A stretch of DNA of 64,000 nt, taken from a virus. The number at the start of each line of letters is the position of its first letter. Within the stretch, counting starts at the first letter, position 1. The notes beneath the pieces are model-generated. The model was not told the origin of the DNA. It saw only the letters and a program-made list of their open reading frames with translations, and made no database searches. Where the stretch lies: positions 4,302 through 68,301 of the IMG/VR virus record IMGVR_UViG_3300043777_000173. One strand, 5' to 3'. Shown here in pieces: positions 1-64,000 of this stretch. Position numbers and translations under genes: made by a program.

Positions 1-8
1 GGGGGAAT

Positions 9-248
9 TTGAAAAAGCTGCGGGAGTTCTTGACAAGCTTTCAAAAATGGAAGGCTGGTCTGGAAACGAAGGAAACATCAACATCTTCTCCGGTCTCACT
101 GACAGAGATATCCGTGAAGCCCGAGAGCGAATTGCAAAAGGCACTTCAAAACAACTTAATATTCGCCCAGAACCTGTGGCCGACGCAAACTAACGAGGAC
201 TACGTTCAGGCAGAGGACGTAATCTCAGGGAAGCATGTCAACAAGTAA
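9..248 (+). CDS. hypothetical protein upstream of TerL
   Basis: TTG-start ORF overlapping the TerL start; no recognisable motif. Confidence 0.45.
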   Translation: MKKLREFLTSFQKWKAGLETKETSTSSPVSLTEISVKPESELQKALQNNLIFAQNLWPTQTNEDYVQAEDVISGKHVNK

Positions 249-1758
249 CCCCGAATTTGCGATCGAGCAGCTCAAACGCTTCGACAAAGAGGAGCAGCTA
301 GCGATCATCGAGGCCCTTGATGATAAGCGGCGCAAAGAAAACTATGTAAAGTATTGGGAGGCCCAGCCCCAACAAGCCCCCCATTTCAAGGAATTCACCA
401 AGGAACTCAAGATATTCGGGATTCTTGGAGGCAACCGCAGTGGCAAGACTGAAGAGGGAGTCTTTATTGATGTTGCCTGGGCCCTTGGCAAAAAGTATTT
501 CGAAGGAGAACCTGCCTACGAATACGTCAAGGACCTCCCAATTCCTGAACCACCCAACAATATCTGGATTGTCGGCCTCGATTACGGACTCCTGAAGAAT
601 GTTATCTGGTCTGAAAAGCTCCGACAAGGACGAGGTCATCCACCCTTACTCCCCCGAGACCCTGACATTGTTAAAAGGGTTGTCGATGGGGAGTTCCAGG
701 TGTATTTCACGAACGGCTCGATTATTACTGGAAAGTCAGCAGACGCAGGGCGAGACAAGTTTCAGGGAGCCAGTGTCGATCTTGTTCATATAGACGAGGA
801 ATGCGAGGCGGATGTCTTTGACGAGTGTTATCAGCGCACTGCTGATTGCGCTGGCAAGTTACTTCTTACTCTCACACCTCTCACAGATGTTGCATCTGGG
901 GTTAAAACCCCCTGGGTATTCAACCTGTATGAGGATATGCTCCGGGGTCAGAAGGATATTAAGTTCGTAAAACTAAATGTCCTCAAGAACCCCTATGTCC
1001 CCGAGGACGAAAAAGTTCGACTGATCGAGAAATGGAAGGGGAATTTTGAAGAATCCGCTCGTTTATTCGGTGACTTCATCCAGAGGTCAGGGTTGGTGTA
1101 TCCTCTCTGGAAGCGAAGTATCCATGTTATTGAGCCCAAACCTCTCCCTCGACAGTGGCGAAGAATTGTATCTATTGATCCCGCAGCGACCGGCACCACA
1201 GCCGCAGTTTGGGCGGCTATAGAACCCGGCACCGACGATCTCTATCTCTACAAAGAATACTACGAATCCAATAAAATAGTCTCTGAGCACGCAAAGGATA
1301 TCTTGGTTCGAAACGGGAGCGACCCAATTGACATCTGGCTCATAGACCCAAAGTGGGGAAGTCAACGCAATGCAGAAACACATCGGACTGGCCAGCAACT
1401 CTACCGGGAAAATGGAATCCCCGTTAGGCTGGCGGACGTTAACTATGACGATTATGGACTTAACGCTAGTAGGGAGTATATCTCTGCTACTCTTGATAAG
1501 TCCAGCCGCCATCCAAAAGTTTACGTCTTTAATGATCTTAAGAAATTCCAATGGGAAATCGAGAGATATGTTTGGGACTATTATGCCCGAGGCGACCAGA
1601 AAGGTCTCTCGAAGGATAAGCCCCTTAAGCGGAACGACCACCTCATTAATGCCTTTCAATACCTCTGCTGCCTCAAACCCCGAGGCCGAAAGACCGGCGC
1701 TTGGTTGAGAGATGAGGCTTCCCAAAAGCAGGCCGCCGCTTTGAATAGCTATACCTAA
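235..1758 (+). CDS. terL: terminase large subunit
   Basis: Walker A GGNRSGKT, Walker B LVHIDEE, coupling motif TLTP, RNase H-like nuclease motif SIDPA and C-terminal DH. Confidence 0.95.
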   Translation: MSTSNPEFAIEQLKRFDKEEQLAIIEALDDKRRKENYVKYWEAQPQQAPHFKEFTKELKIFGILGGNRSGKTEEGVFIDVAWALGKKYFEGEPAYEYVKDLPIPEPPNNIWIVGLDYGLLKNVIWSEKLRQGRGHPPLLPRDPDIVKRVVDGEFQVYFTNGSIITGKSADAGRDKFQGASVDLVHIDEECEADVFDECYQRTADCAGKLLLTLTPLTDVASGVKTPWVFNLYEDMLRGQKDIKFVKLNVLKNPYVPEDEKVRLIEKWKGNFEESARLFGDFIQRSGLVYPLWKRSIHVIEPKPLPRQWRRIVSIDPAATGTTAAVWAAIEPGTDDLYLYKEYYESNKIVSEHAKDILVRNGSDPIDIWLIDPKWGSQRNAETHRTGQQLYRENGIPVRLADVNYDDYGLNASREYISATLDKSSRHPKVYVFNDLKKFQWEIERYVWDYYARGDQKGLSKDKPLKRNDHLINAFQYLCCLKPRGRKTGAWLRDEASQKQAAALNSYT

Positions 1759-1759
1759 C

Positions 1760-1782
1760 CTCCTCGCATAGAACGGGGTTAG
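1760..1782 (-). repeat. dispersed 23-bp motif copy 1
   Basis: CTCCTCGCATAGAACGGGGTTAG, directly after the terL stop. Confidence 0.95.
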
Positions 1783-1797
1783 CAACAGGAGAAAGAT

Positions 1798-1971
1798 ATG
1801 TCAAAATTTGTCCATGGCCTATTGCAGGTGCTAGGCGTGGTGGTTCAGGTGGCAAATGCGGCCTCCGGTGTAGTTCCTGTCAAATATCAGGGACTCGTGG
1901 CTAGTATCGTTGCGGCCATCCAATCCGCCCTAGCGTTGTATAATCATCAAAACCCTCAAGGAGCGAAATGA
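1798..1971 (+). CDS. small membrane protein, holin candidate (57 aa, not in ORF track)
   Basis: MSKFVHGLLQVLGVVVQVANAASGVVPVKYQGLVASIVAAIQSALALYNHQNPQGAK; AGGAG RBS; two hydrophobic segments; ATGA overlap with the next gene. Confidence 0.6.
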   Translation: MSKFVHGLLQVLGVVVQVANAASGVVPVKYQGLVASIVAAIQSALALYNHQNPQGAK

Positions 1972-2540
1972 AGAAACTACTTTCCGGGGCACTAGCCCTA
2001 ATTCTATGTGTCTCGATGGTCGCTTGTACAGTTGATCAAGTCCTAGCAGATATTGAAGTGGTCGTGCAGATTGCGGCCAGCATCGTTCCCGCAGTTGGAG
2101 CGATCTCGCCCGCTGATGCGGCCGTTGTACAAAAGCTTTCTAATGATGCAACCGCTGGCGTCAAGGCCATTCAGGCAGCCTATGATACTTATAAAGCCTC
2201 TGGCGCAGCCACCGACCTCACTAAGTTGCAAGCTGCGATCAATTCCATCCAGACCAATCTTCCCCAGGAATTGGCGGCTGCCCACATCTCCGATCCCAAG
2301 ACCGTCGCAACCGTCACGAATTGGTGCAATTTGATTTACTCCACCATCAATGCAATCGTTGTGGCGATTCCGTCGCTGAATCCAGTTCCCGTGGCGGCGG
2401 TTTCCGCTAAGTCTGCCAAGATTCCCGTTGCTTTCCCAACTGCCAAGGTCATCGCGGCTCGTTGGAATAGCGAAGTCTGCCAGGGCGACGAGGCTTGTGG
2501 CAAGCTCGTGAAGGTCAAGAAACACTTTCTCGGTCTCTAA
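1968..2540 (+). CDS. lipoprotein (spanin or exclusion candidate)
   Basis: signal peptide with lipobox-like MVA-C; helical Ala-rich body. Confidence 0.65.
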   Translation: MKKLLSGALALILCVSMVACTVDQVLADIEVVVQIAASIVPAVGAISPADAAVVQKLSNDATAGVKAIQAAYDTYKASGAATDLTKLQAAINSIQTNLPQELAAAHISDPKTVATVTNWCNLIYSTINAIVVAIPSLNPVPVAAVSAKSAKIPVAFPTAKVIAARWNSEVCQGDEACGKLVKVKKHFLGL

Positions 2541-2720
2541 TTGAACGTCAAGCAAATCCTCGATCGCGGGGTTCAGGAAACTCAATTCAAAGACGAGTCT
2601 TTTTCGTATACCGGGCTCCGCGATTTCAAAGAGGAACGGCCAGAAATTTTAAAACTCGGGCCTAAAACCCAAGTATCTCGACCACGTACGAAGGTCTCCC
2701 AAAACAATTCGTACACATAG
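2541..2720 (+). CDS. hypothetical protein (59 aa)
   Basis: TTG immediately after the upstream TAA; open frame fills the gap. Confidence 0.4.
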   Translation: MNVKQILDRGVQETQFKDESFSYTGLRDFKEERPEILKLGPKTQVSRPRTKVSQNNSYT

Positions 2721-2763
2721 TTGTAGAATCCCTACAATAAAATAAAAATAAAGGACAAACAAC

Positions 2764-3144
2764 ATGGCTATTACTGCGATTAGCACCAACTATACGACCG
2801 CCGGACCTGCATTTACAAACCAGGTTCTAGCCCTTGGAGGCCGTGACGCGACTGAAATCGCGTATCACGGCTATTTTGCGTTTACTGGTGACGGTGCTGC
2901 GACCACGGCGGCCTTTAACTGGATTGATGGCACACAGACTCCGTTCTTCACCCAGGCCAATCCGCCCGTAGCCGTAGCTCCGACGGCGGTTTTTATCGGT
3001 TCCTTGCAAAGTGCAGCGGCTGGTTCCACCGTCAGCATCAACGTAAACTCAGTAACTACGACCGGCGTGACCCTGACATTTAGCGCCGCGCCTTCTGCGG
3101 TTGCCTATAAGCTGCCGTTCATTGTCTTCCCGTACGCTTCTTAA
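2764..3144 (+). CDS. putative virion structural protein
   Basis: AAGGA RBS; Ala/Thr-rich, beta-type composition. Confidence 0.6.
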   Translation: MAITAISTNYTTAGPAFTNQVLALGGRDATEIAYHGYFAFTGDGAATTAAFNWIDGTQTPFFTQANPPVAVAPTAVFIGSLQSAAAGSTVSINVNSVTTTGVTLTFSAAPSAVAYKLPFIVFPYAS

Positions 3145-3389
3145 TGGCGGGAGTGCTTAATCCACGAACTGAGGGGCTTCGGCCCCTCAAGTTCGGTAAT
3201 ATGAGGGGGCTCATGGAACAGCGTTGTTCAGGGCAGCACGACATTTATGTCGCCGAGGTTATGTATGTACCCTCGGAGGGCAAGTTAGTAGTAGTTACAG
3301 TTTGTCGAAATTGTGATACGGTGCACTTTCATGAACGACTGGTCGCTCAACCGCACCGTGAAGCAGAACTCCTAAAAAAGGAAAAATAA
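3144..3389 (+). CDS. hypothetical protein with CxxC
   Basis: coupled to the upstream stop; CRNC. Confidence 0.5.
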   Translation: MAGVLNPRTEGLRPLKFGNMRGLMEQRCSGQHDIYVAEVMYVPSEGKLVVVTVCRNCDTVHFHERLVAQPHREAELLKKEK

Positions 3390-3401
3390 AGGAGATATAC
3401 A

Positions 3402-3923
3402 ATGTCCTATACTATAAGGGATGATAACCCGATTTTTGGCTCCGGAGCCGCAGTTGAACACTCCCAGGGCTATGGAGCTTCGGTAATTGGATGTATTCAG
3501 TCTTATGAACCCACTTCACTAAACGGGGCCACCGCTGCCACCTTCGTCAACGGCTCTTTTAATACAATCTTTATTGCCCCTCCGTCTGCTTCACTAGCCA
3601 ATGGCACCCTGCCTCTTGGTCAGAAGTATCAGGTTGTGGGCGTTACCTATCGTTACGGAACTGCCGGTGGCGCAGGTTCGGTTTTTACAGTTGAAATTGT
3701 TCCTGCGGGAACTGCCGATGGTTCTGGAAACAATGTCCTAAATGCTACGAACGTTTCTTTGGCCACCGCCGCGAGCAACACGCCTACTAACCTGGCACTA
3801 AACACCAACGTTGACAACCTGATCGTTCTTCCGGGCGGAAGAATCAATGTCAATGCTTCTGGTGCCGCGACCACTGGTTTGGCAAACTTCACAGTTATGG
3901 TCTATCTTGCGAGGACCGCGTAA
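3402..3923 (+). CDS. putative capsid decoration/structural protein
   Basis: strong AAGGAG RBS; G/A/T/N-rich jelly-roll-like composition. Confidence 0.6.
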   Translation: MSYTIRDDNPIFGSGAAVEHSQGYGASVIGCIQSYEPTSLNGATAATFVNGSFNTIFIAPPSASLANGTLPLGQKYQVVGVTYRYGTAGGAGSVFTVEIVPAGTADGSGNNVLNATNVSLATAASNTPTNLALNTNVDNLIVLPGGRINVNASGAATTGLANFTVMVYLARTA

Positions 3924-4312
3924 TGGCCAACCGATATCCCCTTCAACCTGGCGATGTGACTCCTGATCTGTCCGACTATAACTTCAGCAATGAAGCTGAT
4001 AGACGGGCGGATCAGACCGTCACTATCGTCCGATCAAATCCGCATAATTACCATGGGGAATATCCAGCATCCGATCAAAGTCACGCCGAAGGCGGACGCC
4101 TCTGGAAGGTTGGCCAGGCCCAACCGAACGAGTTTCTTTCTGCTCCGTTCCCTGTGATTCAGATGGACGGAGATAATAGCGGAACTCCCGCTGAGGTTCA
4201 CGAGATCGACGTGGATTCCTATGGGGATTGCTACGATCCTACGGCCCCAATGCGCGTTCGTACAGTAACGAATTATCACTTGGATAGTGATCACGACGGG
4301 CAGTTAAACTAA
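3923..4312 (+). CDS. hypothetical protein
   Basis: coupled ORF, acidic. Confidence 0.55.
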   Translation: MANRYPLQPGDVTPDLSDYNFSNEADRRADQTVTIVRSNPHNYHGEYPASDQSHAEGGRLWKVGQAQPNEFLSAPFPVIQMDGDNSGTPAEVHEIDVDSYGDCYDPTAPMRVRTVTNYHLDSDHDGQLN

Positions 4313-4313
4313 T

Positions 4314-4556
4314 ATGGCCAACTCAATTAACTTTAGTTTCGACGACAAACTGGCAAAGCCAGTCGATGAACTGCCCACTAGCTATGAACACAAATCTAGT
4401 GACGTAAGTCATCCTCCGCAAACTGCGGATGGCGACGAGTATCTGTGCGGGAACTCTGGCCCCGAACATTCCTATGCGAATGCCGGGCGCGATCAAGATC
4501 GCTCGCGCGCGGATGAACGAATCGCAGCCCAAGGCTGTGCGAGGTATGTAAGTTGA
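4314..4556 (+). CDS. hypothetical protein
   Basis: tightly packed ORF in operon. Confidence 0.5.
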   Translation: MANSINFSFDDKLAKPVDELPTSYEHKSSDVSHPPQTADGDEYLCGNSGPEHSYANAGRDQDRSRADERIAAQGCARYVS

Positions 4557-4801
4557 ACTTCTCCGGCTTGGTAACCCCCAACTATGGCCAGATGGGCACG
4601 GAGAATCTACCCGCTGGCAACGGTCCTGCCATTCCTTACGGAGCTGGTAACCCTGCTGCTTCAGGGCCAGTGCTTTCAACCGGCACCATGCAGGGACCTT
4701 CCAGCCCCGCGACCTCAAACATCGGCTACCGACCAACCTCTGGTCGGGCGGATCGACTCTCAGCTAATATTGTAGGTGGTAATGGGATTGGAAAGTTTTA
4801 G
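4553..4801 (+). CDS. hypothetical protein
   Basis: TTGA overlap; G/P/N-rich. Confidence 0.5.
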   Translation: MNFSGLVTPNYGQMGTENLPAGNGPAIPYGAGNPAASGPVLSTGTMQGPSSPATSNIGYRPTSGRADRLSANIVGGNGIGKF

Positions 4802-5066
4802 TTTATGTGCTGCCCTGTTAGTGTTGATTGGTCTCGACTTGAAGATCAGTTCAATGAGATGGAAACAAGGCGCGACGGACCTCAATCCTATAGTCCAACA
4901 CTTTGCCAGCAAGAGTACAACCCTTGGCCTCTTGAGTCTAAGCGCGATAAATCTTTTAGTAATGGCGGCAGCTTTCCAATACCTGCCCCTCGTTTGGATG
5001 CTTCTAGGCGGTAAGTTAGCTTTAGCATCAATTCAACTACGGAGCCTAATAGAAAATGGCAAATGA
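4776..5066 (+). CDS. small membrane protein
   Basis: three hydrophobic segments with a GATDLNP motif. Confidence 0.55.
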   Translation: MVMGLESFSLCAALLVLIGLDLKISSMRWKQGATDLNPIVQHFASKSTTLGLLSLSAINLLVMAAAFQYLPLVWMLLGGKLALASIQLRSLIENGK

Positions 5067-5307
5067 ACCAGCAAATCCGAATCTTGTAAACAGCGTAGCT
5101 ACAACCACTGACACTAGTGTGGTTAACAGCCTAACGGCCTCGGGAGCGCAATACTTTGTGCCAACTGAAGCGCCGATTGTGCTTAGCAACAGTCATCCGG
5201 TGGTCACTCGCGCGGATGGGGCCCTTTGGGATGTAACCGCCGGTGCTTATGTGGCAATTCAATTAACTAATTTCGGCACCACCAGCGTGCCTAAAATGGG
5301 ACAATAA
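5056..5307 (+). CDS. DG-x-x-WD family small protein, paralog 1
   Basis: SHPVVTRADGALWDVTAG, near-identical to a segment of 15181..15471. Confidence 0.7.
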   Translation: MANEPANPNLVNSVATTTDTSVVNSLTASGAQYFVPTEAPIVLSNSHPVVTRADGALWDVTAGAYVAIQLTNFGTTSVPKMGQ

Positions 5308-5309
5308 TC

Positions 5310-5564
5310 ATGGCTATCAGAGTTCTAAATGGCAATATCGCAATGTCTAGCTTCGGTCAATCGCAGACCTCAACTACGCAGGTCCCGGTGATGATGGTTG
5401 GTGAGAAGAACAAAACTGTCACTGATCAGGGTCCTTATTCAGCTAACCAGAGTTCCGCCGCAACCACCGACGTGGTTAGCATTGGTGCAGACTATGGAGT
5501 CTGGGACGTTACCGCCAACCAGGCCCTCGATTCCAATTCCACCAATCTGGTCTACCCAGTCTAA
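5310..5564 (+). CDS. DG-x-x-WD family small protein, paralog 2
   Basis: GADYGVWDVTAN. Confidence 0.65.
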   Translation: MAIRVLNGNIAMSSFGQSQTSTTQVPVMMVGEKNKTVTDQGPYSANQSSAATTDVVSIGADYGVWDVTANQALDSNSTNLVYPV

Positions 5565-5842
5565 TGAGCAACCGAGCCAATTCGACTGACACCCTCGGGA
5601 CGACCCAGACGCAAGCCGGGAACGTCGTGCCCATCAATACCTGGGTCACGACCTTTCCTCGACCGAGCGGCCTAACCATCACGGTCACTCGCCTCAATGG
5701 TGAGATGTCCGCCGCTGGCGCTGCCGTAGGCGATCTCGTCGAGCGAGACTCCGACGGCGGCTTCTGGGATACAACCGTAGGCGTTCGCGTGCCTCCGGAC
5801 TTTACGAGTTACCAACTCGGGAATGATATGGTCTCCAACTAA
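5564..5842 (+). CDS. DG-x-x-WD family small protein, paralog 3
   Basis: RDSDGGFWDTTVG. Confidence 0.65.
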   Translation: MSNRANSTDTLGTTQTQAGNVVPINTWVTTFPRPSGLTITVTRLNGEMSAAGAAVGDLVERDSDGGFWDTTVGVRVPPDFTSYQLGNDMVSN

Positions 5843-6102
5843 TGTCACAGCGATACAACGAAACAAACAACGGCGGCATCACAACGATCGCGGGTGGCAA
5901 TATGCCCGCCTCGACCTATGCCAATCAATACCAGCCAACGAGTCGAACGGTTGGCCAAGGTGGCGCGGGCGGCAAAGCCTCGATCGTGGTTATCGCCAAT
6001 AGTCATCCAGTTGAAGTTGACGGTGATGGCGGCCTTTGGGATACCACGACCGGCGTAGCCGTCCAGGATTTCCAAACTAATATCTTGTGCATCGGCACCT
6101 AA
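5842..6102 (+). CDS. DG-x-x-WD family small protein, paralog 4
   Basis: NSHPVEVDGDGGLWDTTTG. Confidence 0.7.
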   Translation: MSQRYNETNNGGITTIAGGNMPASTYANQYQPTSRTVGQGGAGGKASIVVIANSHPVEVDGDGGLWDTTTGVAVQDFQTNILCIGT

Positions 6103-6108
6103 CGAGTT

Positions 6109-6200
6109 AGCCCGTGTAGGACGGTGCGTTCCTTCCCCTCTTTCGCACCCAGATTCGCCGCCCTCCTCCTGCCTCGCGCGCGGATACTAACACACGGGCT
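6109..6200 (+). ncRNA. candidate structured RNA (three-way junction with pyrimidine loops)
   Basis: closing stem AGCCCGTGT/ACACGGGCT, inner stem GGTGCG/CGCACC, second GC stem with a CCTCCTCC loop. Confidence 0.45.
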
Positions 6201-6207
6201 TCACTTT

Positions 6208-6230
6208 CTAACCCCGTTTTAAGCGAGGAG
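6208..6230 (+). repeat. dispersed 23-bp motif copy 2
   Basis: CTAACCCCGTTTTAAGCGAGGAG; its GAGGAG is the RBS of the gene at 6236. Confidence 0.9.
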
Positions 6231-6235
6231 TAAGT

Positions 6236-6523
6236 TTGGAAATCGTTGGAGTTACAAGACTAAGAGATGGACAGGAAGTCGATGAATTTGTGGTCGGCTG
6301 TCCTGAGCATAATTATTGGTTTAAAGGCGCGCCTCCATTAACTCACGGTTGCCGTGAATGCTGGCACGCCTATTTTTATGCCCAGTGGGCGATGGCCGGG
6401 GCCAAGCCTGAGCAGGTCGATCAACTTGAAGAGGCGATCCATCATGCAGCGGAGCTGGAAGACCGGGGCGAGTTTGACTTCAAACCCAAGCTCGAAGATT
6501 TCAAAATTGAGAGAGAAAACTAA
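6236..6523 (+). CDS. hypothetical protein, possible Zn-binding
   Basis: CPEH...CREC; RBS supplied by motif copy 2. Confidence 0.6.
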   Translation: MEIVGVTRLRDGQEVDEFVVGCPEHNYWFKGAPPLTHGCRECWHAYFYAQWAMAGAKPEQVDQLEEAIHHAAELEDRGEFDFKPKLEDFKIEREN

Positions 6524-6840
6524 TGGCAACCTTTACAGCAATCCTGGTTCCGAGTAGCCCAACCGCATCCTCGTTGTTCAATGGCACGGCCGGAGCCTCC
6601 GCTACAGTAACACCTGGCTTCAAGACAATCATTGGAATCGCTTGCATATCGGCGACCGCCGGAGATGCCTTGAATGTGCGTTTCGGAAGTGCCCTAAAGG
6701 CCCCCACGGCCACGGTAGCCGATTGGCCCGTGGCTGCCGGGACAGTTCAGTATTTCGATCTGGGGTCTGAGTTTGATCGAGTGGCGATCTTTAGCGCGAC
6801 TACCCCTAAGTATTATGTTTATGTGTTTTCTAAGTGCTAA
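6523..6840 (+). CDS. putative structural protein
   Basis: coupled ORF; Ala/Thr-rich beta-sandwich-like. Confidence 0.6.
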   Translation: MATFTAILVPSSPTASSLFNGTAGASATVTPGFKTIIGIACISATAGDALNVRFGSALKAPTATVADWPVAAGTVQYFDLGSEFDRVAIFSATTPKYYVYVFSKC

Positions 6841-6841
6841 C

Positions 6842-6864
6842 CTCCTCGCATAGAACGGGGTTAG
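6842..6864 (-). repeat. dispersed 23-bp motif copy 3
   Basis: CTCCTCGCATAGAACGGGGTTAG; identical to copy 1 including flanks (CTAAC...C). Confidence 0.95.
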
Positions 6865-6880
6865 CTTTCAAGTTCTTAAT

Positions 6881-9800
6881 ATGCGCAATTTCCTATTAGC
6901 ATTGTTTTTGGGCCTGTCCTCTATGAGTTTGGGGCAATCCCTAACCGGTTCACCGGTTGCTGTCAATCAGAACGGAGTGCCTTTGCCTTCGACTCTGGTG
7001 ACGGTGTGTTTGACCAATCCCGGAACAGGGACCTGCGGGTCTTTGGCAACTCTGTTTACAGATAATACACTGGCAAATGCTTGCATAGGAACCAACGCCG
7101 CTCTTAATTCAATTGGTAGCCCCTTAGTTACTACGGCCTGTTCGAACCCAGGATTTACGGATGTTTTAGGGAATGTAATGGCATTTGCGCCGCCGGGTTT
7201 TTATTGGTGTCAATATTCTCGCGCGGGAATTTTAACCTATTCTCAACCGTGTCCGTCTAGTGGAAGTACGGGTGGGGGGATTGCCTTGGGTACGGCGGCC
7301 CAGGTCCCTATCATGAATGCAGGGGCTACGGCTTATGTGCCGCAAACTCTTGCTCAGGATTGCACGATCGCCTCTACTGGTGTGGTGACATGTCTCAAGA
7401 CCAATAATGTGCCGTTCGGCACTTTTGCTACCAATAACTTCACGACTCCTCCTACTATTGGCGGTACCACTCCAGCTCCCGGTTTTTTTACAACACTATC
7501 GGCCTCTACTAGTTTCACCCTTGTGGGCGGTACGGCCCTGACCAGTCAATCGAGTGCCAATTCGCAGATCGTAACTTGTCCGACCGGAGGTTCAGGGACA
7601 CAGGTTTGCGATGCGGCTGGAGCCTGGGTGGCCAATGGGAGCGGTTCCGGAACAGTCACTCCTAGCCCCCAATATCAGGTCGCGATCTATCCGACCGCTG
7701 GTACTGTGGCCACCGTCCAGGGCTCGGCCAATTTGACCACCGACGCTGGGGGGGACTTCTCAGCGACGGGCAAACTGGCCGCGGGTTCGACCTCGGTTAC
7801 TGGACCGATGTGTACCGGCGTTAGTGGAGCGTGGTGCGCAGCAGAAAACTCGACTGCGGGCACGCCGACCTCTGGTGGGTGCTACATCCGGGCCGACTCG
7901 ACTACAAACGCCCTTAAATACTCGTGCAACGGTGGTGCGGAGGCTTTGCTTGTGTCTCCCGGATTCCCAGTGACCACGCCGCAAACCGTCAACGGAGCGC
8001 CATCAACAGGGTCCATCACCCCGAACCAAGCTACGATCCCGAACCCAGTAGGACAGATTATAGGCACGGGAGATTGGTATATGCAAGCCCCGTCCTTTAC
8101 GATCCCGCCCGCCCCCTCGCTCGCGATCAACACGACTGGGGGCACTTACGTTAATGGAACTCAACTTTATGTGCGCCTGACCTACGCGGGCTTCAGTGCG
8201 GGCAATACACAACCGTCTGGTGAGGTGGTTTCCAGTGCTCCCAACGGCATGACTGGCTGTTCTGGTGGTAACTCCTGTTCTGTTACGGTGACCATGCCGA
8301 CCTCCTGTACGGCCGGTAATCTTCCGGCGGGCGCGACAGGTTGTACAGTTTGGAATGCAACGGGAGGGGGCACGAACACTGAACAGATCGTGGCGGCTTG
8401 CACGAATATTACGGCGACCACTTGTATCCTCACGGCGGCACCAACGGGGACCGCACTTACGTTCCAAGCCACCACCGGGATAACCCCACCTAATTTCCAT
8501 ACTTCTGGGTTGCTCTCGAATAACATCGTTCCGCTTTCATGGCTAAATAAATCTGATCTTAATAACTATCCGCTGGTAGGAATCGACACAGGCGGGCGCA
8601 ACAACGCTCAACCCCACGACATCCTGACGTTCATGCAGCCGTTGTCGTATAACGACGCTTTTCAGAACGCCTACTACGGGATCACCAACACAGGCGGGAT
8701 CAGCATCGTGCATGAGATGGGGCACAACGTCAACTCTACCTGCTCGGCCAGCAACCTCTGCATAGACCCAGCACTCTCGGTCCGTTACGACGACGCCTTC
8801 GCCACCGGAACCACTTGGGAGCAGTCGCTAGGCATGTACGCGGAACGCTTCCTCAACAACACTAGCTTCGTGTGCAGCCCGGTTTCTGGTGAGACTTGTG
8901 CAGGCTCGATTAGGGCGAATGTCACCGACCTGCGAACGGGCGGTACATCTCTGAGCGCGCAAGGTCCAGTTGCGGGCATCGCTGGAGCGGCTTTTAACAA
9001 TCAAGGGTCGTCCCATGCAACTACTCCCACCGCACAGGCGGGGTACATTGGAGGTAGTTTTCTCGCGCAAGATGGCACCACCAATGCCTACAATGAAGGC
9101 GCGCAGACTTATATCGGAGTACAAGGACAAGCCTCTGACGTAGGGCTGGGAACGAATTCCATTGGCTATAACTTCCGTTCCGTGAAGGGATCAAACTTTG
9201 GCAACGGCAACTATGGAATGTCAGTCAACAACTTCACGCCTGCGCGGAATATCGACTATGGTCTTTTTATAGACGGTGGGAATATTTGGTTTGGAGGCAA
9301 TGCCGAAGGGCCAGTCTATCTCGATACCATCGCAACCAACCACTCTACCATTGGCGTGGCTGGATCAGTGGGTGTTACGGGTGACGTAACCGCGAGCAAC
9401 ATGCTGTTGCCCACGGCAGGCACGATAACACCTATCGGGGGCACCGCTACTACGTGGACCTATCGTCTCGCTTGTGTCTCGGCCACTGGAGCACTCAGTG
9501 TCGCCGCGACCGACGTTACCACTAATGTTGGCGCGGCCAACTTGAACGGGTCTACCACAGAAAACGCCGTTAATCTACCCAATAACAACGAGGGTTGTAG
9601 TTCCTACAATATTTATCTGACTTCTACGGGGGGTACGTGCGGCGGAGTGTCGTGCAATGCCCCCGGTTTGATTGGCAATGTGGTCGTGAATCAGGCACCG
9701 AATCTATTCAACTTACAGACGGCTTCTACCGGGCAGTTTATTCATGGTACACAAGTCGCTACTGGCACCGAACCCACCAATTCATCCAATACCACGGGAA

Positions 9801-10726
9801 GTATCTCAACCAACAATACGACCGCTGCCACCGTAGGAGCCAGTCAGTCCAGCCCGTTCATTCAGGCACTCGGCACCGAGTGGAACGGTGCCTCCGTTCC
9901 GGGCGGTGGTCAGTTCCAGTTCATTCCCGGCACCGGGGTCAACGCGCCCTCCTTCTTTCAGCTTTCACACTTTGGCGCGGCCACAGGTTCGATGGCGTTC
10001 GAGATACCAAACGGGACGGTAATTAATCCATCTCTTGTATTCGCGGCGGGCACGACAACTGGCTTCTTCTCCTTCGGCGGAAATACTGATTGCTGGACCA
10101 ATGGCACCGTTGCTGGGACTTGCTTCGTGGGGGGTAGCAACAATCTACAGATACCGGATAATTGGAATCTCTCCTTCAGTCAGACGAATAGCGCTAGCGG
10201 GGCAATGGGAGCGAATATTGGAATCGTGGGCACGGGTGCGAACGAGGTTCTTAGCACGTCTACTCAGGTGCTTGTGCCCCAATGTAAGGTCAAGACGGCC
10301 GTGACTCTCTCAACCTCCGCTACGACCATCTGCTCATGGAACCTACCCAACTCCGCCCAGACATGGGCTTGGCAGTGCTCTGGGACCTACACCATCACGG
10401 CAGGCACCACGCCGGACTTCGGCTTGGGGATGAATGCCTCCCAGACCCCCACTAGCGAGACGGGGAATGCGCTCATTAGCTCTGTCTCGGCTAGCACGAC
10501 GAGCACACAGGTATTCACGGGTGACAGTAACACGGCGGCGGCCTCCGGGAACCAACCGATCTACACCTCGACGGTCGCTATTACCACGGTCACGAATAGC
10601 CCGTGGACCTCGTCCGGGGTGCTTCAGGCCAGCGCGACAGCAGGAACGTTCGCGATCACGGGTATACTGACAGGAACGACACCAGCAGGCACGGTGAATC
10701 CGGGGACGACATGCCAACTTTACTAA
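6881..10726 (+). CDS. large fibre/spike-like protein with N-terminal signal peptide
   Basis: 1281 aa, T/G/S/A/N-rich, many Cys; N-terminus MRNFLLALFLGLSSMSLG-Q. Confidence 0.7.
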   Translation: MRNFLLALFLGLSSMSLGQSLTGSPVAVNQNGVPLPSTLVTVCLTNPGTGTCGSLATLFTDNTLANACIGTNAALNSIGSPLVTTACSNPGFTDVLGNVMAFAPPGFYWCQYSRAGILTYSQPCPSSGSTGGGIALGTAAQVPIMNAGATAYVPQTLAQDCTIASTGVVTCLKTNNVPFGTFATNNFTTPPTIGGTTPAPGFFTTLSASTSFTLVGGTALTSQSSANSQIVTCPTGGSGTQVCDAAGAWVANGSGSGTVTPSPQYQVAIYPTAGTVATVQGSANLTTDAGGDFSATGKLAAGSTSVTGPMCTGVSGAWCAAENSTAGTPTSGGCYIRADSTTNALKYSCNGGAEALLVSPGFPVTTPQTVNGAPSTGSITPNQATIPNPVGQIIGTGDWYMQAPSFTIPPAPSLAINTTGGTYVNGTQLYVRLTYAGFSAGNTQPSGEVVSSAPNGMTGCSGGNSCSVTVTMPTSCTAGNLPAGATGCTVWNATGGGTNTEQIVAACTNITATTCILTAAPTGTALTFQATTGITPPNFHTSGLLSNNIVPLSWLNKSDLNNYPLVGIDTGGRNNAQPHDILTFMQPLSYNDAFQNAYYGITNTGGISIVHEMGHNVNSTCSASNLCIDPALSVRYDDAFATGTTWEQSLGMYAERFLNNTSFVCSPVSGETCAGSIRANVTDLRTGGTSLSAQGPVAGIAGAAFNNQGSSHATTPTAQAGYIGGSFLAQDGTTNAYNEGAQTYIGVQGQASDVGLGTNSIGYNFRSVKGSNFGNGNYGMSVNNFTPARNIDYGLFIDGGNIWFGGNAEGPVYLDTIATNHSTIGVAGSVGVTGDVTASNMLLPTAGTITPIGGTATTWTYRLACVSATGALSVAATDVTTNVGAANLNGSTTENAVNLPNNNEGCSSYNIYLTSTGGTCGGVSCNAPGLIGNVVVNQAPNLFNLQTASTGQFIHGTQVATGTEPTNSSNTTGSISTNNTTAATVGASQSSPFIQALGTEWNGASVPGGGQFQFIPGTGVNAPSFFQLSHFGAATGSMAFEIPNGTVINPSLVFAAGTTTGFFSFGGNTDCWTNGTVAGTCFVGGSNNLQIPDNWNLSFSQTNSASGAMGANIGIVGTGANEVLSTSTQVLVPQCKVKTAVTLSTSATTICSWNLPNSAQTWAWQCSGTYTITAGTTPDFGLGMNASQTPTSETGNALISSVSASTTSTQVFTGDSNTAAASGNQPIYTSTVAITTVTNSPWTSSGVLQASATAGTFAITGILTGTTPAGTVNPGTTCQLY

Positions 10727-13700
10727 GAAAAGTTGCCTTGCTTGTCGGTGTTGCGCTCTTGGGTCTGCCTACTTTCGCCGCAACCTACTATGTGGCTGCC
10801 ACTGGCGCGGATACGAATAACGGCACCAGCAAGGCGACTCCCTGGCTGCACGCTCCCGGCATGAGCACCTGTACGAGCCTTTGCAGTTCCACGACGATCA
10901 ACGCAGGCGACTCTATCATCTTCCGGGGCGGAGACACATGGCACTTTGGTGACAACACGCAAGTGCCATTCGCGGGATTCCAGAGCAACGCCTGGGCGTT
11001 CTCGCGCTCGGGAAGTTCCACTAGTTGCCAACTGAATGCTGCTGCGGGCGCAATTGTCACCACGACTTGCATTTATATCGGAGTCGATCAGACTTGGTTT
11101 GCAGGCGGATCGTGGACCAGACCTGTCTTTAACTTCGACAATCCCGTTACCACTACGAGCCCAGCTTCATGCACGTTCGACGACACGACGCTCAATCCTA
11201 TCCATTTCAATGCCAGTTACGTGATCGTGGATAATCTTGAAATCTTCGGCTTCTGCTCCAACTCAACGACCACGTTCAGCAATCTGATTGCGTTCTCCAA
11301 CGGAAATCTGCAATGGGAGTGGAAGAACTCCTACGTCCATGGGTACATGCTGGGGCAAACCTGCACCAGCAGCGGCGGAGCCGACTGCGACGAATACTGG
11401 GTGTTCGGCGGATTCACTTCGATCAGCAGTTACTACCGCATCGATCACAACGTCTTCGACAACTCGGACGGGACGTATGGTGGATCGGGGAACAAAGCAT
11501 CGCTCGGAGTGTGGAATATTGGCGGGATGCAATTTGACCACAACGTCTTGAACTACGTTTCCAACGGCCTTAAATTCCGCGCGATGTTGATGGTAGATGA
11601 TAACCTTTTCAACAACATCTTTGAACCGGTGGTCGGTGGCACTCACGGCAACATCATTGAATATGCCGGAACCGGGCAGGTTTATCCGCTCTCGACTTAC
11701 TACTTTAACAACCTCACGCTCTGTTCGTCCGGGCCTTCGAATATTGGAGAGTCGCTGGACATGTATCCAGGTTCCTCTGGGTCGGGGAAAGTCGGCTACA
11801 TCTTCAACAATATCTCTAACTGTAACTACGGTGGTGGCACCGGCACCAATTGCTACATGATCGAGGGCGATGGTGGAAATGGCGGTCCAGGCAATACGCA
11901 ATTTTTCAACAATACGCAGGACTTCCAATGTATGATGCGGAGTCTGCGCGGCAGCTCCACGGGCATCTATCAGAACAACCACTTTGTCGGGTACTCGCCG
12001 TCTGGAGCGATTGGAAACTTCTCCTCGATGACGGTGGCCACAGACAACGGCAACGAAATATGGCAGACCACCGGAGCGGCCTGTGGATCGGTAGCGACGA
12101 ACTACGCTCCAACCTCTAACTCATGTGCTACGGTCGGCGCTGGAGCCAATCTGACTTCAACCCTCTGCGCCGGAATGGACAATGCGACGGCGAGTGCGGC
12201 CTGCAAGAATAGCTATGGCGGGGTGACCTACAACACTAGTAACCACACGGCGGTGGACAACTCCATAGTGGCCCGACCCACATCCGGTTCGTGGGACTCC
12301 GGTGCCTATGAGTTTCTCCCGCCTTGTAGCGGTGCGAATGGCCCTTGCCCTGGCTACACCGCTTATCAAGGAACGATCATCGTGCAACCCCCCACGACTC
12401 CTAATATGGGGGCTGTTTTAAATAGTGGCCTAGTTTATCGCGATTCTTCCTACCCCAGCGGGATAGCCCCTGCGGTTGTTCGTTGCACAGATCAGTCGAT
12501 CGATCCCCAAACTCCCTTCAGTAATCAGAACAAACACGCAGGGTTAGGAGGATCGGGAGATGCAGCCCAAATGTTTGCGGCTGACGATCATTTAATGGGA
12601 TTTGGGGCCAGTGGGGGGAAATATTATCTTATTCATTTCAATACTTACACCTTAATATGCGGTGATCCTACCACAGGATTCGCGATCACAGCCAACAAGA
12701 ACCTCACTAATCCAGGTTCGTCCGGAGTGGCGTACAACTTTGGCAACGGTAGTTTTGACTGGACCAACCCCCTTGTATATTACGCGATGGGGGCAGGTTC
12801 GGACACGACCAATGCACAGATCACGAAATACACCTTTAATTCCAGTGATCAGTTTACAGTTACCTCGCCATATATAGACTTTTCTTTTGGTATCCCGTTA
12901 GGAGCGCAGGCTCCAGCATGGCAGGCAACCCACGCCTACTCTGCTGGCGACTATATTTCATTTACCTTCGCAGAGCCAGACTGGGTAGCATCAAATGCGT
13001 ACTCGACGTTAGGGACGTTAATTGTACCGCTGCTTAACAACTTCTACAACTGTGCCTTCAAGTTAACCACTACCGGCACTTCCTCCATTTCAGCTTCCGA
13101 GCCTATCTGGAGTACATCAGGACAAGGTGGGTGCGTGTCAGCCTCACAGAATGTCATCAATGATAATACAGCCAAATGGCGGAATATCGGGGCTGGACCC
13201 ATCTTCACGTATCAAAACATCGGATCGAGCGGCAACTCAGGAGGCAGTACTCCTGCCTTCAGTCCTAATATGTTTTCCGCCGCCGCCGATGCTAACGGGG
13301 TGAACTGGGAGAATACGGGGGTCACGACCAGTCCCGCATGGAGTAATCCCTCGGGTGTGTCAGCGGACTCAACGCGCTTTGCCTTCGGCTTCTCCACGAA
13401 CGAGTACGGGACCACAGGGAGTTACACTTCTTACAATGGTGATCAGGGCACTGGAGTCTATGCCGTCGCCTACAGTACCACCCTTAACCAATTTTTCTTG
13501 CTTAATACCGCTACTGGGTGGGTGAGTTCCACCACCTGCACAGGGGGATCAGGTTACAACTGCGCAGGTGGCACGCTCAGCAAGCTTACTGGGCAGGGGA
13601 CGGTTACAGCCATCACCTCCGGTCCTTGCGGATACTTCCTCCATAACGTCAAGGGAAGTTCGCATCTCGACTATGTGACGGCTGCGCAGAATGGATTGAT

Positions 13701-14724
13701 CCCCGGCTCCAGCGGAAGCTGCCTGGGCACCGGTGCGATCTGGCAACCGTTTACAACCTTTAACAGCACAACCACTTTGCAATCGCTGCCCTACGGCCTC
13801 AACCACTGGGCCATGATGGATCATACAGTGTTCGCTTTAACTCAACATGCCGGGGTCCTAGGTGGCTTCTCTGGGGGCGCGTATTCCGACCTGCTCCCAC
13901 TCGCCAACCCCAACGGCACAGCAGTGACTAGCTGGCAGATGGGGTACGCCGGAGGGAGCTGGGTTGGTACCCCATTAACACTCAACTGCGACATTAATGG
14001 GACGTGGTTTCCGGGTGATACTAACCCAACCTGTTCTTATGGCAATGCTTACGATGCCCACCCCGGTGCGCAAGTCACCTACGACGCCACCTATAGTGAT
14101 ATCACTCCAGTGTGTGGAACGATTTATAACGTCGCTACCCTCGCGCCCCCGCCAGTGGCCGCCTATCAGGGGGAGGAAGTTTGCATTTCCTCAACGCCTA
14201 CCTGGTTATTTGGCGCGCCTATCCCAGCTTGGCGGACGTGGCGCTTTACACATAATTTCAATACAGGAGGTTCGAGCGACTTCGACGTGCAGTTTGACAT
14301 CAGCCAACTTTCCGGCGACGGTAAGTACCTAGCTTTCACGTCCGACTGGATGTGCACACTGGGAAACACAAACGGCACCACGACGGGAACCCTGTGTGCA
14401 GCACCCTTTGTTTCCGGTACGGTTTACGCATTAGGTCAGAGCGTCAACCCGTTCTCCTCAACCGGGGGGTCGGGCACGAATTACAACGTTTGGTCAGTTA
14501 CCTCCTGTGGAACTGGATGTATAGCCGCTACCGGAACTGCATGGGTAGTATGCAACTCGGGGAATGTGGGAACTAATCTGACGGACGGAAATGGGCAAAC
14601 AGTTTGGACGTGCCAGGGAGTGTCAAACGGTAAGGGGGACGTATTTATTGTACAATTGTTCGCCGGAACCGGTTCGCAGGTCAACCCGCCGTTCCTGTTA
14701 CCGCCGGGCAGTACAATTCAATAG
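10711..14724 (+). CDS. large beta-helix (pectate-lyase-like) protein with signal peptide and W-x4-Y carbohydrate-binding-like repeats
   Basis: likely start ATG 10711 (GGGGAC RBS); signal ...LPTFA-ATYYVAATGADTNNGTSKATPW; Asn-ladder repeats; PAWQATHAYSAGD and PDWVASNAYSTLG. Confidence 0.7.
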   Translation: MPTLLRKVALLVGVALLGLPTFAATYYVAATGADTNNGTSKATPWLHAPGMSTCTSLCSSTTINAGDSIIFRGGDTWHFGDNTQVPFAGFQSNAWAFSRSGSSTSCQLNAAAGAIVTTTCIYIGVDQTWFAGGSWTRPVFNFDNPVTTTSPASCTFDDTTLNPIHFNASYVIVDNLEIFGFCSNSTTTFSNLIAFSNGNLQWEWKNSYVHGYMLGQTCTSSGGADCDEYWVFGGFTSISSYYRIDHNVFDNSDGTYGGSGNKASLGVWNIGGMQFDHNVLNYVSNGLKFRAMLMVDDNLFNNIFEPVVGGTHGNIIEYAGTGQVYPLSTYYFNNLTLCSSGPSNIGESLDMYPGSSGSGKVGYIFNNISNCNYGGGTGTNCYMIEGDGGNGGPGNTQFFNNTQDFQCMMRSLRGSSTGIYQNNHFVGYSPSGAIGNFSSMTVATDNGNEIWQTTGAACGSVATNYAPTSNSCATVGAGANLTSTLCAGMDNATASAACKNSYGGVTYNTSNHTAVDNSIVARPTSGSWDSGAYEFLPPCSGANGPCPGYTAYQGTIIVQPPTTPNMGAVLNSGLVYRDSSYPSGIAPAVVRCTDQSIDPQTPFSNQNKHAGLGGSGDAAQMFAADDHLMGFGASGGKYYLIHFNTYTLICGDPTTGFAITANKNLTNPGSSGVAYNFGNGSFDWTNPLVYYAMGAGSDTTNAQITKYTFNSSDQFTVTSPYIDFSFGIPLGAQAPAWQATHAYSAGDYISFTFAEPDWVASNAYSTLGTLIVPLLNNFYNCAFKLTTTGTSSISASEPIWSTSGQGGCVSASQNVINDNTAKWRNIGAGPIFTYQNIGSSGNSGGSTPAFSPNMFSAAADANGVNWENTGVTTSPAWSNPSGVSADSTRFAFGFSTNEYGTTGSYTSYNGDQGTGVYAVAYSTTLNQFFLLNTATGWVSSTTCTGGSGYNCAGGTLSKLTGQGTVTAITSGPCGYFLHNVKGSSHLDYVTAAQNGLIPGSSGSCLGTGAIWQPFTTFNSTTTLQSLPYGLNHWAMMDHTVFALTQHAGVLGGFSGGAYSDLLPLANPNGTAVTSWQMGYAGGSWVGTPLTLNCDINGTWFPGDTNPTCSYGNAYDAHPGAQVTYDATYSDITPVCGTIYNVATLAPPPVAAYQGEEVCISSTPTWLFGAPIPAWRTWRFTHNFNTGGSSDFDVQFDISQLSGDGKYLAFTSDWMCTLGNTNGTTTGTLCAAPFVSGTVYALGQSVNPFSSTGGSGTNYNVWSVTSCGTGCIAATGTAWVVCNSGNVGTNLTDGNGQTVWTCQGVSNGKGDVFIVQLFAGTGSQVNPPFLLPPGSTIQ

Positions 14725-14746
14725 TAAACGAAAAGGAAACATTTAA

Positions 14747-15169
14747 ATGATACGTTTCACTCAATCGCTCTTGGTTGCCGTTTTTGTCACCTTCACCACC
14801 GCTTACTCCTGTTCACAGAACGGGCCGACCGCTCCCTCGGTAATCCTAACCTGGGTACAATCCACTACGCCGGGGGTTACAGCCAATTGTGTTTACAGAG
14901 GCACGGTTACTGGAGTGTATACGATGCCAGCCTTGTTCTGCTCAACTACCGCGACTACCACTTATACCGACTTGAGCGTGACACGCGGGACCACATACTT
15001 CTATGCGGTTACGGCGCAAGTAGGAAAGTCAGAGAGCGGATACTCCAACGAAGTTAAGGCCCCGGTACCTGTGCTAGCCCCGCCGACCGGAACCAACTCC
15101 CAGGAGACTAAACTAGTCATGCCGCTACCAGATCGTAATCGCATTTACTTAAGCGCCACGGTTAATTAA
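14747..15169 (+). CDS. secreted fibronectin type III domain protein
   Basis: signal peptide; LTW...VYRG...YTD..V..GTTYFYAVTA...ESGYSNEV FN3 signature. Confidence 0.8.
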   Translation: MIRFTQSLLVAVFVTFTTAYSCSQNGPTAPSVILTWVQSTTPGVTANCVYRGTVTGVYTMPALFCSTTATTTYTDLSVTRGTTYFYAVTAQVGKSESGYSNEVKAPVPVLAPPTGTNSQETKLVMPLPDRNRIYLSATVN

Positions 15170-15180
15170 CGGAGTATTAC

Positions 15181-15471
15181 ATGCCTGTTCTTCAAGAAAC
15201 TTTAGGAATTCCCCCGAGTCCTAATATTGCCAACAATAAGGTTGCCTATACAACCTTCGGGTATGGTCCCTCCACTGACACTAGTATTGTTCAAAGTTTC
15301 AACCAACAAGGATTGACTTGCTGGTTCAAAGACGCTCCGGTCGTTACAGCCTCTGGCCATCCAATCGCCACTCGCGCTGATGGGGCTCTTTGGGATGCGG
15401 CCGCAGGCAATTATGTTTCAATTCAAAACACTTCAATTGGCACTGTAGGCTCCGCCAAGAACGGTCAATAA
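15181..15471 (+). CDS. DG-x-x-WD family small protein, paralog 5
   Basis: SGHPIATRADGALWDAAAG. Confidence 0.7.
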   Translation: MPVLQETLGIPPSPNIANNKVAYTTFGYGPSTDTSIVQSFNQQGLTCWFKDAPVVTASGHPIATRADGALWDAAAGNYVSIQNTSIGTVGSAKNGQ

Positions 15472-15472
15472 G

Positions 15473-16546
15473 ATGGCCTATCAATTTGCAGACGGCTTCG
15501 ATAATTTCGGCAACACATATAGCTATACGTCTGGCTATCCCTGGACCTTAGTAACCACAACTGGGGGCGCGTGTAATACTACCACCGCCAATGTTCGTTT
15601 CGCGGCCCCTGGTAGCTTGCCTGGCGCGGCCATGGTTATTGCCGCTGGCTCCGGTCTTACCCAGAATCTTTTGGGTACTCCAAGTACCCTAATCGTGGGG
15701 TTTGGAGTTTATGTCGCGAACTTGCCTGCGTCAGGATACTACCCGCTAGTAGCCTTTGCGGATACTGGAACGGCGCAGTGTTCCCTGTCTGTGAATGCCA
15801 ATGGAGCATTACAATTCGTTCGGGGTTATTCGACAGCACTTATCGGTACGGCCTCTGCCAATGGAACCATCGCGCCAAATACCTGGTATGGTCTTGCGAT
15901 GCAAATCACTTTTAGTGGTTCGGCCGGAACCGCTTCTTTGTATGTAAATGGGTCCGCAACTCCGGCCATCAACTCCATCAGTTTGAACAATATTGCGACG
16001 GCGAACGCCTACGCCACCCAAGTCAAATTAGGTTTCACGACTCTTGGAACTGGCAGTTCCGCGATCATAACTTGCGATGACTTCTATTGCTTCGATTCGA
16101 CCGGGGCATTTAACAACTCTTTGGTAGGTAGCGATGCTCGCATCTTAACCAAGATGCCCGCGAGCGCCGGGAACTATACTAACTGGACGCCTAATGGTCT
16201 AGGAAGCAACTTCCAAAACGCGGCGGTAGAACCCCCAAGTACCTCGGACTATAATGCCAATAACACTCCTGGCACCAAAGATTCCTATATTACGCAGAGC
16301 GCAAGCTTGGCGGTCGCCCCATATCTAGTGCTTGGGCGAGCCTCATTGGAGCGCGACGATGCTGGTCCTCATACCCCTGGATTATTCGTTCGGAGCGGAT
16401 CAACGGATAGTGCAGGTGTTACCACTCCGGCCTTGAGTTCCTCCTACGCCTTCTATGACGCAGTGTTTACAGTTGATCCCTCCACTAGCACGGCCTGGAC
16501 TGGACCCGGAGCTGACAACGCACAAATCGGAATCATCGAGGGTTAA
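15473..16546 (+). CDS. concanavalin/LamG-like virion protein
   Basis: FADGFD start; NTWYGL...LYVNG...DDFY lectin-fold pattern. Confidence 0.65.
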   Translation: MAYQFADGFDNFGNTYSYTSGYPWTLVTTTGGACNTTTANVRFAAPGSLPGAAMVIAAGSGLTQNLLGTPSTLIVGFGVYVANLPASGYYPLVAFADTGTAQCSLSVNANGALQFVRGYSTALIGTASANGTIAPNTWYGLAMQITFSGSAGTASLYVNGSATPAINSISLNNIATANAYATQVKLGFTTLGTGSSAIITCDDFYCFDSTGAFNNSLVGSDARILTKMPASAGNYTNWTPNGLGSNFQNAAVEPPSTSDYNANNTPGTKDSYITQSASLAVAPYLVLGRASLERDDAGPHTPGLFVRSGSTDSAGVTTPALSSSYAFYDAVFTVDPSTSTAWTGPGADNAQIGIIEG

Positions 16547-17020
16547 TTGTCAGTTCGATTAAATCAAGAAGCATTTGAGATTCTAGTAAGGTCGGTATCC
16601 TCCTCTGGAGGCAATGTCCGGCTCAATCAATATGCTCTCTTGTGCTTGGTTCCATCTAGCATTAACGCAGCCCAAGTTCAATTGATTGGCGGACCGTTTC
16701 AAGACCCCCTAGGCAACGCGCTCTCAAATGGTTACCTAGTTGCCAAGCTCCAGCATGATGCGGTGGCACTTAATAGTGGGCAGATTCTAGGCAACATCTC
16801 GGTTCACATTCCTTTGGACATCAATGGTTTTATCCGAGGCACGGTGACTGGAGCCCCGGTGTTCATCTGGCCCAACAACAGTCTCCTACCCGCAGGTGGT
16901 TCATATCTAATCTGGGCCTACTCTTCCACCAATCAACTCGCTTGGGACAATCCCCAAGTTCAGCAAGTGCTTTCCAGCCCGAATCCATTCAACGTTAATG
17001 CTTGGATTCCCGGCCCCTAA
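16547..17020 (+). CDS. putative tail/fibre-associated protein
   Basis: TTG after TAA; GPFQDPLGNAL resembles fibre N-terminal attachment segments. Confidence 0.5.
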   Translation: MSVRLNQEAFEILVRSVSSSGGNVRLNQYALLCLVPSSINAAQVQLIGGPFQDPLGNALSNGYLVAKLQHDAVALNSGQILGNISVHIPLDINGFIRGTVTGAPVFIWPNNSLLPAGGSYLIWAYSSTNQLAWDNPQVQQVLSSPNPFNVNAWIPGP

Positions 17021-17029
17021 AAGAGGACA

Positions 17030-19117
17030 ATGCAATATCAAACTCCATCAACCGCGCCGTTCGTCAGCACGTATGATGATCCGAACGCGGATATAACCAA
17101 TAAGGTGGTCTCACATCTGCGGAGGATGCGATACTTCCGGAAGCAATACGACCAGCGACGAGCTTATTTCTATAGACAGTATATAGGCCAGCGCGATCAG
17201 CGATTCTATCCCGATAACATTACTCCGCGTAGCAACACCTTCGTAACGTATCCATTCGCAAACGTCGAGGCCATCGTCGCCCGAGTCCTTGATGCCTACT
17301 TCTCCTACGAAGATTGGTTTGAATGCAAAGGCCGATCCGCCCAAGATGAACCGGCCGCCGAAAAGATGCAGACGGTTCTCCTCCGTCTCCTAAAGCGTTC
17401 CGACTTCTGCAAGCATTTCGAATCACTCGTCCGCAACATCAGTATCTATGGTCACTCGGCCATGAAGGTAGACTGGGACTGGGATGTTGACACTGTTACA
17501 TATTCTGAACCTATTCCGGCCATTGGCCCCGACGGTCAACCCATCGTTCAGCCTGCCATTGATCCAAATACAATGCAGCCTGTTATGCAGCCTGTTATCC
17601 TTGGTTATAGGCCTGCACAGAAACAAGTTCCACGAAATCGCCCTCGCTTCCTCCCTATTGATGTGTACGATCTTCTGGTTGATCCCGATGGGGGGATTGT
17701 CGCTCATCTTACCGAGCGAACTTTGGGGCAGATGATGAGGGAGCAGACGGCCAGCCTCCAAGCGGCCGCCCAAGACCCTTCGAAGCAGCCCCTGTATATT
17801 CCCGAAGCGTTTGACACCTTAGTGAAGCGGGTTAGCAATAACGTCCGGCCTCCGGACGATCCGATGGACACAGTCATACGATTGGCGGAGCACTGGGATG
17901 AGTACGCGCAAACACAATCAATCATTACTTACGGAGAAGATGCGGAAGCAATTAGCTGGAAAGACCTCCGAGCCTCGTACCGCGCCGCCGGATATAGTCC
18001 GTTTAAGCGGACCGTGTACGCGGGCGTCCCACTTCTATTGTACTCCGGGCCTATCCCCTTCATGCACAAGAAGTGTCCCATAGTAATGACCAACTTCATT
18101 CGGCTGCCGAATGAAATCTTTGGACTTGGGGCAATCGAGATTATCTCGGACTTGACAGAAGGTATGTGCAAGTTCGTGAACATGATCACGGACAACTGGA
18201 ACCTCGGCATCAATCATCGGTATGCCTTTGATACGAATGCGGATATTGACCACGAGGCCTTGAATAGTTTCAATACACCGGGCGGCAAGGTGCCTGTCGT
18301 AGGCGATCCATCCAAGGTCATCATGCCTCTCCCGTTCTTCACTCCATCCCCTGGAGACTACCAGATTCTGGAAGTCTACAAGATGTTGATTGAGAACACA
18401 TCCGGTGTTAGTGACTTCTACTCGAAGGGGGTAGGGTCGCCTACAAACAACAAAACCGCCACCGGCATTAGCAGCGTAATGAACGAGTCGAACTTCCGAT
18501 TCAAGATGTTCATCCGGAATCTCGAACTTGAAATCCTCCAACCAGTCTTGACTATGTGTGCGAGCATGGTCCAACAATACATCTCCGACCCGATGGAATT
18601 CCAGATCACCGGAGAGAATCCCACCATCAAAAAGTGGGTGGTTATGCAACCAGAGGAACTCATTGGTACGCTTGACTTTGATCTTGTTGCTGCGAATTAT
18701 GCAAGCAATCGCGTCGTGCGTCAACGCAATTTACTTGCGCTATTTAATCTGGCTTCTCAATCACCGTTCCTTAATCAGTATGAATCGCTCAAGGAACTCT
18801 TCAAGGCGTTCGAAGTAAGGAACGTAAACAAGCTTCTATTCACCCCGCCCCAGGTCCAAGCCATGCAAATGGCCGAGCAAGAGAAGAACGTCAAGATGAT
18901 GATGCTCGAAGCGATGATGGACGTAGAGGGTAAGGCGCGAATCGCTCAATCCAAACCTCAGACAACCACTGGCAAGGATGGCCGCCCGCGCAAGGCACAG
19001 TTCGAAGGTAAGATTCCGGGTGCTGGCCTGATGTCCCATATCAAGGACCTCGGCCAGTCGATGGGAGCTAACAGCCTCGGTCTAGAGGGCCTCGGGCATT
19101 CCGGGGAGGGAGACTAA
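17030..19117 (+). CDS. portal protein
   Basis: 695 aa before scaffold and capsid; FGLGAIE, SGVSDF...KTATGIS portal-type motifs. Confidence 0.88.
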   Translation: MQYQTPSTAPFVSTYDDPNADITNKVVSHLRRMRYFRKQYDQRRAYFYRQYIGQRDQRFYPDNITPRSNTFVTYPFANVEAIVARVLDAYFSYEDWFECKGRSAQDEPAAEKMQTVLLRLLKRSDFCKHFESLVRNISIYGHSAMKVDWDWDVDTVTYSEPIPAIGPDGQPIVQPAIDPNTMQPVMQPVILGYRPAQKQVPRNRPRFLPIDVYDLLVDPDGGIVAHLTERTLGQMMREQTASLQAAAQDPSKQPLYIPEAFDTLVKRVSNNVRPPDDPMDTVIRLAEHWDEYAQTQSIITYGEDAEAISWKDLRASYRAAGYSPFKRTVYAGVPLLLYSGPIPFMHKKCPIVMTNFIRLPNEIFGLGAIEIISDLTEGMCKFVNMITDNWNLGINHRYAFDTNADIDHEALNSFNTPGGKVPVVGDPSKVIMPLPFFTPSPGDYQILEVYKMLIENTSGVSDFYSKGVGSPTNNKTATGISSVMNESNFRFKMFIRNLELEILQPVLTMCASMVQQYISDPMEFQITGENPTIKKWVVMQPEELIGTLDFDLVAANYASNRVVRQRNLLALFNLASQSPFLNQYESLKELFKAFEVRNVNKLLFTPPQVQAMQMAEQEKNVKMMMLEAMMDVEGKARIAQSKPQTTTGKDGRPRKAQFEGKIPGAGLMSHIKDLGQSMGANSLGLEGLGHSGEGD

Positions 19118-19419
19118 TGCTTAGATGCGTTTTGGGCGCTAAAGTTGCCGGCCCGAAGTATCTCGATCCATTTACCGGAAAGATCAGCACGGATCATTAC
19201 AACGTAACTTGGGTTCCGGAATCTGAATATCCCTTCCCACTCGTTACAAGCCGTTACCTTTTGGATTACGAAGTGGAGGGCGAGGGGTCCCATGTAGTCC
19301 TGATAAAAGACAAAGTAGTTAAAGTTGGAGCCTGGCAAGAATGTGTGGCGTGGGCCGAAAGGCCTAACCCCGTTCTATGCGAGGAGATTGGAGGTGCCAC
19401 TTGCCAAACACGACATTGA
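19117..19419 (+). CDS. hypothetical protein
   Basis: coupled to the portal stop; contains motif copy 4 (PNPVLCEE). Confidence 0.5.
   Translation: MLRCVLGAKVAGPKYLDPFTGKISTDHYNVTWVPESEYPFPLVTSRYLLDYEVEGEGSHVVLIKDKVVKVGAWQECVAWAERPNPVLCEEIGGATCQTRH
19364..19386 (+). repeat. dispersed 23-bp motif copy 4
   Basis: CTAACCCCGTTCTATGCGAGGAG. Confidence 0.95.
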
Positions 19420-19657
19420 ACCGATTCTTGTCCTGCCAACCTGTCCGTATGGTTACAACCTTGTTGATGTCCATATTGATGATCACGGGCTTGTTGACAA
19501 AGCCCGCTGTCACGCAGCGGACGCAGACACGACCGAAGGTTCAGCTCGTGCCCACCTGTAGGGCTTCTGTAGCAGGATGGGCCTTCACAAGTCCAGGAGC
19601 ATCGGGGGCCGACGTACAAGCGGTTTAACCGCGTGGTCGGTCGCCCCAGAGGATTAT

Positions 19658-19777
19658 ATGCAGAACATGGGATTGGCGGATTTTCTAGACATAGCGGCCT
19701 TGGTGTCCCAAGTGATCCAAGGGATAGCGTTATGTATAATTGCCATTACCCTCCTTGCAAAGAACGGGGTTAGATAG
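19658..19777 (+). CDS. small membrane peptide
   Basis: GAGGA RBS; MQNMGLADFLDIAALVSQVIQGIALCIIAITLLAKNGVR. Confidence 0.45.
   Translation: MQNMGLADFLDIAALVSQVIQGIALCIIAITLLAKNGVR
19751..19773 (-). repeat. dispersed 23-bp motif copy 5
   Basis: CTCCTTGCAAAGAACGGGGTTAG. Confidence 0.9.
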
Positions 19778-19785
19778 AGGAGATA

Positions 19786-20175
19786 ATGAACTTATTCAAG
19801 AGGGAAACTGACCATGTCTACCACGTTGTGGAGTATGATCGAAACACAAAACTCCCAGAACTTACTGGAGACCTACGGGAGTCACTTAAAACCTTGGCCC
19901 TTCTCCCGGCCTTCCAATATCTCATGCAACGTTTCCGAGTCAAGAAGGCTGCCATGGAGTCCACTCTCCGCGAGGGCTTCAAGCTCGACGAGCAGCAGCT
20001 TCGTTACTGCCAGGCGGGAATCTACTGGGCAGGCGAGATCGAACGTGACATCCAGGCTTTAACGCAGGAGCAGCCACAACGCCGCCCTGCCAAGATCGAC
20101 GAGCTAGAGGAATTCAAGCGAATCTCCTCGGCGATTAATCTCGTTGGTCAGCAAGAACTCACTTTACAAGAGTGA
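19786..20175 (+). CDS. hypothetical head-module protein
   Basis: GAGGAG RBS; helical. Confidence 0.65.
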   Translation: MNLFKRETDHVYHVVEYDRNTKLPELTGDLRESLKTLALLPAFQYLMQRFRVKKAAMESTLREGFKLDEQQLRYCQAGIYWAGEIERDIQALTQEQPQRRPAKIDELEEFKRISSAINLVGQQELTLQE

Positions 20176-20202
20176 AATCCACAGCCCCACAAGGACTAAT
20201 CA

Positions 20203-21171
20203 ATGCCTGATACAAACAGCGTTTCTCCGGGTTACAACACAGGTTCAGTGAACCTGCAAAATGCCCCGGCAGCAGACCAAGATTGGGATTCGTTGTTCCC
20301 GAATCCTGAACTTCAATCCGCGTCGCAACCACAAGTTGCGAACCCAGGAGCAAATCCCCCGCAGCCAGTTACACCCGCCCAGCCTTTTATCAAGGCCGGA
20401 GACACTGTATACAACACTGCTGAGGACGCCGTGGCTGGAATTTCCCACAAGGATTCCGTCATTGCAAAGTATCGTGATTACCTGGCTTCTCAAGGTCTCG
20501 ATCCTAATGCCATCCTAAAAGGTGAGGCCCAGCAACGGCCACAAGCCCAACCCCAGACTCAACCTACCAACACCTCCCCGTACAAGTATTATAACAACCC
20601 GAACTTCTTTGATGAAGTCGCCGCCGCTGCGCAGTCGCGCGATCGAGTCAAATATGAACAGATCATGTCTCAGCACACTCAGGAAGCTATTCAAGCACAA
20701 CTTGAGCCCTGGCGTGCAACCCTGGCTGAAACCAATCGCTTCCGAGCGATTCGTCAGGCTACGGCGGAGACCCCGGATTTCGGGAAGTTCATGGAAGGTC
20801 CTGGCTACAAAAAGGTCATGGACAGCTTCCCCTTGTACAAGGAAATGGTTCAGATTGGTGAGAATGATCCCGTGGCCGCCCAACGGCTCCCCGAGGTCTA
20901 CAAGTCAATGTATCTCATCTATCAAGGCATGAATCAAACCCAACCGGGTCAGCAAGTCACGAATGCAGCACCCAATACCCCGACTGTGCGACAGCAACCC
21001 ACTCTTCAACCCTCCTCCTTAACCCCACCTGCGTCTTCGTCCGGCACACAAGGCTGGCAAGAAGCTGGTTGGCGCGGCAACAAACCCGTCGGCAATGAGG
21101 CTCGTAAACAGCTTATCCAAGACGGCGATAATCGCTACAAAGGTATGCGCTTTGAAGATGTCGGTCTCTAA
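20203..21171 (+). CDS. capsid scaffolding protein
   Basis: P/Q-rich ends with a helical core, directly upstream of the capsid gene. Confidence 0.7.
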   Translation: MPDTNSVSPGYNTGSVNLQNAPAADQDWDSLFPNPELQSASQPQVANPGANPPQPVTPAQPFIKAGDTVYNTAEDAVAGISHKDSVIAKYRDYLASQGLDPNAILKGEAQQRPQAQPQTQPTNTSPYKYYNNPNFFDEVAAAAQSRDRVKYEQIMSQHTQEAIQAQLEPWRATLAETNRFRAIRQATAETPDFGKFMEGPGYKKVMDSFPLYKEMVQIGENDPVAAQRLPEVYKSMYLIYQGMNQTQPGQQVTNAAPNTPTVRQQPTLQPSSLTPPASSSGTQGWQEAGWRGNKPVGNEARKQLIQDGDNRYKGMRFEDVGL

Positions 21172-21200
21172 TCCACAGCGGGCCCAATCCAAGGAGAAAC

Positions 21201-22124
21201 ATGAATCGCTTTCTTAAGCATTTGACGAACTTCGTGTTCGTCCTCTTTGGGCTAGGCCCTGACGTTGTAACCGTCAGCCTCGGGACTGCGGGTAACGCGG
21301 GTTCAACAGCCGCCGAACTTATTACTTATATGTCGGCACGTCTGCTTGAAGTCGCTGAGTTCAACACCATCCTCGATCAATTCGGAGACAAGCACCCCTT
21401 GCCTTCGAACTCCTCAAAGACGATTCGATTCGTCCGCGAAGAGAAATTGACGGTGGCCGCGACTCCCACGCAGTTAACTGAGGGCATCCCCCCGGATGCT
21501 GTGGGTCTTACCCTAAACCAAATTGAAGCCACCGTGGAGCAATACGGCTCTGTGGTGCGGTTGTCCGACTTGGCAGAGATTACTGCCCGTCACAATGTGA
21601 TCGAGCGGACGATCTACGTCTTGGGTTTACAAGCGGCAGAAACCTATGACCAGCTAATCTTTAACGTCCTTAATGCCGCCACCAACACATACTACCCGAA
21701 CAACAGGGCGGGTGATACCTCCCTGATTGGTTCCGATCTGGTCGGTTACTCTGACCTGGTTGAACTTGATGCCGCGTTGCAAGATCAAGGCGGACGACCT
21801 TTCGAAGGGGGCGAGTATGTTTATGTCACTCCTCCGCAGGTCTATGCCGGACTCTTGCGAGACCCGGACTTCAAGGCCTCTAACCAGTTCCGCGCTCCGG
21901 AGAAAATCTGGCGCGGTGAAGTGGGAATGCTCGGTGGGTTCCGCGTTATTCGCTCGAACTCCCCGGCCTTCGCTGCCACCTCACAGGCAACTGCGGGTCA
22001 GTCCAGCAAGGTCTTCACCTCGTTTGGCATTGCCCGGTTTGCATATCAGATCACTGACTTGCAGAACCTCCGAGTCTATGTGGTTGCTCCTGGCGGTCAG
22101 CTTGATCCTCTCCAGCAGTCCCGT
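21201..22124 (+). CDS. major capsid protein (N4-gp56 family), exon 1
   Basis: KTIRF, LTEGIPP, QYG, GEVG..GGFRVI and DPLQQSR motifs; the family's GWK ending is found only after the intron. Confidence 0.9.
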
Positions 22125-22183
22125 GTTTGCGGCAATGCCTAGAGATGGGCATTGGTACACTCTGTAAAATGTCAAGAACATCC

Positions 22184-22215
22184 TGTAACAAAATAGCAAG
22201 TTCGAGTATCTAAAC
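22184..22215 (+). promoter_or_regulatory. ECF-type promoter P1 (inside intron)
   Basis: TGTAAC-N16-GTATCTAAAC, 4 nt before ATG 22220. Confidence 0.7.
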
Positions 22216-22219
22216 TAGT

Positions 22220-22903
22220 ATGAAAGCTCGGATTCGCGAAAAACTAACCGCAGGACAACTTGCAGCCAAGTCGGAGTCACCAACCTCCGAAAGGTTCAGA
22301 GAGCATAATCAGAGTATGCGTTATCACAAAAGACAACCGGCAGTTGAACGTCAGTGTTTACAATGCTTAAAAACATTTATGACCTGGGCCTCACTGCTTC
22401 GTCATGGAAAACGATGTGATTTCTGTTCTAGAAATTGCTGGATTGCCTTTAGTCGTGTAACAGTTAATTGTGATACTTGCGGGAAAGAAATCTCACGACA
22501 GAAGAAAACGGCATCGCGTTATATCAATGCCCGAAATTTTTGCTCCCGAGATTGTATGTACAAAGCCCGTAGGATAAATCCAGATCGAATTCCTGTTAAA
22601 AGACTTCGATACGGATCAACCGAGTTTCGCAAAGCTCGTTTACTTATTATTGAACGAGATGGAGTTTGCCAAATTTGTGGCGACCCCTTAGCGAATTCTA
22701 TTCATCATAAAGACTGGAAGCCTTATGTCAACACTCTTGATAATCTTGTTCTGCTGTGTAAAAAACATCACGGCATGTTCAAAAGATATGAAGATTGGGA
22801 AACCGGCAAGGCTCGCATAATGGCGTGCTCCGATCTGCATGGTAACATGCAGAGTGCCTCAGAAATGCCTGGCACTCAACAACTTGTTTCTGTAAGTTGT
22901 TGA
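22220..22903 (+). CDS. intron-encoded HNH homing endonuclease with Zn-finger repeats
   Basis: CxxC/FCSRxC repeats; RDGVCQICG...HHKD...NLVLLCKKHH HNH motif. Confidence 0.85.
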   Translation: MKARIREKLTAGQLAAKSESPTSERFREHNQSMRYHKRQPAVERQCLQCLKTFMTWASLLRHGKRCDFCSRNCWIAFSRVTVNCDTCGKEISRQKKTASRYINARNFCSRDCMYKARRINPDRIPVKRLRYGSTEFRKARLLIIERDGVCQICGDPLANSIHHKDWKPYVNTLDNLVLLCKKHHGMFKRYEDWETGKARIMACSDLHGNMQSASEMPGTQQLVSVSC

Positions 22904-22914
22904 TAACAAAGATG

Positions 22915-23010
22915 AAAATCGGCTGGAAATTTGCTTTCAAGTCTGTTATCACTAATCAAAACTGGATACGTAGAGTACGTAGTTCCGGGGCCAACTCGAT
23001 AACCAATTAA
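22915..23010 (+). CDS. major capsid protein, exon 2
   Basis: KIGWKFAFKSVITNQNWIRRVRSSGANSITN*; in frame with exon 1 after splicing (339 aa in total). Confidence 0.88.
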   Translation, partial: KIGWKFAFKSVITNQNWIRRVRSSGANSITN

Positions 23011-23027
23011 GTTGGATTAACAGGATA

Positions 23028-23043
23028 GGGGCCTCTGGGCCCC
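23028..23043 (+). terminator. hairpin after capsid gene
   Basis: GGGGCC-TCTG-GGCCCC; weak U tract. Confidence 0.4.
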
Positions 23044-23061
23044 TTCCAGAAAGGATTTATC

Positions 23062-23289
23062 ATGGGACACAGTTTTGAGCAGTCCGGCCCCGGCGACAGC
23101 ATTATCAACATGACTCGCCCGGACGGCCATGCTCATCTAGATGAAAAGTACGACAAGGGAATGCGATCTCCGTGGCTGGGCGTTATTGCCCACCAGGACG
23201 CAGGGCTAGTAAGCCCTGAGACTTCGCCACAGAGCGGCAGCGGCCACATGGACAGCGGCTACTCTGGTGTAGGAGGCACAGGAACTTAA
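23062..23289 (+). CDS. hypothetical protein
   Basis: AAGGA RBS. Confidence 0.55.
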   Translation: MGHSFEQSGPGDSIINMTRPDGHAHLDEKYDKGMRSPWLGVIAHQDAGLVSPETSPQSGSGHMDSGYSGVGGTGT

Positions 23290-23612
23290 TGGCACTCGAA
23301 AAACCCATTGTCGAAAAACGCCCAACCACAATCCCAGAGCTGTATGGAACCTCGCGAGAAACGTGGCAGTATGTCACGCTTCCCCAAGAGGACCCGCTGG
23401 GAAAACCATTCCCCACAATCCGCCTAAACAAAGAGGCATTTGAAGCAGGCCAGACCTATCAGATTCCTGCCCCAATTGCCGCTTATGTTAACGATCGCAT
23501 CAAGAAGTTCAACCGCTCTTGCGTGCGTTTGTATCAGAATGACATGGCGCAAGACGGCATTGTCCGCACTGCGGATGGAGCCTCTGCGCCAATGCCCACC
23601 CTGGTTCGTTAA
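23289..23612 (+). CDS. hypothetical protein
   Basis: coupled ORF. Confidence 0.6.
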   Translation: MALEKPIVEKRPTTIPELYGTSRETWQYVTLPQEDPLGKPFPTIRLNKEAFEAGQTYQIPAPIAAYVNDRIKKFNRSCVRLYQNDMAQDGIVRTADGASAPMPTLVR

Positions 23613-23980
23613 TGGCTTGGACCTGGAAAATCACGTCCGGCACTTTGCTTAACCTTAACCTCATTCCAGTGGGGCATGGCTACGCTGGCCATGGCGAGGG
23701 CTTAAACAACCCCGCAATGTGCAATGTGCCGAACGTGGGTCCACTTCCAATAGGCACCTATACGATCGGCCAACCTCGTGACGATGATGAAGTAGGCAAA
23801 TTCGCGATGCCACTCATACCTGACACGTCGAACACGATGTTTGGCCGATCGGCTTTTTATATCCATGGGGACAACCCCTCTCTCAATCACACCGCCAGCG
23901 ATGGCTGTATCATTCTTCCTCGCCCTGTCCGGACGGACATCGCGAACTCGGGCGATGACCAACTTATTGTCGAGGACTAA
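23612..23980 (+). CDS. DUF2778/Tlde1-like L,D-transpeptidase-fold protein (endolysin candidate)
   Basis: GYAG...GPLPIGTYTI...GRSAFYIHGD...ASDGCI. Confidence 0.8.
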   Translation: MAWTWKITSGTLLNLNLIPVGHGYAGHGEGLNNPAMCNVPNVGPLPIGTYTIGQPRDDDEVGKFAMPLIPDTSNTMFGRSAFYIHGDNPSLNHTASDGCIILPRPVRTDIANSGDDQLIVED

Positions 23981-23999
23981 CCCCGTTCTATGCGAGGAA
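23977..23999 (+). repeat. dispersed 23-bp motif copy 6
   Basis: CTAACCCCGTTCTATGCGAGGAA; contains the upstream TAA and the downstream ATG. Confidence 0.92.
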
Positions 24000-24574
24000 T
24001 TTTATTGGTTCGCCATGGCAACACGACCTATGACGATAAGGTGGATGCCCTACTTGATCCGCCCCTCGACGAGGAAGGGATGGAGCGAATTGCCCGGACT
24101 GTGCAGTTTATACACGAGGGAGACTTCGGAATCAAGCGTGTAATCTCCTCGCCCCTCCAGAGGACCCTTCGCCTGGCCTCAAAGATCGCAGACAACAACC
24201 TCCGAGTCACCACCAACAACGCGGCACTCCCTTGGAACCTCGGAGACCTGATGGGCAAGTTGACGAAGGTGGTCCAGCCCAAGATTGATTATCTTGAGAA
24301 CTACCCGGACATCAAGGCCCCACACGGCGAGTCTTATAGGACCTTCTATAATCGGTGGTCCGAATTCCTTCGGCGGCTGATGACTTACTTCGAGGTACAT
24401 CCGGATAACTCGCTGGCGGTCGTCACACATTCGCGGAACATTGATGCAATTGAAAGCATCGTGGGGGACGCGCCTATCGGGGATGTAACTCCTATATCCC
24501 CTGAAGCCAGCGTTACCCTCCTCGCAAAGAACGGGGTTAGCTGGACTTACAGTCAAATCTGGAATGGTAAATGA
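23990..24574 (+). CDS. histidine phosphatase (phosphoglycerate mutase-like) family protein
   Basis: LVRHG, SSPLQRT, PHGES, VVTH motifs. Confidence 0.88.
   Translation: MRGILLVRHGNTTYDDKVDALLDPPLDEEGMERIARTVQFIHEGDFGIKRVISSPLQRTLRLASKIADNNLRVTTNNAALPWNLGDLMGKLTKVVQPKIDYLENYPDIKAPHGESYRTFYNRWSEFLRRLMTYFEVHPDNSLAVVTHSRNIDAIESIVGDAPIGDVTPISPEASVTLLAKNGVSWTYSQIWNGK
24518..24540 (-). repeat. dispersed 23-bp motif copy 7
   Basis: CTCCTCGCAAAGAACGGGGTTAG inside the phosphatase CDS. Confidence 0.95.
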
Positions 24575-25239
24575 TCGTACAAGACATCGTTAACGCGGTT
24601 AGCACAGATACCAGGCAGGTCATGAATGCCTCTGGCAATGACGCCAATGTCATTATGAACTGGGTAGACCGTGTTCAGAAGGACGTGCTCCACACTACCT
24701 TGTACGCGAATCAGAACATTGCGAGCACTCAGGTCACCACGGTCGTTGGGCAGAATGCCTATACGATGTCCCCGCCTTCGGCTATTCGCCGGATTATCAG
24801 CATCTTCGACTTGACCTTCAACATGAGCTTGACTCCGTCAGACGTGGACCTTGATTCTCCTACGCCGGTGGCGACCCGAGTCAATGAGGAGGCCGGGCGA
24901 TCAAGCAGCCAGATTAATCAACCCCATCCCTCTGAGGCTTATCGCTTTGGCGGGACTGCGGAATACTTTCGATTCATTGGCCCGAATACCTTGGTCATCC
25001 GACCCGCTCCCGCAACTCCAGGATACGTCGCCACGCTAAGTGTCGTCTATGAACAATTGGTTCCGACTTTGTCGAGTTTAACTGCGGCTTTAATTGTCCC
25101 GGACGATGGCAAGGACGTGGTCTGTGCCGGGGTTAACTGGATGGCTTTCGCTTATATTGGTCGCCAGCAGGAGGCGGCTTCTTGGTTTCAATTATATCAG
25201 CAACTCAAGCAGGGTAATCGTATCGGAGTCCTTCGTTAA
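24571..25239 (+). CDS. head-tail adaptor/ring protein, paralog A
   Basis: position; shares an N-terminal helix and VPD...AGVNW with the next gene. Confidence 0.6.
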   Translation: MIVQDIVNAVSTDTRQVMNASGNDANVIMNWVDRVQKDVLHTTLYANQNIASTQVTTVVGQNAYTMSPPSAIRRIISIFDLTFNMSLTPSDVDLDSPTPVATRVNEEAGRSSSQINQPHPSEAYRFGGTAEYFRFIGPNTLVIRPAPATPGYVATLSVVYEQLVPTLSSLTAALIVPDDGKDVVCAGVNWMAFAYIGRQQEAASWFQLYQQLKQGNRIGVLR

Positions 25240-26378
25240 TGGCAACAACTGTTCAACAGATCGTTACCTCTGTTCAGACCGACGTTCAGAACCAGATCGG
25301 CCCCAACCATCCGATGCTTCTGGATTTCTCGAATCGGATTAGTTTGGATATACTCCGTTCAACGAAGTGGGATTTCCTCCTATCCGATGTGCAGAGTTTT
25401 ATTACTCGACAGGGCGTGACTGCATATTGGATCGGAGCCTCTGGCGCTAATCCGCCCGGCACCTTTGACACTGGTCTCAACATCACCAACATGAAGTGGG
25501 TCCAGCATGGTTCGGTCTATGATCGGTCCAATTACACGACCCTCGGATCGGTTGCAGAAGCTCCGGTCTCAGCGGTGCTATCATACACCGACGGTACTTC
25601 TCGTCCCGGTCGTCCAAAGGTTTATCGCAATAACATTGACACGCCGTTCACTCTGAACATCTATCCGGCCCCGGACCAGCAGAATAACCAGTCCCCTCAA
25701 CCAGAACCTCCGCTCGTAAGCACGGTTGCGGGTGGGGCTTTGCCCGCGCGTACTTACAACCTAGTTACGACCTTTGTGGACGGATTGGGGGGTGAGTCAA
25801 CGACGGGGGCTTACTCTACTCCGCTTTATATTCCAGCGGGTTTCCTCGCGGTTGTACAGACTCCTACTACTTTAATCCCTACCAATGATGCCGGAGTTCC
25901 TTATTCTTTCTATAACGTTTACGCTTCATCGAGTTCTTTCTTACCACAGAACAGTGCGAAGCAGACCGTAACTCCGATCGCGCTGGGGACCAATTGGACT
26001 GAACCGCTAACAGGACTAACCACCGGCGGTGTAAATCCGCCGTCCTTCAATGCCGCCGCAACCTATAACGGCTATATAATCCAGTTCCGTTATTACGATG
26101 TTGAGCAGCTAATTACCTCATTCGCGCAGAACTTACAAATCCCGGATCGCTACTCGGATATCATGGTGGCCGGGGTTAACTGGCTTGCCTTGAAGTTCCT
26201 TCGGCGCTCTCCGGAAGCCGCTGAGTGGTTCGGAACATATCGCCTTGGTTTAACCACGATGGTTCGCGATCGCAATCAGCAGAACCGGTTTGCAGATTAC
26301 ATTAGTCCCGATCCGAGCAGCCTTGGCGGGATGCTCCCAACCATTGAAACTATTGATTTGAGTCTGCTCACTCCATGA
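25239..26378 (+). CDS. head-tail adaptor/ring protein, paralog B (with an inserted domain)
   Basis: KWDFL, IYPAPD, IPDRY...AGVNWLA. Confidence 0.6.
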   Translation: MATTVQQIVTSVQTDVQNQIGPNHPMLLDFSNRISLDILRSTKWDFLLSDVQSFITRQGVTAYWIGASGANPPGTFDTGLNITNMKWVQHGSVYDRSNYTTLGSVAEAPVSAVLSYTDGTSRPGRPKVYRNNIDTPFTLNIYPAPDQQNNQSPQPEPPLVSTVAGGALPARTYNLVTTFVDGLGGESTTGAYSTPLYIPAGFLAVVQTPTTLIPTNDAGVPYSFYNVYASSSSFLPQNSAKQTVTPIALGTNWTEPLTGLTTGGVNPPSFNAAATYNGYIIQFRYYDVEQLITSFAQNLQIPDRYSDIMVAGVNWLALKFLRRSPEAAEWFGTYRLGLTTMVRDRNQQNRFADYISPDPSSLGGMLPTIETIDLSLLTP

Positions 26379-26824
26379 AAATACTTGCCTTGGTTTTACT
26401 TGCGGCTTCATTCTGTGCGGCGCAAGAACTTCCTGATACACCTCAACCTTCAACTGCTTGTGTCGATCATGGCAAGCCTTGCCCGGAGTGGCTCCATAAA
26501 CTCGTCGGCCAGTATCCCCCGGCCCCTTATACTGCACTCCCTCCTCGCACCGAGCCCGCCAAGTTCCTAACCTTCCGGACCTTCAATCAACCGGTGCTAC
26601 GAACGAACAAGCAGGTCATGAAATCGCCGGTGTTCGTGATTAGCCAGACTGTATTGATGCTTACCATGATCCCACACGGCAAATCGCGCTGGCACGTAGA
26701 GCCCATTGAAGCTTCTGGGCTGTGCGCGTTCGATTACATGAGCGATCGTCTCCTGAGTGAATCTTTCTCAATTGGGCCGCCGATCTACGCCGCGATTGTC
26801 TATTCGAGGAATGCCTTTAAGTAA
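26375..26824 (+). CDS. secreted/membrane protein with an LPDxP motif
   Basis: signal peptide followed by QELPDTPQP. Confidence 0.6.
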   Translation: MKILALVLLAASFCAAQELPDTPQPSTACVDHGKPCPEWLHKLVGQYPPAPYTALPPRTEPAKFLTFRTFNQPVLRTNKQVMKSPVFVISQTVLMLTMIPHGKSRWHVEPIEASGLCAFDYMSDRLLSESFSIGPPIYAAIVYSRNAFK

Positions 26825-27177
26825 TGCCGTATAAAGATAAAACTAAACAAGCGGCATGGTACCAACAGGATAAAAAGAATCATCCTGAGAAATACCGTGC
26901 GCGTACAGAAAGACAGCAGAAAGTCTTTCGGCGAATCCGAGGTTTTGGCGCGGTTAAAAGAGAAATTATAGAAGCTATATGGTTAGCTCAAGATAAGAAA
27001 TGTGCGATATGTGAAATTCCAATTGAATTCAATGCACATGTCGATCATGACCATTTGACCGGGTTAATTCGAGGAATGCTTTGCAAAAATTGCAATCCTG
27101 GCTTGGGGCAATTCAAAGACAATATTCGATCTCTCGAACGCGCTATAGATTATCTGCGGAGGTATGAAAGTCGATGA
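26824..27177 (+). CDS. endonuclease VII-family HNH nuclease
   Basis: QDKKCAIC...HVDHDH.TG.IRGMLCKNCNPGLG. Confidence 0.9.
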   Translation: MPYKDKTKQAAWYQQDKKNHPEKYRARTERQQKVFRRIRGFGAVKREIIEAIWLAQDKKCAICEIPIEFNAHVDHDHLTGLIRGMLCKNCNPGLGQFKDNIRSLERAIDYLRRYESR

Positions 27178-30100
27178 GCTGGTACAGTTCACCTCTGCAA
27201 CCTTTGGACCCCGTTGTTCAAAGCCAAGTTCCTAAGCCACCGATTCGCTACATGCGGGATAACTTTCAGGGAACGGGGCAGAACTCCTACTTCCAGGCCC
27301 CCGCCCAAGATCAATCCATGTGGCAATCCTTGCTGAATGTCCAGCCAATTACACAAGGCATCCTCAATCAACGATGGGGATACGGGGCGTTTGTTAGCAA
27401 CCTAACTCTAACTCTGTCCAACGTTGCCATAGTTTCTATTAGCTCTCCTGGAACATTCATTCCAATTGCAGCGATGACGGTTGCCTCAACTGCCGGATTG
27501 ATCCCCGGTCAGTCCATTACTATAGCCGGGAATAGCGATTCTTTCTTTAATGGCACGTTCACTATTCTAACTATTTCGAGTTCGACCACCCTGTCAATTA
27601 CGATCCCAGCGGTGTCTGCTGCCCATTCCGGAACCGGCGGCACTTTGTCCTTGAATGCCTCTATCACCGGCAATCGACTGTACAATTTTCAATCTGACAG
27701 TCGGGGCACTCGTGCAATCATTGCGGCGGGGCTTGCCGGAGTAGTCGCATATAATGAGAACGGTTCCATTTACAACGGCGATGTGTTCGCGCCTGTTGCT
27801 ACCACAGGTATAATCCGTTCCATTACCTCGCGCAACTATCAGTATTTCTGTGACGGAGACAATGCCTTAAATCCATTAACTCATCTGACCGGCGACTCTC
27901 TTAAATGGAACGGCGCAACGACCGGCGGAGTTACGAACATCGGCATCTCCACAACCGATGTGACCACCAATAATGCCGGCGGCGGAACAACCGGAAATAC
28001 TTTAGGCCCAAATACCGGAACCACGGCCACAGATCAAGCGGATTTTTCCAACGCGTGGACTCGCCCGTCTGGTATTTTTTCCAATAGCCCGGCGGCGGCT
28101 GCCTACTCAACAGTTTCTGAGACTATTACCTCGACCTTCAATGTTATACAAGGCGGTCAGGTTTACACCGTTTCCAATATAAAAGCCCTCTCAGATAATC
28201 TTCGGGCCATTACCTTTGGTTTTACTTCCGTTCCTAATCCAACCATCGCTGGGATTCAAGTTAGCTTAACTTACCAAGCCACATCCTTTGGAACTAACGC
28301 GAACTTAACCGCCGGGGCTACCCTCCTAGCTCAATTGGTTAAGAACGGCTCGGTGACCGGTGTAAGTCGCGGAGCAGGGCCCTTGATTCTGGATGGTAAT
28401 TCCCACACTGTCAATGCAGGCAGCGCAACTGATATTTGGGGTGGTTCGTTTGCTCCTTCTGATATCCTTAGTTCGATGTTTGGTTTTCAGTTTCAAGCCA
28501 ATGGACTCTTCAACCAAACCGGAACATTACCTACCGGAACATACAACCCCGGCGTGACGGTGAATGTTTCTTACGTAACCATCACTGTATATCTTGGGGG
28601 CACTTCCGGATCAGCAACAACGAGCGGAAACGGAGTAGGTATCTTAAATGGAGTTGCTGGGGGTGCAATCAATCTTACCCTTGGGCGAATCTACTACCTG
28701 ACCGCGAACAACTCGCTAACCGGGCATTATAGCGATCTGAGTACCGCATCGGCTAGCACCGGGAGTTGTACCAATAGCGAATTCAACCTATTGCTGGCAA
28801 CCTACAATGATCCGCAGGTAGACACCAAGTATGTGCTAGCTACACCGGATGGCGGGGACCCCAGCATCCTATACGAGGCCTCGGTTCTCGTTCCAGGTTT
28901 AACAATTGCTTCCTGGGCAATCAATGGCAGCAATCAAGTAACCTTTACAGGAACGTACACAGGCCCACAATATACTAATGGCGCGACCTTCGTGGTTGGC
29001 GGACTTAGTCATGGCAGTTATATGAACGGCCAGACCATGACCGTCACCGGATCATCGCCCACGACGGTTGTCGCTAGCTTCACCCACGGAGCAGATTCCG
29101 CAACAGAGATTGGAATTGCCGGAAACTATTCGTTCGCCATTCCAAACGGCGTCACGTATGTCATTGATAACACCACCGATCCTTTGCTGGTGTTAAACCA
29201 GCCCTTGTTATTCACAGACACCTCTGGCAATGAGTTTGGAGTAACCTTGAATAGTCCCCCGCCCGCCGGGAACCTTTTAATTAAACATCAGGGTCGCCTG
29301 TGGATGGCTGGAGTTCCAGGCGCGACCCACAGCGTGTTCTTCTCGAAGTCTGTGGTCGAGTTGACTCTGCCAAATGGTTTCATTGCCGGGAAGTACGAAG
29401 AAGCGTGGCCAGGCAGCAACTACTTTGATGTCTCCGACGGAGCTGAGTCCGTTTCTGGATTCCTATCTGATGGTACCACTTTGTATATTGGAACCCAGAA
29501 TCATATCCGTCGCCTATTGGGCAACAGCCCCACGACCTTTCAAGAACCCCAGATCGTTCACCCAGAGGTAGGGCTAATCAACCAGGAGGTCTGGCAGCTT
29601 ACCTTCATGCAAGGAGCCCCCTCTGGTTCAATCTGGATGACTCCGGACTTCCGAGTAATTCAAAGTGACTTCAACACTTATGTGGATATCGGTACGCCGG
29701 TTCAGGACATCCTCAATGCCCTTCAACCAACCGCACCGGTCCTGGCCCATGCGGCCTTCGTTGCCGACGGCGAATATGAACTTTATATCTTAGCTGTTCC
29801 GTATCATCAATCAACCTATTGTGATACAGAGTTGGTGTTCGATCTTCGCACACGACAGTGGTTTGTATGGCAGCCAGCCGGAGGAAGTCTCTCGCTACTA
29901 TACAACGTAACTCAAGCCGCGATCCCGCAGTGGCTGTTCATTAATGGTACGGGAAATGCGATCAACATCTTCAGCTCGACGGCTACCACGGATGGTGGTA
30001 CAACCATTCCAGTCTCTGCAACGACAACTTGGATGCACCTCGGCGAGGCCACTCGACGCAAGATGCTGAATGAAATTCAGGTCTATGGCAACACCGCCAT

Positions 30101-30329
30101 GACCATGAGCGTGTACGGGTCGAACAATCTGGCGGACTTCACTAGCTCTCCGCGCCCGGTGGTTTACAACCGCGCCTTACAACAATCCCCATTCGGGACT
30201 TGGAACCTTTATTTGACTGGTGACCGCACTCGGTATCGCTACTATCAATTCACCTTCAACGCCAACAATGGCCGAATCCCTTTCCTTGGATCGTACGCCA
30301 TCTCTGCAATCCCAATGGATGATCTCTGA
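27174..30329 (+). CDS. tail nozzle/stabilisation-like protein with inserted domains
   Basis: 1051 aa after the adaptors; beta-propeller-like C-half (HQGRLWMAG, VFFS, LYIGT). Confidence 0.6.
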   Translation: MSWYSSPLQPLDPVVQSQVPKPPIRYMRDNFQGTGQNSYFQAPAQDQSMWQSLLNVQPITQGILNQRWGYGAFVSNLTLTLSNVAIVSISSPGTFIPIAAMTVASTAGLIPGQSITIAGNSDSFFNGTFTILTISSSTTLSITIPAVSAAHSGTGGTLSLNASITGNRLYNFQSDSRGTRAIIAAGLAGVVAYNENGSIYNGDVFAPVATTGIIRSITSRNYQYFCDGDNALNPLTHLTGDSLKWNGATTGGVTNIGISTTDVTTNNAGGGTTGNTLGPNTGTTATDQADFSNAWTRPSGIFSNSPAAAAYSTVSETITSTFNVIQGGQVYTVSNIKALSDNLRAITFGFTSVPNPTIAGIQVSLTYQATSFGTNANLTAGATLLAQLVKNGSVTGVSRGAGPLILDGNSHTVNAGSATDIWGGSFAPSDILSSMFGFQFQANGLFNQTGTLPTGTYNPGVTVNVSYVTITVYLGGTSGSATTSGNGVGILNGVAGGAINLTLGRIYYLTANNSLTGHYSDLSTASASTGSCTNSEFNLLLATYNDPQVDTKYVLATPDGGDPSILYEASVLVPGLTIASWAINGSNQVTFTGTYTGPQYTNGATFVVGGLSHGSYMNGQTMTVTGSSPTTVVASFTHGADSATEIGIAGNYSFAIPNGVTYVIDNTTDPLLVLNQPLLFTDTSGNEFGVTLNSPPPAGNLLIKHQGRLWMAGVPGATHSVFFSKSVVELTLPNGFIAGKYEEAWPGSNYFDVSDGAESVSGFLSDGTTLYIGTQNHIRRLLGNSPTTFQEPQIVHPEVGLINQEVWQLTFMQGAPSGSIWMTPDFRVIQSDFNTYVDIGTPVQDILNALQPTAPVLAHAAFVADGEYELYILAVPYHQSTYCDTELVFDLRTRQWFVWQPAGGSLSLLYNVTQAAIPQWLFINGTGNAINIFSSTATTDGGTTIPVSATTTWMHLGEATRRKMLNEIQVYGNTAMTMSVYGSNNLADFTSSPRPVVYNRALQQSPFGTWNLYLTGDRTRYRYYQFTFNANNGRIPFLGSYAISAIPMDDL

Positions 30330-30859
30330 TGCCTAGGATCGGCGCTCTTACCCTGGAGCAAGTTAACCTACAGGTTGATAAGTTAGACATCTTGCACGCC
30401 CAGGTTCAGGCTCTACAAGCCAAGGCGAACTTCGCGGCTCAACAGGTAGTTATTGCTGATCCAATCCATGCGCCCCAGACGACCAACAATGTTGCCTTCA
30501 CTTGGACTGGAAGTACCACCACTCTTAGCTGGCCCCAAGCTTTTGTCAAGGACAAGAACTGGAGTGCACAGACAACTATCCGACCGGTCATCAAGTCCTC
30601 AGCTCCTGGTCAGCAACATATCTGGACCATCCCTTCCGGGAGTCTCACCCTGAATGCCAGCACTTATTATTGGATGGGTTGGGACCCAGACGCCCAGAAG
30701 ATGCGCGCCACCCCGGACGCCAGCAGCCTACACGGAGACTTAGACATCCTAATGCTATGCCAGATATTTACAGGAACAGCCGGGCAAACCGGAAGCGCCG
30801 GAGGAGGGGGCAGCACAGGGGGAGTGGACCTATCAGGGTCCCGATACAAGAACTTCTGA
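30329..30859 (+). CDS. putative tail protein
   Basis: coupled ORF. Confidence 0.55.
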   Translation: MPRIGALTLEQVNLQVDKLDILHAQVQALQAKANFAAQQVVIADPIHAPQTTNNVAFTWTGSTTTLSWPQAFVKDKNWSAQTTIRPVIKSSAPGQQHIWTIPSGSLTLNASTYYWMGWDPDAQKMRATPDASSLHGDLDILMLCQIFTGTAGQTGSAGGGGSTGGVDLSGSRYKNF

Positions 30860-31062
30860 TGACAGACGATCAATTCAAACTTCATGTGGTGGACGCGCTC
30901 GCACGGGTCGAGACAAAAGTTACCGATCTCGTGGGCAACGGGCAACCCGGCAGGGTTACCAACCTAGAGGCAGCCGTCAAGAAGCTCCAACGATTCTCTT
31001 GGATAATCACCGGCGCGGTCCTCGCCGTTTCTGCAATCATTCATTTCGTATTCAAATATTAA
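30859..31062 (+). CDS. coiled-coil plus single-TM protein (holin/XhlA-like)
   Basis: MTDDQF...C-terminal hydrophobic helix WIITGAVLAVSAIIHFVF. Confidence 0.6.
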   Translation: MTDDQFKLHVVDALARVETKVTDLVGNGQPGRVTNLEAAVKKLQRFSWIITGAVLAVSAIIHFVFKY

Positions 31063-31070
31063 GGGGGAAC

Positions 31071-31406
31071 ATGCTAGAAAGAATCCGCCTCGCGACACCC
31101 GAGGAGATCAAAGAGATCGAACCAAACTCCAACCTGACTCCGATGAGTAAGGTCCTGGTTATGGGGGATATGAAGGCAGTGTGGCGCGTGGCTCACGAAC
31201 TAGACCCGGTTCACTTCAACGGAGCCCCAGTTCAGAAGATGTACAAGTTCCTGTGGGGAATTGAGAACATCATGGCAGGCTCGGGGGTCTCTGAGTACTT
31301 TTTTCAAACCCCCGCCGATGATCCTCAATATCATCGCATCCTCGAAGAACTCGGGGCCCAGAAGCTTTCCAAGCAGCCAGACTATAGGTGGCGCATCAAC
31401 CTCTAA
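31071..31406 (+). CDS. hypothetical, GNAT-like virion assembly protein candidate
   Basis: GGGGGA RBS; IRLATPEE start and LEELGA end; lies before the ejection genes. Confidence 0.5.
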   Translation: MLERIRLATPEEIKEIEPNSNLTPMSKVLVMGDMKAVWRVAHELDPVHFNGAPVQKMYKFLWGIENIMAGSGVSEYFFQTPADDPQYHRILEELGAQKLSKQPDYRWRINL

Positions 31407-31939
31407 TGTCCACAACTACTAAAACGACCGGCTCCAATACCAGCAACCTGCAATTCAATCCAGCCGCTCAGGCGATGTATAATCAACTGATCGGCGGAGC
31501 TGGCGGGGTTCTGGGCGGCTATATGAATCAACCCTTCCAGGGTCCGTCCTACAACCTCGGAGCGGGACAAGCTCAGCGCGGGGCGCAGGGCGCTGGGCAG
31601 AATATCATGCAAGCCTTGAGTGGCAATCCTGGTCAAGCCGGCCAGGCTGGTCAGGGTTTCATGGGCGCTCAAAAGGCTGCTGGTGGCCGCGTCACCTCGA
31701 ACATGAGTTCCCAAGCCAACCAGTCCAACATCATGCAGGCCTTCGGTCGGCAGATGGGCGCAATCGGCACAGGCATGAGCTTCAATCCCCAGCTTATTGG
31801 CAGCACCGGTTCGTTCTCACAAACCGGCAGCACCGGCGGCTTCGGGTCTTGGGGTATGCCACTTATCTCTGCAATCGGTGCCTCGGTGGCTGATTACTTC
31901 AAAGGGGGCGGTGGTGGTGGGGGCGGAGGGGGCGGTTAA
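31406..31939 (+). CDS. internal virion/ejection protein, paralog A
   Basis: G/Q/A/M-rich; aligns by eye with the next gene. Confidence 0.65.
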   Translation: MSTTTKTTGSNTSNLQFNPAAQAMYNQLIGGAGGVLGGYMNQPFQGPSYNLGAGQAQRGAQGAGQNIMQALSGNPGQAGQAGQGFMGAQKAAGGRVTSNMSSQANQSNIMQAFGRQMGAIGTGMSFNPQLIGSTGSFSQTGSTGGFGSWGMPLISAIGASVADYFKGGGGGGGGGGG

Positions 31940-32649
31940 TGTCTACAACTAATAACACCACAGGCTCTAATCAAAGCTCGCTGACCTTCAATCCCCAAGC
32001 GCAGAGCCTCTACAACCAGTTTGTGGGGCAAGGCGGAGGGATTCTGTCTGGGTTCATGAACAGCCCGTTCAGCAACTCCTTCTATAACCAAGGCGCACAG
32101 ATGACCCAGCAAGGTGCGGCTGCCGCTGGGGCTAACAACGTCGGGGCCAACAAACAGGCTGCGCTGACCGGCGGTTTAAACTCCAGTTGGCAAGGCGCGA
32201 CTGGCGCTCAAACCGGGCGAGCCAACCAAGCCATGACCTCGCAGGGTAATATCAACAACGTTCTACAGGCTTTGCAACGTCAGATGGGGGCGGCCGGAAC
32301 CGGCCTGTCCTTCTCGCCTCAGCTCATGGGTCAATCCGGAAGCTTCGCAAATACGTCCTCAATAGGTGGACTGGGAAGCTGGTTACCTCAAATGATTGCT
32401 AGCATGGCTGGTTCCCAAGCGATGTCCAGCATGAAAACCGCCCAGCCTCAAACAGGAACCTACACTGGTGGAAGTGTCAACGGCGTATCTGATCCAGCCT
32501 TGAACTCCCCCCAATACATGCCCGGTGGCGGGCCCACTATGCCTCCACCCTCACTGGCTGGTATGGGCTCTGGAGGTCTACAAGGTATGCTCGGTAGCAA
32601 CGCCTCCTCGATGAACCCCTACTACGCCAGCATGTTCATGCCTCAATAA
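31939..32649 (+). CDS. internal virion/ejection protein, paralog B
   Basis: MSTT..TTGSN.S.L.FNP.AQ..YNQ and RQMGA.GTG.SF.PQL.G shared with paralog A. Confidence 0.65.
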   Translation: MSTTNNTTGSNQSSLTFNPQAQSLYNQFVGQGGGILSGFMNSPFSNSFYNQGAQMTQQGAAAAGANNVGANKQAALTGGLNSSWQGATGAQTGRANQAMTSQGNINNVLQALQRQMGAAGTGLSFSPQLMGQSGSFANTSSIGGLGSWLPQMIASMAGSQAMSSMKTAQPQTGTYTGGSVNGVSDPALNSPQYMPGGGPTMPPPSLAGMGSGGLQGMLGSNASSMNPYYASMFMPQ

Positions 32650-32650
32650 T

Positions 32651-33805
32651 ATGGCTGACAATCCGTTTCAATCCGCTCTTAATCCGCGCTCCCAAGGGGC
32701 TGGCCTCTGGGACCTCCGTATGATGTCCGCCGCCAACCGAATGGAAACCCCATTCGAGCGGGGGATGCGAGGACCTGGACACGGCGGGGTGTCGGGCAAT
32801 CCGATGTTCTCTGCTATGGCAGGGATGGCCAACGAGCCCGACTATAGCCAATTCACCTACGACCCGGTCATGCGGCAGCGAGCCATCGCTGCCGGTGTGT
32901 CCCCATTGGAGGCCAATCAAGTCCAGCAGAACGTCCTGCTTCCTAACTCGGGGTTCTTTGGACGGCACCCAAATTTATCTCGTGCTCTGGAAGGCGGGCT
33001 ATTTGCTGCCGCCGCAACTCCAAGTAGCGGGGGAGTAGCCTCGGCGGGCGAGAACATCTCTCACGCAATCGAGGGAATGATTGGCGGGGAGCGGATGCGG
33101 CAGGGCCTCTATCGCCAGCAATTCGCTCGGCCCTTCGAGGCGGCTGGTGCGCTCGAACAACTCACCGACATGAAGCAGCGACGTGATCTTCAAGCCATGG
33201 AGATCGAACACATGCGGGCGGAGAACCAAAAACTCGGCCGCCCAGATCATGATATGCGCCCGATGGGTAATGCCGGGCCGCAAGACAAGTTCATCCCGAT
33301 CATCAACAACACGACCGGGCAGATGGAGAACCAACCCAATCCCAACTATGATCCTGCCTTGGTTCAACAGATGCATCGGCAAGCCGGAGCTGGGACGGAC
33401 TTTGATCGCTGGGTTGATATGAGGAACTCGGAGCGTAAGCAAGCAGGCAAGGCTCCCCTAAACTCCTCTGAGATCATCCAAGCTCGTGGTCAGTGGGGAG
33501 CCGCAGCCGCCGGACCTAGCCAAGCGGCCCGCAATCAAGTTAATGCACCTAAAATAGCCGCCGCCGGGCGAGAGAAATTCGTAAAAGACAATCAAGAAAA
33601 GCCCGGAGCGATTTGGGCCTTAGCGGATATCCATCCAGGGGACAATAACATCGGAGATAAATTAGGGAAATATTATGACACCAATATTGCCCCGTATGCC
33701 AATGCTCCCGAAGGCGGCGGTGGGCTCCAACCCGGCGCAGTCCAAGATGGCTACGTCTATCAAGGAGGCGATCCGGCCAATCAAGGTAGCTGGAAGAAAC
33801 AATGA
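32651..33805 (+). CDS. internal virion/ejection protein
   Basis: position and helical composition. Confidence 0.55.
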   Translation: MADNPFQSALNPRSQGAGLWDLRMMSAANRMETPFERGMRGPGHGGVSGNPMFSAMAGMANEPDYSQFTYDPVMRQRAIAAGVSPLEANQVQQNVLLPNSGFFGRHPNLSRALEGGLFAAAATPSSGGVASAGENISHAIEGMIGGERMRQGLYRQQFARPFEAAGALEQLTDMKQRRDLQAMEIEHMRAENQKLGRPDHDMRPMGNAGPQDKFIPIINNTTGQMENQPNPNYDPALVQQMHRQAGAGTDFDRWVDMRNSERKQAGKAPLNSSEIIQARGQWGAAAAGPSQAARNQVNAPKIAAAGREKFVKDNQEKPGAIWALADIHPGDNNIGDKLGKYYDTNIAPYANAPEGGGGLQPGAVQDGYVYQGGDPANQGSWKKQ

Positions 33806-36800
33806 GCGGACCCTGGGAACAATATCAAAAACCAACGGGGCCTTGGGATAAATACAAGGCCCCTGTTAGTTCTACGTCTGCTCCGCCCGTCAATCGCGGT
33901 CCGGCTTACGATGACCCGACCAAGTCCGCTTGGGCGACAGCGGGCAGCTTCGTCCCGGAAATGGCTACTCCTGCTCTGCGAATTGCAAATAAAGTTGCCC
34001 AAGTGCCCGTTCAAATGGGGGAATATGTTGGTGGTGCTTTAGGAACCATCACTGAGGCAATGACTGGCGGCGCGATTCAGCTTCTTCACCCAGAGCTTCA
34101 AACTACTCGACAACTCGAAACCGCCCATCCGATCCTCATGGGCGGGAGTCAAGCGATCGGAGAAGTGGCGGGAGACCTCGCCGGTAATCCAACCAATTGG
34201 CCTCTAATGGGTTCCGGGTCTGCCCGACCGCTTCTTCGTAAACTAATTACTCGCGGCTTTACCGCGTCCATGGCAAAGGGCACCTACGATTCGGTCCAGG
34301 AACTTTACAACAACTGGGACAAAATGTCTCCGAAAGATCGCGCGGAGCTCGGGACAAAGGCCGGTATTTCAGCAGCCATGACTGCCATAACCGCGAAGCA
34401 TTGGCACGAAGCTCCAGCTCCAGAAAATATCCCGATCGCCGCAAGTGGAAAAACCGAGTCGGAAATCAAAGCCCAGGTTTCTACCTCCTCGCCTAGAACG
34501 GGGTTAGACAGCAAGCCCGAGTTAACCTACGATCAGATCAAAGCCCGGATCGCAGAGATCGAGGCGCGCACAGCAAAGCCAAAGGCTGCACCTGAACCTG
34601 CCAAGGTTACTCCCGCCGTCGAAGAGGCAGTCGCTTCCAACAAACGCATCGCTACATATATTGCTAAGACCGATGCGGTTCGCGCAGAAATCAAAGCCAA
34701 AGCCCAAGCTCCCGAAGCCACCCCGGTCGAAGCCGCAAAGCCTGAACCTCCCAAGGCCCCCACTCCTGAACAGGAGCTAGCCTCCCTTCGCGCCCAGCGT
34801 GCTCAAGAATTAACTGACCTCAAGGCCATGGTCGCCGAACGTCGCGCCCAAAACCCCGAGGTTGCAAAAGCTTTTGATACTCTGATTAATAAACCTGCTC
34901 CTCCAGAAGGAGCCACTCGTCTTGAAGTCAAGCAAGCGGAGATGAAGGCCAAGAATGATGTAATCAATTCTAAACAGGCCGAGGCCGAGCAGTTCATCCG
35001 CGAGCACCGCAGGCAGCAAGCTACCGAGGCAACTCGCCTCCAACAGGAGAACGATGCCCTCCGCAAAGCGTCCAGCAGTCCCGAAGTGGGGGGAGTACCA
35101 GCGACCCCCGAGGCCGCCAAGCCCGCAGCAGAACCCGTACCGCCCGCCAAAGAAGCCTCGCGATCAGGAGAACCCGTTCGTCCCGCCGCGCAGCCCGAGG
35201 TAGGAAGCGAACCCCGTTCTTTGCGAGGAGATTTGGGAGAACGCCCGCCTGCCGCCACCAAGCCCGCTCCTCGCGACTTCGCGAAGGAGATGGAAGTATT
35301 CAAGCAGCGAGTTGACAAGTGGCAAGAAGATCATCCGGGTGTGGCTAAGAACCAAGCTCAACAGATTGTTGCGGAGCAGATGCGGAAGGAGCGTGGAGCG
35401 CTGGGCGGTAGCCCGGATGATCCCCAGGCTCGTCGCGAAGCGAAGATCAACGAGTGGTTGAACCAGTTGAAGGATGAGAAGACGCCTCCGTCGGTGCTGG
35501 ACAATGCTTATAAGATGCTTGGGGCTTATGGCCTGAGTCATGATGACATTATTCAGAGGATGGCGGGTGGTGCAGACTTCGCGAAGTCCCCAATCGAGGA
35601 GCGCCTCGGCCCCAATCCCGAGCTAGACAAGAAGGCCGACTCGATGATCGGCGGGTTGATGAACACCGTGGATCGGACCATGGCCAAATACCCCGGAGCC
35701 GGGGTTGCCGGGGATGTTGAGAAGAATGAAATTCGCAACACCAGCAAAACCACGGAAGAATACATGGCTCGTATTCAAGCATTGGAAGAAGGGCGAGCCA
35801 AAGGAAACCCCTCGATTTCTGGGGTCAAGGACCCCGCGCAGGAGGAGCTTGATCGGATGTTCAAGCTCCGGGACGACCGTATTCGTGACAAGGAACGCGG
35901 CTCCTTGTCCTTCAAGCGTCTAACCGACGAGGAGCGCAAATCTGCGAATCCACTTCGGAGACTGGCGGATGCCCTTGATCGAGTCGCAGGTTTCATTGAG
36001 CATGGAAACATGTCGCCCGAGGAAGCCGCCCGTGAGCAGCAAGCCCGCAATATTATCCGTGGAGCTGCCGCCGAGAAAGCGCGTAGTCATCTGGAAGTAA
36101 TGGAAGCCCTTAAAGGAGCCATCGAGCGTCATGACTCGCCCACGAATGAGCGAGAGAATTTCATCCAGTTCATGGACGCCGGAGAAGGCAAGGAGGGGGC
36201 GAAGTTCCTGCGCCCCGAGGACCAGGCTCTCGCGAATGTCCTGCATGAGATGTTCGACGAGAAGTGGGAGAAGGTCAAGGAAGTTAAGGGCCTCGAAGGA
36301 GATGGGATCGAGAACTACCTAGCCCATATCTGGGAGAAGTCCGGTAAGGCCGGGCAGCTCCTGCAAGGCATTTTGACTGGCCGCAAGCCCTTGGAGGGCT
36401 CCGCCCGATTCCTCAAGAATCGTTTCTATCAGTACGCCTCGTCGGGTGTGGAGCACGGACTCAACCCGGTGACTTGGAATCCCATTCGCCTCCAACTCGC
36501 AGCCCTATTTGACACCGATCGCTTCCTGATGGCCCATGATATCAAGGACCAGTTCAAGGACGCCGGGCTCGTCCAATGGAAGAAACTCTCTGAGTATAAG
36601 GATGTTCCTCCGGGTTGGCAGCGCCTCGACGACAAGATATTCCAGCCGAAGATCGTGGGTGATGGGGCCCTCAAGGAATATGGAACATATTATGCTCCCG
36701 CCGAGGTAGCCAAGATATTCAATCGCTACCTCTCTCCCGGCCTCGGGGGCAACCCGGTGTTCCGGAACTTCCGGAACTATGGCAACACCTTGAACATGAT

Positions 36801-38376
36801 TAACCTGGGCATCTCAGGTTATCACGGGACGATGATTAGCCTCGTCTCCGCGACATCTGACCTGGCCCTCGGTCTCCAGAAGGTTATGAACTACGGGGAC
36901 ATTGGCGGGGTAAAGGACATGCTGCGAGGCACGATTGGGACCTTTATGCTCCGCTCTGCTGCGCGTGACTACAACCTTGGTCGTAGCATTCAAGGCGAGG
37001 CCCTCGATCCGACTGGCAACCCCGAGCTTCAAAAGTACGTTGATGCGATCACCAAAGGCGGAGGCCGCTTCAAGCAAGACCCATTTTATTCCAATATGAT
37101 GGCCGAGCGCAAGGGCTTTGTCAACTGGCTTCGCCTCGCCCCGCAAGGTAAGTTCATGCAGATGGCCCAGAATGGAGTCCGGGCCCTGTCTGGTCCAATC
37201 ATGGAGAAGTTCGTGCCCCGCGTTAAGCTGGGTGCCGCCGCGCGCATGATGGAGACCAAGCTCGCCGATCTCCAGAAGAACGGTATCACCGATGAGAACA
37301 CGGTCGCCACAGAGATGGGGAAGATTTGGGATTCAATCGACAACCGGGCCGGGCAGATGGTCTATGACAATCTGTTCTGGAACAATGCCGCCAAGGACCT
37401 CGCGTTCACGGCCGTGCGAGCGGTTGGGTGGGACCTCGGCTCCGTTCGAGAATATGGTGGTGGTGTAGCCATTGATCTGCCCCGTCAACTTGCCAAGGGC
37501 CTTCGCGGTGAGCGTCCTGAATTGACCTCCCGCCTCGCCTTCACTATCGCCACGCCAATCACCGTCGGCCTCGTCGGTGGAATGCTCCATTACTACATGA
37601 CCGGCAAGGCTCCCACCAAGACCGAGGACTACTTCTTTCCTGGCCCCGATGGCAACAAGGTGTCCTTTCCAAGCTACATGAAGGATTACTTCTCCTTCAA
37701 GGACCACCCAATGAAAACGGTGGTCAACAAGTTGCATCCAACTTGGGGCCAGCTTTCGGACCTTTACAGCAATGCGGACTTCTATGGAACGGAGATATAC
37801 CACCCCGGTGACCCCAACCTTAAAAAGGGCTGGGATATCATGAAGTGGTATGGTAAGAGCTTCGTGCCTCTGAGCTTCAAGGGAATTGAGACCAGGATCG
37901 AGCGCGGGGAGCCGGTTAGTTCTGCCACGTCTGGCTTCGCGGGCTTCATGCCTGCGCCCTCCTCGGTTGGCCAGACAGACGCCGAGAAACTTGCCTTTGA
38001 GTTGTCCACTCGCGAATGGAAAAAAGGTCCCCGAACCTCGGCAGATGCCGAACGTTACCAGCTCGTCCAGAAGTTCCAGCGCCAAGTTGGGGCTGGCCAG
38101 AAGATCGACATGCAAGAGCTAACTCGCGCCTGGCAAGACAAGAAGATTCAAGACACGGACATTGCGAAGATATACTCAAGTTACAACGTCCCTAAGCTCC
38201 AGCGGGAGTTCAAGGAGTTATCGTTGCCTGATGCCTTAGCTGTGATGCGCGAAGCGAAGCCCGAGGAGCGCGTCCAGCTCAAACCCCTCCTGCTCCAGAA
38301 ATATGGCCAACTGGAGAGATATCCACTAGACCAACAGCAGGCCTACGACCGGGAGGTTCGTGCATATTTTAAGTAA
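33802..38376 (+). CDS. large internal virion (DNA ejection) protein
   Basis: 1524 aa, helical, last gene of the structural arm; GPWEQY/GPWDKY N-terminus. Confidence 0.7.
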   Translation: MSGPWEQYQKPTGPWDKYKAPVSSTSAPPVNRGPAYDDPTKSAWATAGSFVPEMATPALRIANKVAQVPVQMGEYVGGALGTITEAMTGGAIQLLHPELQTTRQLETAHPILMGGSQAIGEVAGDLAGNPTNWPLMGSGSARPLLRKLITRGFTASMAKGTYDSVQELYNNWDKMSPKDRAELGTKAGISAAMTAITAKHWHEAPAPENIPIAASGKTESEIKAQVSTSSPRTGLDSKPELTYDQIKARIAEIEARTAKPKAAPEPAKVTPAVEEAVASNKRIATYIAKTDAVRAEIKAKAQAPEATPVEAAKPEPPKAPTPEQELASLRAQRAQELTDLKAMVAERRAQNPEVAKAFDTLINKPAPPEGATRLEVKQAEMKAKNDVINSKQAEAEQFIREHRRQQATEATRLQQENDALRKASSSPEVGGVPATPEAAKPAAEPVPPAKEASRSGEPVRPAAQPEVGSEPRSLRGDLGERPPAATKPAPRDFAKEMEVFKQRVDKWQEDHPGVAKNQAQQIVAEQMRKERGALGGSPDDPQARREAKINEWLNQLKDEKTPPSVLDNAYKMLGAYGLSHDDIIQRMAGGADFAKSPIEERLGPNPELDKKADSMIGGLMNTVDRTMAKYPGAGVAGDVEKNEIRNTSKTTEEYMARIQALEEGRAKGNPSISGVKDPAQEELDRMFKLRDDRIRDKERGSLSFKRLTDEERKSANPLRRLADALDRVAGFIEHGNMSPEEAAREQQARNIIRGAAAEKARSHLEVMEALKGAIERHDSPTNERENFIQFMDAGEGKEGAKFLRPEDQALANVLHEMFDEKWEKVKEVKGLEGDGIENYLAHIWEKSGKAGQLLQGILTGRKPLEGSARFLKNRFYQYASSGVEHGLNPVTWNPIRLQLAALFDTDRFLMAHDIKDQFKDAGLVQWKKLSEYKDVPPGWQRLDDKIFQPKIVGDGALKEYGTYYAPAEVAKIFNRYLSPGLGGNPVFRNFRNYGNTLNMINLGISGYHGTMISLVSATSDLALGLQKVMNYGDIGGVKDMLRGTIGTFMLRSAARDYNLGRSIQGEALDPTGNPELQKYVDAITKGGGRFKQDPFYSNMMAERKGFVNWLRLAPQGKFMQMAQNGVRALSGPIMEKFVPRVKLGAAARMMETKLADLQKNGITDENTVATEMGKIWDSIDNRAGQMVYDNLFWNNAAKDLAFTAVRAVGWDLGSVREYGGGVAIDLPRQLAKGLRGERPELTSRLAFTIATPITVGLVGGMLHYYMTGKAPTKTEDYFFPGPDGNKVSFPSYMKDYFSFKDHPMKTVVNKLHPTWGQLSDLYSNADFYGTEIYHPGDPNLKKGWDIMKWYGKSFVPLSFKGIETRIERGEPVSSATSGFAGFMPAPSSVGQTDAEKLAFELSTREWKKGPRTSADAERYQLVQKFQRQVGAGQKIDMQELTRAWQDKKIQDTDIAKIYSSYNVPKLQREFKELSLPDALAVMREAKPEERVQLKPLLLQKYGQLERYPLDQQQAYDREVRAYFK
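34485..34507 (-). repeat. dispersed 23-bp motif copy 8
   Basis: CTCCTCGCCTAGAACGGGGTTAG; 31-bp identity with copy 10. Confidence 0.95.
35208..35230 (+). repeat. dispersed 23-bp motif copy 9
   Basis: CGAACCCCGTTCTTTGCGAGGAG. Confidence 0.92.
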
Positions 38377-38403
38377 TATCTTGGCTCCGCCAGGTATCTA
38401 AAC
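38372..38403 (+). promoter_or_regulatory. ECF-type promoter P2
   Basis: AGTAAT-N16-GTATCTAAAC. Confidence 0.75.
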
Positions 38404-38473
38404 TAGTATAAGGAGCCTACGATGTTCCTTTGAACCAGGGCCAATTGAGCTAGCGTTGGCCCTCTTCCTTTTT

Positions 38474-38785
38474 ATGATCGAGATACCAAAAGACCCCTCA
38501 TTCAAAGACCTGCAAGTCCTCTGGGAATCGCAGTTCTGGTACAAAGCTCCCGCGACCTGGCGATTCTATGCTCAATCCTATGAACGCTGGATCAAACGGT
38601 TCGGAGCAGACCGGAAGCCCCGCGATGTCTTTCGCTCAGATGTTCTAGAATACAAAGCCTGGCTTCGCTCTCTGGGCAAGAGCGAGCAATATATAGAGAA
38701 CGAGATGGAGCGAGGCAGACGGTTTTATCGTTACCTTGACTCGCGGGAGCTGGTCGAGAAGGATTGGAATCCGTTTAAGTTCTAG
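38474..38785 (+). CDS. stand-alone integrase core-binding (SAM-like) domain protein
   Basis: TWRFYAQSYERWIKRFG...DVLEYKAWLRSLGKSEQYI...RRFYRYL pattern; no catalytic domain; start ATG 38474 or TTG 38456. Confidence 0.65.
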   Translation: MIEIPKDPSFKDLQVLWESQFWYKAPATWRFYAQSYERWIKRFGADRKPRDVFRSDVLEYKAWLRSLGKSEQYIENEMERGRRFYRYLDSRELVEKDWNPFKF

Positions 38786-38811
38786 TACGATTGGCGTCTC
38801 CTAGAAACACG

Positions 38812-38841
38812 AAAGCCTCCAGAGATTCTGGAGGCTTTTTT
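38812..38841. terminator. bidirectional intrinsic terminator between the convergent arms
   Basis: AAAGCCTCCAGA-GAT-TCTGGAGGCTTTTTT. Confidence 0.85.
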
Positions 38842-38854
38842 GTGTCGCGACTAA

Positions 38855-39148
38855 CTACTTCGTTTCCATCTCTTTTTGCAGGAGGGCCAGGGCTCGCCAG
38901 GCCATCTTGGCACTGTGCGGGACTCCGTCCTCATCTAACGTCCCTCTTTGCATGAAGTGCCGAAGCATTGCGTCCGCCTCGTCCGTTGACTTGGTTCGGT
39001 CCCAATGCAGGGGCGTTCCGGGATTATGTTGTTGATTGCCGATGAAGCTAACTTTTGCCACCGCCAGTAGGGCATCTGGAAAATAATCCAGCACCCCTGT
39101 AGCCACCGGCATCGTCTTACGTTCTGTACCACTCGGCATGATAGTCAT
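38855..39148 (-). CDS. dATP/dGTP diphosphohydrolase-like (DUF5664)
   Basis: YFPDAL.AVA.VS..GN.QHN...LHWDR...DAMLRH...HSAKMAWRALALLQ. Confidence 0.75.
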   Translation of the reverse strand: MTIMPSGTERKTMPVATGVLDYFPDALLAVAKVSFIGNQQHNPGTPLHWDRTKSTDEADAMLRHFMQRGTLDEDGVPHSAKMAWRALALLQKEMETK

Positions 39149-39317
39149 GTATTAGACCGTGCAGCTCCTCTAACCAATCCATGTAGCCAAGCCAGGGCCC
39201 GCCCATTCTATGATCCCCGGCTTTTATCTCATCCTCACAACGGTGAATCTCCTTGACGGCTTGAGCGATCAGTTCAACCCTTGTACGTTTTGCCGCCATA
39301 GGAGAACTCGCCGTCAA
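39117..39317 (-). CDS. hypothetical protein
   Basis: fills the gap in the operon. Confidence 0.45.
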   Translation of the reverse strand: MTASSPMAAKRTRVELIAQAVKEIHRCEDEIKAGDHRMGGPWLGYMDWLEELHGLIHDYHAEWYRT

Positions 39318-40038
39318 TCACCACCACCGGATAAAGGTTGAACATCCCCTTCTCCCTTAACTCGACAATCGTGAAGCCCGTTAACCAAGCCGTAGGTCGA
39401 TTCCTCAAATAGGCTGGATTCGTAGCCCCAACAATAGGCGCGATCCAAGCCATATACTTCTTCTTGACTTCTACTGGCGAGATTTTAGCAATGCTCTGAG
39501 GCGCATGAGTATGCCCGGCGAGTACATTCCCTCCATAGATTTCAAGCGCTTTTTTAGCCGGGTAGGCTCCCGCCTGGTTGCCAATTCCTGTGAGAATCTC
39601 TCCGTGAATAACATTAAGCTCCCCGAGCTTGTACGCATGGCCGAGCGGTACAACTTTCCATCCTCGTTGCTCCAATTTGAGGGTGTCTTGTCTCTCAATG
39701 ATCCCCTCTAATTCTGGTTGTTCTTCGATGAGGTCGTGTTCGAATCTATCATGATTCCCAATGATCCACACCCGTTCAGCGTTCTTAAGGCTCTGTTCAA
39801 GAGGTTCAAGTATCTCGCGTGTGAATCCGGTAGTGTTCCGTTGGTACGAAGCTCGCTCACGATAAAAAGGTTTTCCTTTTGTATGGTGAGAAATTTCTTC
39901 GTTATTGAATTGATCTCCTCCGAAGATAAAACCCGCTGGTTTGACATCTTTAATGAACTCCATCATGGCCGACCAGGTCGGCTTCGAATATTCGGGGTAG
40001 TGCAAATCGTGAGCAATCACGTAGGTTTTTAATTTCAT
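39274..40038 (-). CDS. metallophosphoesterase
   Basis: DLH, GGD, GNHD, HG, GHTH motifs. Confidence 0.88.
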   Translation of the reverse strand: MKLKTYVIAHDLHYPEYSKPTWSAMMEFIKDVKPAGFIFGGDQFNNEEISHHTKGKPFYRERASYQRNTTGFTREILEPLEQSLKNAERVWIIGNHDRFEHDLIEEQPELEGIIERQDTLKLEQRGWKVVPLGHAYKLGELNVIHGEILTGIGNQAGAYPAKKALEIYGGNVLAGHTHAPQSIAKISPVEVKKKYMAWIAPIVGATNPAYLRNRPTAWLTGFTIVELREKGMFNLYPVVVIDGEFSYGGKTYKG

Positions 40039-41192
40039 TAGGCCATCGGTTTCCGGAAGAGATTATCTTCCAATATGATTTCCCTGTCTCGCACTAGATC
40101 AGCTAGGACGCGGTCAACGTCCGCGCTGCCCATATAGTTCCGCATGGCTCTTCGAACTTCAGTCGCACTCAATGCCATGTTCCCCAGGACTTCCATGATC
40201 TTCGTAACCTTCTTGCCCTCTGGACTCAAGGGCACTACCACTTGAGCAAGCTTATCGACAGAATAAGTGTAAAGGCAAATTCCAGCGCGCACATCAGAAG
40301 CATGAATGCTATCTCGCCCACAGGAGATAGCGATAAGTAAGCTAAGACGAAGAACGTGAGCACCGGCGCGGGCAGCAAAAGGAGCCAAGGCACCGCTTTC
40401 TGGAAGAACCGTGTTATACCACTGAGTGTACTCATCTGAGGCCTCGTAGTCTGCGAAATCAATCAACCCCTCATTAATCCGCACTAGCCGGACAAAATCG
40501 TAGATCACCTTCTCCCGCTCGGTCGCCAGTTCGCTCCGCTGCTGGTCGTTCATCATCCGACGAGGATCGGCTATACGTTGATATTTGTAATCTTCCTTGA
40601 CTATCAAAAACCTGGGTAAGAAGCCACCCTCGCCAGCCGTGCTCGGGAGCATGTCCTGCAACCACTGTTTCGTTGATCCGCCCATCACGCAACACTCGGG
40701 GCGTTGAATTACCATGTTCCCACCAGATTTGGTACGTACCCGAGCGGGGGCCAGGTCCAATAAGTCTGTAAAGTAGGGAATCATCCCCTCGTTGTACTTC
40801 TCCTTGCTGAAAAGGTTCGCTAGCTCGGATGCCAGGATAATACTCTTTGGACAAACCACTAAGTCCTGGTGAATTGCTTCCTTCGTACTTTTGCCCGTCA
40901 AGAGGTTCGGCTTGATCTCGTCGGGCAAGGGGCTGATTAGATGATTCACTGCAATGTCCCGCATCGCCGTAGACTTCCCAATGCCCGAAGGTCCGATCAG
41001 AAGCAAATTTAGCAACGGATAAACCTTGTGAACATCCAAGGAAAAATAAATTCGGCGACCCAGCGCTGCGCCCAAGCAGGCCATCCCGGAGAACAATATG
41101 TAACTCCTCGGGGACTCCGCCAGGGGCCACGCTTTCAACCAGCTTGTAAACCAGCTTTCTTTCGGCAGGCATTCAATCACGTCTCCTGGCAT
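40038..41192 (-). CDS. DUF3987/YfjI-like P-loop helicase
   Basis: LLIGPSGIGKST, ASEL, GGFLPRF. Confidence 0.75.
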   Translation of the reverse strand: MPGDVIECLPKESWFTSWLKAWPLAESPRSYILFSGMACLGAALGRRIYFSLDVHKVYPLLNLLLIGPSGIGKSTAMRDIAVNHLISPLPDEIKPNLLTGKSTKEAIHQDLVVCPKSIILASELANLFSKEKYNEGMIPYFTDLLDLAPARVRTKSGGNMVIQRPECCVMGGSTKQWLQDMLPSTAGEGGFLPRFLIVKEDYKYQRIADPRRMMNDQQRSELATEREKVIYDFVRLVRINEGLIDFADYEASDEYTQWYNTVLPESGALAPFAARAGAHVLRLSLLIAISCGRDSIHASDVRAGICLYTYSVDKLAQVVVPLSPEGKKVTKIMEVLGNMALSATEVRRAMRNYMGSADVDRVLADLVRDREIILEDNLFRKPMA

Positions 41193-41278
41193 CTACACAC
41201 CCTTTGTGCATCCGGTTGTCAAATATGTCCGTCACTCCCCCTCCGGGTCGCACGGCCTTCCCGCATACGGAACAGTTC

Positions 41279-41545
41279 TTAGTTGATCGGCGAGAACGAG
41301 TCTTGCTCTTGCTTCGGTCCAAATTTCTCATAAACCTGTTTCCGCTCCGCGAGGAATCGCTCGCGCTGTTCGTCGAGGGACTCTAACTCCTGTACCCGAA
41401 AAGTCTCGACGACGTGTTTGATTCCTTCCTGCCCGGCTATAGGTCGTCTCACGTCAACGGTTCCTTCTTCAGGAAGGAATGACAGAATAAAAATTGCCTC
41501 GCCCGTAGTCCGAATAAATGCTACATCATTCTCTTTAATTGTCAT
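41279..41545 (-). CDS. hypothetical protein
   Basis: starts just after promoter P3. Confidence 0.6.
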   Translation of the reverse strand: MTIKENDVAFIRTTGEAIFILSFLPEEGTVDVRRPIAGQEGIKHVVETFRVQELESLDEQRERFLAERKQVYEKFGPKQEQDSFSPIN

Positions 41546-41724
41546 TGTACTGGTTTAGATACCTCATCCTTGGTAGATATTACATTGCTGTCTAACCCCG
41601 TTCTAGGCGAGGAGGATGCCGGTTTCCCCCTTATAATACACCCCCGCTCCACACAATCATGGTGTGCCCAAGTCTCGTGGAGATCAGGGCCACCAGTCAA
41701 CAAGCGCCAGAGTTTCTTGAACAT
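41542..41724 (-). CDS. hypothetical protein
   Basis: coupled ORF containing motif copy 10 and P3. Confidence 0.4.
   Translation of the reverse strand: MFKKLWRLLTGGPDLHETWAHHDCVERGCIIRGKPASSSPRTGLDSNVISTKDEVSKPVQ
41553..41584 (-). promoter_or_regulatory. ECF-type promoter P3
   Basis: TGTAAT-N16-GTATCTAAAC on the - strand. Confidence 0.75.
41592..41614 (+). repeat. dispersed 23-bp motif copy 10
   Basis: CTAACCCCGTTCTAGGCGAGGAG, 7 bp upstream of the P3 -35. Confidence 0.95.
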
Positions 41725-42120
41725 TTATTGCTCCCTTGGAAATTTGATGCAGTGTTTCCCGCCGGATTCGTCTGTGAGCAACACTCGCGTCTTCTCTGCG
41801 CAGGTCCAGTGTTTACGATCTTCGTACTTATCGCACTGATTTCCATCCCACTGCAAAGTAGAATATTGTACGCATATCTTGTCTACGCGGTCGTTAATTG
41901 CGGGAACGTCCATCGGCTCCGGCTTCGACGGACAAGGAAACAGCACAATACTGCCGTCATTACCCGCCCTGGAGCAATCCAGAAATCTAGGCGCTGTCCC
42001 CGGCAAGCATTTACAGAAATCAGCATGACATTCAACCGGCTTTGAACAATCAACGCTTATTGACTGCCCGCAGCACACTCCAGCGCACCCGAGCAACAGG
42101 ATGGAAAGTAGAAGTTTCAT
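41725..42120 (-). CDS. secreted Cys-rich protein
   Basis: MKLLLSILLLGC signal peptide; many Cys. Confidence 0.6.
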   Translation of the reverse strand: MKLLLSILLLGCAGVCCGQSISVDCSKPVECHADFCKCLPGTAPRFLDCSRAGNDGSIVLFPCPSKPEPMDVPAINDRVDKICVQYSTLQWDGNQCDKYEDRKHWTCAEKTRVLLTDESGGKHCIKFPREQ

Positions 42121-42449
42121 TTTTTGTCTCCGAAATTCTTGCACGTCACGTCCTGCGGATTCGTCATGCAGGTAACGACGTGCTGATCTTCTGCGGTGAA
42201 TGGGATCTTTTTGCCGTGGCCGTCCGTCCGGTCAAAACAGACTTCCGTGTTGCCGTTGTTGGCGAAAGCTAGATCGCAGTGCATATCCCATGCAGCGGTA
42301 TCTATGGTGAATTCTGGTTTACATCCCATTGGATCATTGCAGACCAAAGCACCGCTAGCATCAATCGTCGGCTTTCCCGGTGGCTTCGGAGATGCAGGCT
42401 TCGCGCACCCGAGCAACCCGAGACACAGCAGCAGCGATGCAATTCTCAT
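42117..42449 (-). CDS. lipoprotein
   Basis: MRIASLLLCLGLLG-C lipobox; GAGGA RBS. Confidence 0.65.
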   Translation of the reverse strand: MRIASLLLCLGLLGCAKPASPKPPGKPTIDASGALVCNDPMGCKPEFTIDTAAWDMHCDLAFANNGNTEVCFDRTDGHGKKIPFTAEDQHVVTCMTNPQDVTCKNFGDKK

Positions 42450-42594
42450 TTCTTCCTCAATTCTTGGTGAATCGCCCACAAAGCACCGTTGATTACAACG
42501 AGCATTATGAGTATCCCCCCGCTTATAACAGCAATCATAGAGAGATCGAAGTCGGTGGTTTCGCTGACGAGACACAGCAGCAGCAGAGCAGATT

Positions 42595-42897
42595 TCATAG
42601 ATAAATGCTCCCAAGGGCCACGAGGATGCCCGCAATATAACTAGTCAGGTCGATCAGACCGCCATTGAAGAACGGATCACCTTCGTAACGAGGATCATAC
42701 CAGGCCTCGATCACCGTGGCGATCCCCGCCCAAATCAGACCGGCAACCAGCCCGTGTCCCCAGTGATACTGGACCGTCAAGACCACTGAATATCCAATCA
42801 GGAAATGCACGGCTTGCGCCCACACGCTCGGATCGTCTTTGATCTTCGCGAGGCGGGTTAATTGGGTGTTGATCCAGGCTTTTAGGTTATCGCTCAT
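42595..42897 (-). CDS. membrane protein
   Basis: three hydrophobic segments with H, E and D residues. Confidence 0.6.
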   Translation of the reverse strand: MSDNLKAWINTQLTRLAKIKDDPSVWAQAVHFLIGYSVVLTVQYHWGHGLVAGLIWAGIATVIEAWYDPRYEGDPFFNGGLIDLTSYIAGILVALGSIYL

Positions 42898-44858
42898 TCA
42901 CATTCTCCCCAAGATGGCCCATACTTCATTTCAATTGGCAATGTCATTCCTCTTAGCTCCGGCCACGGCTGAGTAGCAACCTTCTTCACTATCTCCATGA
43001 CTTCTTTAACTTGGTTGCGCGGACTTTCCCCAACCAAGGAGTCGTGCACACAAATAAGTATATTAGATGGTTTGGGAAGAGGGTGATAAACACCAACGAC
43101 CTTTTTAACAAGTTCCTCTGGCCAACCAATCCTCTGGTACAGCAAGGCGATCATTACTCGATATAAAACATCTGCTCCAGTCGCCTGTGGGGGGAAGCTA
43201 AGAGGCTTAGTGTAAGTGTCAGAGGTCCAGTACCACTGCTTGCGACCAAAGGGATTGGTTAGGACTCCATTACGAGAAGCTTCTTCGGCAAGTTTTTGCT
43301 GCCAACCAATAGTGGGCTTTATCTCGGCCTTCCAAGCATCAAAGAGTTCATAACACTCCTTTAGCTCAATGCCATACATTTTGCTGGCCTTTTTTGGACC
43401 TAAACCACGATCTACCCCATGGACTACATGCTTTGCTTTCGAGTAAACACTATCTGGATCACTTGATTTTTCTATCTGCGCGTAGGGTATACCAGAAATT
43501 TTACTTGCTAAATACTTATGTTCCGAGAATCCGGGAACCTCCAGCCGTTTCGTCCGCTCTTTATCCCCCGCAAAGTAAGACTGAAGTCTGTTTTCAATTC
43601 CGCTAAAATCCATCTCCCAGATAACCCAATCGGCATGGTGTGGGACATAGATATGCCGGATAGAGCCTGGAATATTTTGAAGATTAGGATTGCTACTGGA
43701 AAGTCGCCCAGTACAAGTGCCGTGTACGTTGAAAGACGGATGGACGATTGTAACCGGCTGCTTGCCCTCTTCTATTTTCAAAAAGGTAGAAAGCAGTTCA
43801 TCCATTTTATTTAAGGTACGTAATGCTTTTACAGCCACGTTTCCAGTTTTGGAATAGATACGCTCCAAGGCTGCGTGTCCCGTAGTAATATGCCCCTTCT
43901 TGGCATCTACTATTGGTGCCAATCCAAGCTGTCCAGGTCCATCTCCATAGAGCCAGGCTTGCTTGGCAGCGGGACTGCGCCATGGAATCGTACGCTCTTT
44001 ATCTGGAACGTGGATGTACTTAACAGGTTTTCCGGACTTTCCGAGAGTTCCTGGAGGCGCTGGTACCCGGCGCTTGATGTCAATATCGTGACTTCGTAGA
44101 GATTCTGGTAGTTGGAGTTCAAGCTGGGCAGATTCCTTCAGGAGACGGTCTCGGACTTCACCGATTCGATTGGGATTGACTTTGAATCCAGTGGTGTGTA
44201 GAAGGTGACAGATTCGGGCAAGGGGGACTTGGACCAAGGTATATAAATCACGTAACCCTTCCCGTTCAACCAAGGGCAGGAGCTGTTGATAACACATGTA
44301 AGTAACATCCGTGTCCCTACAACAGTATAGCTCCCATCCTTCACTTTTGTCATCCTTCCAAGCAGGCTTACTTACGAACTGACTTCCGACAAACTCCAAG
44401 TCATGAGGTAAGTCCGGGCACACGAGGTGCTGGAGCAGCATAGTGTCCCAAACTTGGCACCGATCTTCATTGATTTTAACATCAATGTCCCGCAGTTTGG
44501 GCAAATCAAATTGCAGACAATTATGCCCGATGACCGCAGTTGCGTTTCGGAAGATTCGCTTAACCTCCGAGGCATACTCTCCTCGGATGGGCACGCACAT
44601 CGCTCGGGTAGCCTCAGCACACAGGCCGACCATCTCGGCGGGGGCAGATTCGCCCATAGTTTTGTAGCGAGGACATTCTATGTCAAATGCGAAGACGGTT
44701 GCAGTAAAATTGCGGACATCTTCTATGTTCGGAAAGGGAAGGTAATGTTCTTCTGGTTCAATTAAAGACTTAGTTAAATCATTAGCCGCCACAGGAAGCA
44801 TTGTTTGCTCCCGCATAAGCGCGCTGGGATGAATTATTGAAATCGCTTTGAACTTCAA
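42894..44858 (-). CDS. polA: family A DNA polymerase with 3'-5' exonuclease, starting with the C-terminal UDG motif
   Basis: FDIE, GHN..FD, YCCRD exonuclease motifs; TGRLSSSNPNLQNIP, DFSGIENR, KAKHVVHG, VHDS; N-terminal IIHPSALMR. Confidence 0.93.
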   Translation of the reverse strand: MKFKAISIIHPSALMREQTMLPVAANDLTKSLIEPEEHYLPFPNIEDVRNFTATVFAFDIECPRYKTMGESAPAEMVGLCAEATRAMCVPIRGEYASEVKRIFRNATAVIGHNCLQFDLPKLRDIDVKINEDRCQVWDTMLLQHLVCPDLPHDLEFVGSQFVSKPAWKDDKSEGWELYCCRDTDVTYMCYQQLLPLVEREGLRDLYTLVQVPLARICHLLHTTGFKVNPNRIGEVRDRLLKESAQLELQLPESLRSHDIDIKRRVPAPPGTLGKSGKPVKYIHVPDKERTIPWRSPAAKQAWLYGDGPGQLGLAPIVDAKKGHITTGHAALERIYSKTGNVAVKALRTLNKMDELLSTFLKIEEGKQPVTIVHPSFNVHGTCTGRLSSSNPNLQNIPGSIRHIYVPHHADWVIWEMDFSGIENRLQSYFAGDKERTKRLEVPGFSEHKYLASKISGIPYAQIEKSSDPDSVYSKAKHVVHGVDRGLGPKKASKMYGIELKECYELFDAWKAEIKPTIGWQQKLAEEASRNGVLTNPFGRKQWYWTSDTYTKPLSFPPQATGADVLYRVMIALLYQRIGWPEELVKKVVGVYHPLPKPSNILICVHDSLVGESPRNQVKEVMEIVKKVATQPWPELRGMTLPIEMKYGPSWGECE

Positions 44859-45322
44859 TGCACGCCCCGAGCATTTAATTCTTTCATTTGTTGTCGAAAA
44901 CCTTCCCGTAATTGTAATTCATTTACCGAGAGTTGAATCGGGCCAATCCAGCGGAAAGGGGCCATATGTTCACGGAATTGTATGGCCAGCAGTGCTTGTT
45001 CTCTTTTGATTCGAAGATAAGGCAATAATACCTTTGCCATATCTTGAACGTTCTCTCCGTAAATTTTCCATTCCCAAACATTTTTGGCCGGAGGTTTACG
45101 ATTGCGAGGTTTTGCTGTACCCCCAAATATTTCCTCAAACTTTTGAATAGCTTCATAACGAGTCATAAGAAGACTCGCTACAAGGCCATAATACGGAGAG
45201 ACACGCCCGCGTTTGCACTGAGCAGTGGCTTTTCCAATATGAATACAACCTTCACCGTCAAATAACCCGGCGCAATAAGCAAGATCAGTCTCGGACACGT
45301 TGTTCAATTTCATTGGTGTCAA
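44855..45322 (-). CDS. LAGLIDADG homing endonuclease
   Basis: LAYCAGLFDGEGCI...LLPYLRIKREQA. Confidence 0.9.
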   Translation of the reverse strand: MTPMKLNNVSETDLAYCAGLFDGEGCIHIGKATAQCKRGRVSPYYGLVASLLMTRYEAIQKFEEIFGGTAKPRNRKPPAKNVWEWKIYGENVQDMAKVLLPYLRIKREQALLAIQFREHMAPFRWIGPIQLSVNELQLREGFRQQMKELNARGVH

Positions 45323-45794
45323 TTGTTATCGGCGATCCTCTCCATTTAGTAATTCCAAACTTCCCACCGATCCAATGTAAAGCATGATTGCCTATTAAAT
45401 CAATTCGAGTCCAATTCCGAGATTTAACCAAAGGCAATACATGGTTGCGGATGCACTGCTTAATGGCAAGTTCTCCGTCTACTTTCGTGATGTAGGACCT
45501 TGCTTCCGAACTTGAAGGAAAAAGGTTATCAGGAGGACGACAGCTAAGGCAATTAGTGATCGTGAGCCCATCGCGGGGAATTCCTGCCGATCTAAGGAGA
45601 TTGTTGAAGACTCGTCCGGAGCCGCCCACAAGAGGCTGCCCCTCGACAGCCTCCTGCTCACCAGGAGCTTCCGCAATTACTAGACGAACTAAATCCCTGG
45701 CGGGATTGGGAAGCTGCGGCTCAACGAAGCGATTGTTGGGGAACAACCGCTGCATTGGGCATCCGTCGCACTTCCTATTTTCTGAGACGTTCAG
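45285..45794 (-). CDS. family-4 uracil-DNA glycosylase-like N-terminal fragment
   Basis: AEAPGEQE, PLVGGSG, TNCLSCRPPDN; CDGC Fe-S ligands lie upstream of ATG 45755, implying a CTG start at 45794; lacks the HPS motif. Confidence 0.85.
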   Translation of the reverse strand: MNVSENRKCDGCPMQRLFPNNRFVEPQLPNPARDLVRLVIAEAPGEQEAVEGQPLVGGSGRVFNNLLRSAGIPRDGLTITNCLSCRPPDNLFPSSSEARSYITKVDGELAIKQCIRNHVLPLVKSRNWTRIDLIGNHALHWIGGKFGITKWRGSPITIDTNEIEQRVRD

Positions 45795-45929
45795 TTACTT
45801 CGAGCCTCGGGTGACCGGCGCTTTAGGATGCTTGCTGTTGTAGATTGCCGCGGTCTTGCTCTTGGCTTTCTGATCGCTCATCCCCTCGGACTTGAACTTG
45901 TCTCGCATTGCTGTGTACTGCTTGGGCAT
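45795..45929 (-). CDS. small basic protein (44 aa)
   Basis: MPKQYTAMRDKFKSEGMSDQKAKSKTAAIYNSKHPKAPVTRGSK; GGAG RBS. Confidence 0.55.
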   Translation of the reverse strand: MPKQYTAMRDKFKSEGMSDQKAKSKTAAIYNSKHPKAPVTRGSK

Positions 45930-46260
45930 GATCTTTCTCCCTCCACTTTGTAATTCGACTTACCAAGTAACCAAGATGATATGCGACCAATTCCTCTTCC
46001 GCGCTCGCGCCAGAGAACTTGAGCAGAGCCACGATAGCATGATACGCCTCGTGCGCAACCGTTTCAGCGTCTGGGGTGTGATTAAATACGCAGGTACAAC
46101 CAGAAGAGTTTATCGCGGTGTAAGCTTCTTCACTGCCATCATCTGATGGCAGGACGTGCTTCGCTCTCTTTGCTTCCTTATGAATATCATCACAAAAAAC
46201 GATTTTAACGGGATAGTTCCCGAAGACCGGAAATCGAAGTTTATGACGAAAGGTTTTCAT
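45823..46260 (-). CDS. HExxH metallopeptidase-like protein
   Basis: TVAHEAYHA...EELVAY. Confidence 0.6.
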   Translation of the reverse strand: MKTFRHKLRFPVFGNYPVKIVFCDDIHKEAKRAKHVLPSDDGSEEAYTAINSSGCTCVFNHTPDAETVAHEAYHAIVALLKFSGASAEEELVAYHLGYLVSRITKWREKDHAQAVHSNARQVQVRGDERSESQEQDRGNLQQQAS

Positions 46261-46265
46261 CTGGA

Positions 46266-46297
46266 AGAAAAGGCAGGGCCAGTTTCGACCCTGCCTT
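46266..46297 (-). terminator. intrinsic terminator after the SSB-like gene
   Basis: AAGGCAGGG/CCCTGCCTT stem followed by TTCT on the - strand. Confidence 0.65.
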
Positions 46298-46317
46298 GCG
46301 CACTTTTGCCTAAAGAA

Positions 46318-46710
46318 CTATGCCGCTGGCTTTACTGACATGGTTTGAAGATTACTCCTCTTCACGCCCGTCTTGTCATCCTTGTTGACGATCTTCGAAG
46401 AGAACAGACTGCCGGAGATACGGTTGAGGACCGCCGGGCCATCCTCCCCCTCTTCAACATCGTTACCAGTCGCCACAACGAGGCGCTTCAGAGCGGGAGC
46501 CGCCCAGTTATATTCATCAGGATTCGGATAGCTGAAGCTAACTCGCTTCCCCTTGAATTCACCATCTGAGACGATCGTCGCCGAAGCGAAGATTCCCCCA
46601 AACTCGTTGTACTTCGCGCCTGGATTTAACTGGAAGGTATAAACGCCATCTGCGACTAGGTTTAGATCACTGGGGTTGATTTTAGAAAGGTCTATGTTTG
46701 TCCAGCCCAT
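46318..46710 (-). CDS. single-stranded DNA-binding-like protein (DUF669-like)
   Basis: DGVY...IVSDGEFKGKRV OB-fold-like pattern; follows the AAA recombinase gene. Confidence 0.6.
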   Translation of the reverse strand: MGWTNIDLSKINPSDLNLVADGVYTFQLNPGAKYNEFGGIFASATIVSDGEFKGKRVSFSYPNPDEYNWAAPALKRLVVATGNDVEEGEDGPAVLNRISGSLFSSKIVNKDDKTGVKRSNLQTMSVKPAA

Positions 46711-46761
46711 GAATTAAGTGTTCCTCTTTTGATTGAATTTGCAGCAAGCCCTGCTGCACTG

Positions 46762-46793
46762 GTTTAGATACCGACTAGCGTCAGTATATTACA
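46762..46793 (-). promoter_or_regulatory. ECF-type promoter P4
   Basis: TGTAAT-N16-GTATCTAAAC. Confidence 0.78.
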
Positions 46794-46799
46794 AAAATT

Positions 46800-46928
46800 T
46801 TTGCCCGGATAGGTTATTGGGCTTGTTGGAGAGGAACTCCTCGCGCCTGTTGTCAACGGGGTGGAGACAGAGCAGGTCTTTGTAAATTCCCTCCGCATCC
46901 TTTTTCTTGCGATGCCTATCCGGGCAAA
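46800..46928. ncRNA. structured element closed by a 14-bp inverted repeat, containing a split copy of the 23-bp motif
   Basis: TTTGCCCGGATAGG (46800) / CCTATCCGGGCAAA (46915); internal hairpins; CTCCTCGC-N10-AACGGGGT at 46837-46862. Confidence 0.5.
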
Positions 46929-47374
46929 CTTGTTGAAGCAATAGCATATTGACTTAAATAATCAATTGCCATGTTCAAATTCGTAAAATTGTCTTTAAAC
47001 ATCCCGAGTCCTGAATTACAATTCGAGCATAACAACCCTCGAATACATTTTCCACAAGACTTTTCTCCGGGACAACAACTATGATCGTGATCGACTTTCA
47101 AGAACTTTCCGGGGGCTGGAGGCAAATAACACACCGCGCATACACCGTACTGCTTTTCCAGAAGAAAATTGTATCCATCAACGGTCAAATGATACATTCG
47201 CTTCAGATAACTTGCGCGATGTCCGCCAATGGCCTGATAATGTTTCTGATATGCAATAACTTTATTGGGATTTGCTTCAGCCCATACCTTTGTTCGTGCA
47301 TAAATTTCTGTTCGATGTCGCTCGAAATAACGCCGATCTGTAGCTTTCTTGGCTTCACTCCGCATAGGCAGCAC
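46916..47374 (-). CDS. endonuclease VII-family HNH nuclease
   Basis: QYGVCAVC...VDHDHSCCPG..SCGKCIRGLLCSNCNSGLG. Confidence 0.9.
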   Translation of the reverse strand: MLPMRSEAKKATDRRYFERHRTEIYARTKVWAEANPNKVIAYQKHYQAIGGHRASYLKRMYHLTVDGYNFLLEKQYGVCAVCYLPPAPGKFLKVDHDHSCCPGEKSCGKCIRGLLCSNCNSGLGMFKDNFTNLNMAIDYLSQYAIASTSLPG

Positions 47375-48161
47375 TTATTTTTGTAAGTAAAGCCGGAAAG
47401 GTTCCTTGCCCGGTTGCAAAGTCAACGATCTCTTCCGCATCAAGAACCTGTTTTCCTTTCACATGCGCACGACATTTGGCAATAACTCCAGGCACAGGCG
47501 CACATTGAAAGTAACGTTGAAGATAGCGAGACTTTGCATCGGCGGGATTCTTCAATAAAGAACGGACGCGCAACCGTAAAACGAAATCGAAGAGACTAGG
47601 CGCAGCTAAAAACAACTGTCCTGCGAGATCGGGGCCAACTAGGGATTCAGTCCCAGGTGCATCGTTATCTGATGGTCTATCAAATTTCTCGTGGGCCATG
47701 ACCAGTATGTGCTTATCAGGATTGGCATTTATCAAAACGACCAGCGTCTTTCGTACAATCTCCATCATGACCATGTAGTCTCGTTTTTCCGCAACACCAT
47801 ATTTACTACGAGACTCCATACCACTCATGGGGATAGCGAGCGCGGCATCCTTGACTAATGTTTTTGCCATGGTAGACAAATTGTCGAGAACAAGGATTTT
47901 CTTAGTCGGGAAGACTTCCCCTTTGACAAACTTTTCTAAGTCGGAAAGATTGGCTGGCTCGATATACTCAAACGGACGTTCACAAATTGGCAGAAGCCCA
48001 GAGCCGGTGCCTAAATCACAAGCTGCGATTCCAGTGTCTTCAGGCGGGCAGGAACCAACCCAAGACGTTTTACCAACGCCGGGCATCGAGTACACAAGGC
48101 CGACGAACCTAAACTGTTTGGGATCAACTAATTGGCGGGTGTTCTTGACTACAATGCTCAG
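47355..48161 (-). CDS. AAA_24/Sak4-like ATPase
   Basis: YSMPGVGKT, LVLDNLS, VMAHE; probable CTG start at 48161 with GAGGA RBS. Confidence 0.8.
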   Translation of the reverse strand: MSIVVKNTRQLVDPKQFRFVGLVYSMPGVGKTSWVGSCPPEDTGIAACDLGTGSGLLPICERPFEYIEPANLSDLEKFVKGEVFPTKKILVLDNLSTMAKTLVKDAALAIPMSGMESRSKYGVAEKRDYMVMMEIVRKTLVVLINANPDKHILVMAHEKFDRPSDNDAPGTESLVGPDLAGQLFLAAPSLFDFVLRLRVRSLLKNPADAKSRYLQRYFQCAPVPGVIAKCRAHVKGKQVLDAEEIVDFATGQGTFPALLTKISAAYAE

Positions 48162-48370
48162 GAGATTTCCTCTTTGTTTTCAACGGGATAGCAGTCGATA
48201 TTCAGAATCTCGCTATCCGTCTCGGTGCCCTCTTCGCCGTCGTTGAGCCAATCCTCAGCTACCTGCTCGGCTTCCTCGGGGCTATTAACATCTTCAACTA
48301 CATATTGTCGAGTTATAACCTCTTCGATCTCGACTATGTAGTTATGCTTCACTTCCTGTTCTTCACTCAT
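48158..48370 (-). CDS. small acidic protein
   Basis: YIVEIEE...SPEEAEQ pattern. Confidence 0.55.
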   Translation of the reverse strand: MSEEQEVKHNYIVEIEEVITRQYVVEDVNSPEEAEQVAEDWLNDGEEGTETDSEILNIDCYPVENKEEIS

Positions 48371-48400
48371 TTAGACCCCCATTAGCTCTAGGATATTACA
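48369..48400 (-). promoter_or_regulatory. ECF-type promoter P6 (variant)
   Basis: TGTAAT-N16-GGGTCTAAAT. Confidence 0.45.
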
Positions 48401-48408
48401 AAGAAAAA

Positions 48409-49032
48409 TCACTCAACTCCATCTAAATGTTTAATCGCTAACTCGTTGAGGCAGTAGAACTTACAGCCCCTAACTTCGGCTTGCCAATCCCGATGATAAT
48501 GTCCGAAGAACCAATGTTTTGGCTGATGGGCGTCAAACATCCGTCGGAGGAGATCGGCGGTCGTGCTTTGAGTCGAACCCCACTTTTCCGGGCGAAAGCC
48601 ACCATCCCGGAGAAGCATCTCCCCGATTTTTGAGGGGGCGTCATGTGAAGCGACAATTCGCGGCTTAGCCTCGATATAAGCTTCTAAAGCAGCCTCACGT
48701 TGATCGTGGTTCAGTTGTTCATTAAACCACCATGATACACCAGGTTGTCGCCATTGCCAGTCAATCGAATAAGCTCCGCCAATCACAAAAACAGAGTTCC
48801 ACTTCCCGAACTCCCCTGCATAATTGTTATGGATTCGGCACAAATCCGGCGAGTCATGGTTCCCGCGAATGAAGCCGAACAACGGTTTTTGGTTAGGAAG
48901 AAATACGCCTTGAAAACCAAGTCCCATATCCCCTAGTTGGAGAACGAAATCCGACTCATTACAACGCCGCTCTAAGAGCGGAAGCAAAATATCAATTTTT
49001 CCGTGGCAATCCCCAATAAATGTGTACTTCAT
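48409..49032 (-). CDS. metallophosphoesterase
   Basis: GDCHG, LGDMG, RGNHD, SHDAP, FGHYH. Confidence 0.88.
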   Translation of the reverse strand: MKYTFIGDCHGKIDILLPLLERRCNESDFVLQLGDMGLGFQGVFLPNQKPLFGFIRGNHDSPDLCRIHNNYAGEFGKWNSVFVIGGAYSIDWQWRQPGVSWWFNEQLNHDQREAALEAYIEAKPRIVASHDAPSKIGEMLLRDGGFRPEKWGSTQSTTADLLRRMFDAHQPKHWFFGHYHRDWQAEVRGCKFYCLNELAIKHLDGVE

Positions 49033-49772
49033 AGTTTTTTGAACTCTTTTTCGATTTGCTGCGCCCGGCGATAGAGATCGAGGGCGCCAAGAAACCCTTT
49101 CTTATCAAGGCGATAGGTGGAACGAGGGAAGTAGTGGGGCTCAACCGAGCCGTCCTCCGCGATCCGAACTAGATAACGACCTTCGATGGGCTGATCTGGG
49201 TGTTCCTCTTCCCATGCGAGCTGATATGCGGCGGTTTGGAGGCGGAATTCAGGGTAGATGGACTTCGAGGTTTTCCAGTCTAGGAGAACTAAAGAATCTT
49301 CTTGTCGTGCAAGTGCGTCCAGAGTCCCTGAATAGCGATGTCGGCGCGAGTAGACGCGACGTTCGATTCCGTCGATCCTAAAGGCGCGAAGAAACTCCTG
49401 TAAAGGTGCAAGGCTTCGTAGTCCTTCTTCACCTGTTCCTTTAAGTACCGATTCAATGCTTCGATGCGTCTCAGTGCCCCGAGCGGCGGCTTCGGACTTG
49501 AGGACACTACTAGCCTTACGTGCAGCTCCCCATACAGCTTCGAGATAAGTTTCGGCATATTCCGTTCCCGGAGCAACCGCTCCCTTGCAAACATCCAATG
49601 TCGCATTTACGGCCCACGGGATCAGCGCAGGCTTGTTGAGAATCCCGATGACCGCAGTCACGCTCGGGACCTTATACTTCCGGCCTTTAGATATTACTCG
49701 GTATTGATGGCGGGCAGGATCGAATTCTAATATGATCTCGCCGACATACAGCTCAGTTCGCTCGATCACCAA
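49029..49772 (-). CDS. PD-(D/E)XK exonuclease
   Basis: PSVT, RGTETH, GTLD, LLDWKTS, QTAAY. Confidence 0.85.
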   Translation of the reverse strand: MVIERTELYVGEIILEFDPARHQYRVISKGRKYKVPSVTAVIGILNKPALIPWAVNATLDVCKGAVAPGTEYAETYLEAVWGAARKASSVLKSEAAARGTETHRSIESVLKGTGEEGLRSLAPLQEFLRAFRIDGIERRVYSRRHRYSGTLDALARQEDSLVLLDWKTSKSIYPEFRLQTAAYQLAWEEEHPDQPIEGRYLVRIAEDGSVEPHYFPRSTYRLDKKGFLGALDLYRRAQQIEKEFKKL

Positions 49773-49863
49773 GCTCCGTGGTCAAAGGCCTTGAACAACA
49801 CCTCAATCAACCAAATGAGAACCGCCCCCACGAGAATTCCACAGACAAATCCAGCCATGAAGA

Positions 49864-50127
49864 TCATCGTGGTGTTCCATATCCCCCGGCCATTTGGCCG
49901 AAGCTCGTCAAACAAACATGCGTGGACTCGGTTACCCCGCAATCCGGACAGGGTTTCGAACCCCGTTCTTTGCGAGGAGATAATTCAAGTTCTAATCGCG
50001 CGGAATTCTGTAAAGCTAATCGTTTTTCAGGCGTATCTGCGTCATGCACCGAGAGATTGGAAAAATCTCCTTCTGCTACGTTTTGCAGCACTGCTCGTCG
50101 TCCGGCTTCATATTCCCATTGGCTCAT
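49864..50127 (-). CDS. hypothetical protein
   Basis: coupled ORF containing motif copy 11; CPDC. Confidence 0.45.
   Translation of the reverse strand: MSQWEYEAGRRAVLQNVAEGDFSNLSVHDADTPEKRLALQNSARLELELSPRKERGSKPCPDCGVTESTHVCLTSFGQMAGGYGTPR
49957..49979 (+). repeat. dispersed 23-bp motif copy 11
   Basis: CGAACCCCGTTCTTTGCGAGGAG. Confidence 0.92.
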
Positions 50128-50411
50128 ACTTCCTCCCTATCCGGGCCACCATAATTCCAGTCGCCCGGAAGTTTCTCCAGCTTGCTAATGCACCCAATCG
50201 GAATCGAGAAGTCATCAATCGAGGCCCCCCGGTTATCCAGACTGGTCGTAATTGTTAAGCAATCCGGGTTAAGCTGGACCACAAACCCGATGCTCCGGAT
50301 ATATCCTGGTGTCCTCGGGGTTTTGGGGCTATAGGTCCACCCCATGGCCGACTTCGAGTCGGCCCACTCAACCATTACACTATTGCCTAGTTTTAGTTCT
50401 GGGATTATCAA
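50124..50411 (-). CDS. hypothetical phage protein
   Basis: VEWADS...SIGF...IPIGCI pattern; AGGAG RBS downstream of P5. Confidence 0.65.
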   Translation of the reverse strand: MIIPELKLGNSVMVEWADSKSAMGWTYSPKTPRTPGYIRSIGFVVQLNPDCLTITTSLDNRGASIDDFSIPIGCISKLEKLPGDWNYGGPDREEV

Positions 50412-50437
50412 TGGTTACTCCTGGAAGGCAGGTACCT

Positions 50438-50469
50438 GTTTAGATACCTGAAAGGGCGAGGATATTACT
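50438..50469 (-). promoter_or_regulatory. ECF-type promoter P5
   Basis: AGTAAT-N16-GTATCTAAAC. Confidence 0.75.
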
Positions 50470-50728
50470 AACCGAGGATTATTTCTAACTCAAAGAAGCC
50501 GAGACTTAGGTCAAGGACCAGCGTCCGAGTGGACTTGAAGCCTCGCTCCAGGCACAGGAAAATCCCCAATGCGGGATTTTTGTCACGTCGCAGGCTGATA
50601 TACAACCAATTGTTGTTGTAAACCCACATGTTAACTCCTTTAAACAGTAGTGTGTCTCTTGTCACGGGGTTTTACCCACTCGAACATACATGACAAGAGA
50701 GACATATTATGATAGATATTATTAGTAT

Positions 50729-50878
50729 CTAATCAAAACCTAATTCCTTGGCATCCTCGATATCCAAGTCGTGGCAAAAGTGCGGGCAGACCACCGGATC
50801 ACAATTCAAATCCTCGCACTTTGAACATGTTACCCCATCGAGGCAAATCATCAGTTCTATTGGCTTCTTTTTCATCAT
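50729..50878 (-). CDS. small Cys-rich protein (49 aa)
   Basis: MMKKKPIELMICLDGVTCSKC...; RBS supplied by motif copy 12. Confidence 0.45.
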   Translation of the reverse strand: MMKKKPIELMICLDGVTCSKCEDLNCDPVVCPHFCHDLDIEDAKELGFD

Positions 50879-50880
50879 AT

Positions 50881-50903
50881 CCCCTCGCCTAGAACGGGGT
50901 TAG
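50881..50903 (-). repeat. dispersed 23-bp motif copy 12
   Basis: CCCCTCGCCTAGAACGGGGTTAG. Confidence 0.92.
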
Positions 50904-51118
50904 GTCCCCGCATCCCTCTTGTGTCCAATATGCAGGTACTGGCAATTCATGCACAGGTAAAGCTCCAAGTTCTCCGGGTCATGGTAACGAGTCGTGTCCT
51001 TCTGGGCAGCCAGGAGGTAGGCCGGGGCCTCCTCAAGGCTGAGTCGTAACTTCCGGTGGCAGTTCTTCCGGTGGGAGCGGAGGCGGGTTTTGATGCTCAT
51101 AACCCCAACTGCTCCCAT
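50900..51118 (-). CDS. small Zn-finger protein
   Basis: CHRK...YLCMNCQYLHIGH. Confidence 0.6.
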   Translation of the reverse strand: MGAVGVMSIKTRLRSHRKNCHRKLRLSLEEAPAYLLAAQKDTTRYHDPENLELYLCMNCQYLHIGHKRDAGT

Positions 51119-52071
51119 CTTCCCCGGAAATCCACGTCCGGATCAACCTGTAAGTGCCGGAGGCCCCTCTCAAGGAGCTTCTCCGAGGCCCTCGCGGCAT
51201 TCACATCCTTGCTCTTGTACTGCGTGAGCCACCCCTCGAAGGCGGCGAAGTTATCGCAATTGCGGAGCTTCTCAATGGTCCCTTCGGGATCAGCCGCTGC
51301 GAGCTTCGCCGCCGTCAAGCACAAAAAGGCTACCTTCGGATCATAAAGCCAACTAGCCATCGTCCGATATTCCATGTGACCATGGCAATCTCGTACATCC
51401 CCGTATGCTCCGTAATAATTCCCTTGTCCTTGAGCACTCGCTCGGCGAGCAGCACTCTCGCGTGAAGGCAGTATATCGAGGTGTTCAAGTGTCTTAGTGA
51501 GCGTGTCAAGTGCCTTTGTGACTTGCGCGCCACGCGCATTCAGCTCTCCTCCTAAAAGTGCCCCGCAGCCCTCCGGGGGCTTCCGAGTAAAACAGTTGAA
51601 ACCAAAATGGACATGGCCTCCGAGGCAATCGCGATTACAGATTGCTCCTGCGCGGAGCCTGCCGGGAGCCACGGCCTTGGCTTTCTCCACTAAGGACTGA
51701 ATCTTCTTGATGATCGGGAACACCCCTCGGGTGGGTTCGGGGCGAAACTCCGCTACTCTTCCCCCATGATCATATCCAATCTCTCCGTGAAGCGGGAAAT
51801 AAGTGCTCGCAGCGACTGTTCCTCCTTCTCCATTCAGGAGCATGAACTCCGGGTCACACCCGACTTTGAAATCATTTATCATGTTGCCTTCTTCGTCCTC
51901 AACAGGGTCGGCCGGTTGTCCGCCGCAGAGATTACCCATAACTGGTACAGCCATTGGAAGAGGATTTTGTGCGACCGCCTGCCCTAAATCGATTAAGCGT
52001 ACATGGCCATACTGTCGGAGAAAACTAGCACTAACCCAATTGTAGCCAGCAAATTGGTTATATGGCGGCAT
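51097..52071 (-). CDS. phiEco32-like COOH-NH2 ligase type 2, paralog B
   Basis: VGCDPEF, AEFRP, GGHVHFG, RR...YG..GD.R, EYRT.ASWL. Confidence 0.85.
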   Translation of the reverse strand: MPPYNQFAGYNWVSASFLRQYGHVRLIDLGQAVAQNPLPMAVPVMGNLCGGQPADPVEDEEGNMINDFKVGCDPEFMLLNGEGGTVAASTYFPLHGEIGYDHGGRVAEFRPEPTRGVFPIIKKIQSLVEKAKAVAPGRLRAGAICNRDCLGGHVHFGFNCFTRKPPEGCGALLGGELNARGAQVTKALDTLTKTLEHLDILPSRESAARRASAQGQGNYYGAYGDVRDCHGHMEYRTMASWLYDPKVAFLCLTAAKLAAADPEGTIEKLRNCDNFAAFEGWLTQYKSKDVNAARASEKLLERGLRHLQVDPDVDFRGRWEQLGL

Positions 52072-52582
52072 CTCGCAATCTCTCCTTAAGCCTCGACCAC
52101 CTCACGATGGCCGCATTCCGGCTCACTCCAAGCGCCTCGCTGATCGTGTTGAAATCCTGCCCCTCGGCTACCAGCCTCAGCAACTTATGGTCATCTCCGT
52201 GTAGATCATTCAAAAGGGCAATCAAATCCAGCCTCGCGTCGAGGCCCTTCGGCTCCACGACCATCTCCTCTTCAAGGGAGGTCTCAAGTCGCTGCTTATA
52301 GTTCCTCAAATACCGATTGCACTCGTTAATTGCAATCCTATAGAACCACGTCGCAAACTGGCTCTCCCCCCGGAAGCCCTCAGCCTTATCCAAGGCCCTC
52401 CACACAATCCCATTCGCAAGCTGGTCAAAATCATCCTTATGATCCGGCAGTCTCTGCCAGCAAATGGCCTTCGCGTATCTCTCCAGTCTTTGTATCAGCA
52501 CCTGCAAGGCCCATTCCTTCGCCCGGCCCACTGATGATTTCCACTCGGCGTACGCGGGATTTACATCTAAGATGATCGGCAT
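52058..52582 (-). CDS. ECF-type RNA polymerase sigma factor
   Basis: region 2 FRGESQFATWFYRIAINEC; region 4 HTH ISEALGVSRNAA...RLKERLR. Confidence 0.88.
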   Translation of the reverse strand: MPIILDVNPAYAEWKSSVGRAKEWALQVLIQRLERYAKAICWQRLPDHKDDFDQLANGIVWRALDKAEGFRGESQFATWFYRIAINECNRYLRNYKQRLETSLEEEMVVEPKGLDARLDLIALLNDLHGDDHKLLRLVAEGQDFNTISEALGVSRNAAIVRWSRLKERLRDAAI

Positions 52583-52596
52583 AACTTGGGTCCAGT

Positions 52597-53085
52597 CTAC
52601 AAATTGCCTGTTGCACGCATCGAATCTGTCCAGCCACGACGGGCTTCATTCCGGGCGAGTATTTTCCAGAACTCGCTTGCTGGCTTAGTAAAGCCGCTCG
52701 ATAAATGAGCAAGTTCACCTGTATCGGATCGTACCCACCGAGTACCGTCACTAAGTAGGCCCTTAATCTTGGGAGCCACTTTCTCAGGAACGGGAGGATC
52801 GTCCCAGTAACCAACAGCCATCCCCGCGCAGCGCCAATCACCAAGGCGGCTCCAATCGCGGTGAACACTATACAAACGATAGCAGCCTTTCCTCCGGCTT
52901 TGCATACGGACCAAAATCTCGTCCCCGTGGCGAACGTTTCCTTTAATAACAAAGCGAGCATGGAAGTTATCCCCTCCCTCGAAACTGGCCCAGTGATCCT
53001 TCGTGGGCCTTGTAAAGTCAATCATGCAACGCAACGCGGGGAGCGGCTTCGGGGGGAACAACAACTCCTTCAAGAAGCGGAACAT
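52597..53085 (-). CDS. hypothetical protein
   Basis: GGAGG RBS. Confidence 0.5.
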   Translation of the reverse strand: MFRFLKELLFPPKPLPALRCMIDFTRPTKDHWASFEGGDNFHARFVIKGNVRHGDEILVRMQSRRKGCYRLYSVHRDWSRLGDWRCAGMAVGYWDDPPVPEKVAPKIKGLLSDGTRWVRSDTGELAHLSSGFTKPASEFWKILARNEARRGWTDSMRATGNL

Positions 53086-53279
53086 CCGGGACCTCCTCTC
53101 CGACGATTAGATCAGTCTTGAAGACCGGCAGGTCATCATGGAAACACTCTCGACAAGCGGGAAATACAGTCTTGCCTTCTCGAATCCAGATCGGCCTTAT
53201 GAAAGCCGCACACGCATCGCAGTACCAACCTGTTCCTCGGTTCTGGACACACTTGACTGTGCTTGCGCCCGGCGGGCGA

Positions 53280-53768
53280 TTACCATTCGTTGTCAACTCT
53301 TGGTGCTCGTTCTCTGAGTTCATTCTCCCTCGCTCTGATGCGCTCTGCAAGTCCGGCGACGCCCTCTGCAATTGGATTTTCAGGGGCAAATCGTACTTGT
53401 TGATTTCCTCGACCATAAATTGCTCCAGGTGGGGCGGGCTCCGGTGCAGCGTGCGGAATAGCCCACTCTCCTTGAAATGCTTGCAAGGGGGCCTCTCGTG
53501 GAACCGCCCTGTACCCAACAACCTGCTTCTTGACCTTCTTGCCAAGACCTAACGCCTGACAAATCTTCTTGTATCGGCTCCTCGACACTTTGATCCGCCT
53601 CGGCTCCCTCAAAATCCACAGCGGCGTGTGTAAAATCTGGGCGGCCTCGATTACTTCCTTGCGGGTTTTAACCGGAAGGCCTCGATAACTCGCCAGGACA
53701 TTGAATACATCCTTCCCGCCATACCACCCGCCGCCACATTTTACCACATATCGAATGTGCGAAGCCAT
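53280..53768 (-). CDS. hypothetical protein
   Basis: ATG right after the ATP-grasp stop with GGAG RBS. Confidence 0.5.
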   Translation of the reverse strand: MASHIRYVVKCGGGWYGGKDVFNVLASYRGLPVKTRKEVIEAAQILHTPLWILREPRRIKVSRSRYKKICQALGLGKKVKKQVVGYRAVPREAPLQAFQGEWAIPHAAPEPAPPGAIYGRGNQQVRFAPENPIAEGVAGLAERIRARENELRERAPRVDNEW

Positions 53769-53769
53769 G

Positions 53770-54504
53770 CTATCTCCGTGCTTGAAAGCCGTTCCGTGTC
53801 CATCGTTCAATACAGTTGACCAACGAGGTCATCCCCTGTCGAGGTTCCCCTTGGGTTCCCGGCGCTGTATTAACTTCAAGGACGTAGTATCGTCGATCAG
53901 CGCCCAAAATAACATCCACACCGCCGAAATCAAGATCAAGGGCAGCCACCGCGTTGATGGCCAAGCTCTTGAGCGCGGGAGCGAGGCCCTCGGGATCGAC
54001 AAATTGATATGCGAATCCATTCGCCCAATTCCAGACTTCCTTGTTCCGGCCTCGCCGTCCATATTTATTTGGGTATTCGAGTTTCTTTTCATAAGTCGCG
54101 AGATGCTTCTGGCGGAATACCCACACCCGAAATTCATTCTGCTTCGAAACGACCATCGTATAGTAGTCGCTCAGATGATCACCTCGGAGGAGCGGTCGAA
54201 CCCCATACGCGAAGATATCATTTCCCCTCGTGTGATGGAACTTCCTGCCAAATATCGGTGGCACCAGGTCCGCTGCACTGTGCGAGAACGGGACGGTCCG
54301 AACTCCAGCTTCGTCGAGTTTGACCAGCTCCTGATACTTGTCTTGCCGCCCGGCATTGGCATTCAAGGTGGGCAGCCCTCGCCCATCTCCTGCATACCCA
54401 TAATTCACAATGCCTTGAATTGGTCTCCCGAGGAGGCCTTTCTCACTAAGCATCTCTCTCAACAGTCGCCCCGTGGGGCCTGCAATCGCTCGAAGCTCCA
54501 ACAT
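53770..54504 (-). CDS. ATP-grasp ligase (RimK-like, phiEco32-type)
   Basis: EFRVWV, LDLDFGGVDVI, VLEVNTAPG. Confidence 0.88.
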   Translation of the reverse strand: MLELRAIAGPTGRLLREMLSEKGLLGRPIQGIVNYGYAGDGRGLPTLNANAGRQDKYQELVKLDEAGVRTVPFSHSAADLVPPIFGRKFHHTRGNDIFAYGVRPLLRGDHLSDYYTMVVSKQNEFRVWVFRQKHLATYEKKLEYPNKYGRRGRNKEVWNWANGFAYQFVDPEGLAPALKSLAINAVAALDLDFGGVDVILGADRRYYVLEVNTAPGTQGEPRQGMTSLVNCIERWTRNGFQARR

Positions 54505-54513
54505 CTTGCCTCC

Positions 54514-55491
54514 TTAACCCAACTTTGTCTTGCAAGTCGCGCATTTGTAGCGCGGCAAATCCTTTAACATCGCGGCGTTCACGCTGATGTACAGCCCGCA
54601 CGCCGGGTTCGGACATTTAACCACATCCACCGGACGATCATCATAGAACTTCACCCGGTTGCCATGATATTGCTGATGACACAGATAGGTTGCGGGCGTC
54701 CAATTAACGGCAATCCGCATCTCTTGGGTCCATTCAACGCGGCTTCCTGTCCAATCCACATTGTCATCGTGTTGTGGTTCTCCGAACAACCACGCAGAGT
54801 TGTCTGTCATCCCGATCATGTAATAGTCAATTGGGGACATTTCCCGCATGGTTATCCCCCATACTTGTCGCATTGGCCGGAGGGCCTTGTACAAAGGCCC
54901 CCTCTCACTGGAGAACATCAACCAGTCCGCAGTTGCGGCCAACTCGATTGGGTTGCCACTCCTTCCAAGGAGCAGCTTGCCCGGATACTTAGGACTCACG
55001 GCGGCAAACGCCGCATTCCCCGACAGGCGGCTCATCTTATTGATGGCCCCCCGACTGAACCCCTCTTTGTCCAGTATAGCTCTGAGAATATCGCTATCGG
55101 TCTCGGCCTTACGAGGCAGCTTCCACTCTGTAAAACCCCATTCATGATTTGAAATATGTCCATTGTGGACAAGCGCGGTCTCCCCCGCGAACATCGGATG
55201 GTTATTGGCAATAATCTTAGGGCTTCCAACTGTCGCCTTTCGGGTGTGACCCAAGACGGTCACCGAGTCTGGGCGGAGATACTCTTCCATGAACCTCTGA
55301 TATTCCCGACTCGCGAGGAATTGATAGGCCGTTACATCCTGTTTCAGGATGGCCACACTCCCGTCGGCTTGTTGAATGGCAATCCCGGCGGCCTCCAGGC
55401 CCCGGTTCTGATTGTTCAGGATCAACAAGTCAATCATGTCTCGTTCGATTGGCTTGGCCCCGAATCGGTGCACACCAGTGATTCCACACAT
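54514..55491 (-). CDS. class II glutamine amidotransferase
   Basis: N-terminal MCGI, RG..AAG, GHTRKAT.G, NNHP, HNGHI, ETDSD. Confidence 0.92.
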   Translation of the reverse strand: MCGITGVHRFGAKPIERDMIDLLILNNQNRGLEAAGIAIQQADGSVAILKQDVTAYQFLASREYQRFMEEYLRPDSVTVLGHTRKATVGSPKIIANNHPMFAGETALVHNGHISNHEWGFTEWKLPRKAETDSDILRAILDKEGFSRGAINKMSRLSGNAAFAAVSPKYPGKLLLGRSGNPIELAATADWLMFSSERGPLYKALRPMRQVWGITMREMSPIDYYMIGMTDNSAWLFGEPQHDDNVDWTGSRVEWTQEMRIAVNWTPATYLCHQQYHGNRVKFYDDRPVDVVKCPNPACGLYISVNAAMLKDLPRYKCATCKTKLG

Positions 55492-55492
55492 G

Positions 55493-57010
55493 TTATTCCC
55501 TCATTCCCTGCACTGGCATCGCCAGTATATCTCCGTACAAAATCTGTCCTTGAAACTTCGTCTTGGGTGATCGCTTCGCAAGCCCGGCTTTCCATTGGTC
55601 GTAGGAATCCGGCTTTACCTTCCCGACTTGCCAGAACGGAAACACAGTTTCCAACAACAATCTCCGGCATTCATGAAATGTAGCGGCCTCACGAGTCTTC
55701 TCTGAGGAGTAGATGATCCCCCCGTCTCCTCCCACAGTAACCTTGCCCCCACAAAACTTCTGCCATCCAACTGGCAGGGTCTTGGCCAAGTTACGCGGGA
55801 TCACGAAGTACAACCCTCGCGCCAAATCCCGATTGTTCCCCAACACATAATCAAAACTCTCGTGCCGGCAAACGTCCCATACCAACTCCCCAAGGCCCTT
55901 CGCTCCATGTGTATTCACATCATGGATGGCCATCACATAGCCATTCGGGGGATTGAGGGGATTCCAAGTCGGCTTAGGAACCCGGCTCCATAATATACTG
56001 TTCCCCGCCAAATACTCGAACATCTCCTCAATGTCTTCGCGATCCGGCTTGACGCTCTGTGGGATGCAGGTGATCTTCGTGGTGAAGGCCATCCCATCCC
56101 CGATTCCCCATCGCTTCTTGAAATCCCCGCCAGCATGAATCGGGAACTTCTTGGTGATCATCTTCAGCGCCAGTCGCGCGTCATCATCCACATCTTTGTA
56201 ATAAGCCAGAAGATTCTTGATCCTCTGGAAATGCCGGTCCACACTCGGCAATACCACATAGCCTTGTGTCAAGGCCGGATTCTGCACTACGAGCTTTGCA
56301 AGTGTAATGGTGAGGAAAGCCAACTCCGGGCTGTCGAGCCAACTGGGAAATGTCCGATATTCATAGCCATGCAACTGGAGTCGAATATCACCAGGCAATC
56401 CATAAGGATGATTGCGACCGTCGCCTTGTCTCCTCCGCATAACTTCTTTACAAGGATAGGCATTGACTGCCAACAGTTCATCTTCAAGGACATCAAGAGC
56501 TTTCACCTCCACGTCTCGCCCCGGTCGCTTCCTCCCAAAATGCACATGCCCGCCCACTCCATCCCCACAAATCCACGCCCCGGCACACCAGTCATACGCC
56601 AAGGTCTTGGGATATAGGATGGCCATCCATCGCAGGGCCGCTAGGATGCTCGCTGTGACGTTGAGGGCGCTCCGACTCGGATACGGGCGTATCTCGGTCA
56701 ACCGCCCGTTGTTGTCCATCCCGAAGGCCAAGCCCTGCTGCAACTGTAACAGACGGGCGTCCGTCCTCTCCCCACCATGACTGAAGACAAACTCCGGGTC
56801 GGCCCCCAGCTTGAACCTGTTCACATATCTCCGCTGCCCGCAAAACTCGGTCGGCAGTTCCAGCAGCCTGTTCAGCCACTTGTCAATCTTCGGGGCCGGG
56901 ACCGAGCACCCAAACGGCAGAGCCTGATTGAGTTGCTCCAACCTATAAATCCCCTGCTGGATCATCAGCCTCTTGAAAGCCTCGTGTTGTTCTTGATATT
57001 TCATGGACAA
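55493..57010 (-). CDS. phiEco32-like COOH-NH2 ligase type 2, paralog A
   Basis: LGADPEF, EIRP, GGHVHFG, YGLPGDIR, GYEYRTFPSWL. Confidence 0.88.
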   Translation of the reverse strand: MSMKYQEQHEAFKRLMIQQGIYRLEQLNQALPFGCSVPAPKIDKWLNRLLELPTEFCGQRRYVNRFKLGADPEFVFSHGGERTDARLLQLQQGLAFGMDNNGRLTEIRPYPSRSALNVTASILAALRWMAILYPKTLAYDWCAGAWICGDGVGGHVHFGRKRPGRDVEVKALDVLEDELLAVNAYPCKEVMRRRQGDGRNHPYGLPGDIRLQLHGYEYRTFPSWLDSPELAFLTITLAKLVVQNPALTQGYVVLPSVDRHFQRIKNLLAYYKDVDDDARLALKMITKKFPIHAGGDFKKRWGIGDGMAFTTKITCIPQSVKPDREDIEEMFEYLAGNSILWSRVPKPTWNPLNPPNGYVMAIHDVNTHGAKGLGELVWDVCRHESFDYVLGNNRDLARGLYFVIPRNLAKTLPVGWQKFCGGKVTVGGDGGIIYSSEKTREAATFHECRRLLLETVFPFWQVGKVKPDSYDQWKAGLAKRSPKTKFQGQILYGDILAMPVQGMRE

Positions 57011-57140
57011 ACCACGCCGTAGTCACATGACAGACAGCCAACTATACCGCCCTTTAAACTGGCCTTCTTAGTATACTTCCGACCGCAATTCGGGCACATG
57101 ATTGACACCATCTCCGGCACCACCCGCCTCGGAAGATGAT

Positions 57141-57689
57141 TCAAATCAATTGCTTCCACGGGTTTTCTTTTCTTAGCCACGCTCGATAGCTCCTCAAGTT
57201 CTCAATACCCGCCGCATCATCCATCTTCTCCCACGGGGAGTGGATGAAAAACCGATGGTTCTCATGCTCGATCAGCTTGTCAAACAGCGGCGTTCGCCAC
57301 GGATCAAAGAAGTCCTCGACCAGCTTCGACCACGGCGCATAGAAATATGACGGGCCGGGACTGTAATATTGGATCATCAACGCGCTTCGCGGCGTTGCGT
57401 GATGTGCAAACCTAAACACCCCAAGCTGGTCATACTCGCTAACCTTCACGCTCCCCTGCAACCCACAAAACCGCTTGATCTTTGGAATCAACAAGGGGTT
57501 TGGCTTACCATCATAAGCCCAAACCGTCATATAGTCCGCGAATAGCTGCCCGTCCTTCTTCGGGAGTCGTATTTGGACTTCGATCCTCCACCTCGTAGGC
57601 TCCCGCCCCGGAAATGGCTTGACCCGCTTCCTGTTGGCATTCACGGTCCAGAATGCCGGGTCTTTCGAGATTTGATTCAAGGACTTCAA
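57141..57689 (-). CDS. hypothetical protein
   Basis: fills the operon; starts right after motif copy 13. Confidence 0.5.
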   Translation of the reverse strand: MKSLNQISKDPAFWTVNANRKRVKPFPGREPTRWRIEVQIRLPKKDGQLFADYMTVWAYDGKPNPLLIPKIKRFCGLQGSVKVSEYDQLGVFRFAHHATPRSALMIQYYSPGPSYFYAPWSKLVEDFFDPWRTPLFDKLIEHENHRFFIHSPWEKMDDAAGIENLRSYRAWLRKENPWKQLI

Positions 57690-57692
57690 GGT

Positions 57693-57715
57693 CTAACCCC
57701 GTTCTTTGCGAGGAG
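57693..57715 (+). repeat. dispersed 23-bp motif copy 13
   Basis: CTAACCCCGTTCTTTGCGAGGAG. Confidence 0.95.
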
Positions 57716-57716
57716 A

Positions 57717-58193
57717 TTAAAACGAAATTCGCATCCACAAGTACACCATTTTGCCTTCCTTGTAATACCAGGACGCTTTTACAAATCCGTTATTTTCAAG
57801 CAGCTTAATCTCGCGCGCATTCGTTGAAAGCGTTGTAGCCAAGACGATGTTATAGCCAATCTCATTCGCCGCCTTTAGTCGAATTTGCAATAGCTCTTTT
57901 CCTAGTCCTATACCGCGAAATTCCGGTTCCACTACAGCATGATGAAAGACACAGATCGCTTTACAACCCGGAAGAGGCAATATCCCGAATTTAGCCACCT
58001 GTTCATAGCCACTGGTAGTATCCCACTTCCAGAGGGTATAGTCGCCTGTGTACGGAGTGCGTCGAAGGAATATCCGCCCGAGTTGCCGCCATACAAGCAG
58101 AGTCGGGTGTATACTTCCGAGCAGATGTTTTTCAAGGGCGACCCGACTCGCGCGGACTCGTTCTTCCGGTACATTGATTCCAAGTATTGGCAT
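57717..58193 (-). CDS. GNAT family acetyltransferase
   Basis: VVEPEFRGIGLGKELL motif A; N...IKLLENNGF motif B. Confidence 0.85.
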   Translation of the reverse strand: MPILGINVPEERVRASRVALEKHLLGSIHPTLLVWRQLGRIFLRRTPYTGDYTLWKWDTTSGYEQVAKFGILPLPGCKAICVFHHAVVEPEFRGIGLGKELLQIRLKAANEIGYNIVLATTLSTNAREIKLLENNGFVKASWYYKEGKMVYLWMRISF

Positions 58194-58976
58194 TTAACAG
58201 TCTCCGCAATAAGCCTGACTCTCTGCTCTCCTGTTATGTATATCCTCGTGGCCCTTCTGGTCCACGAACATCGAACACATCATGCACCAGGCCCTCTCGG
58301 TCATCTTCTCCCCGAGGGTCACAATGGCCTTCTCATTGCTCTTGACCCTCGCGAGGAACTCCGCTTTTTTCTTCTGGAGCATCAGCTCGGTTTCGAGGGC
58401 CACCCACCGGGTTCCCACATCAAATTTCCATGCTCGCTCGCAAGCGGGCAGCTCGCAAATTGGCACGCCCCACTTATCATGATTGAATCTGTTCTTCTTA
58501 CAAATGATGCACTCCCGGCAATTCAGGAGCATCTGCTTGTAGGCATTGGTCAGCCGCACGGAGCATTGATTCCCGTCCAGCACATACCTCGAATCCGCGA
58601 AATGCAATGTCCGGTCTCTTGTGTTCCCATAAACACTCTGCCTACAGCACCGGCACATGGCAAACGCCATGCTCTGCTCCTCGACGCCAATCCAATACCG
58701 ATATTCCTCCTGGCCTAGATTCCCCTTGGGGATCGAAAACTTGGCCTCTACATGCCACCCGCCCGGCGAATACCCATAACGCGGAACACACTGGTAGTGA
58801 TAAAAATCCCCTCTCGTATATTGGCCCTTGACTTGCTTACATCCAAGGAGGACCTCTCTAATCACGGCCTTCGAGCAAGTCGGACAGATTCCGGCCACGT
58901 CTTGAGGCTCCTCCCTCTTGGGAAGGCGGATGCCTCCGGGCATTGCCAATCGGCGGAGCATGTAGGGCGGTATCAT
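58194..58976 (-). CDS. Cys-rich multi-Zn-finger protein
   Basis: CPTC, CRCC, CIIC, CELPAC, CMMC. Confidence 0.6.
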   Translation of the reverse strand: MIPPYMLRRLAMPGGIRLPKREEPQDVAGICPTCSKAVIREVLLGCKQVKGQYTRGDFYHYQCVPRYGYSPGGWHVEAKFSIPKGNLGQEEYRYWIGVEEQSMAFAMCRCCRQSVYGNTRDRTLHFADSRYVLDGNQCSVRLTNAYKQMLLNCRECIICKKNRFNHDKWGVPICELPACERAWKFDVGTRWVALETELMLQKKKAEFLARVKSNEKAIVTLGEKMTERAWCMMCSMFVDQKGHEDIHNRRAESQAYCGDC

Positions 58977-59305
58977 CGAGGCCTCTTAAACTCTTTGCTT
59001 CCATACAAATAGAGCGTGTTACCTTCTTTGTTACCCCAATCTGCCATATCTAGGTGCCCCTTGAAGGTTGCCAGCAGCTTGTATCCCTTGCTCAACAACG
59101 CCTTCTTTTGTTTCTCAAATCCCTCTTCAGACTCGCCAATCACTGTCATCGTGACGGTGTTGTATCGCCCTCTGCACCCATTCCGGGGTTTCATCGTGTC
59201 GAACTTCGAGGCATCGCGTCGAGAAAACGCATCATCAAAACCCAGACAGTCGATCTCTCCGATCAATCGCACCGCGCAACATCCCGGCATTTCTAGTACA
59301 CGCAC
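58973..59305 (-). CDS. degenerate GNAT-like protein
   Basis: MPGCC...LLSKGYKLLA...LYLYG; RBS from motif copy 14. Confidence 0.55.
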   Translation of the reverse strand: MRVLEMPGCCAVRLIGEIDCLGFDDAFSRRDASKFDTMKPRNGCRGRYNTVTMTVIGESEEGFEKQKKALLSKGYKLLATFKGHLDMADWGNKEGNTLYLYGSKEFKRPR

Positions 59306-59310
59306 AAACC

Positions 59311-59333
59311 CTCCCCGCCTAAAACGGGGTTAG
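59311..59333 (-). repeat. dispersed 23-bp motif copy 14
   Basis: CTCCCCGCCTAAAACGGGGTTAG. Confidence 0.85.
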
Positions 59334-59336
59334 CTG

Positions 59337-59410
59337 GCTCCTTCCCTCCGAGCCTTGCGGCCCGGAGGATTTTATCGGCGGAGGTCGGCTGTTTCCGACT
59401 CGCCGGGAGC
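59337..59410 (-). ncRNA. candidate structured RNA (three-way junction)
   Basis: closing GCTCC/GGAGC; stem CCTCCG/CGGAGG with a GCAA tetraloop on the - strand; stem CGGCG..GTCGG/CCGAC..CGCCG. Confidence 0.45.
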
Positions 59411-59668
59411 TGTATGCAAAGTTGAGCTTATCGAGCGCACCGGGCCAACCGGGATTGATCATTCCCCGACTGGCTCGGGCCTTGCATCGCGGCATGGCCA
59501 GACTAATCTGGGCTAGCCTTATTTCGCTCTAGGCCCTTAATCGGTTCGGCATTAAACAGCCTCTGTCGGCGTTTCGCTCGCACATTGGCTACGCAGACGC
59601 ACACAGCGCCTGGCTTCCCCAAGGGACTATGAGGACGTTGGTGCTGTCCTCTCCTCCTGCCCGACCAT

Positions 59669-59971
59669 TCAGTCGTGCAAGACCAAAATGTGGACTCGCC
59701 CTTGTACGCCAAGATACGAAGCGATCTCCATGAACCCAGCGGCCTTCAAGGTCGCGATGTTGTGTGGATCAACGCTCGTTGCTAGGATGCACCGCTTCCC
59801 GTTTTCGACCAGCTCCCGCTGTCCATCTCGGCCCACTGCGTAGCGGGGCTTTGTCTTGGTGGCGATCAATTTCTTGATCTCGTCAACAGTTACTGTGGAT
59901 TGTTCGCCATGTTCCCCGAACATTCCCAGAACCGCCGTGGTGCAACAAAAGGGCATATTCTCGATGTGCAT
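59669..59971 (-). CDS. degenerate GNAT-like protein
   Basis: MPFCC...ILATS...LKAAGF.EIA...VHIL. Confidence 0.55.
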   Translation of the reverse strand: MHIENMPFCCTTAVLGMFGEHGEQSTVTVDEIKKLIATKTKPRYAVGRDGQRELVENGKRCILATSVDPHNIATLKAAGFMEIASYLGVQGRVHILVLHD

Positions 59972-60337
59972 TTACTTCTCCTCACTTGGAAGTGTAAATC
60001 CGATCCCATACAGGCGCATCTTGTAATCTCCGTGCGCCCCTTTCTGTGTTCCTAAAAGCTTGAAGCCCAGCTCTACGAGGGCTTTTTCGTCGGCGGCATT
60101 CTCTTTAATGGAGCAGATAGTCGCCGTAAAGTACTGTCCTTTGTAACCATCTCCTTGACCGTGTTTCTGTTTTAACAGGGCCTTGAGTGAATTTCCGCCG
60201 CTCGGATATGCAGCGAAGCCTCCCACCCCACCAATCGACTGCAAATGACATCCACAAGGCTCGGTGGTTGTCATAGTTGAAACCTTCGCCTCCCGGTCAA
60301 TCACCAAAGGCGGCATCTTCTTGCCCGCATAGGCCAT
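59972..60337 (-). CDS. degenerate GNAT-like protein
   Basis: EPCGC...FTATI...LVELGFKLLG...MRLYG; likely start ATG 60337. Confidence 0.5.
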   Translation of the reverse strand: MAYAGKKMPPLVIDREAKVSTMTTTEPCGCHLQSIGGVGGFAAYPSGGNSLKALLKQKHGQGDGYKGQYFTATICSIKENAADEKALVELGFKLLGTQKGAHGDYKMRLYGIGFTLPSEEK

Positions 60338-60429
60338 CTTAGAATCCCCTCCGGGCCATAAACAACGGCTCTGGCCCCCAATGATGCTCGGGCAGTGGTA
60401 GTTCTCTATGCGACTCGTCCAGGAGTTTC

Positions 60430-60648
60430 TTAGCCTTCTCCCCGAGTCTCTTGAACACCTCGTTCTGATCTGCATCGTCCATGCTTCCCTCCAATCACGG
60501 CAGCCACTCGGCTAAGGAGGACCTCAATTACATCCAATCGAGTCCCGTCTGCTTGACGCAGGAATCCTTTGTTAAGCTGATCAATTTGATACTGAGCATC
60601 CTCAAGGCATCTCTGGATGGTGCGCCGAGATTTCTTAGAGAGCTTCAT
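60430..60648 (-). CDS. hypothetical protein
   Basis: ORF in the - strand operon. Confidence 0.4.
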   Translation of the reverse strand: MKLSKKSRRTIQRCLEDAQYQIDQLNKGFLRQADGTRLDVIEVLLSRVAAVIGGKHGRCRSERGVQETRGEG

Positions 60649-61216
60649 AGATTGTGACCTTCACCCAAGAACGACGAACAACTTCAGCTCGTGCTTTAGC
60701 TTCTTTGAATGTTTTGTACTCTTCCCACGAAATAACATCTTCAAGGTCTTCCTGTCTATATTGAATCCTCAATGCAAACATAACTTACTCCTCCTCGCCT
60801 CGCTCCGCCATCGCCGAACGCCAGAGACTCTCGTCTCCGACTGCGTTTGCAAATCTTTGCCTCATCCCTGATCCACTTCCTTGCCAGACCTTGTATCTTA
60901 GTTTAGATTCCGGGAGGCCCAGAACAGATCGTGCTTACCAGCCAGTATCAGAACCCGAAGGTATATCCACCGGCAAAATATAAACCGCCCGGCGGCTCCT
61001 TTTCAGGAGTTGTTCCACAAGACGGCTGTCCCTGCCTCGCCCCTAGAGGGTACAAGTTTTCCGACACCTCCGCTAACCCAGGATAAAAGACATCTGCCCA
61101 GAATCGGCCCCGCATTCGCTTCCGCACAACGGGGTGGCCCTTGGAGCCGCAATTCCCTGCAAATGCCATTAACAAAGCCCGTTTCGCTCGTTTGAACGAA
61201 GCGAAGCGAGGAGAAC

Positions 61217-61657
61217 TCATTCCCAAGCGCCATCCGGATCGTAAATCGACCCATCGCCCAGCATAAATGCGCCCGGTCCAATGCCTCTATGTGCTAGCCG
61301 AGATTTCAACTCCTCCATCTGATCTCGACGCTCTTGAGAGCTGGCTTCTGTGATGTTCCTGACCACCTGACAAATAACTGGCACCGGCCTGTAACCACCC
61401 ACAGTCGGCGGCTGCTTGTGCAGCTTAACCAAGTTATTCAAGCAGGACTCCAACCCACAATACCTGATGATTGGTCGCTGCTTTGGGGGCCAGAACTTCG
61501 TAGCCGGTCTCCCACAACTCTTGCATCTCACTGAGGGCACATATCCCCTGCCCCAACACAATGCACACCCCACGAGTGCATGGTGGATGATCGAATAGTC
61601 CACCCCGGTGCCTCGACATTGTGGGCAGGAGGCAATTGGCTCAATGAACGTGATCAC
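61217..61657 (-). CDS. DnaJ-type Zn-finger-like protein
   Basis: CPQCRGTG and CALCWGRG (CxxCxGxG). Confidence 0.6.
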   Translation of the reverse strand: MITFIEPIASCPQCRGTGVDYSIIHHALVGCALCWGRGYVPSVRCKSCGRPATKFWPPKQRPIIRYCGLESCLNNLVKLHKQPPTVGGYRPVPVICQVVRNITEASSQERRDQMEELKSRLAHRGIGPGAFMLGDGSIYDPDGAWE

Positions 61658-63045
61658 TTGGTTCCCTCAGTCAGACTCCTCCAACTGTCTCCCGTTCCTC
61701 GGCAATGATACTTCCACGCCTCGGGGTTATTGATCTTCCAATTCCCTTCAATATCAAACGGGTCCTTGATTGCAACTCCAATTCCGTTCATGATGGTCTT
61801 TAGTGAGAGGGCGCACATCTTATCATGTAAGAGAAAGAGCGGGTTGAATGTCCCCTTCAACATTCCACTCAACACCGCCGCATTCCTGCGCAGAATGTTC
61901 CTTGCCCCCTCTACATCACAATTGTTGATTACTTCTCGTGTCTCGTCTTCTCGGGCGACCCAGCAGAGATTGAACAATCCGCTTTCACTGAGTCGGACGC
62001 ACGATCTCGCAAGTTCGAAAACAAGCATCGCCACAGCGGGATGTGAGAGCCAAAAGTTCGAGAGGACTCGATATTCGATGCCGTGTGAAGGAAGCCTAAA
62101 CTCTCCCGCGCGACCATAAGTATGCCTTCGTTCGGGGTTATCAATCCCCGCCGCAAGGCTGACTCCAATAACGCCCAATACTGCGTCGAGGCCTCGAACA
62201 ATTTGCTCAATTCCCGGAGCCGTAAACGTTCGCGTGAATCCAACATGGATATGCCCCCCGGCACATCGCCATTTGTATTCTCTGGCATTTGGCACCCCAT
62301 CTCCCGGATCATTGTACACATTGTAGCTTCGTGAACAGCGGAATTGGATGAACTTGTCGTCGGCGGTTTTGAGTGCGGTCTCTGGTAGCTCCACTACATT
62401 GCGAAGCGTCAGCTTCGCTAGCGGGTCCTTGGCCCTCGCAAATGCGAGCACACTCTTGAGTCCCTCTCTGGTCCCATGATGCAGGGTTTCAAGACAGCTC
62501 TTGGCAAACGGGGCAAACTCGGCCTGCGCCCCATCCCAATAGGCGGGCACTCGTTGCGGGCATTGGCAACTGGCATAATCATCCCATTTCGCCCCGGTAT
62601 CCACGAAGTCTCTGTTAAGGTGCTCTTTGTAATCAAAAGATTGCGTTTTCCATTCCTTGGCGCTGTTCCTTGCATCCTCCTCGCTCGGCATATACTCCCA
62701 AGCAGGAAAAACCTCGCCATTCCCCTTCAGCACAAACACCTCGGGATCACATCCACAGCTCATGCCAAGACTCGGGAGGACCAATTTCTGTGTTACAAAG
62801 GCCTGAATCGTGGACTTCGTAAGAACCTCGTCGTCCACAACCTTCAGCTTGTGATCCTCATCCCAACTCGGAAAGGCTGTTAGCGTCCCATCCTCTTTCC
62901 TGTATTGCGTGTGAATGTGTTTCTTATCACTCGCATACTGAAGGCCAAGTATCACTGCGGTCTCGGCCTCGCGAGATGCAAAGTCCTTCGGCAATTCAAT
63001 TACACTGCCGGGGCAAATATCTTTGAGGCTGCATAGCTTGTGCAT
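61654..63045 (-). CDS. phiEco32-like COOH-NH2 ligase type 2, paralog C
   Basis: CGCDPEVF, DGAQAEF, AGGHIHVG, ERR..YGRAGEFR, GIEYRVLSNFWL; likely start ATG 63045. Confidence 0.88.
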   Translation of the reverse strand: MHKLCSLKDICPGSVIELPKDFASREAETAVILGLQYASDKKHIHTQYRKEDGTLTAFPSWDEDHKLKVVDDEVLTKSTIQAFVTQKLVLPSLGMSCGCDPEVFVLKGNGEVFPAWEYMPSEEDARNSAKEWKTQSFDYKEHLNRDFVDTGAKWDDYASCQCPQRVPAYWDGAQAEFAPFAKSCLETLHHGTREGLKSVLAFARAKDPLAKLTLRNVVELPETALKTADDKFIQFRCSRSYNVYNDPGDGVPNAREYKWRCAGGHIHVGFTRTFTAPGIEQIVRGLDAVLGVIGVSLAAGIDNPERRHTYGRAGEFRLPSHGIEYRVLSNFWLSHPAVAMLVFELARSCVRLSESGLFNLCWVAREDETREVINNCDVEGARNILRRNAAVLSGMLKGTFNPLFLLHDKMCALSLKTIMNGIGVAIKDPFDIEGNWKINNPEAWKYHCRGTGDSWRSLTEGTK

Positions 63046-63364
63046 AATCTCTCCTGCGCCGGGAGGCTTGGCCTCACGCAAGAGCAATCCCCATCGCATG
63101 GGCGCGAACCGCATCCTCGGGAACAATCAGCTTCTCAAATTCCGCCGATGGTTCACAGATGCGTTGAATCTCCTTCACAATCTCCTGTTCCACCAATCGG
63201 AGCATCAATTTGAGTTCCTGTTCAGTCATTTTGATAACTCGGCTTCCAATCGAATATTTGATTCGATCGCCCGCTCCCAACTGTCCACAAGCATCTTGAT
63301 CCGGAACTTTAGATCACGATCCCCATAAAAACTCGGCGGTAACAGGGCTTCGATTTCTTTCAGT

Positions 63365-63550
63365 TCATTCATCTCGAACGGCTCCTAAACCCTCGCGAGA
63401 CTTAAAGTCCTTTTGAGTGGCGTACTTGCTATCACCGGAAAAAATAAACTCAGTTAGTGCCTCATCTATGAGCAATTGCTCTGGACAACCGTCCCAACCT
63501 CGTTCAGAAATCCATTGGCGAGCGAGGGCCTTGGCTTCGTCCCAAGTCAT
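63365..63550 (-). CDS. hypothetical protein
   Basis: coupled ORF. Confidence 0.45.
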   Translation of the reverse strand: MTWDEAKALARQWISERGWDGCPEQLLIDEALTEFIFSGDSKYATQKDFKSREGLGAVRDE

Positions 63551-63792
63551 TTCTTCTCTTCCTTCCTGATCTCAACATGTCCGCATTGCACCTCGTAATC
63601 CACCAGCACTCCCCCGCCCTCGATCTTCGCGTGCTTCATGTCCGGCTCGCCATTGATAAGGGGCGCATCAATGAACATGTTCTCCGAGGGTTTCAGGCCC
63701 TTGATACATTTGTGGTCCCACACCATATAAGCCTGTTGCTGGACTTCGACTCGTGGTGCCTGCAAGCTCAACAGTAATATCAATGTTAGCAT
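63547..63792 (-). CDS. small secreted protein
   Basis: hydrophobic N-terminus MLTLILLLSLQA. Confidence 0.5.
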   Translation of the reverse strand: MLTLILLLSLQAPRVEVQQQAYMVWDHKCIKGLKPSENMFIDAPLINGEPDMKHAKIEGGGVLVDYEVQCGHVEIRKEEKK

Positions 63793-63896
63793 CTGTTTGC
63801 CCTCTGCAATCAGGCCTACCCTAGACTCAGCTTCGGATGCAGGCCTTCATGCACAATGCAAACCCCAGCGGGTTTGAACCGTAAAAACAATCAATA

Positions 63897-64000
63897 CGAC
63901 CCCGACCCCGACCCCAACCCCGACCCCGACCTCGACCACGACCACGACCCCGACCCCGACCTCGACCACGACCTCAACCCCGACCCCGACCCCGACCCCA
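63897..64000 (-). repeat. tandem hexamer repeat (CCCGAC variants) encoding a Ser-Gly/Ser-Arg/Ser-Trp tail of a truncated ORF
   Basis: about 17 units of CCCGAC/CTCGAC/CACGAC; the - strand reads ...GSGSWSWSRSGSGLGSGSGSY* to the stop at 63891. Confidence 0.85.

Follow-up and report, generated by a model that had tools for sequence, protein, structure and literature searches.

The window analyzed here, a 64,000-nt stretch covering bases 4302-68301 of a 68,301-bp phage genome, carries 14 matches to CKAACCCCGTTYTNNGCGAGGAG, seven on the plus strand and seven on the minus strand, when up to three mismatches are allowed. Ten of these are perfect and four have a single mismatch, and all 14 copies of the original prediction were recovered at their positions where none were expected: in 100 dinucleotide-preserving shuffles, both the mean and the maximum number of CKAACCCCGTTYTNNGCGAGGAG matches were 0. 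A fifteenth copy lies outside the window, at genome 1146-1168 (+). No decayed copies with two to five mismatches were found in the whole genome, the next-best matches having six mismatches and being unrelated. The element is an asymmetric, two-part cis-element composed of ACCCCGTT, three to five variable bases, and GCGAGG, with looser CTAAC and AG(G) flanks. Among 63 copies from this phage and its relatives the spacer between the invariant blocks was 3, 4, or 5 nt long in 4, 50, and 9 copies, respectively, and the loop bases TT and G were invariant. Each genome has its own flank or spacer variant, for example CTAAC in this phage, CTGAC in relative G001, and a GAT spacer in G010.

Most of the 14-17 sites per genome are found upstream of gene starts at module junctions, usually within about 20 nt, and the earlier observation that several copies double as a stop codon, ribosome-binding site, or start proved to be real. 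The copy at window positions 1760-1782 (-), of which the CTCCTCGC..GGGGTTAG strand is transcribed, lies between the terminase stop, 1 nt upstream, and the next start, 15 nt downstream; a copy follows the terminase gene in G001, G002, G010, L004, L014, L016, and L020 as well. A cassette designated X-Y is bracketed on the left by the copy at 6208-6230 (+), in which GAGGAG provides gene X (6236-6523) with its ribosome-binding site, 5 nt ahead of the TTG start, and on the right by the copy at 6842-6864 (-), situated 1 nt past the stop of gene Y (6523-6840) and 16 nt ahead of a gene for a 1281-aa protein; at the left junction, L020 and G002 have the motif flipped in place. The copy at 19364-19386 (+) is the left bracket of a 387-bp segment without a convincing gene. 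In run X3, the match of one contig starts precisely at 19364 and the sequence to its left is unrelated; in run X1, a loose end at 19362 is identical to the left flank of the genome-1146 copy. The scaffold and capsid block is headed by a copy with one mismatch (19751-19773, -), 12 nt before the start of the gene at 19786-20175, with orthologues in G001 (19133), G010 (21322), and G002 (20906, with a 5-nt spacer).

The copy at 23977-23999 (+) joins the gene at 23612-23980, for which it provides the TAA stop, to a histidine-phosphatase gene, for which its GAGGAA is likely the ribosome-binding site; orthologues are present in G002 (17474) and G010 (24765). Within a minus-strand cluster, the copy at 41592-41614 (+) lies 8 nt upstream, in the sense of transcription, of a promoter-like repeat and the primase operon, and has orthologues in G001 (40264), G002 (1629), and L281. 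The copy at 49957-49979 (+) bounds, on one side, a 924-bp cassette located upstream of the exonuclease gene, and a pair orthologous to the brackets of this cassette occurs in G001 (46847/47929). The copy at 50881-50903 (-, one mismatch) contains the TAA stop of the gene at 50900-51118, and an ATG follows its GAGGGG by 2 nt. The copy at 57693-57715 (+) fits between the stop of an acetyltransferase gene (57717-58193) and the gene at 57141-57689, whose TTG start is 3 nt away, and is conserved in G001 (54886) and L242. The last copy in the window, at 59311-59333 (-), has one mismatch (GCGGGG) and places GGGGAG 5 nt before the GTG start of the gene at 58973-59305; the pair to which it belongs has an orthologous pair in L242.

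Copies were also found inside well-supported genes. The one at 24518-24540 (-) is in the 3' end of the histidine-phosphatase gene (23990-24574), where it is read LLAKNGVS, and two are in a gene encoding a giant, 1524-aa tail protein, at 34485-34507 (-; aa 228-236, SSPRTGL, followed by D) and 35208-35230 (+; aa 469-477, EPRSLRG), the latter having CGAAC in place of CTAAC and thus a reading frame without a stop. Two further readings that had been proposed as intragenic, PNPVLCEE and SPRKERGSK, come from open reading frames with low coding scores and no homologue, and the corresponding copies, at 19364 and 49957, are probably intergenic. In total, 29 of 41 copies (~70%) are intergenic, compared with a share of at most 0.19 expected by chance. 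In the histidine-phosphatase gene the motif is read in the same frame in this phage and G010, is read in another frame in G001, where it accompanies a 3-residue insertion, and is missing from G002. In the giant tail gene, this phage and G001 read EPRS(L/V)RG in the same place and frame, and the homologous place in G002 is read in another frame, as NPVLSED. With the frame differing at two orthologous places and one orthologue lacking the motif, the view that the constraint acts on nucleic acid and not on protein held up; the motif is selectively maintained, even within genes.

The motif belongs to a clade of uncultured soil phages that share several protein families with phiEco32 and SU10. The same core occurs 16-17 times in G001, 10-14 times in G002, 8 times in G012, and 9 times in G010, the record of which is 62% complete. 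Nucleotide identity of conserved genes among the motif-carrying genomes is only 64-74%, and the core is present even in G001, which has a G+C content of 44% versus 52%. Its occurrence in the independently assembled G001, G002, G009, G010, and G012 and in several fragments rules out an assembly artefact, and a known host repeat fits poorly, as the motif gives only single hits in bacterial genomes. The expectation of a genome-wide site system that is conserved in relatives and maintained by selection was thus borne out.

The complete relative G007, which represents a sister lineage, has no copies of the ACCCCGTT-type motif and instead carries 17 copies of a different two-part motif, CATCAGAC-N4-6-AGCCCCCTTAG, in both orientations. 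This motif is found at the same kinds of junction, including right after the portal gene, before the homologue of the gene at 30999, before the primase operon, and at the junction equivalent to 19751. It also forms an inverted pair inside the giant gene, and two copies point outward in the divergent control region, but it has no self-complementary arms and no dyad. The motif sequence has turned over between lineages at equivalent positions, suggesting a co-evolving factor. Neither motif, nor a homologue of the 109-aa protein described below, was found in G006, and no dispersed motif was found in G011.

Relative to transcription, 28 of 46 copies point with the genes and 18 against them, in agreement with the claim that the motif is not polarised. 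Copies alternate in orientation at the edges of gene modules, such that, of 31 close pairs (no more than 2.5 kb apart) in six genomes, 30 are inverted. These close inverted pairs bracket small cassettes, the content and order of which vary among relatives: with [s] marking the motif, the order is W[s]X-Y[s] in this phage, W[s]Y[s]X in G001, and W[s]X in G002 and L020. A gene designated H1 adjoins a copy in both this phage and G001, at different loci. Motif edges coincide exactly with breaks in similarity, both in run X3 and run X1 contigs and in the giant protein, where similarity between this phage and G001 starts at copy 35208. Contigs assembled from the source run (Logan) break at copy 34485, which is joined to copy 41592, 7 kb away, by a 31-nt perfect inverted repeat. 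Apart from the copies, the diverged relatives have no long identical words in common, which suggests that the copies are also places where modules get exchanged. Target-site duplications were absent at five of six pairs in flanks read by eye.

The original prediction named the product of 38474-38785 as the first binder candidate, and this protein does have a DNA-binding fold. The gene (38456-38785, +), directly downstream of the giant gene, encodes a 109-aa stand-alone core-binding (SAM-like) domain of a tyrosine recombinase. An AlphaFold2 model (mean pLDDT 90.7) gave top Foldseek matches to the core-binding domains of Tn1549 Int, lambda Int, XerA, and Cre (best match E 5.9e-3, TM 0.72), and the protein's profile matches XerA at E 0.005, although Pfam Phage_int_SAM_4 reached only E 0.068. 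In the same place G007 encodes a full-length, intact Phage_integrase protein (E 3.8e-29), and G011 a decayed 237-aa recombinase homologue. This genome encodes no catalytic recombinase and, with the exception of a sigma-like protein, Pfam matches at E <= 1e-3 revealed no repressor or helix-turn-helix protein. We infer that this recombinase remnant, the core-binding domain alone, is the best candidate binder, but several observations count against it: no motif copy adjoins its gene, no dispersed motif was found in G011 despite the decayed homologue there, the link between motif and protein spans only three or four lineages, and a lone core-binding domain usually covers ~10 bp rather than a two-part site of 19-23 bp.

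The reading that we favor, at a probability of about 0.45, is that the copies are double-stranded DNA docking sites for a co-evolving phage protein, similar to stoperators, and also points of module exchange. A lineage-specific, phage-encoded DNA-binding protein would read the 14-17 sites per genome and, parked at module edges, might insulate modules or time their expression. Alternating orientation would leave inserted cassettes bracketed by inverted copies, possibly because direct repeats would be lost to the annealing recombination system of the phage itself. The two invariant blocks and a conserved C.A mismatch suggest sequence-specific reading rather than a stem, whereas a spacer of 3-5 nt suits a loop better than a rigid protein. 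The imperfect palindrome noted originally, CCCCG-N7-CGAGG, is real, but in relatives its spacing varies by one base in either direction and the mismatch is conserved; judging from the equivalent motif of G007, which lacks self-complementarity, the palindrome is probably not the essential feature. A plain hairpin fits poorly for the same two reasons, the mismatched stem and the stemless sister motif. It is quite unlikely that the element acts in mRNA, as a processing or stability signal or as a hairpin that masks a ribosome-binding site until the ribosome finishing the upstream gene opens it (translational coupling). In the transcript, either orientation does yield a C-rich arm followed by a loop and then a G-rich arm resembling a Shine-Dalgarno sequence, close upstream of a start codon. 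Where intergenic copies are read along the motif, GAGGAG or GAGGAA precedes the start by 1-11 nt; in the opposite orientation GGGG can precede it by 7 nt (genome 1149 and 61997), and upstream stop codons fall within the motif or 1-3 nt before it. The spacer is a natural loop length, and copies whose CTCCTCGC..GGGGTTAG strand is transcribed, giving CCUCG..CGGGG in the RNA, average -7.7 kcal/mol and fold somewhat more stably than shuffles (mean z -1.41, n = 28), but copies in the other orientation, read along the motif, do not (z -0.27, n = 18). Moreover, one of the five stem pairs is the mismatch, kept in nearly all copies even though G would pair better on both strands; the invariant loop bases come with no covariation, no significant extra complementarity was found in the flanks, conserved copies lie deep inside genes, and a reverse complement seldom retains RNA function.

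Several features of the distribution recall promoters, which would be read from CTCCTCGC towards GGGGTTAG by RNA polymerase with a phage sigma factor or activator, back-to-back pairs being divergent promoters. The majority of copies point with genes, copies precede the first gene in the scaffold and capsid, tail, and primase blocks by a few to ~20 nt and stay close to the downstream gene when the gap is long, the G007 control region has its outward-pointing pair, and a sigma-like gene is present in all relatives tested; the promoter sets of T7, T3, and SP6 likewise keep their positions while their sequences turn over. Nevertheless, this explanation is very improbable, because the 18 opposed copies bear the next gene's ribosome-binding site and so must be transcribed through, some starts follow the motif by just 3 nt, the divergent region contains sigma-70-like promoters, and the G+C-rich blocks, ~13 bp apart centre to centre, differ from -35/-10 geometry and from the AATGTA or TGATGT elements in the available descriptions of phiEco32 and 7-11. 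A second repeat, GTAATATC-N14-GGTATCTAAAC, is always co-directional with the following gene, resembles the phiEco32 and 7-11 sigma promoters as far as these are described in the available accounts (PMC4281155, PMC12276001, PMC4331800), and fits the role of phage-sigma promoter better than the motif, which fits it poorly. Crossover or end sequences of a present or past cassette-mobility system tied to the tyrosine recombinase, with inverted copies acting like terminal inverted repeats or shufflon-type sites, are unlikely, though the inverted pairing, the variable cassettes, the two loci of H1, the breaks at motif edges, and the 31-nt repeat all speak for them. Recombination at the asymmetric sites of the R64 shufflon takes place only between inverted copies, the partial dyad has a spacing like that of integrase-family core sites, and a recombinase that is intact in G007, decayed in G011, and reduced to the core-binding domain here would match a system active in G007 and frozen in this phage. 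Arguing against mobility are the missing catalytic domain, the scarcity of target-site duplications, the G007 motif not being a dyad, the genome scrambling expected from an active recombinase with 17 sites, and the conservation of positions across lineages with different motifs, which fits a cis-regulatory site better than a mobile end. In silico, inversion inside the giant gene breaks the reading frame, introducing 5 stops in this phage, 19 in G002, and 1 in G007, such that an invertible segment fits poorly, and none of 12 listed joints in public contigs was a strand change, although contigs drop rare forms. Least probable is a selfish or hitch-hiking repeat without function of its own, kept uniform by gene conversion; near-identity within a genome, the genome-specific flank variants, and the 31-nt repeat would suit it, but the core is invariant across diverged genomes and base compositions, orthologous positions are retained, the motif persists inside genes despite frame changes, and G007 has an equivalent but different motif at the same junctions.

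The original interpretation of genome-wide binding sites is supported in part: the site system stands, and recombination or inversion at the sites is unlikely. The copies look like a genome-wide set of putative protein docking sites not yet described in this form. In its proposed working mode this docking network is likened to the operator and stoperator sites of mycobacteriophages, with the difference that mycobacteriophage stoperators are polar with transcription, whereas the sites of this phage are not.

All 14 positions at which the original prediction had placed the 23-bp motif in the window proved exact, ten of the copies having no mismatch and four having one, and a fifteenth copy lies outside the window at genome position 1146 on the plus strand. 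The motif never appeared in 100 dinucleotide-preserving shuffles of the window. The whole genome holds no copy with two to five mismatches, and the next best match, with six, is unrelated, which indicates a discrete family without decayed members. The density is 15 copies per 68.3 kb in the phage under study (G0) and 14-17 in relatives; with a variable spacer allowed, the counts were 15 in G0, 17 and 14 in the relatives G001 and G002, and 9 and 8 in G010 and G012, the last two being counts from partial genomes (62% and 57% complete). Over the 63 copies in these five genomes the motif is an asymmetric word of two nearly invariant blocks, ACCCCGTT and GCGAGG, separated by a spacer of variable sequence that is 4 nt long in 50 copies, 5 nt in 9 and 3 nt in 4. 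Conservation is looser in the flanks, CTAAC/CTGAC and A(G/A), which vary from genome to genome; a GTTAG flank was found in only 2 of 15 copies. Core sites of tyrosine recombinases (lox, dif, attP core, sfx) consist of a crossover region of 6-8 bp between two inverted binding arms. In the motif, CCCCG and CGAGG make up 5-bp arms, 6-8 nt apart, with one conserved mismatch; the counterpart word of a sister lineage, G007, has no such dyad.

A scan of viral contigs with the motif core returned 19 stretches. The near-complete relatives G001 (65.9 kb) and G002 (66.0 kb) carry 8 + 8 and 4 + 5 copies, respectively, at up to three mismatches, and the reversed pattern, run as a control, occurs in neither. 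G001 is collinear with G0, with 64-74% identity across 17.5 kb of conserved genes (G+C 44% versus 52%). The earlier claim that the constraint lies on nucleic acid and not on protein was borne out at two orthologous intragenic places, where the motif is kept across a change of reading frame. At the 3' end of a histidine-phosphatase gene (w23990-24574; the prefix w marks window coordinates) it is read as LLAKNGVS in G0 and FLATNGVS in G010; G001 retains it one base out of phase, as KLSSFKTGSGD, with a three-residue insertion, and G002, which is without the motif there, has an unrelated peptide at that place. In a giant tail gene (1524 aa) it is read as EPRS(L/V)RG in G0 and G001 and as NPVLSED at the homologous place in G002, and the intragenic copies in the EPRS(L/V)RG frame have CGAAC in place of CTAAC, so that the stop codon is gone. 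The best-founded conclusion is that strong selection maintains the motif as a two-part recognition site, apparently read sequence-specifically by a lineage-specific factor.

A rough gene call places 29 of 41 copies in intergenic DNA, where chance alone would put a share of at most 0.19. They are squeezed into gaps between co-directional genes, and where the gap is long the copy keeps close to the downstream gene. Reading along the motif, the TAA of CTAAC is often the stop codon of the upstream gene and GAGGAG or GAGGAA stands 1-11 nt ahead of the next start; in the opposite reading the motif starts 1-3 nt past a stop and the next start follows 3 to ~20 nt on. The transcribed strand is CTCCTCGC..GGGGTTAG in 28 of the 46 copies in G0, G001 and G002 and the other strand in 18, in agreement with the prediction that the sites are not polarised with transcription. 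Orientation alternates in most adjacent pairs (11 of 14 in G0, 13 of 16 in G001, 12 of 13 in G002). The close pairs are without exception inverted, and when pairs spaced by no more than 2.5 kb are counted over six genomes the inverted share is 30 of 31, a count in which orthologous pairs are not independent of one another. One simple explanation of the alternation may be that direct repeats are unstable in a phage with its own annealing protein and exonuclease.

The segments between bracketing copies hold small genes or no convincing gene, and their content and order vary among relatives. With [s] for one motif copy, the genes W, X (w6236-6523) and Y (w6523-6840) are arranged as W[s]X-Y[s] in G0, W[s]Y[s]X in G001, and W[s]X in G002 and the viral contig locus L020. 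At the junction of W with X or Y the motif has one orientation in G0, L014 and G001 and the opposite one in L020 and G002, an inversion in place between two conserved flanks. Gene H1 adjoins a motif copy at differing loci in G0 and G001, and the similarity between the giant proteins of these two phages begins at the motif. Public runs were examined as assembled contigs, which in the case of the RNA library show neither transcript ends nor, by their coverage, expression. A contig of run X3 matches a 387-bp segment starting exactly at w19364, with an unrelated left flank, and a loose end at w19362 in the source run, X1, is identical to the left flank of the copy at genome 1146. Copies w34485 and w41592 form a 31-nt perfect inverted repeat at which Logan contigs of the source run break. 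No strand change was seen at any of the 12 joints listed from contigs of four runs. On the best-supported view, the copies lie at the edges of modules, alternate in orientation and fall together with mosaic joints.

Gene W and the w6208 motif copy are separated by a conserved element of ~100 nt with a predicted structure (w6103-6207; genome 10404-10508). It recurs in L014, L020, G001 (10880-10977) and G002 (about 38510-38557), in the last of these upstream of W. The predicted fold is a three-way junction, with compensatory changes in 12 of 29 predicted pairs among four sequences, and its loops are pyrimidine-rich (UUCCCCUCUUU; CGCCCUCCUCCUGCCUCGCG). The element had no Rfam match and is a candidate new phage non-coding RNA.

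The source of the sequence is a phage whose whole genome forms a single 68,301-bp contig, of which the window is bases 4302-68301. The two contig ends (window 63884-63997; genome 1-120) share an imperfect array of GACCCC/GACCAC hexamers in which they overlap, which makes the assembly either closed or terminally redundant; the array may code for a Pro/Asp-rich or Gly/Val-rich stretch. The plus-strand structural arm (w1-38785) encodes terminase, portal, major capsid protein, an SU10-type adaptor and several giant proteins. Converging on it is a minus-strand arm that continues through the first 3.6 kb of the genome and carries genes for primase/helicase, family-A DNA polymerase, a Sak4-like annealing protein, an exonuclease and a small sigma-like protein, together with three phiEco32-type COOH-NH2 ligases, a glutamine amidotransferase and an ATP-grasp enzyme. 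Neither megablast nor tblastn with the 1051-aa protein found a close cultured relative, the portal matched cyanophage and other records only at 21-27% identity, and the public runs that contain the sequence are soil metagenomes.

The major capsid gene (w21201-23010) has a 793-bp insertion (w22125-22917) containing an HNH endonuclease gene (w22220-22903), and the final 31-37 codons of the capsid gene lie at w22897-23010; the gene is uninterrupted in relatives from runs X2 (DNA) and X4 (RNA library) and in L015, L201, G001 and G002, and the insertion may be an intron or a mobile element. DNA polymerase is split (w42894-44858 and w45285-45755) around another HNH endonuclease gene (w44855-45322), and in G001 it is one 755-aa gene. 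Two free-standing endonuclease VII-like genes (w26824-27177 and w46916-47374) lack counterparts in G001 and G002. The structural arm also encodes a 122-aa protein with a Tlde1/L,D-transpeptidase-like domain (w23612-23980; Pfam E 5.9e-14), whose gene directly precedes the motif-bracketed histidine-phosphatase cassette; it is found in G010 and L015 and missing in G001 and G002.

Ten loci have no copy of the motif at up to two mismatches, nine of them with a terminase identity of 55-61% and one, L301, with 72%; the complete records G006 and G007 have no copy at all. In its place G007 carries a different two-part word, CATCAGAC-N4-6-AGCCCCCTTAG, which occurs 17 times, in both orientations, and whose close pairs are inverted in 6 of 7 cases. 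This word stands 1 nt past the portal gene, ahead of the homologue of w19786; ahead of the homologue of w30999, where G001 and L271 carry a motif copy; ahead of the primase operon; as an inverted pair within a 2571-aa giant gene; and, in the divergent control region, as two copies that point outward. Because the same places carry a different word in G007, a trans-acting reader that co-evolves with its sites is indicated. In the transcribed sense the two words are built alike (CTCCTCGC-N3-5-AACGGGGTTAG and CATCAGAC-N4-6-AGCCCCCTTAG), and since the G007 word is without self-complementary arms, the shared feature is a two-part word and not a stem. No convincing dispersed motif was found in the further relatives G006, G008, G011 and G013. 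Gene-content profiling by tblastn had the exonuclease and the sigma-like protein tracking the distribution of the motif, but a Pfam model finds the sigma-like gene in all five genomes tested, and its co-distribution is therefore a product of sequence divergence.

The protein proposed in the original prediction as the first to try for binding (w38474..38785) corresponds to a 109-aa product (w38456-38785) encoded just 3' of the giant tail gene. It has no significant Pfam match (Phage_int_SAM_4, E 0.068), and a profile of six orthologues matches the N-domain of the XerA recombinase at E 0.005. Its AlphaFold2 model is confident (mean pLDDT 90.7), and nearly all Foldseek matches are core-binding domains of tyrosine recombinases (Tn1549 Int, lambda Int, XerA, Cre, IntI); the E-values are weak (best 5.9e-3, TM 0.72), and the list is consistent. 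The modelled fold is that of a core-binding domain, and as a binder of the motif the protein is a leading but unproven candidate. At the equivalent place G007 encodes a full-length enzyme (Phage_integrase E 3.8e-29) with visible catalytic residues, and G011 a 237-aa protein in which a SAM-like domain is followed by a decayed, truncated catalytic part. Among these phages a full-length recombinase occurs in the sister lineage G007 only; G0 encodes just the 109-aa core-binding domain and no catalytic recombinase. G006 has neither a homologue nor the dispersed motif, whereas in G011 the decayed protein is present and the dispersed motif was not found. A further scan of viral contigs for homologues returned only four records, all already known. 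The association of the motif with a recombinase-like protein, seen across very few lineages, is suggestive, and we name the recombinase remnant as the leading candidate for the motif binder tentatively, at rather long odds. The decayed gene of G011 is itself flanked by an 18-nt inverted repeat (L345 12344-12361 and 13347-13364), whose arms are 89% complementary and each palindromic.

Copies of a second repeat, GTAATATC-N14-GGTATCTAAAC, invariably point with the gene that comes next. It occurs on the plus strand ahead of the core-binding-domain gene (w38368-38408), on the minus strand at w41546-41591, w46755-46797, w48369-48402 and w50431-50471, and as weaker copies at w22205 (plus) and w60901 (minus); it also points with the HNH gene inside the capsid gene. 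According to PMC4281155, PMC12276001 and PMC4331800, sigma promoters of phiEco32 have AATGTA or TAATGTATA and those of phage 7-11 have TGATGT(TATA), and because of its likeness to these the second repeat is likely to represent real phage-sigma promoters. Two strong sigma-70-like promoters (GTGACA-17/18-TATAAT, 11 of 12 matches) at genome 3617-3761, outside the window in locus L001, point into the minus arm. By analogy with phiEco32, they would fit early transcription by host polymerase. No motif copy is found at these promoters of the divergent control region.

The reading that we favour, with a probability of roughly 45%, is that the motif copies are docking sites on double-stranded DNA for a phage protein: a lineage-specific protein would recognise the word, and the bound sites would insulate or time modules in a stoperator-like role. 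Several other explanations bear on the same evidence. The copies might be recombination or cassette-end sites; we regard this as possible but doubtful. Inversion in silico between the two copies in the giant gene introduces 5 stops in G0, 19 in G002 and 1 in G007, which rules out an invertible tail-gene segment. The word might alternatively act in RNA, as a hairpin that masks the ribosome-binding site. This reading is retained as a rival because copies transcribed as CCUCG..CGGGG have a modest folding advantage over shuffles (mean z -1.41, n = 28) and the 3-5-nt spacer would suit a loop, but copies in the other orientation fold no better than shuffles (z -0.27, n = 18), the 5-bp stem keeps a C.A mismatch in nearly all copies even though a G would pair on both strands, and the bases adjoining the stem are invariant, all of which make it unlikely in our view. 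A plain hairpin was rejected on the conserved mismatch, the invariant stem-adjacent bases and the lack of significant pairing between flanks, as was a hairpin extended through the flanks, whose extra pairing fell short of significance by permutation (1 of 30 permutations reached the real value in the best class, on the non-transcribed strand). Long-range pairing of bracketing copies into an RNase III stem was likewise rejected, since the variable bases of paired copies, as read from the sequences, show no covariation; that genomes share an identical word also disfavours such pairing and argues for a common reader.

Nor is the motif itself probably a phage-sigma promoter. A role as promoter or other transcription signal seems quite improbable given that 18 of 46 copies (39%) have the opposite direction to the genes and overlap translation signals, and that the word is unlike the AATGTA and TGATGT elements of related sigma factors. 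An intrinsic (rho-independent) terminator was discarded after inspection of the flanks, where no T run follows the copies on either strand, and a search for known RNA families gave no Rfam family and no tRNA. The thought that the motif might match a known host repeat did not hold up: scanning one genome per species, 185,579 in all, yielded at least 120 stretches, about the chance level (estimated at about 140), and each of the 80 stretches listed contained a single match, in unrelated taxa. A CRISPR-like repeat was rejected on the same listed matches. Target-site duplications, which together with many chromosomal copies and a cognate transposase would mark REP/REPIN or MITE repeats, are absent at five of six pairs as read by eye. 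That the motif has no function at all we consider very improbable indeed.

The docking-site reading can be carried further, into a heritable punctuation system in which a lineage-specific two-part word and a tyrosine-recombinase-derived protein co-evolve. Inverted copies would bracket cassettes and mark fixed junctions, one of them within the giant tail gene, and the system would either drive programmed module exchange between co-infecting relatives, as a genome-wide shufflon- or integron-like process in a virulent phage, or fold the genome into insulated loops. The recombinase would then be in the course of domestication to a protein that only binds DNA: still intact in G007, already decayed in G011 and reduced to its core-binding domain in G0. 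We put this forward as speculation that is more probably wrong than right by a good distance. If the sites are protein-bound, they would amount to a natural experiment in which DNA-binding specificity changes together with 15 targets, and would offer a concrete mechanism for the location of phage mosaic joints.

Dispersed phage site networks, such as stoperators, start-associated sequences and promoter sets, are few, and each has been instructive on whole-genome control of a small genome. A non-exhaustive full-text literature search found nothing similar to the motif system, which is no proof of absence in print, and we did not find reported together the combination of strict orientation alternation, cassettes bracketed by inverted copies, intragenic retention across frame changes, replacement of the word at the same junctions in a sister lineage and a neighbouring tyrosine recombinase at three stages of decay. 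The stoperators of mycobacteriophage Cluster A (L5 gp71-type) are likewise short asymmetric sites in tens of copies on both arms, mostly in short intergenic gaps. L5 has a structural arm, an integrase in the middle and a replication arm in the opposite direction; the layout here is similar, with an integrase remnant at the centre. Stoperators are bound by the phage immunity repressor, and one of them overlaps the early lytic promoter. They are 13-14 bp long and polar with transcription, whereas the motif has two blocks with a 3-5-nt spacer, occurs in close inverted pairs that bracket cassettes, and runs with transcription in 28 copies and against it in 18. No repressor-like protein was recognised in G0, and an intact integrase is absent. 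An asymmetric site can be read by a monomeric two-domain repressor, according to PMC9283540.

The start-associated sequences of Cluster K mycobacteriophages, the subject of PMC3203893, also form a conserved word that contains the ribosome-binding site, directly ahead of the start codon in a subset of genes. Here only copies read along the motif provide a ribosome-binding site. Start-associated sequences are 13 bp, have one orientation and have no intragenic copies. The promoter sets of T7/T3/SP6, phiEco32 (gp36) and HF2 likewise comprise ~15 copies of a ~23-bp word, with positions kept while the sequence changes from lineage to lineage, and those of T7, T3 and SP6 are 23-bp phage-specific sets. 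The intergenic repeats of halovirus HF2 carry promoters, according to PMC8707807. All of these point with the genes, while 39% of the copies here point against them, and the motif is unlike known gp36-type elements.

Shufflons and the invertible tail-fibre segments of Mu and P1 have a recombinase gene beside a tail or adhesin gene with the repeats in it, and here a tyrosine-recombinase relative adjoins the giant tail gene. The sfx sites of the shufflon of plasmid R64 are asymmetric, lie in inverted repeats and are acted on by the Rci tyrosine recombinase, whose gene adjoins the repeat-containing tail/adhesin gene. The sites here differ in being genome-wide, inversion would destroy the frame, and only a core-binding domain is encoded. 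Integrons also have small cassettes bounded by imperfect palindromes and encode a tyrosine-recombinase relative, and the RYYYAAC and GTTRRRY boxes of attC sites resemble CTAAC and GTTAG. An attC site is 57-141 bp long, has a single orientation, occurs once per cassette and requires IntI, with attI as its partner in the array, in contrast to the 23-bp site found inverted at both cassette ends in a phage without an integrase. Integron attC sites and gene cassettes are reported in phages as well (PMC9892861). We file the motif as a dispersed phage site network of a new form because the defining feature of each closest system fails: polarity for stoperators, start-associated sequences and promoters; the catalytic recombinase and frame-keeping inversion for shufflons; and size, orientation and IntI for attC.
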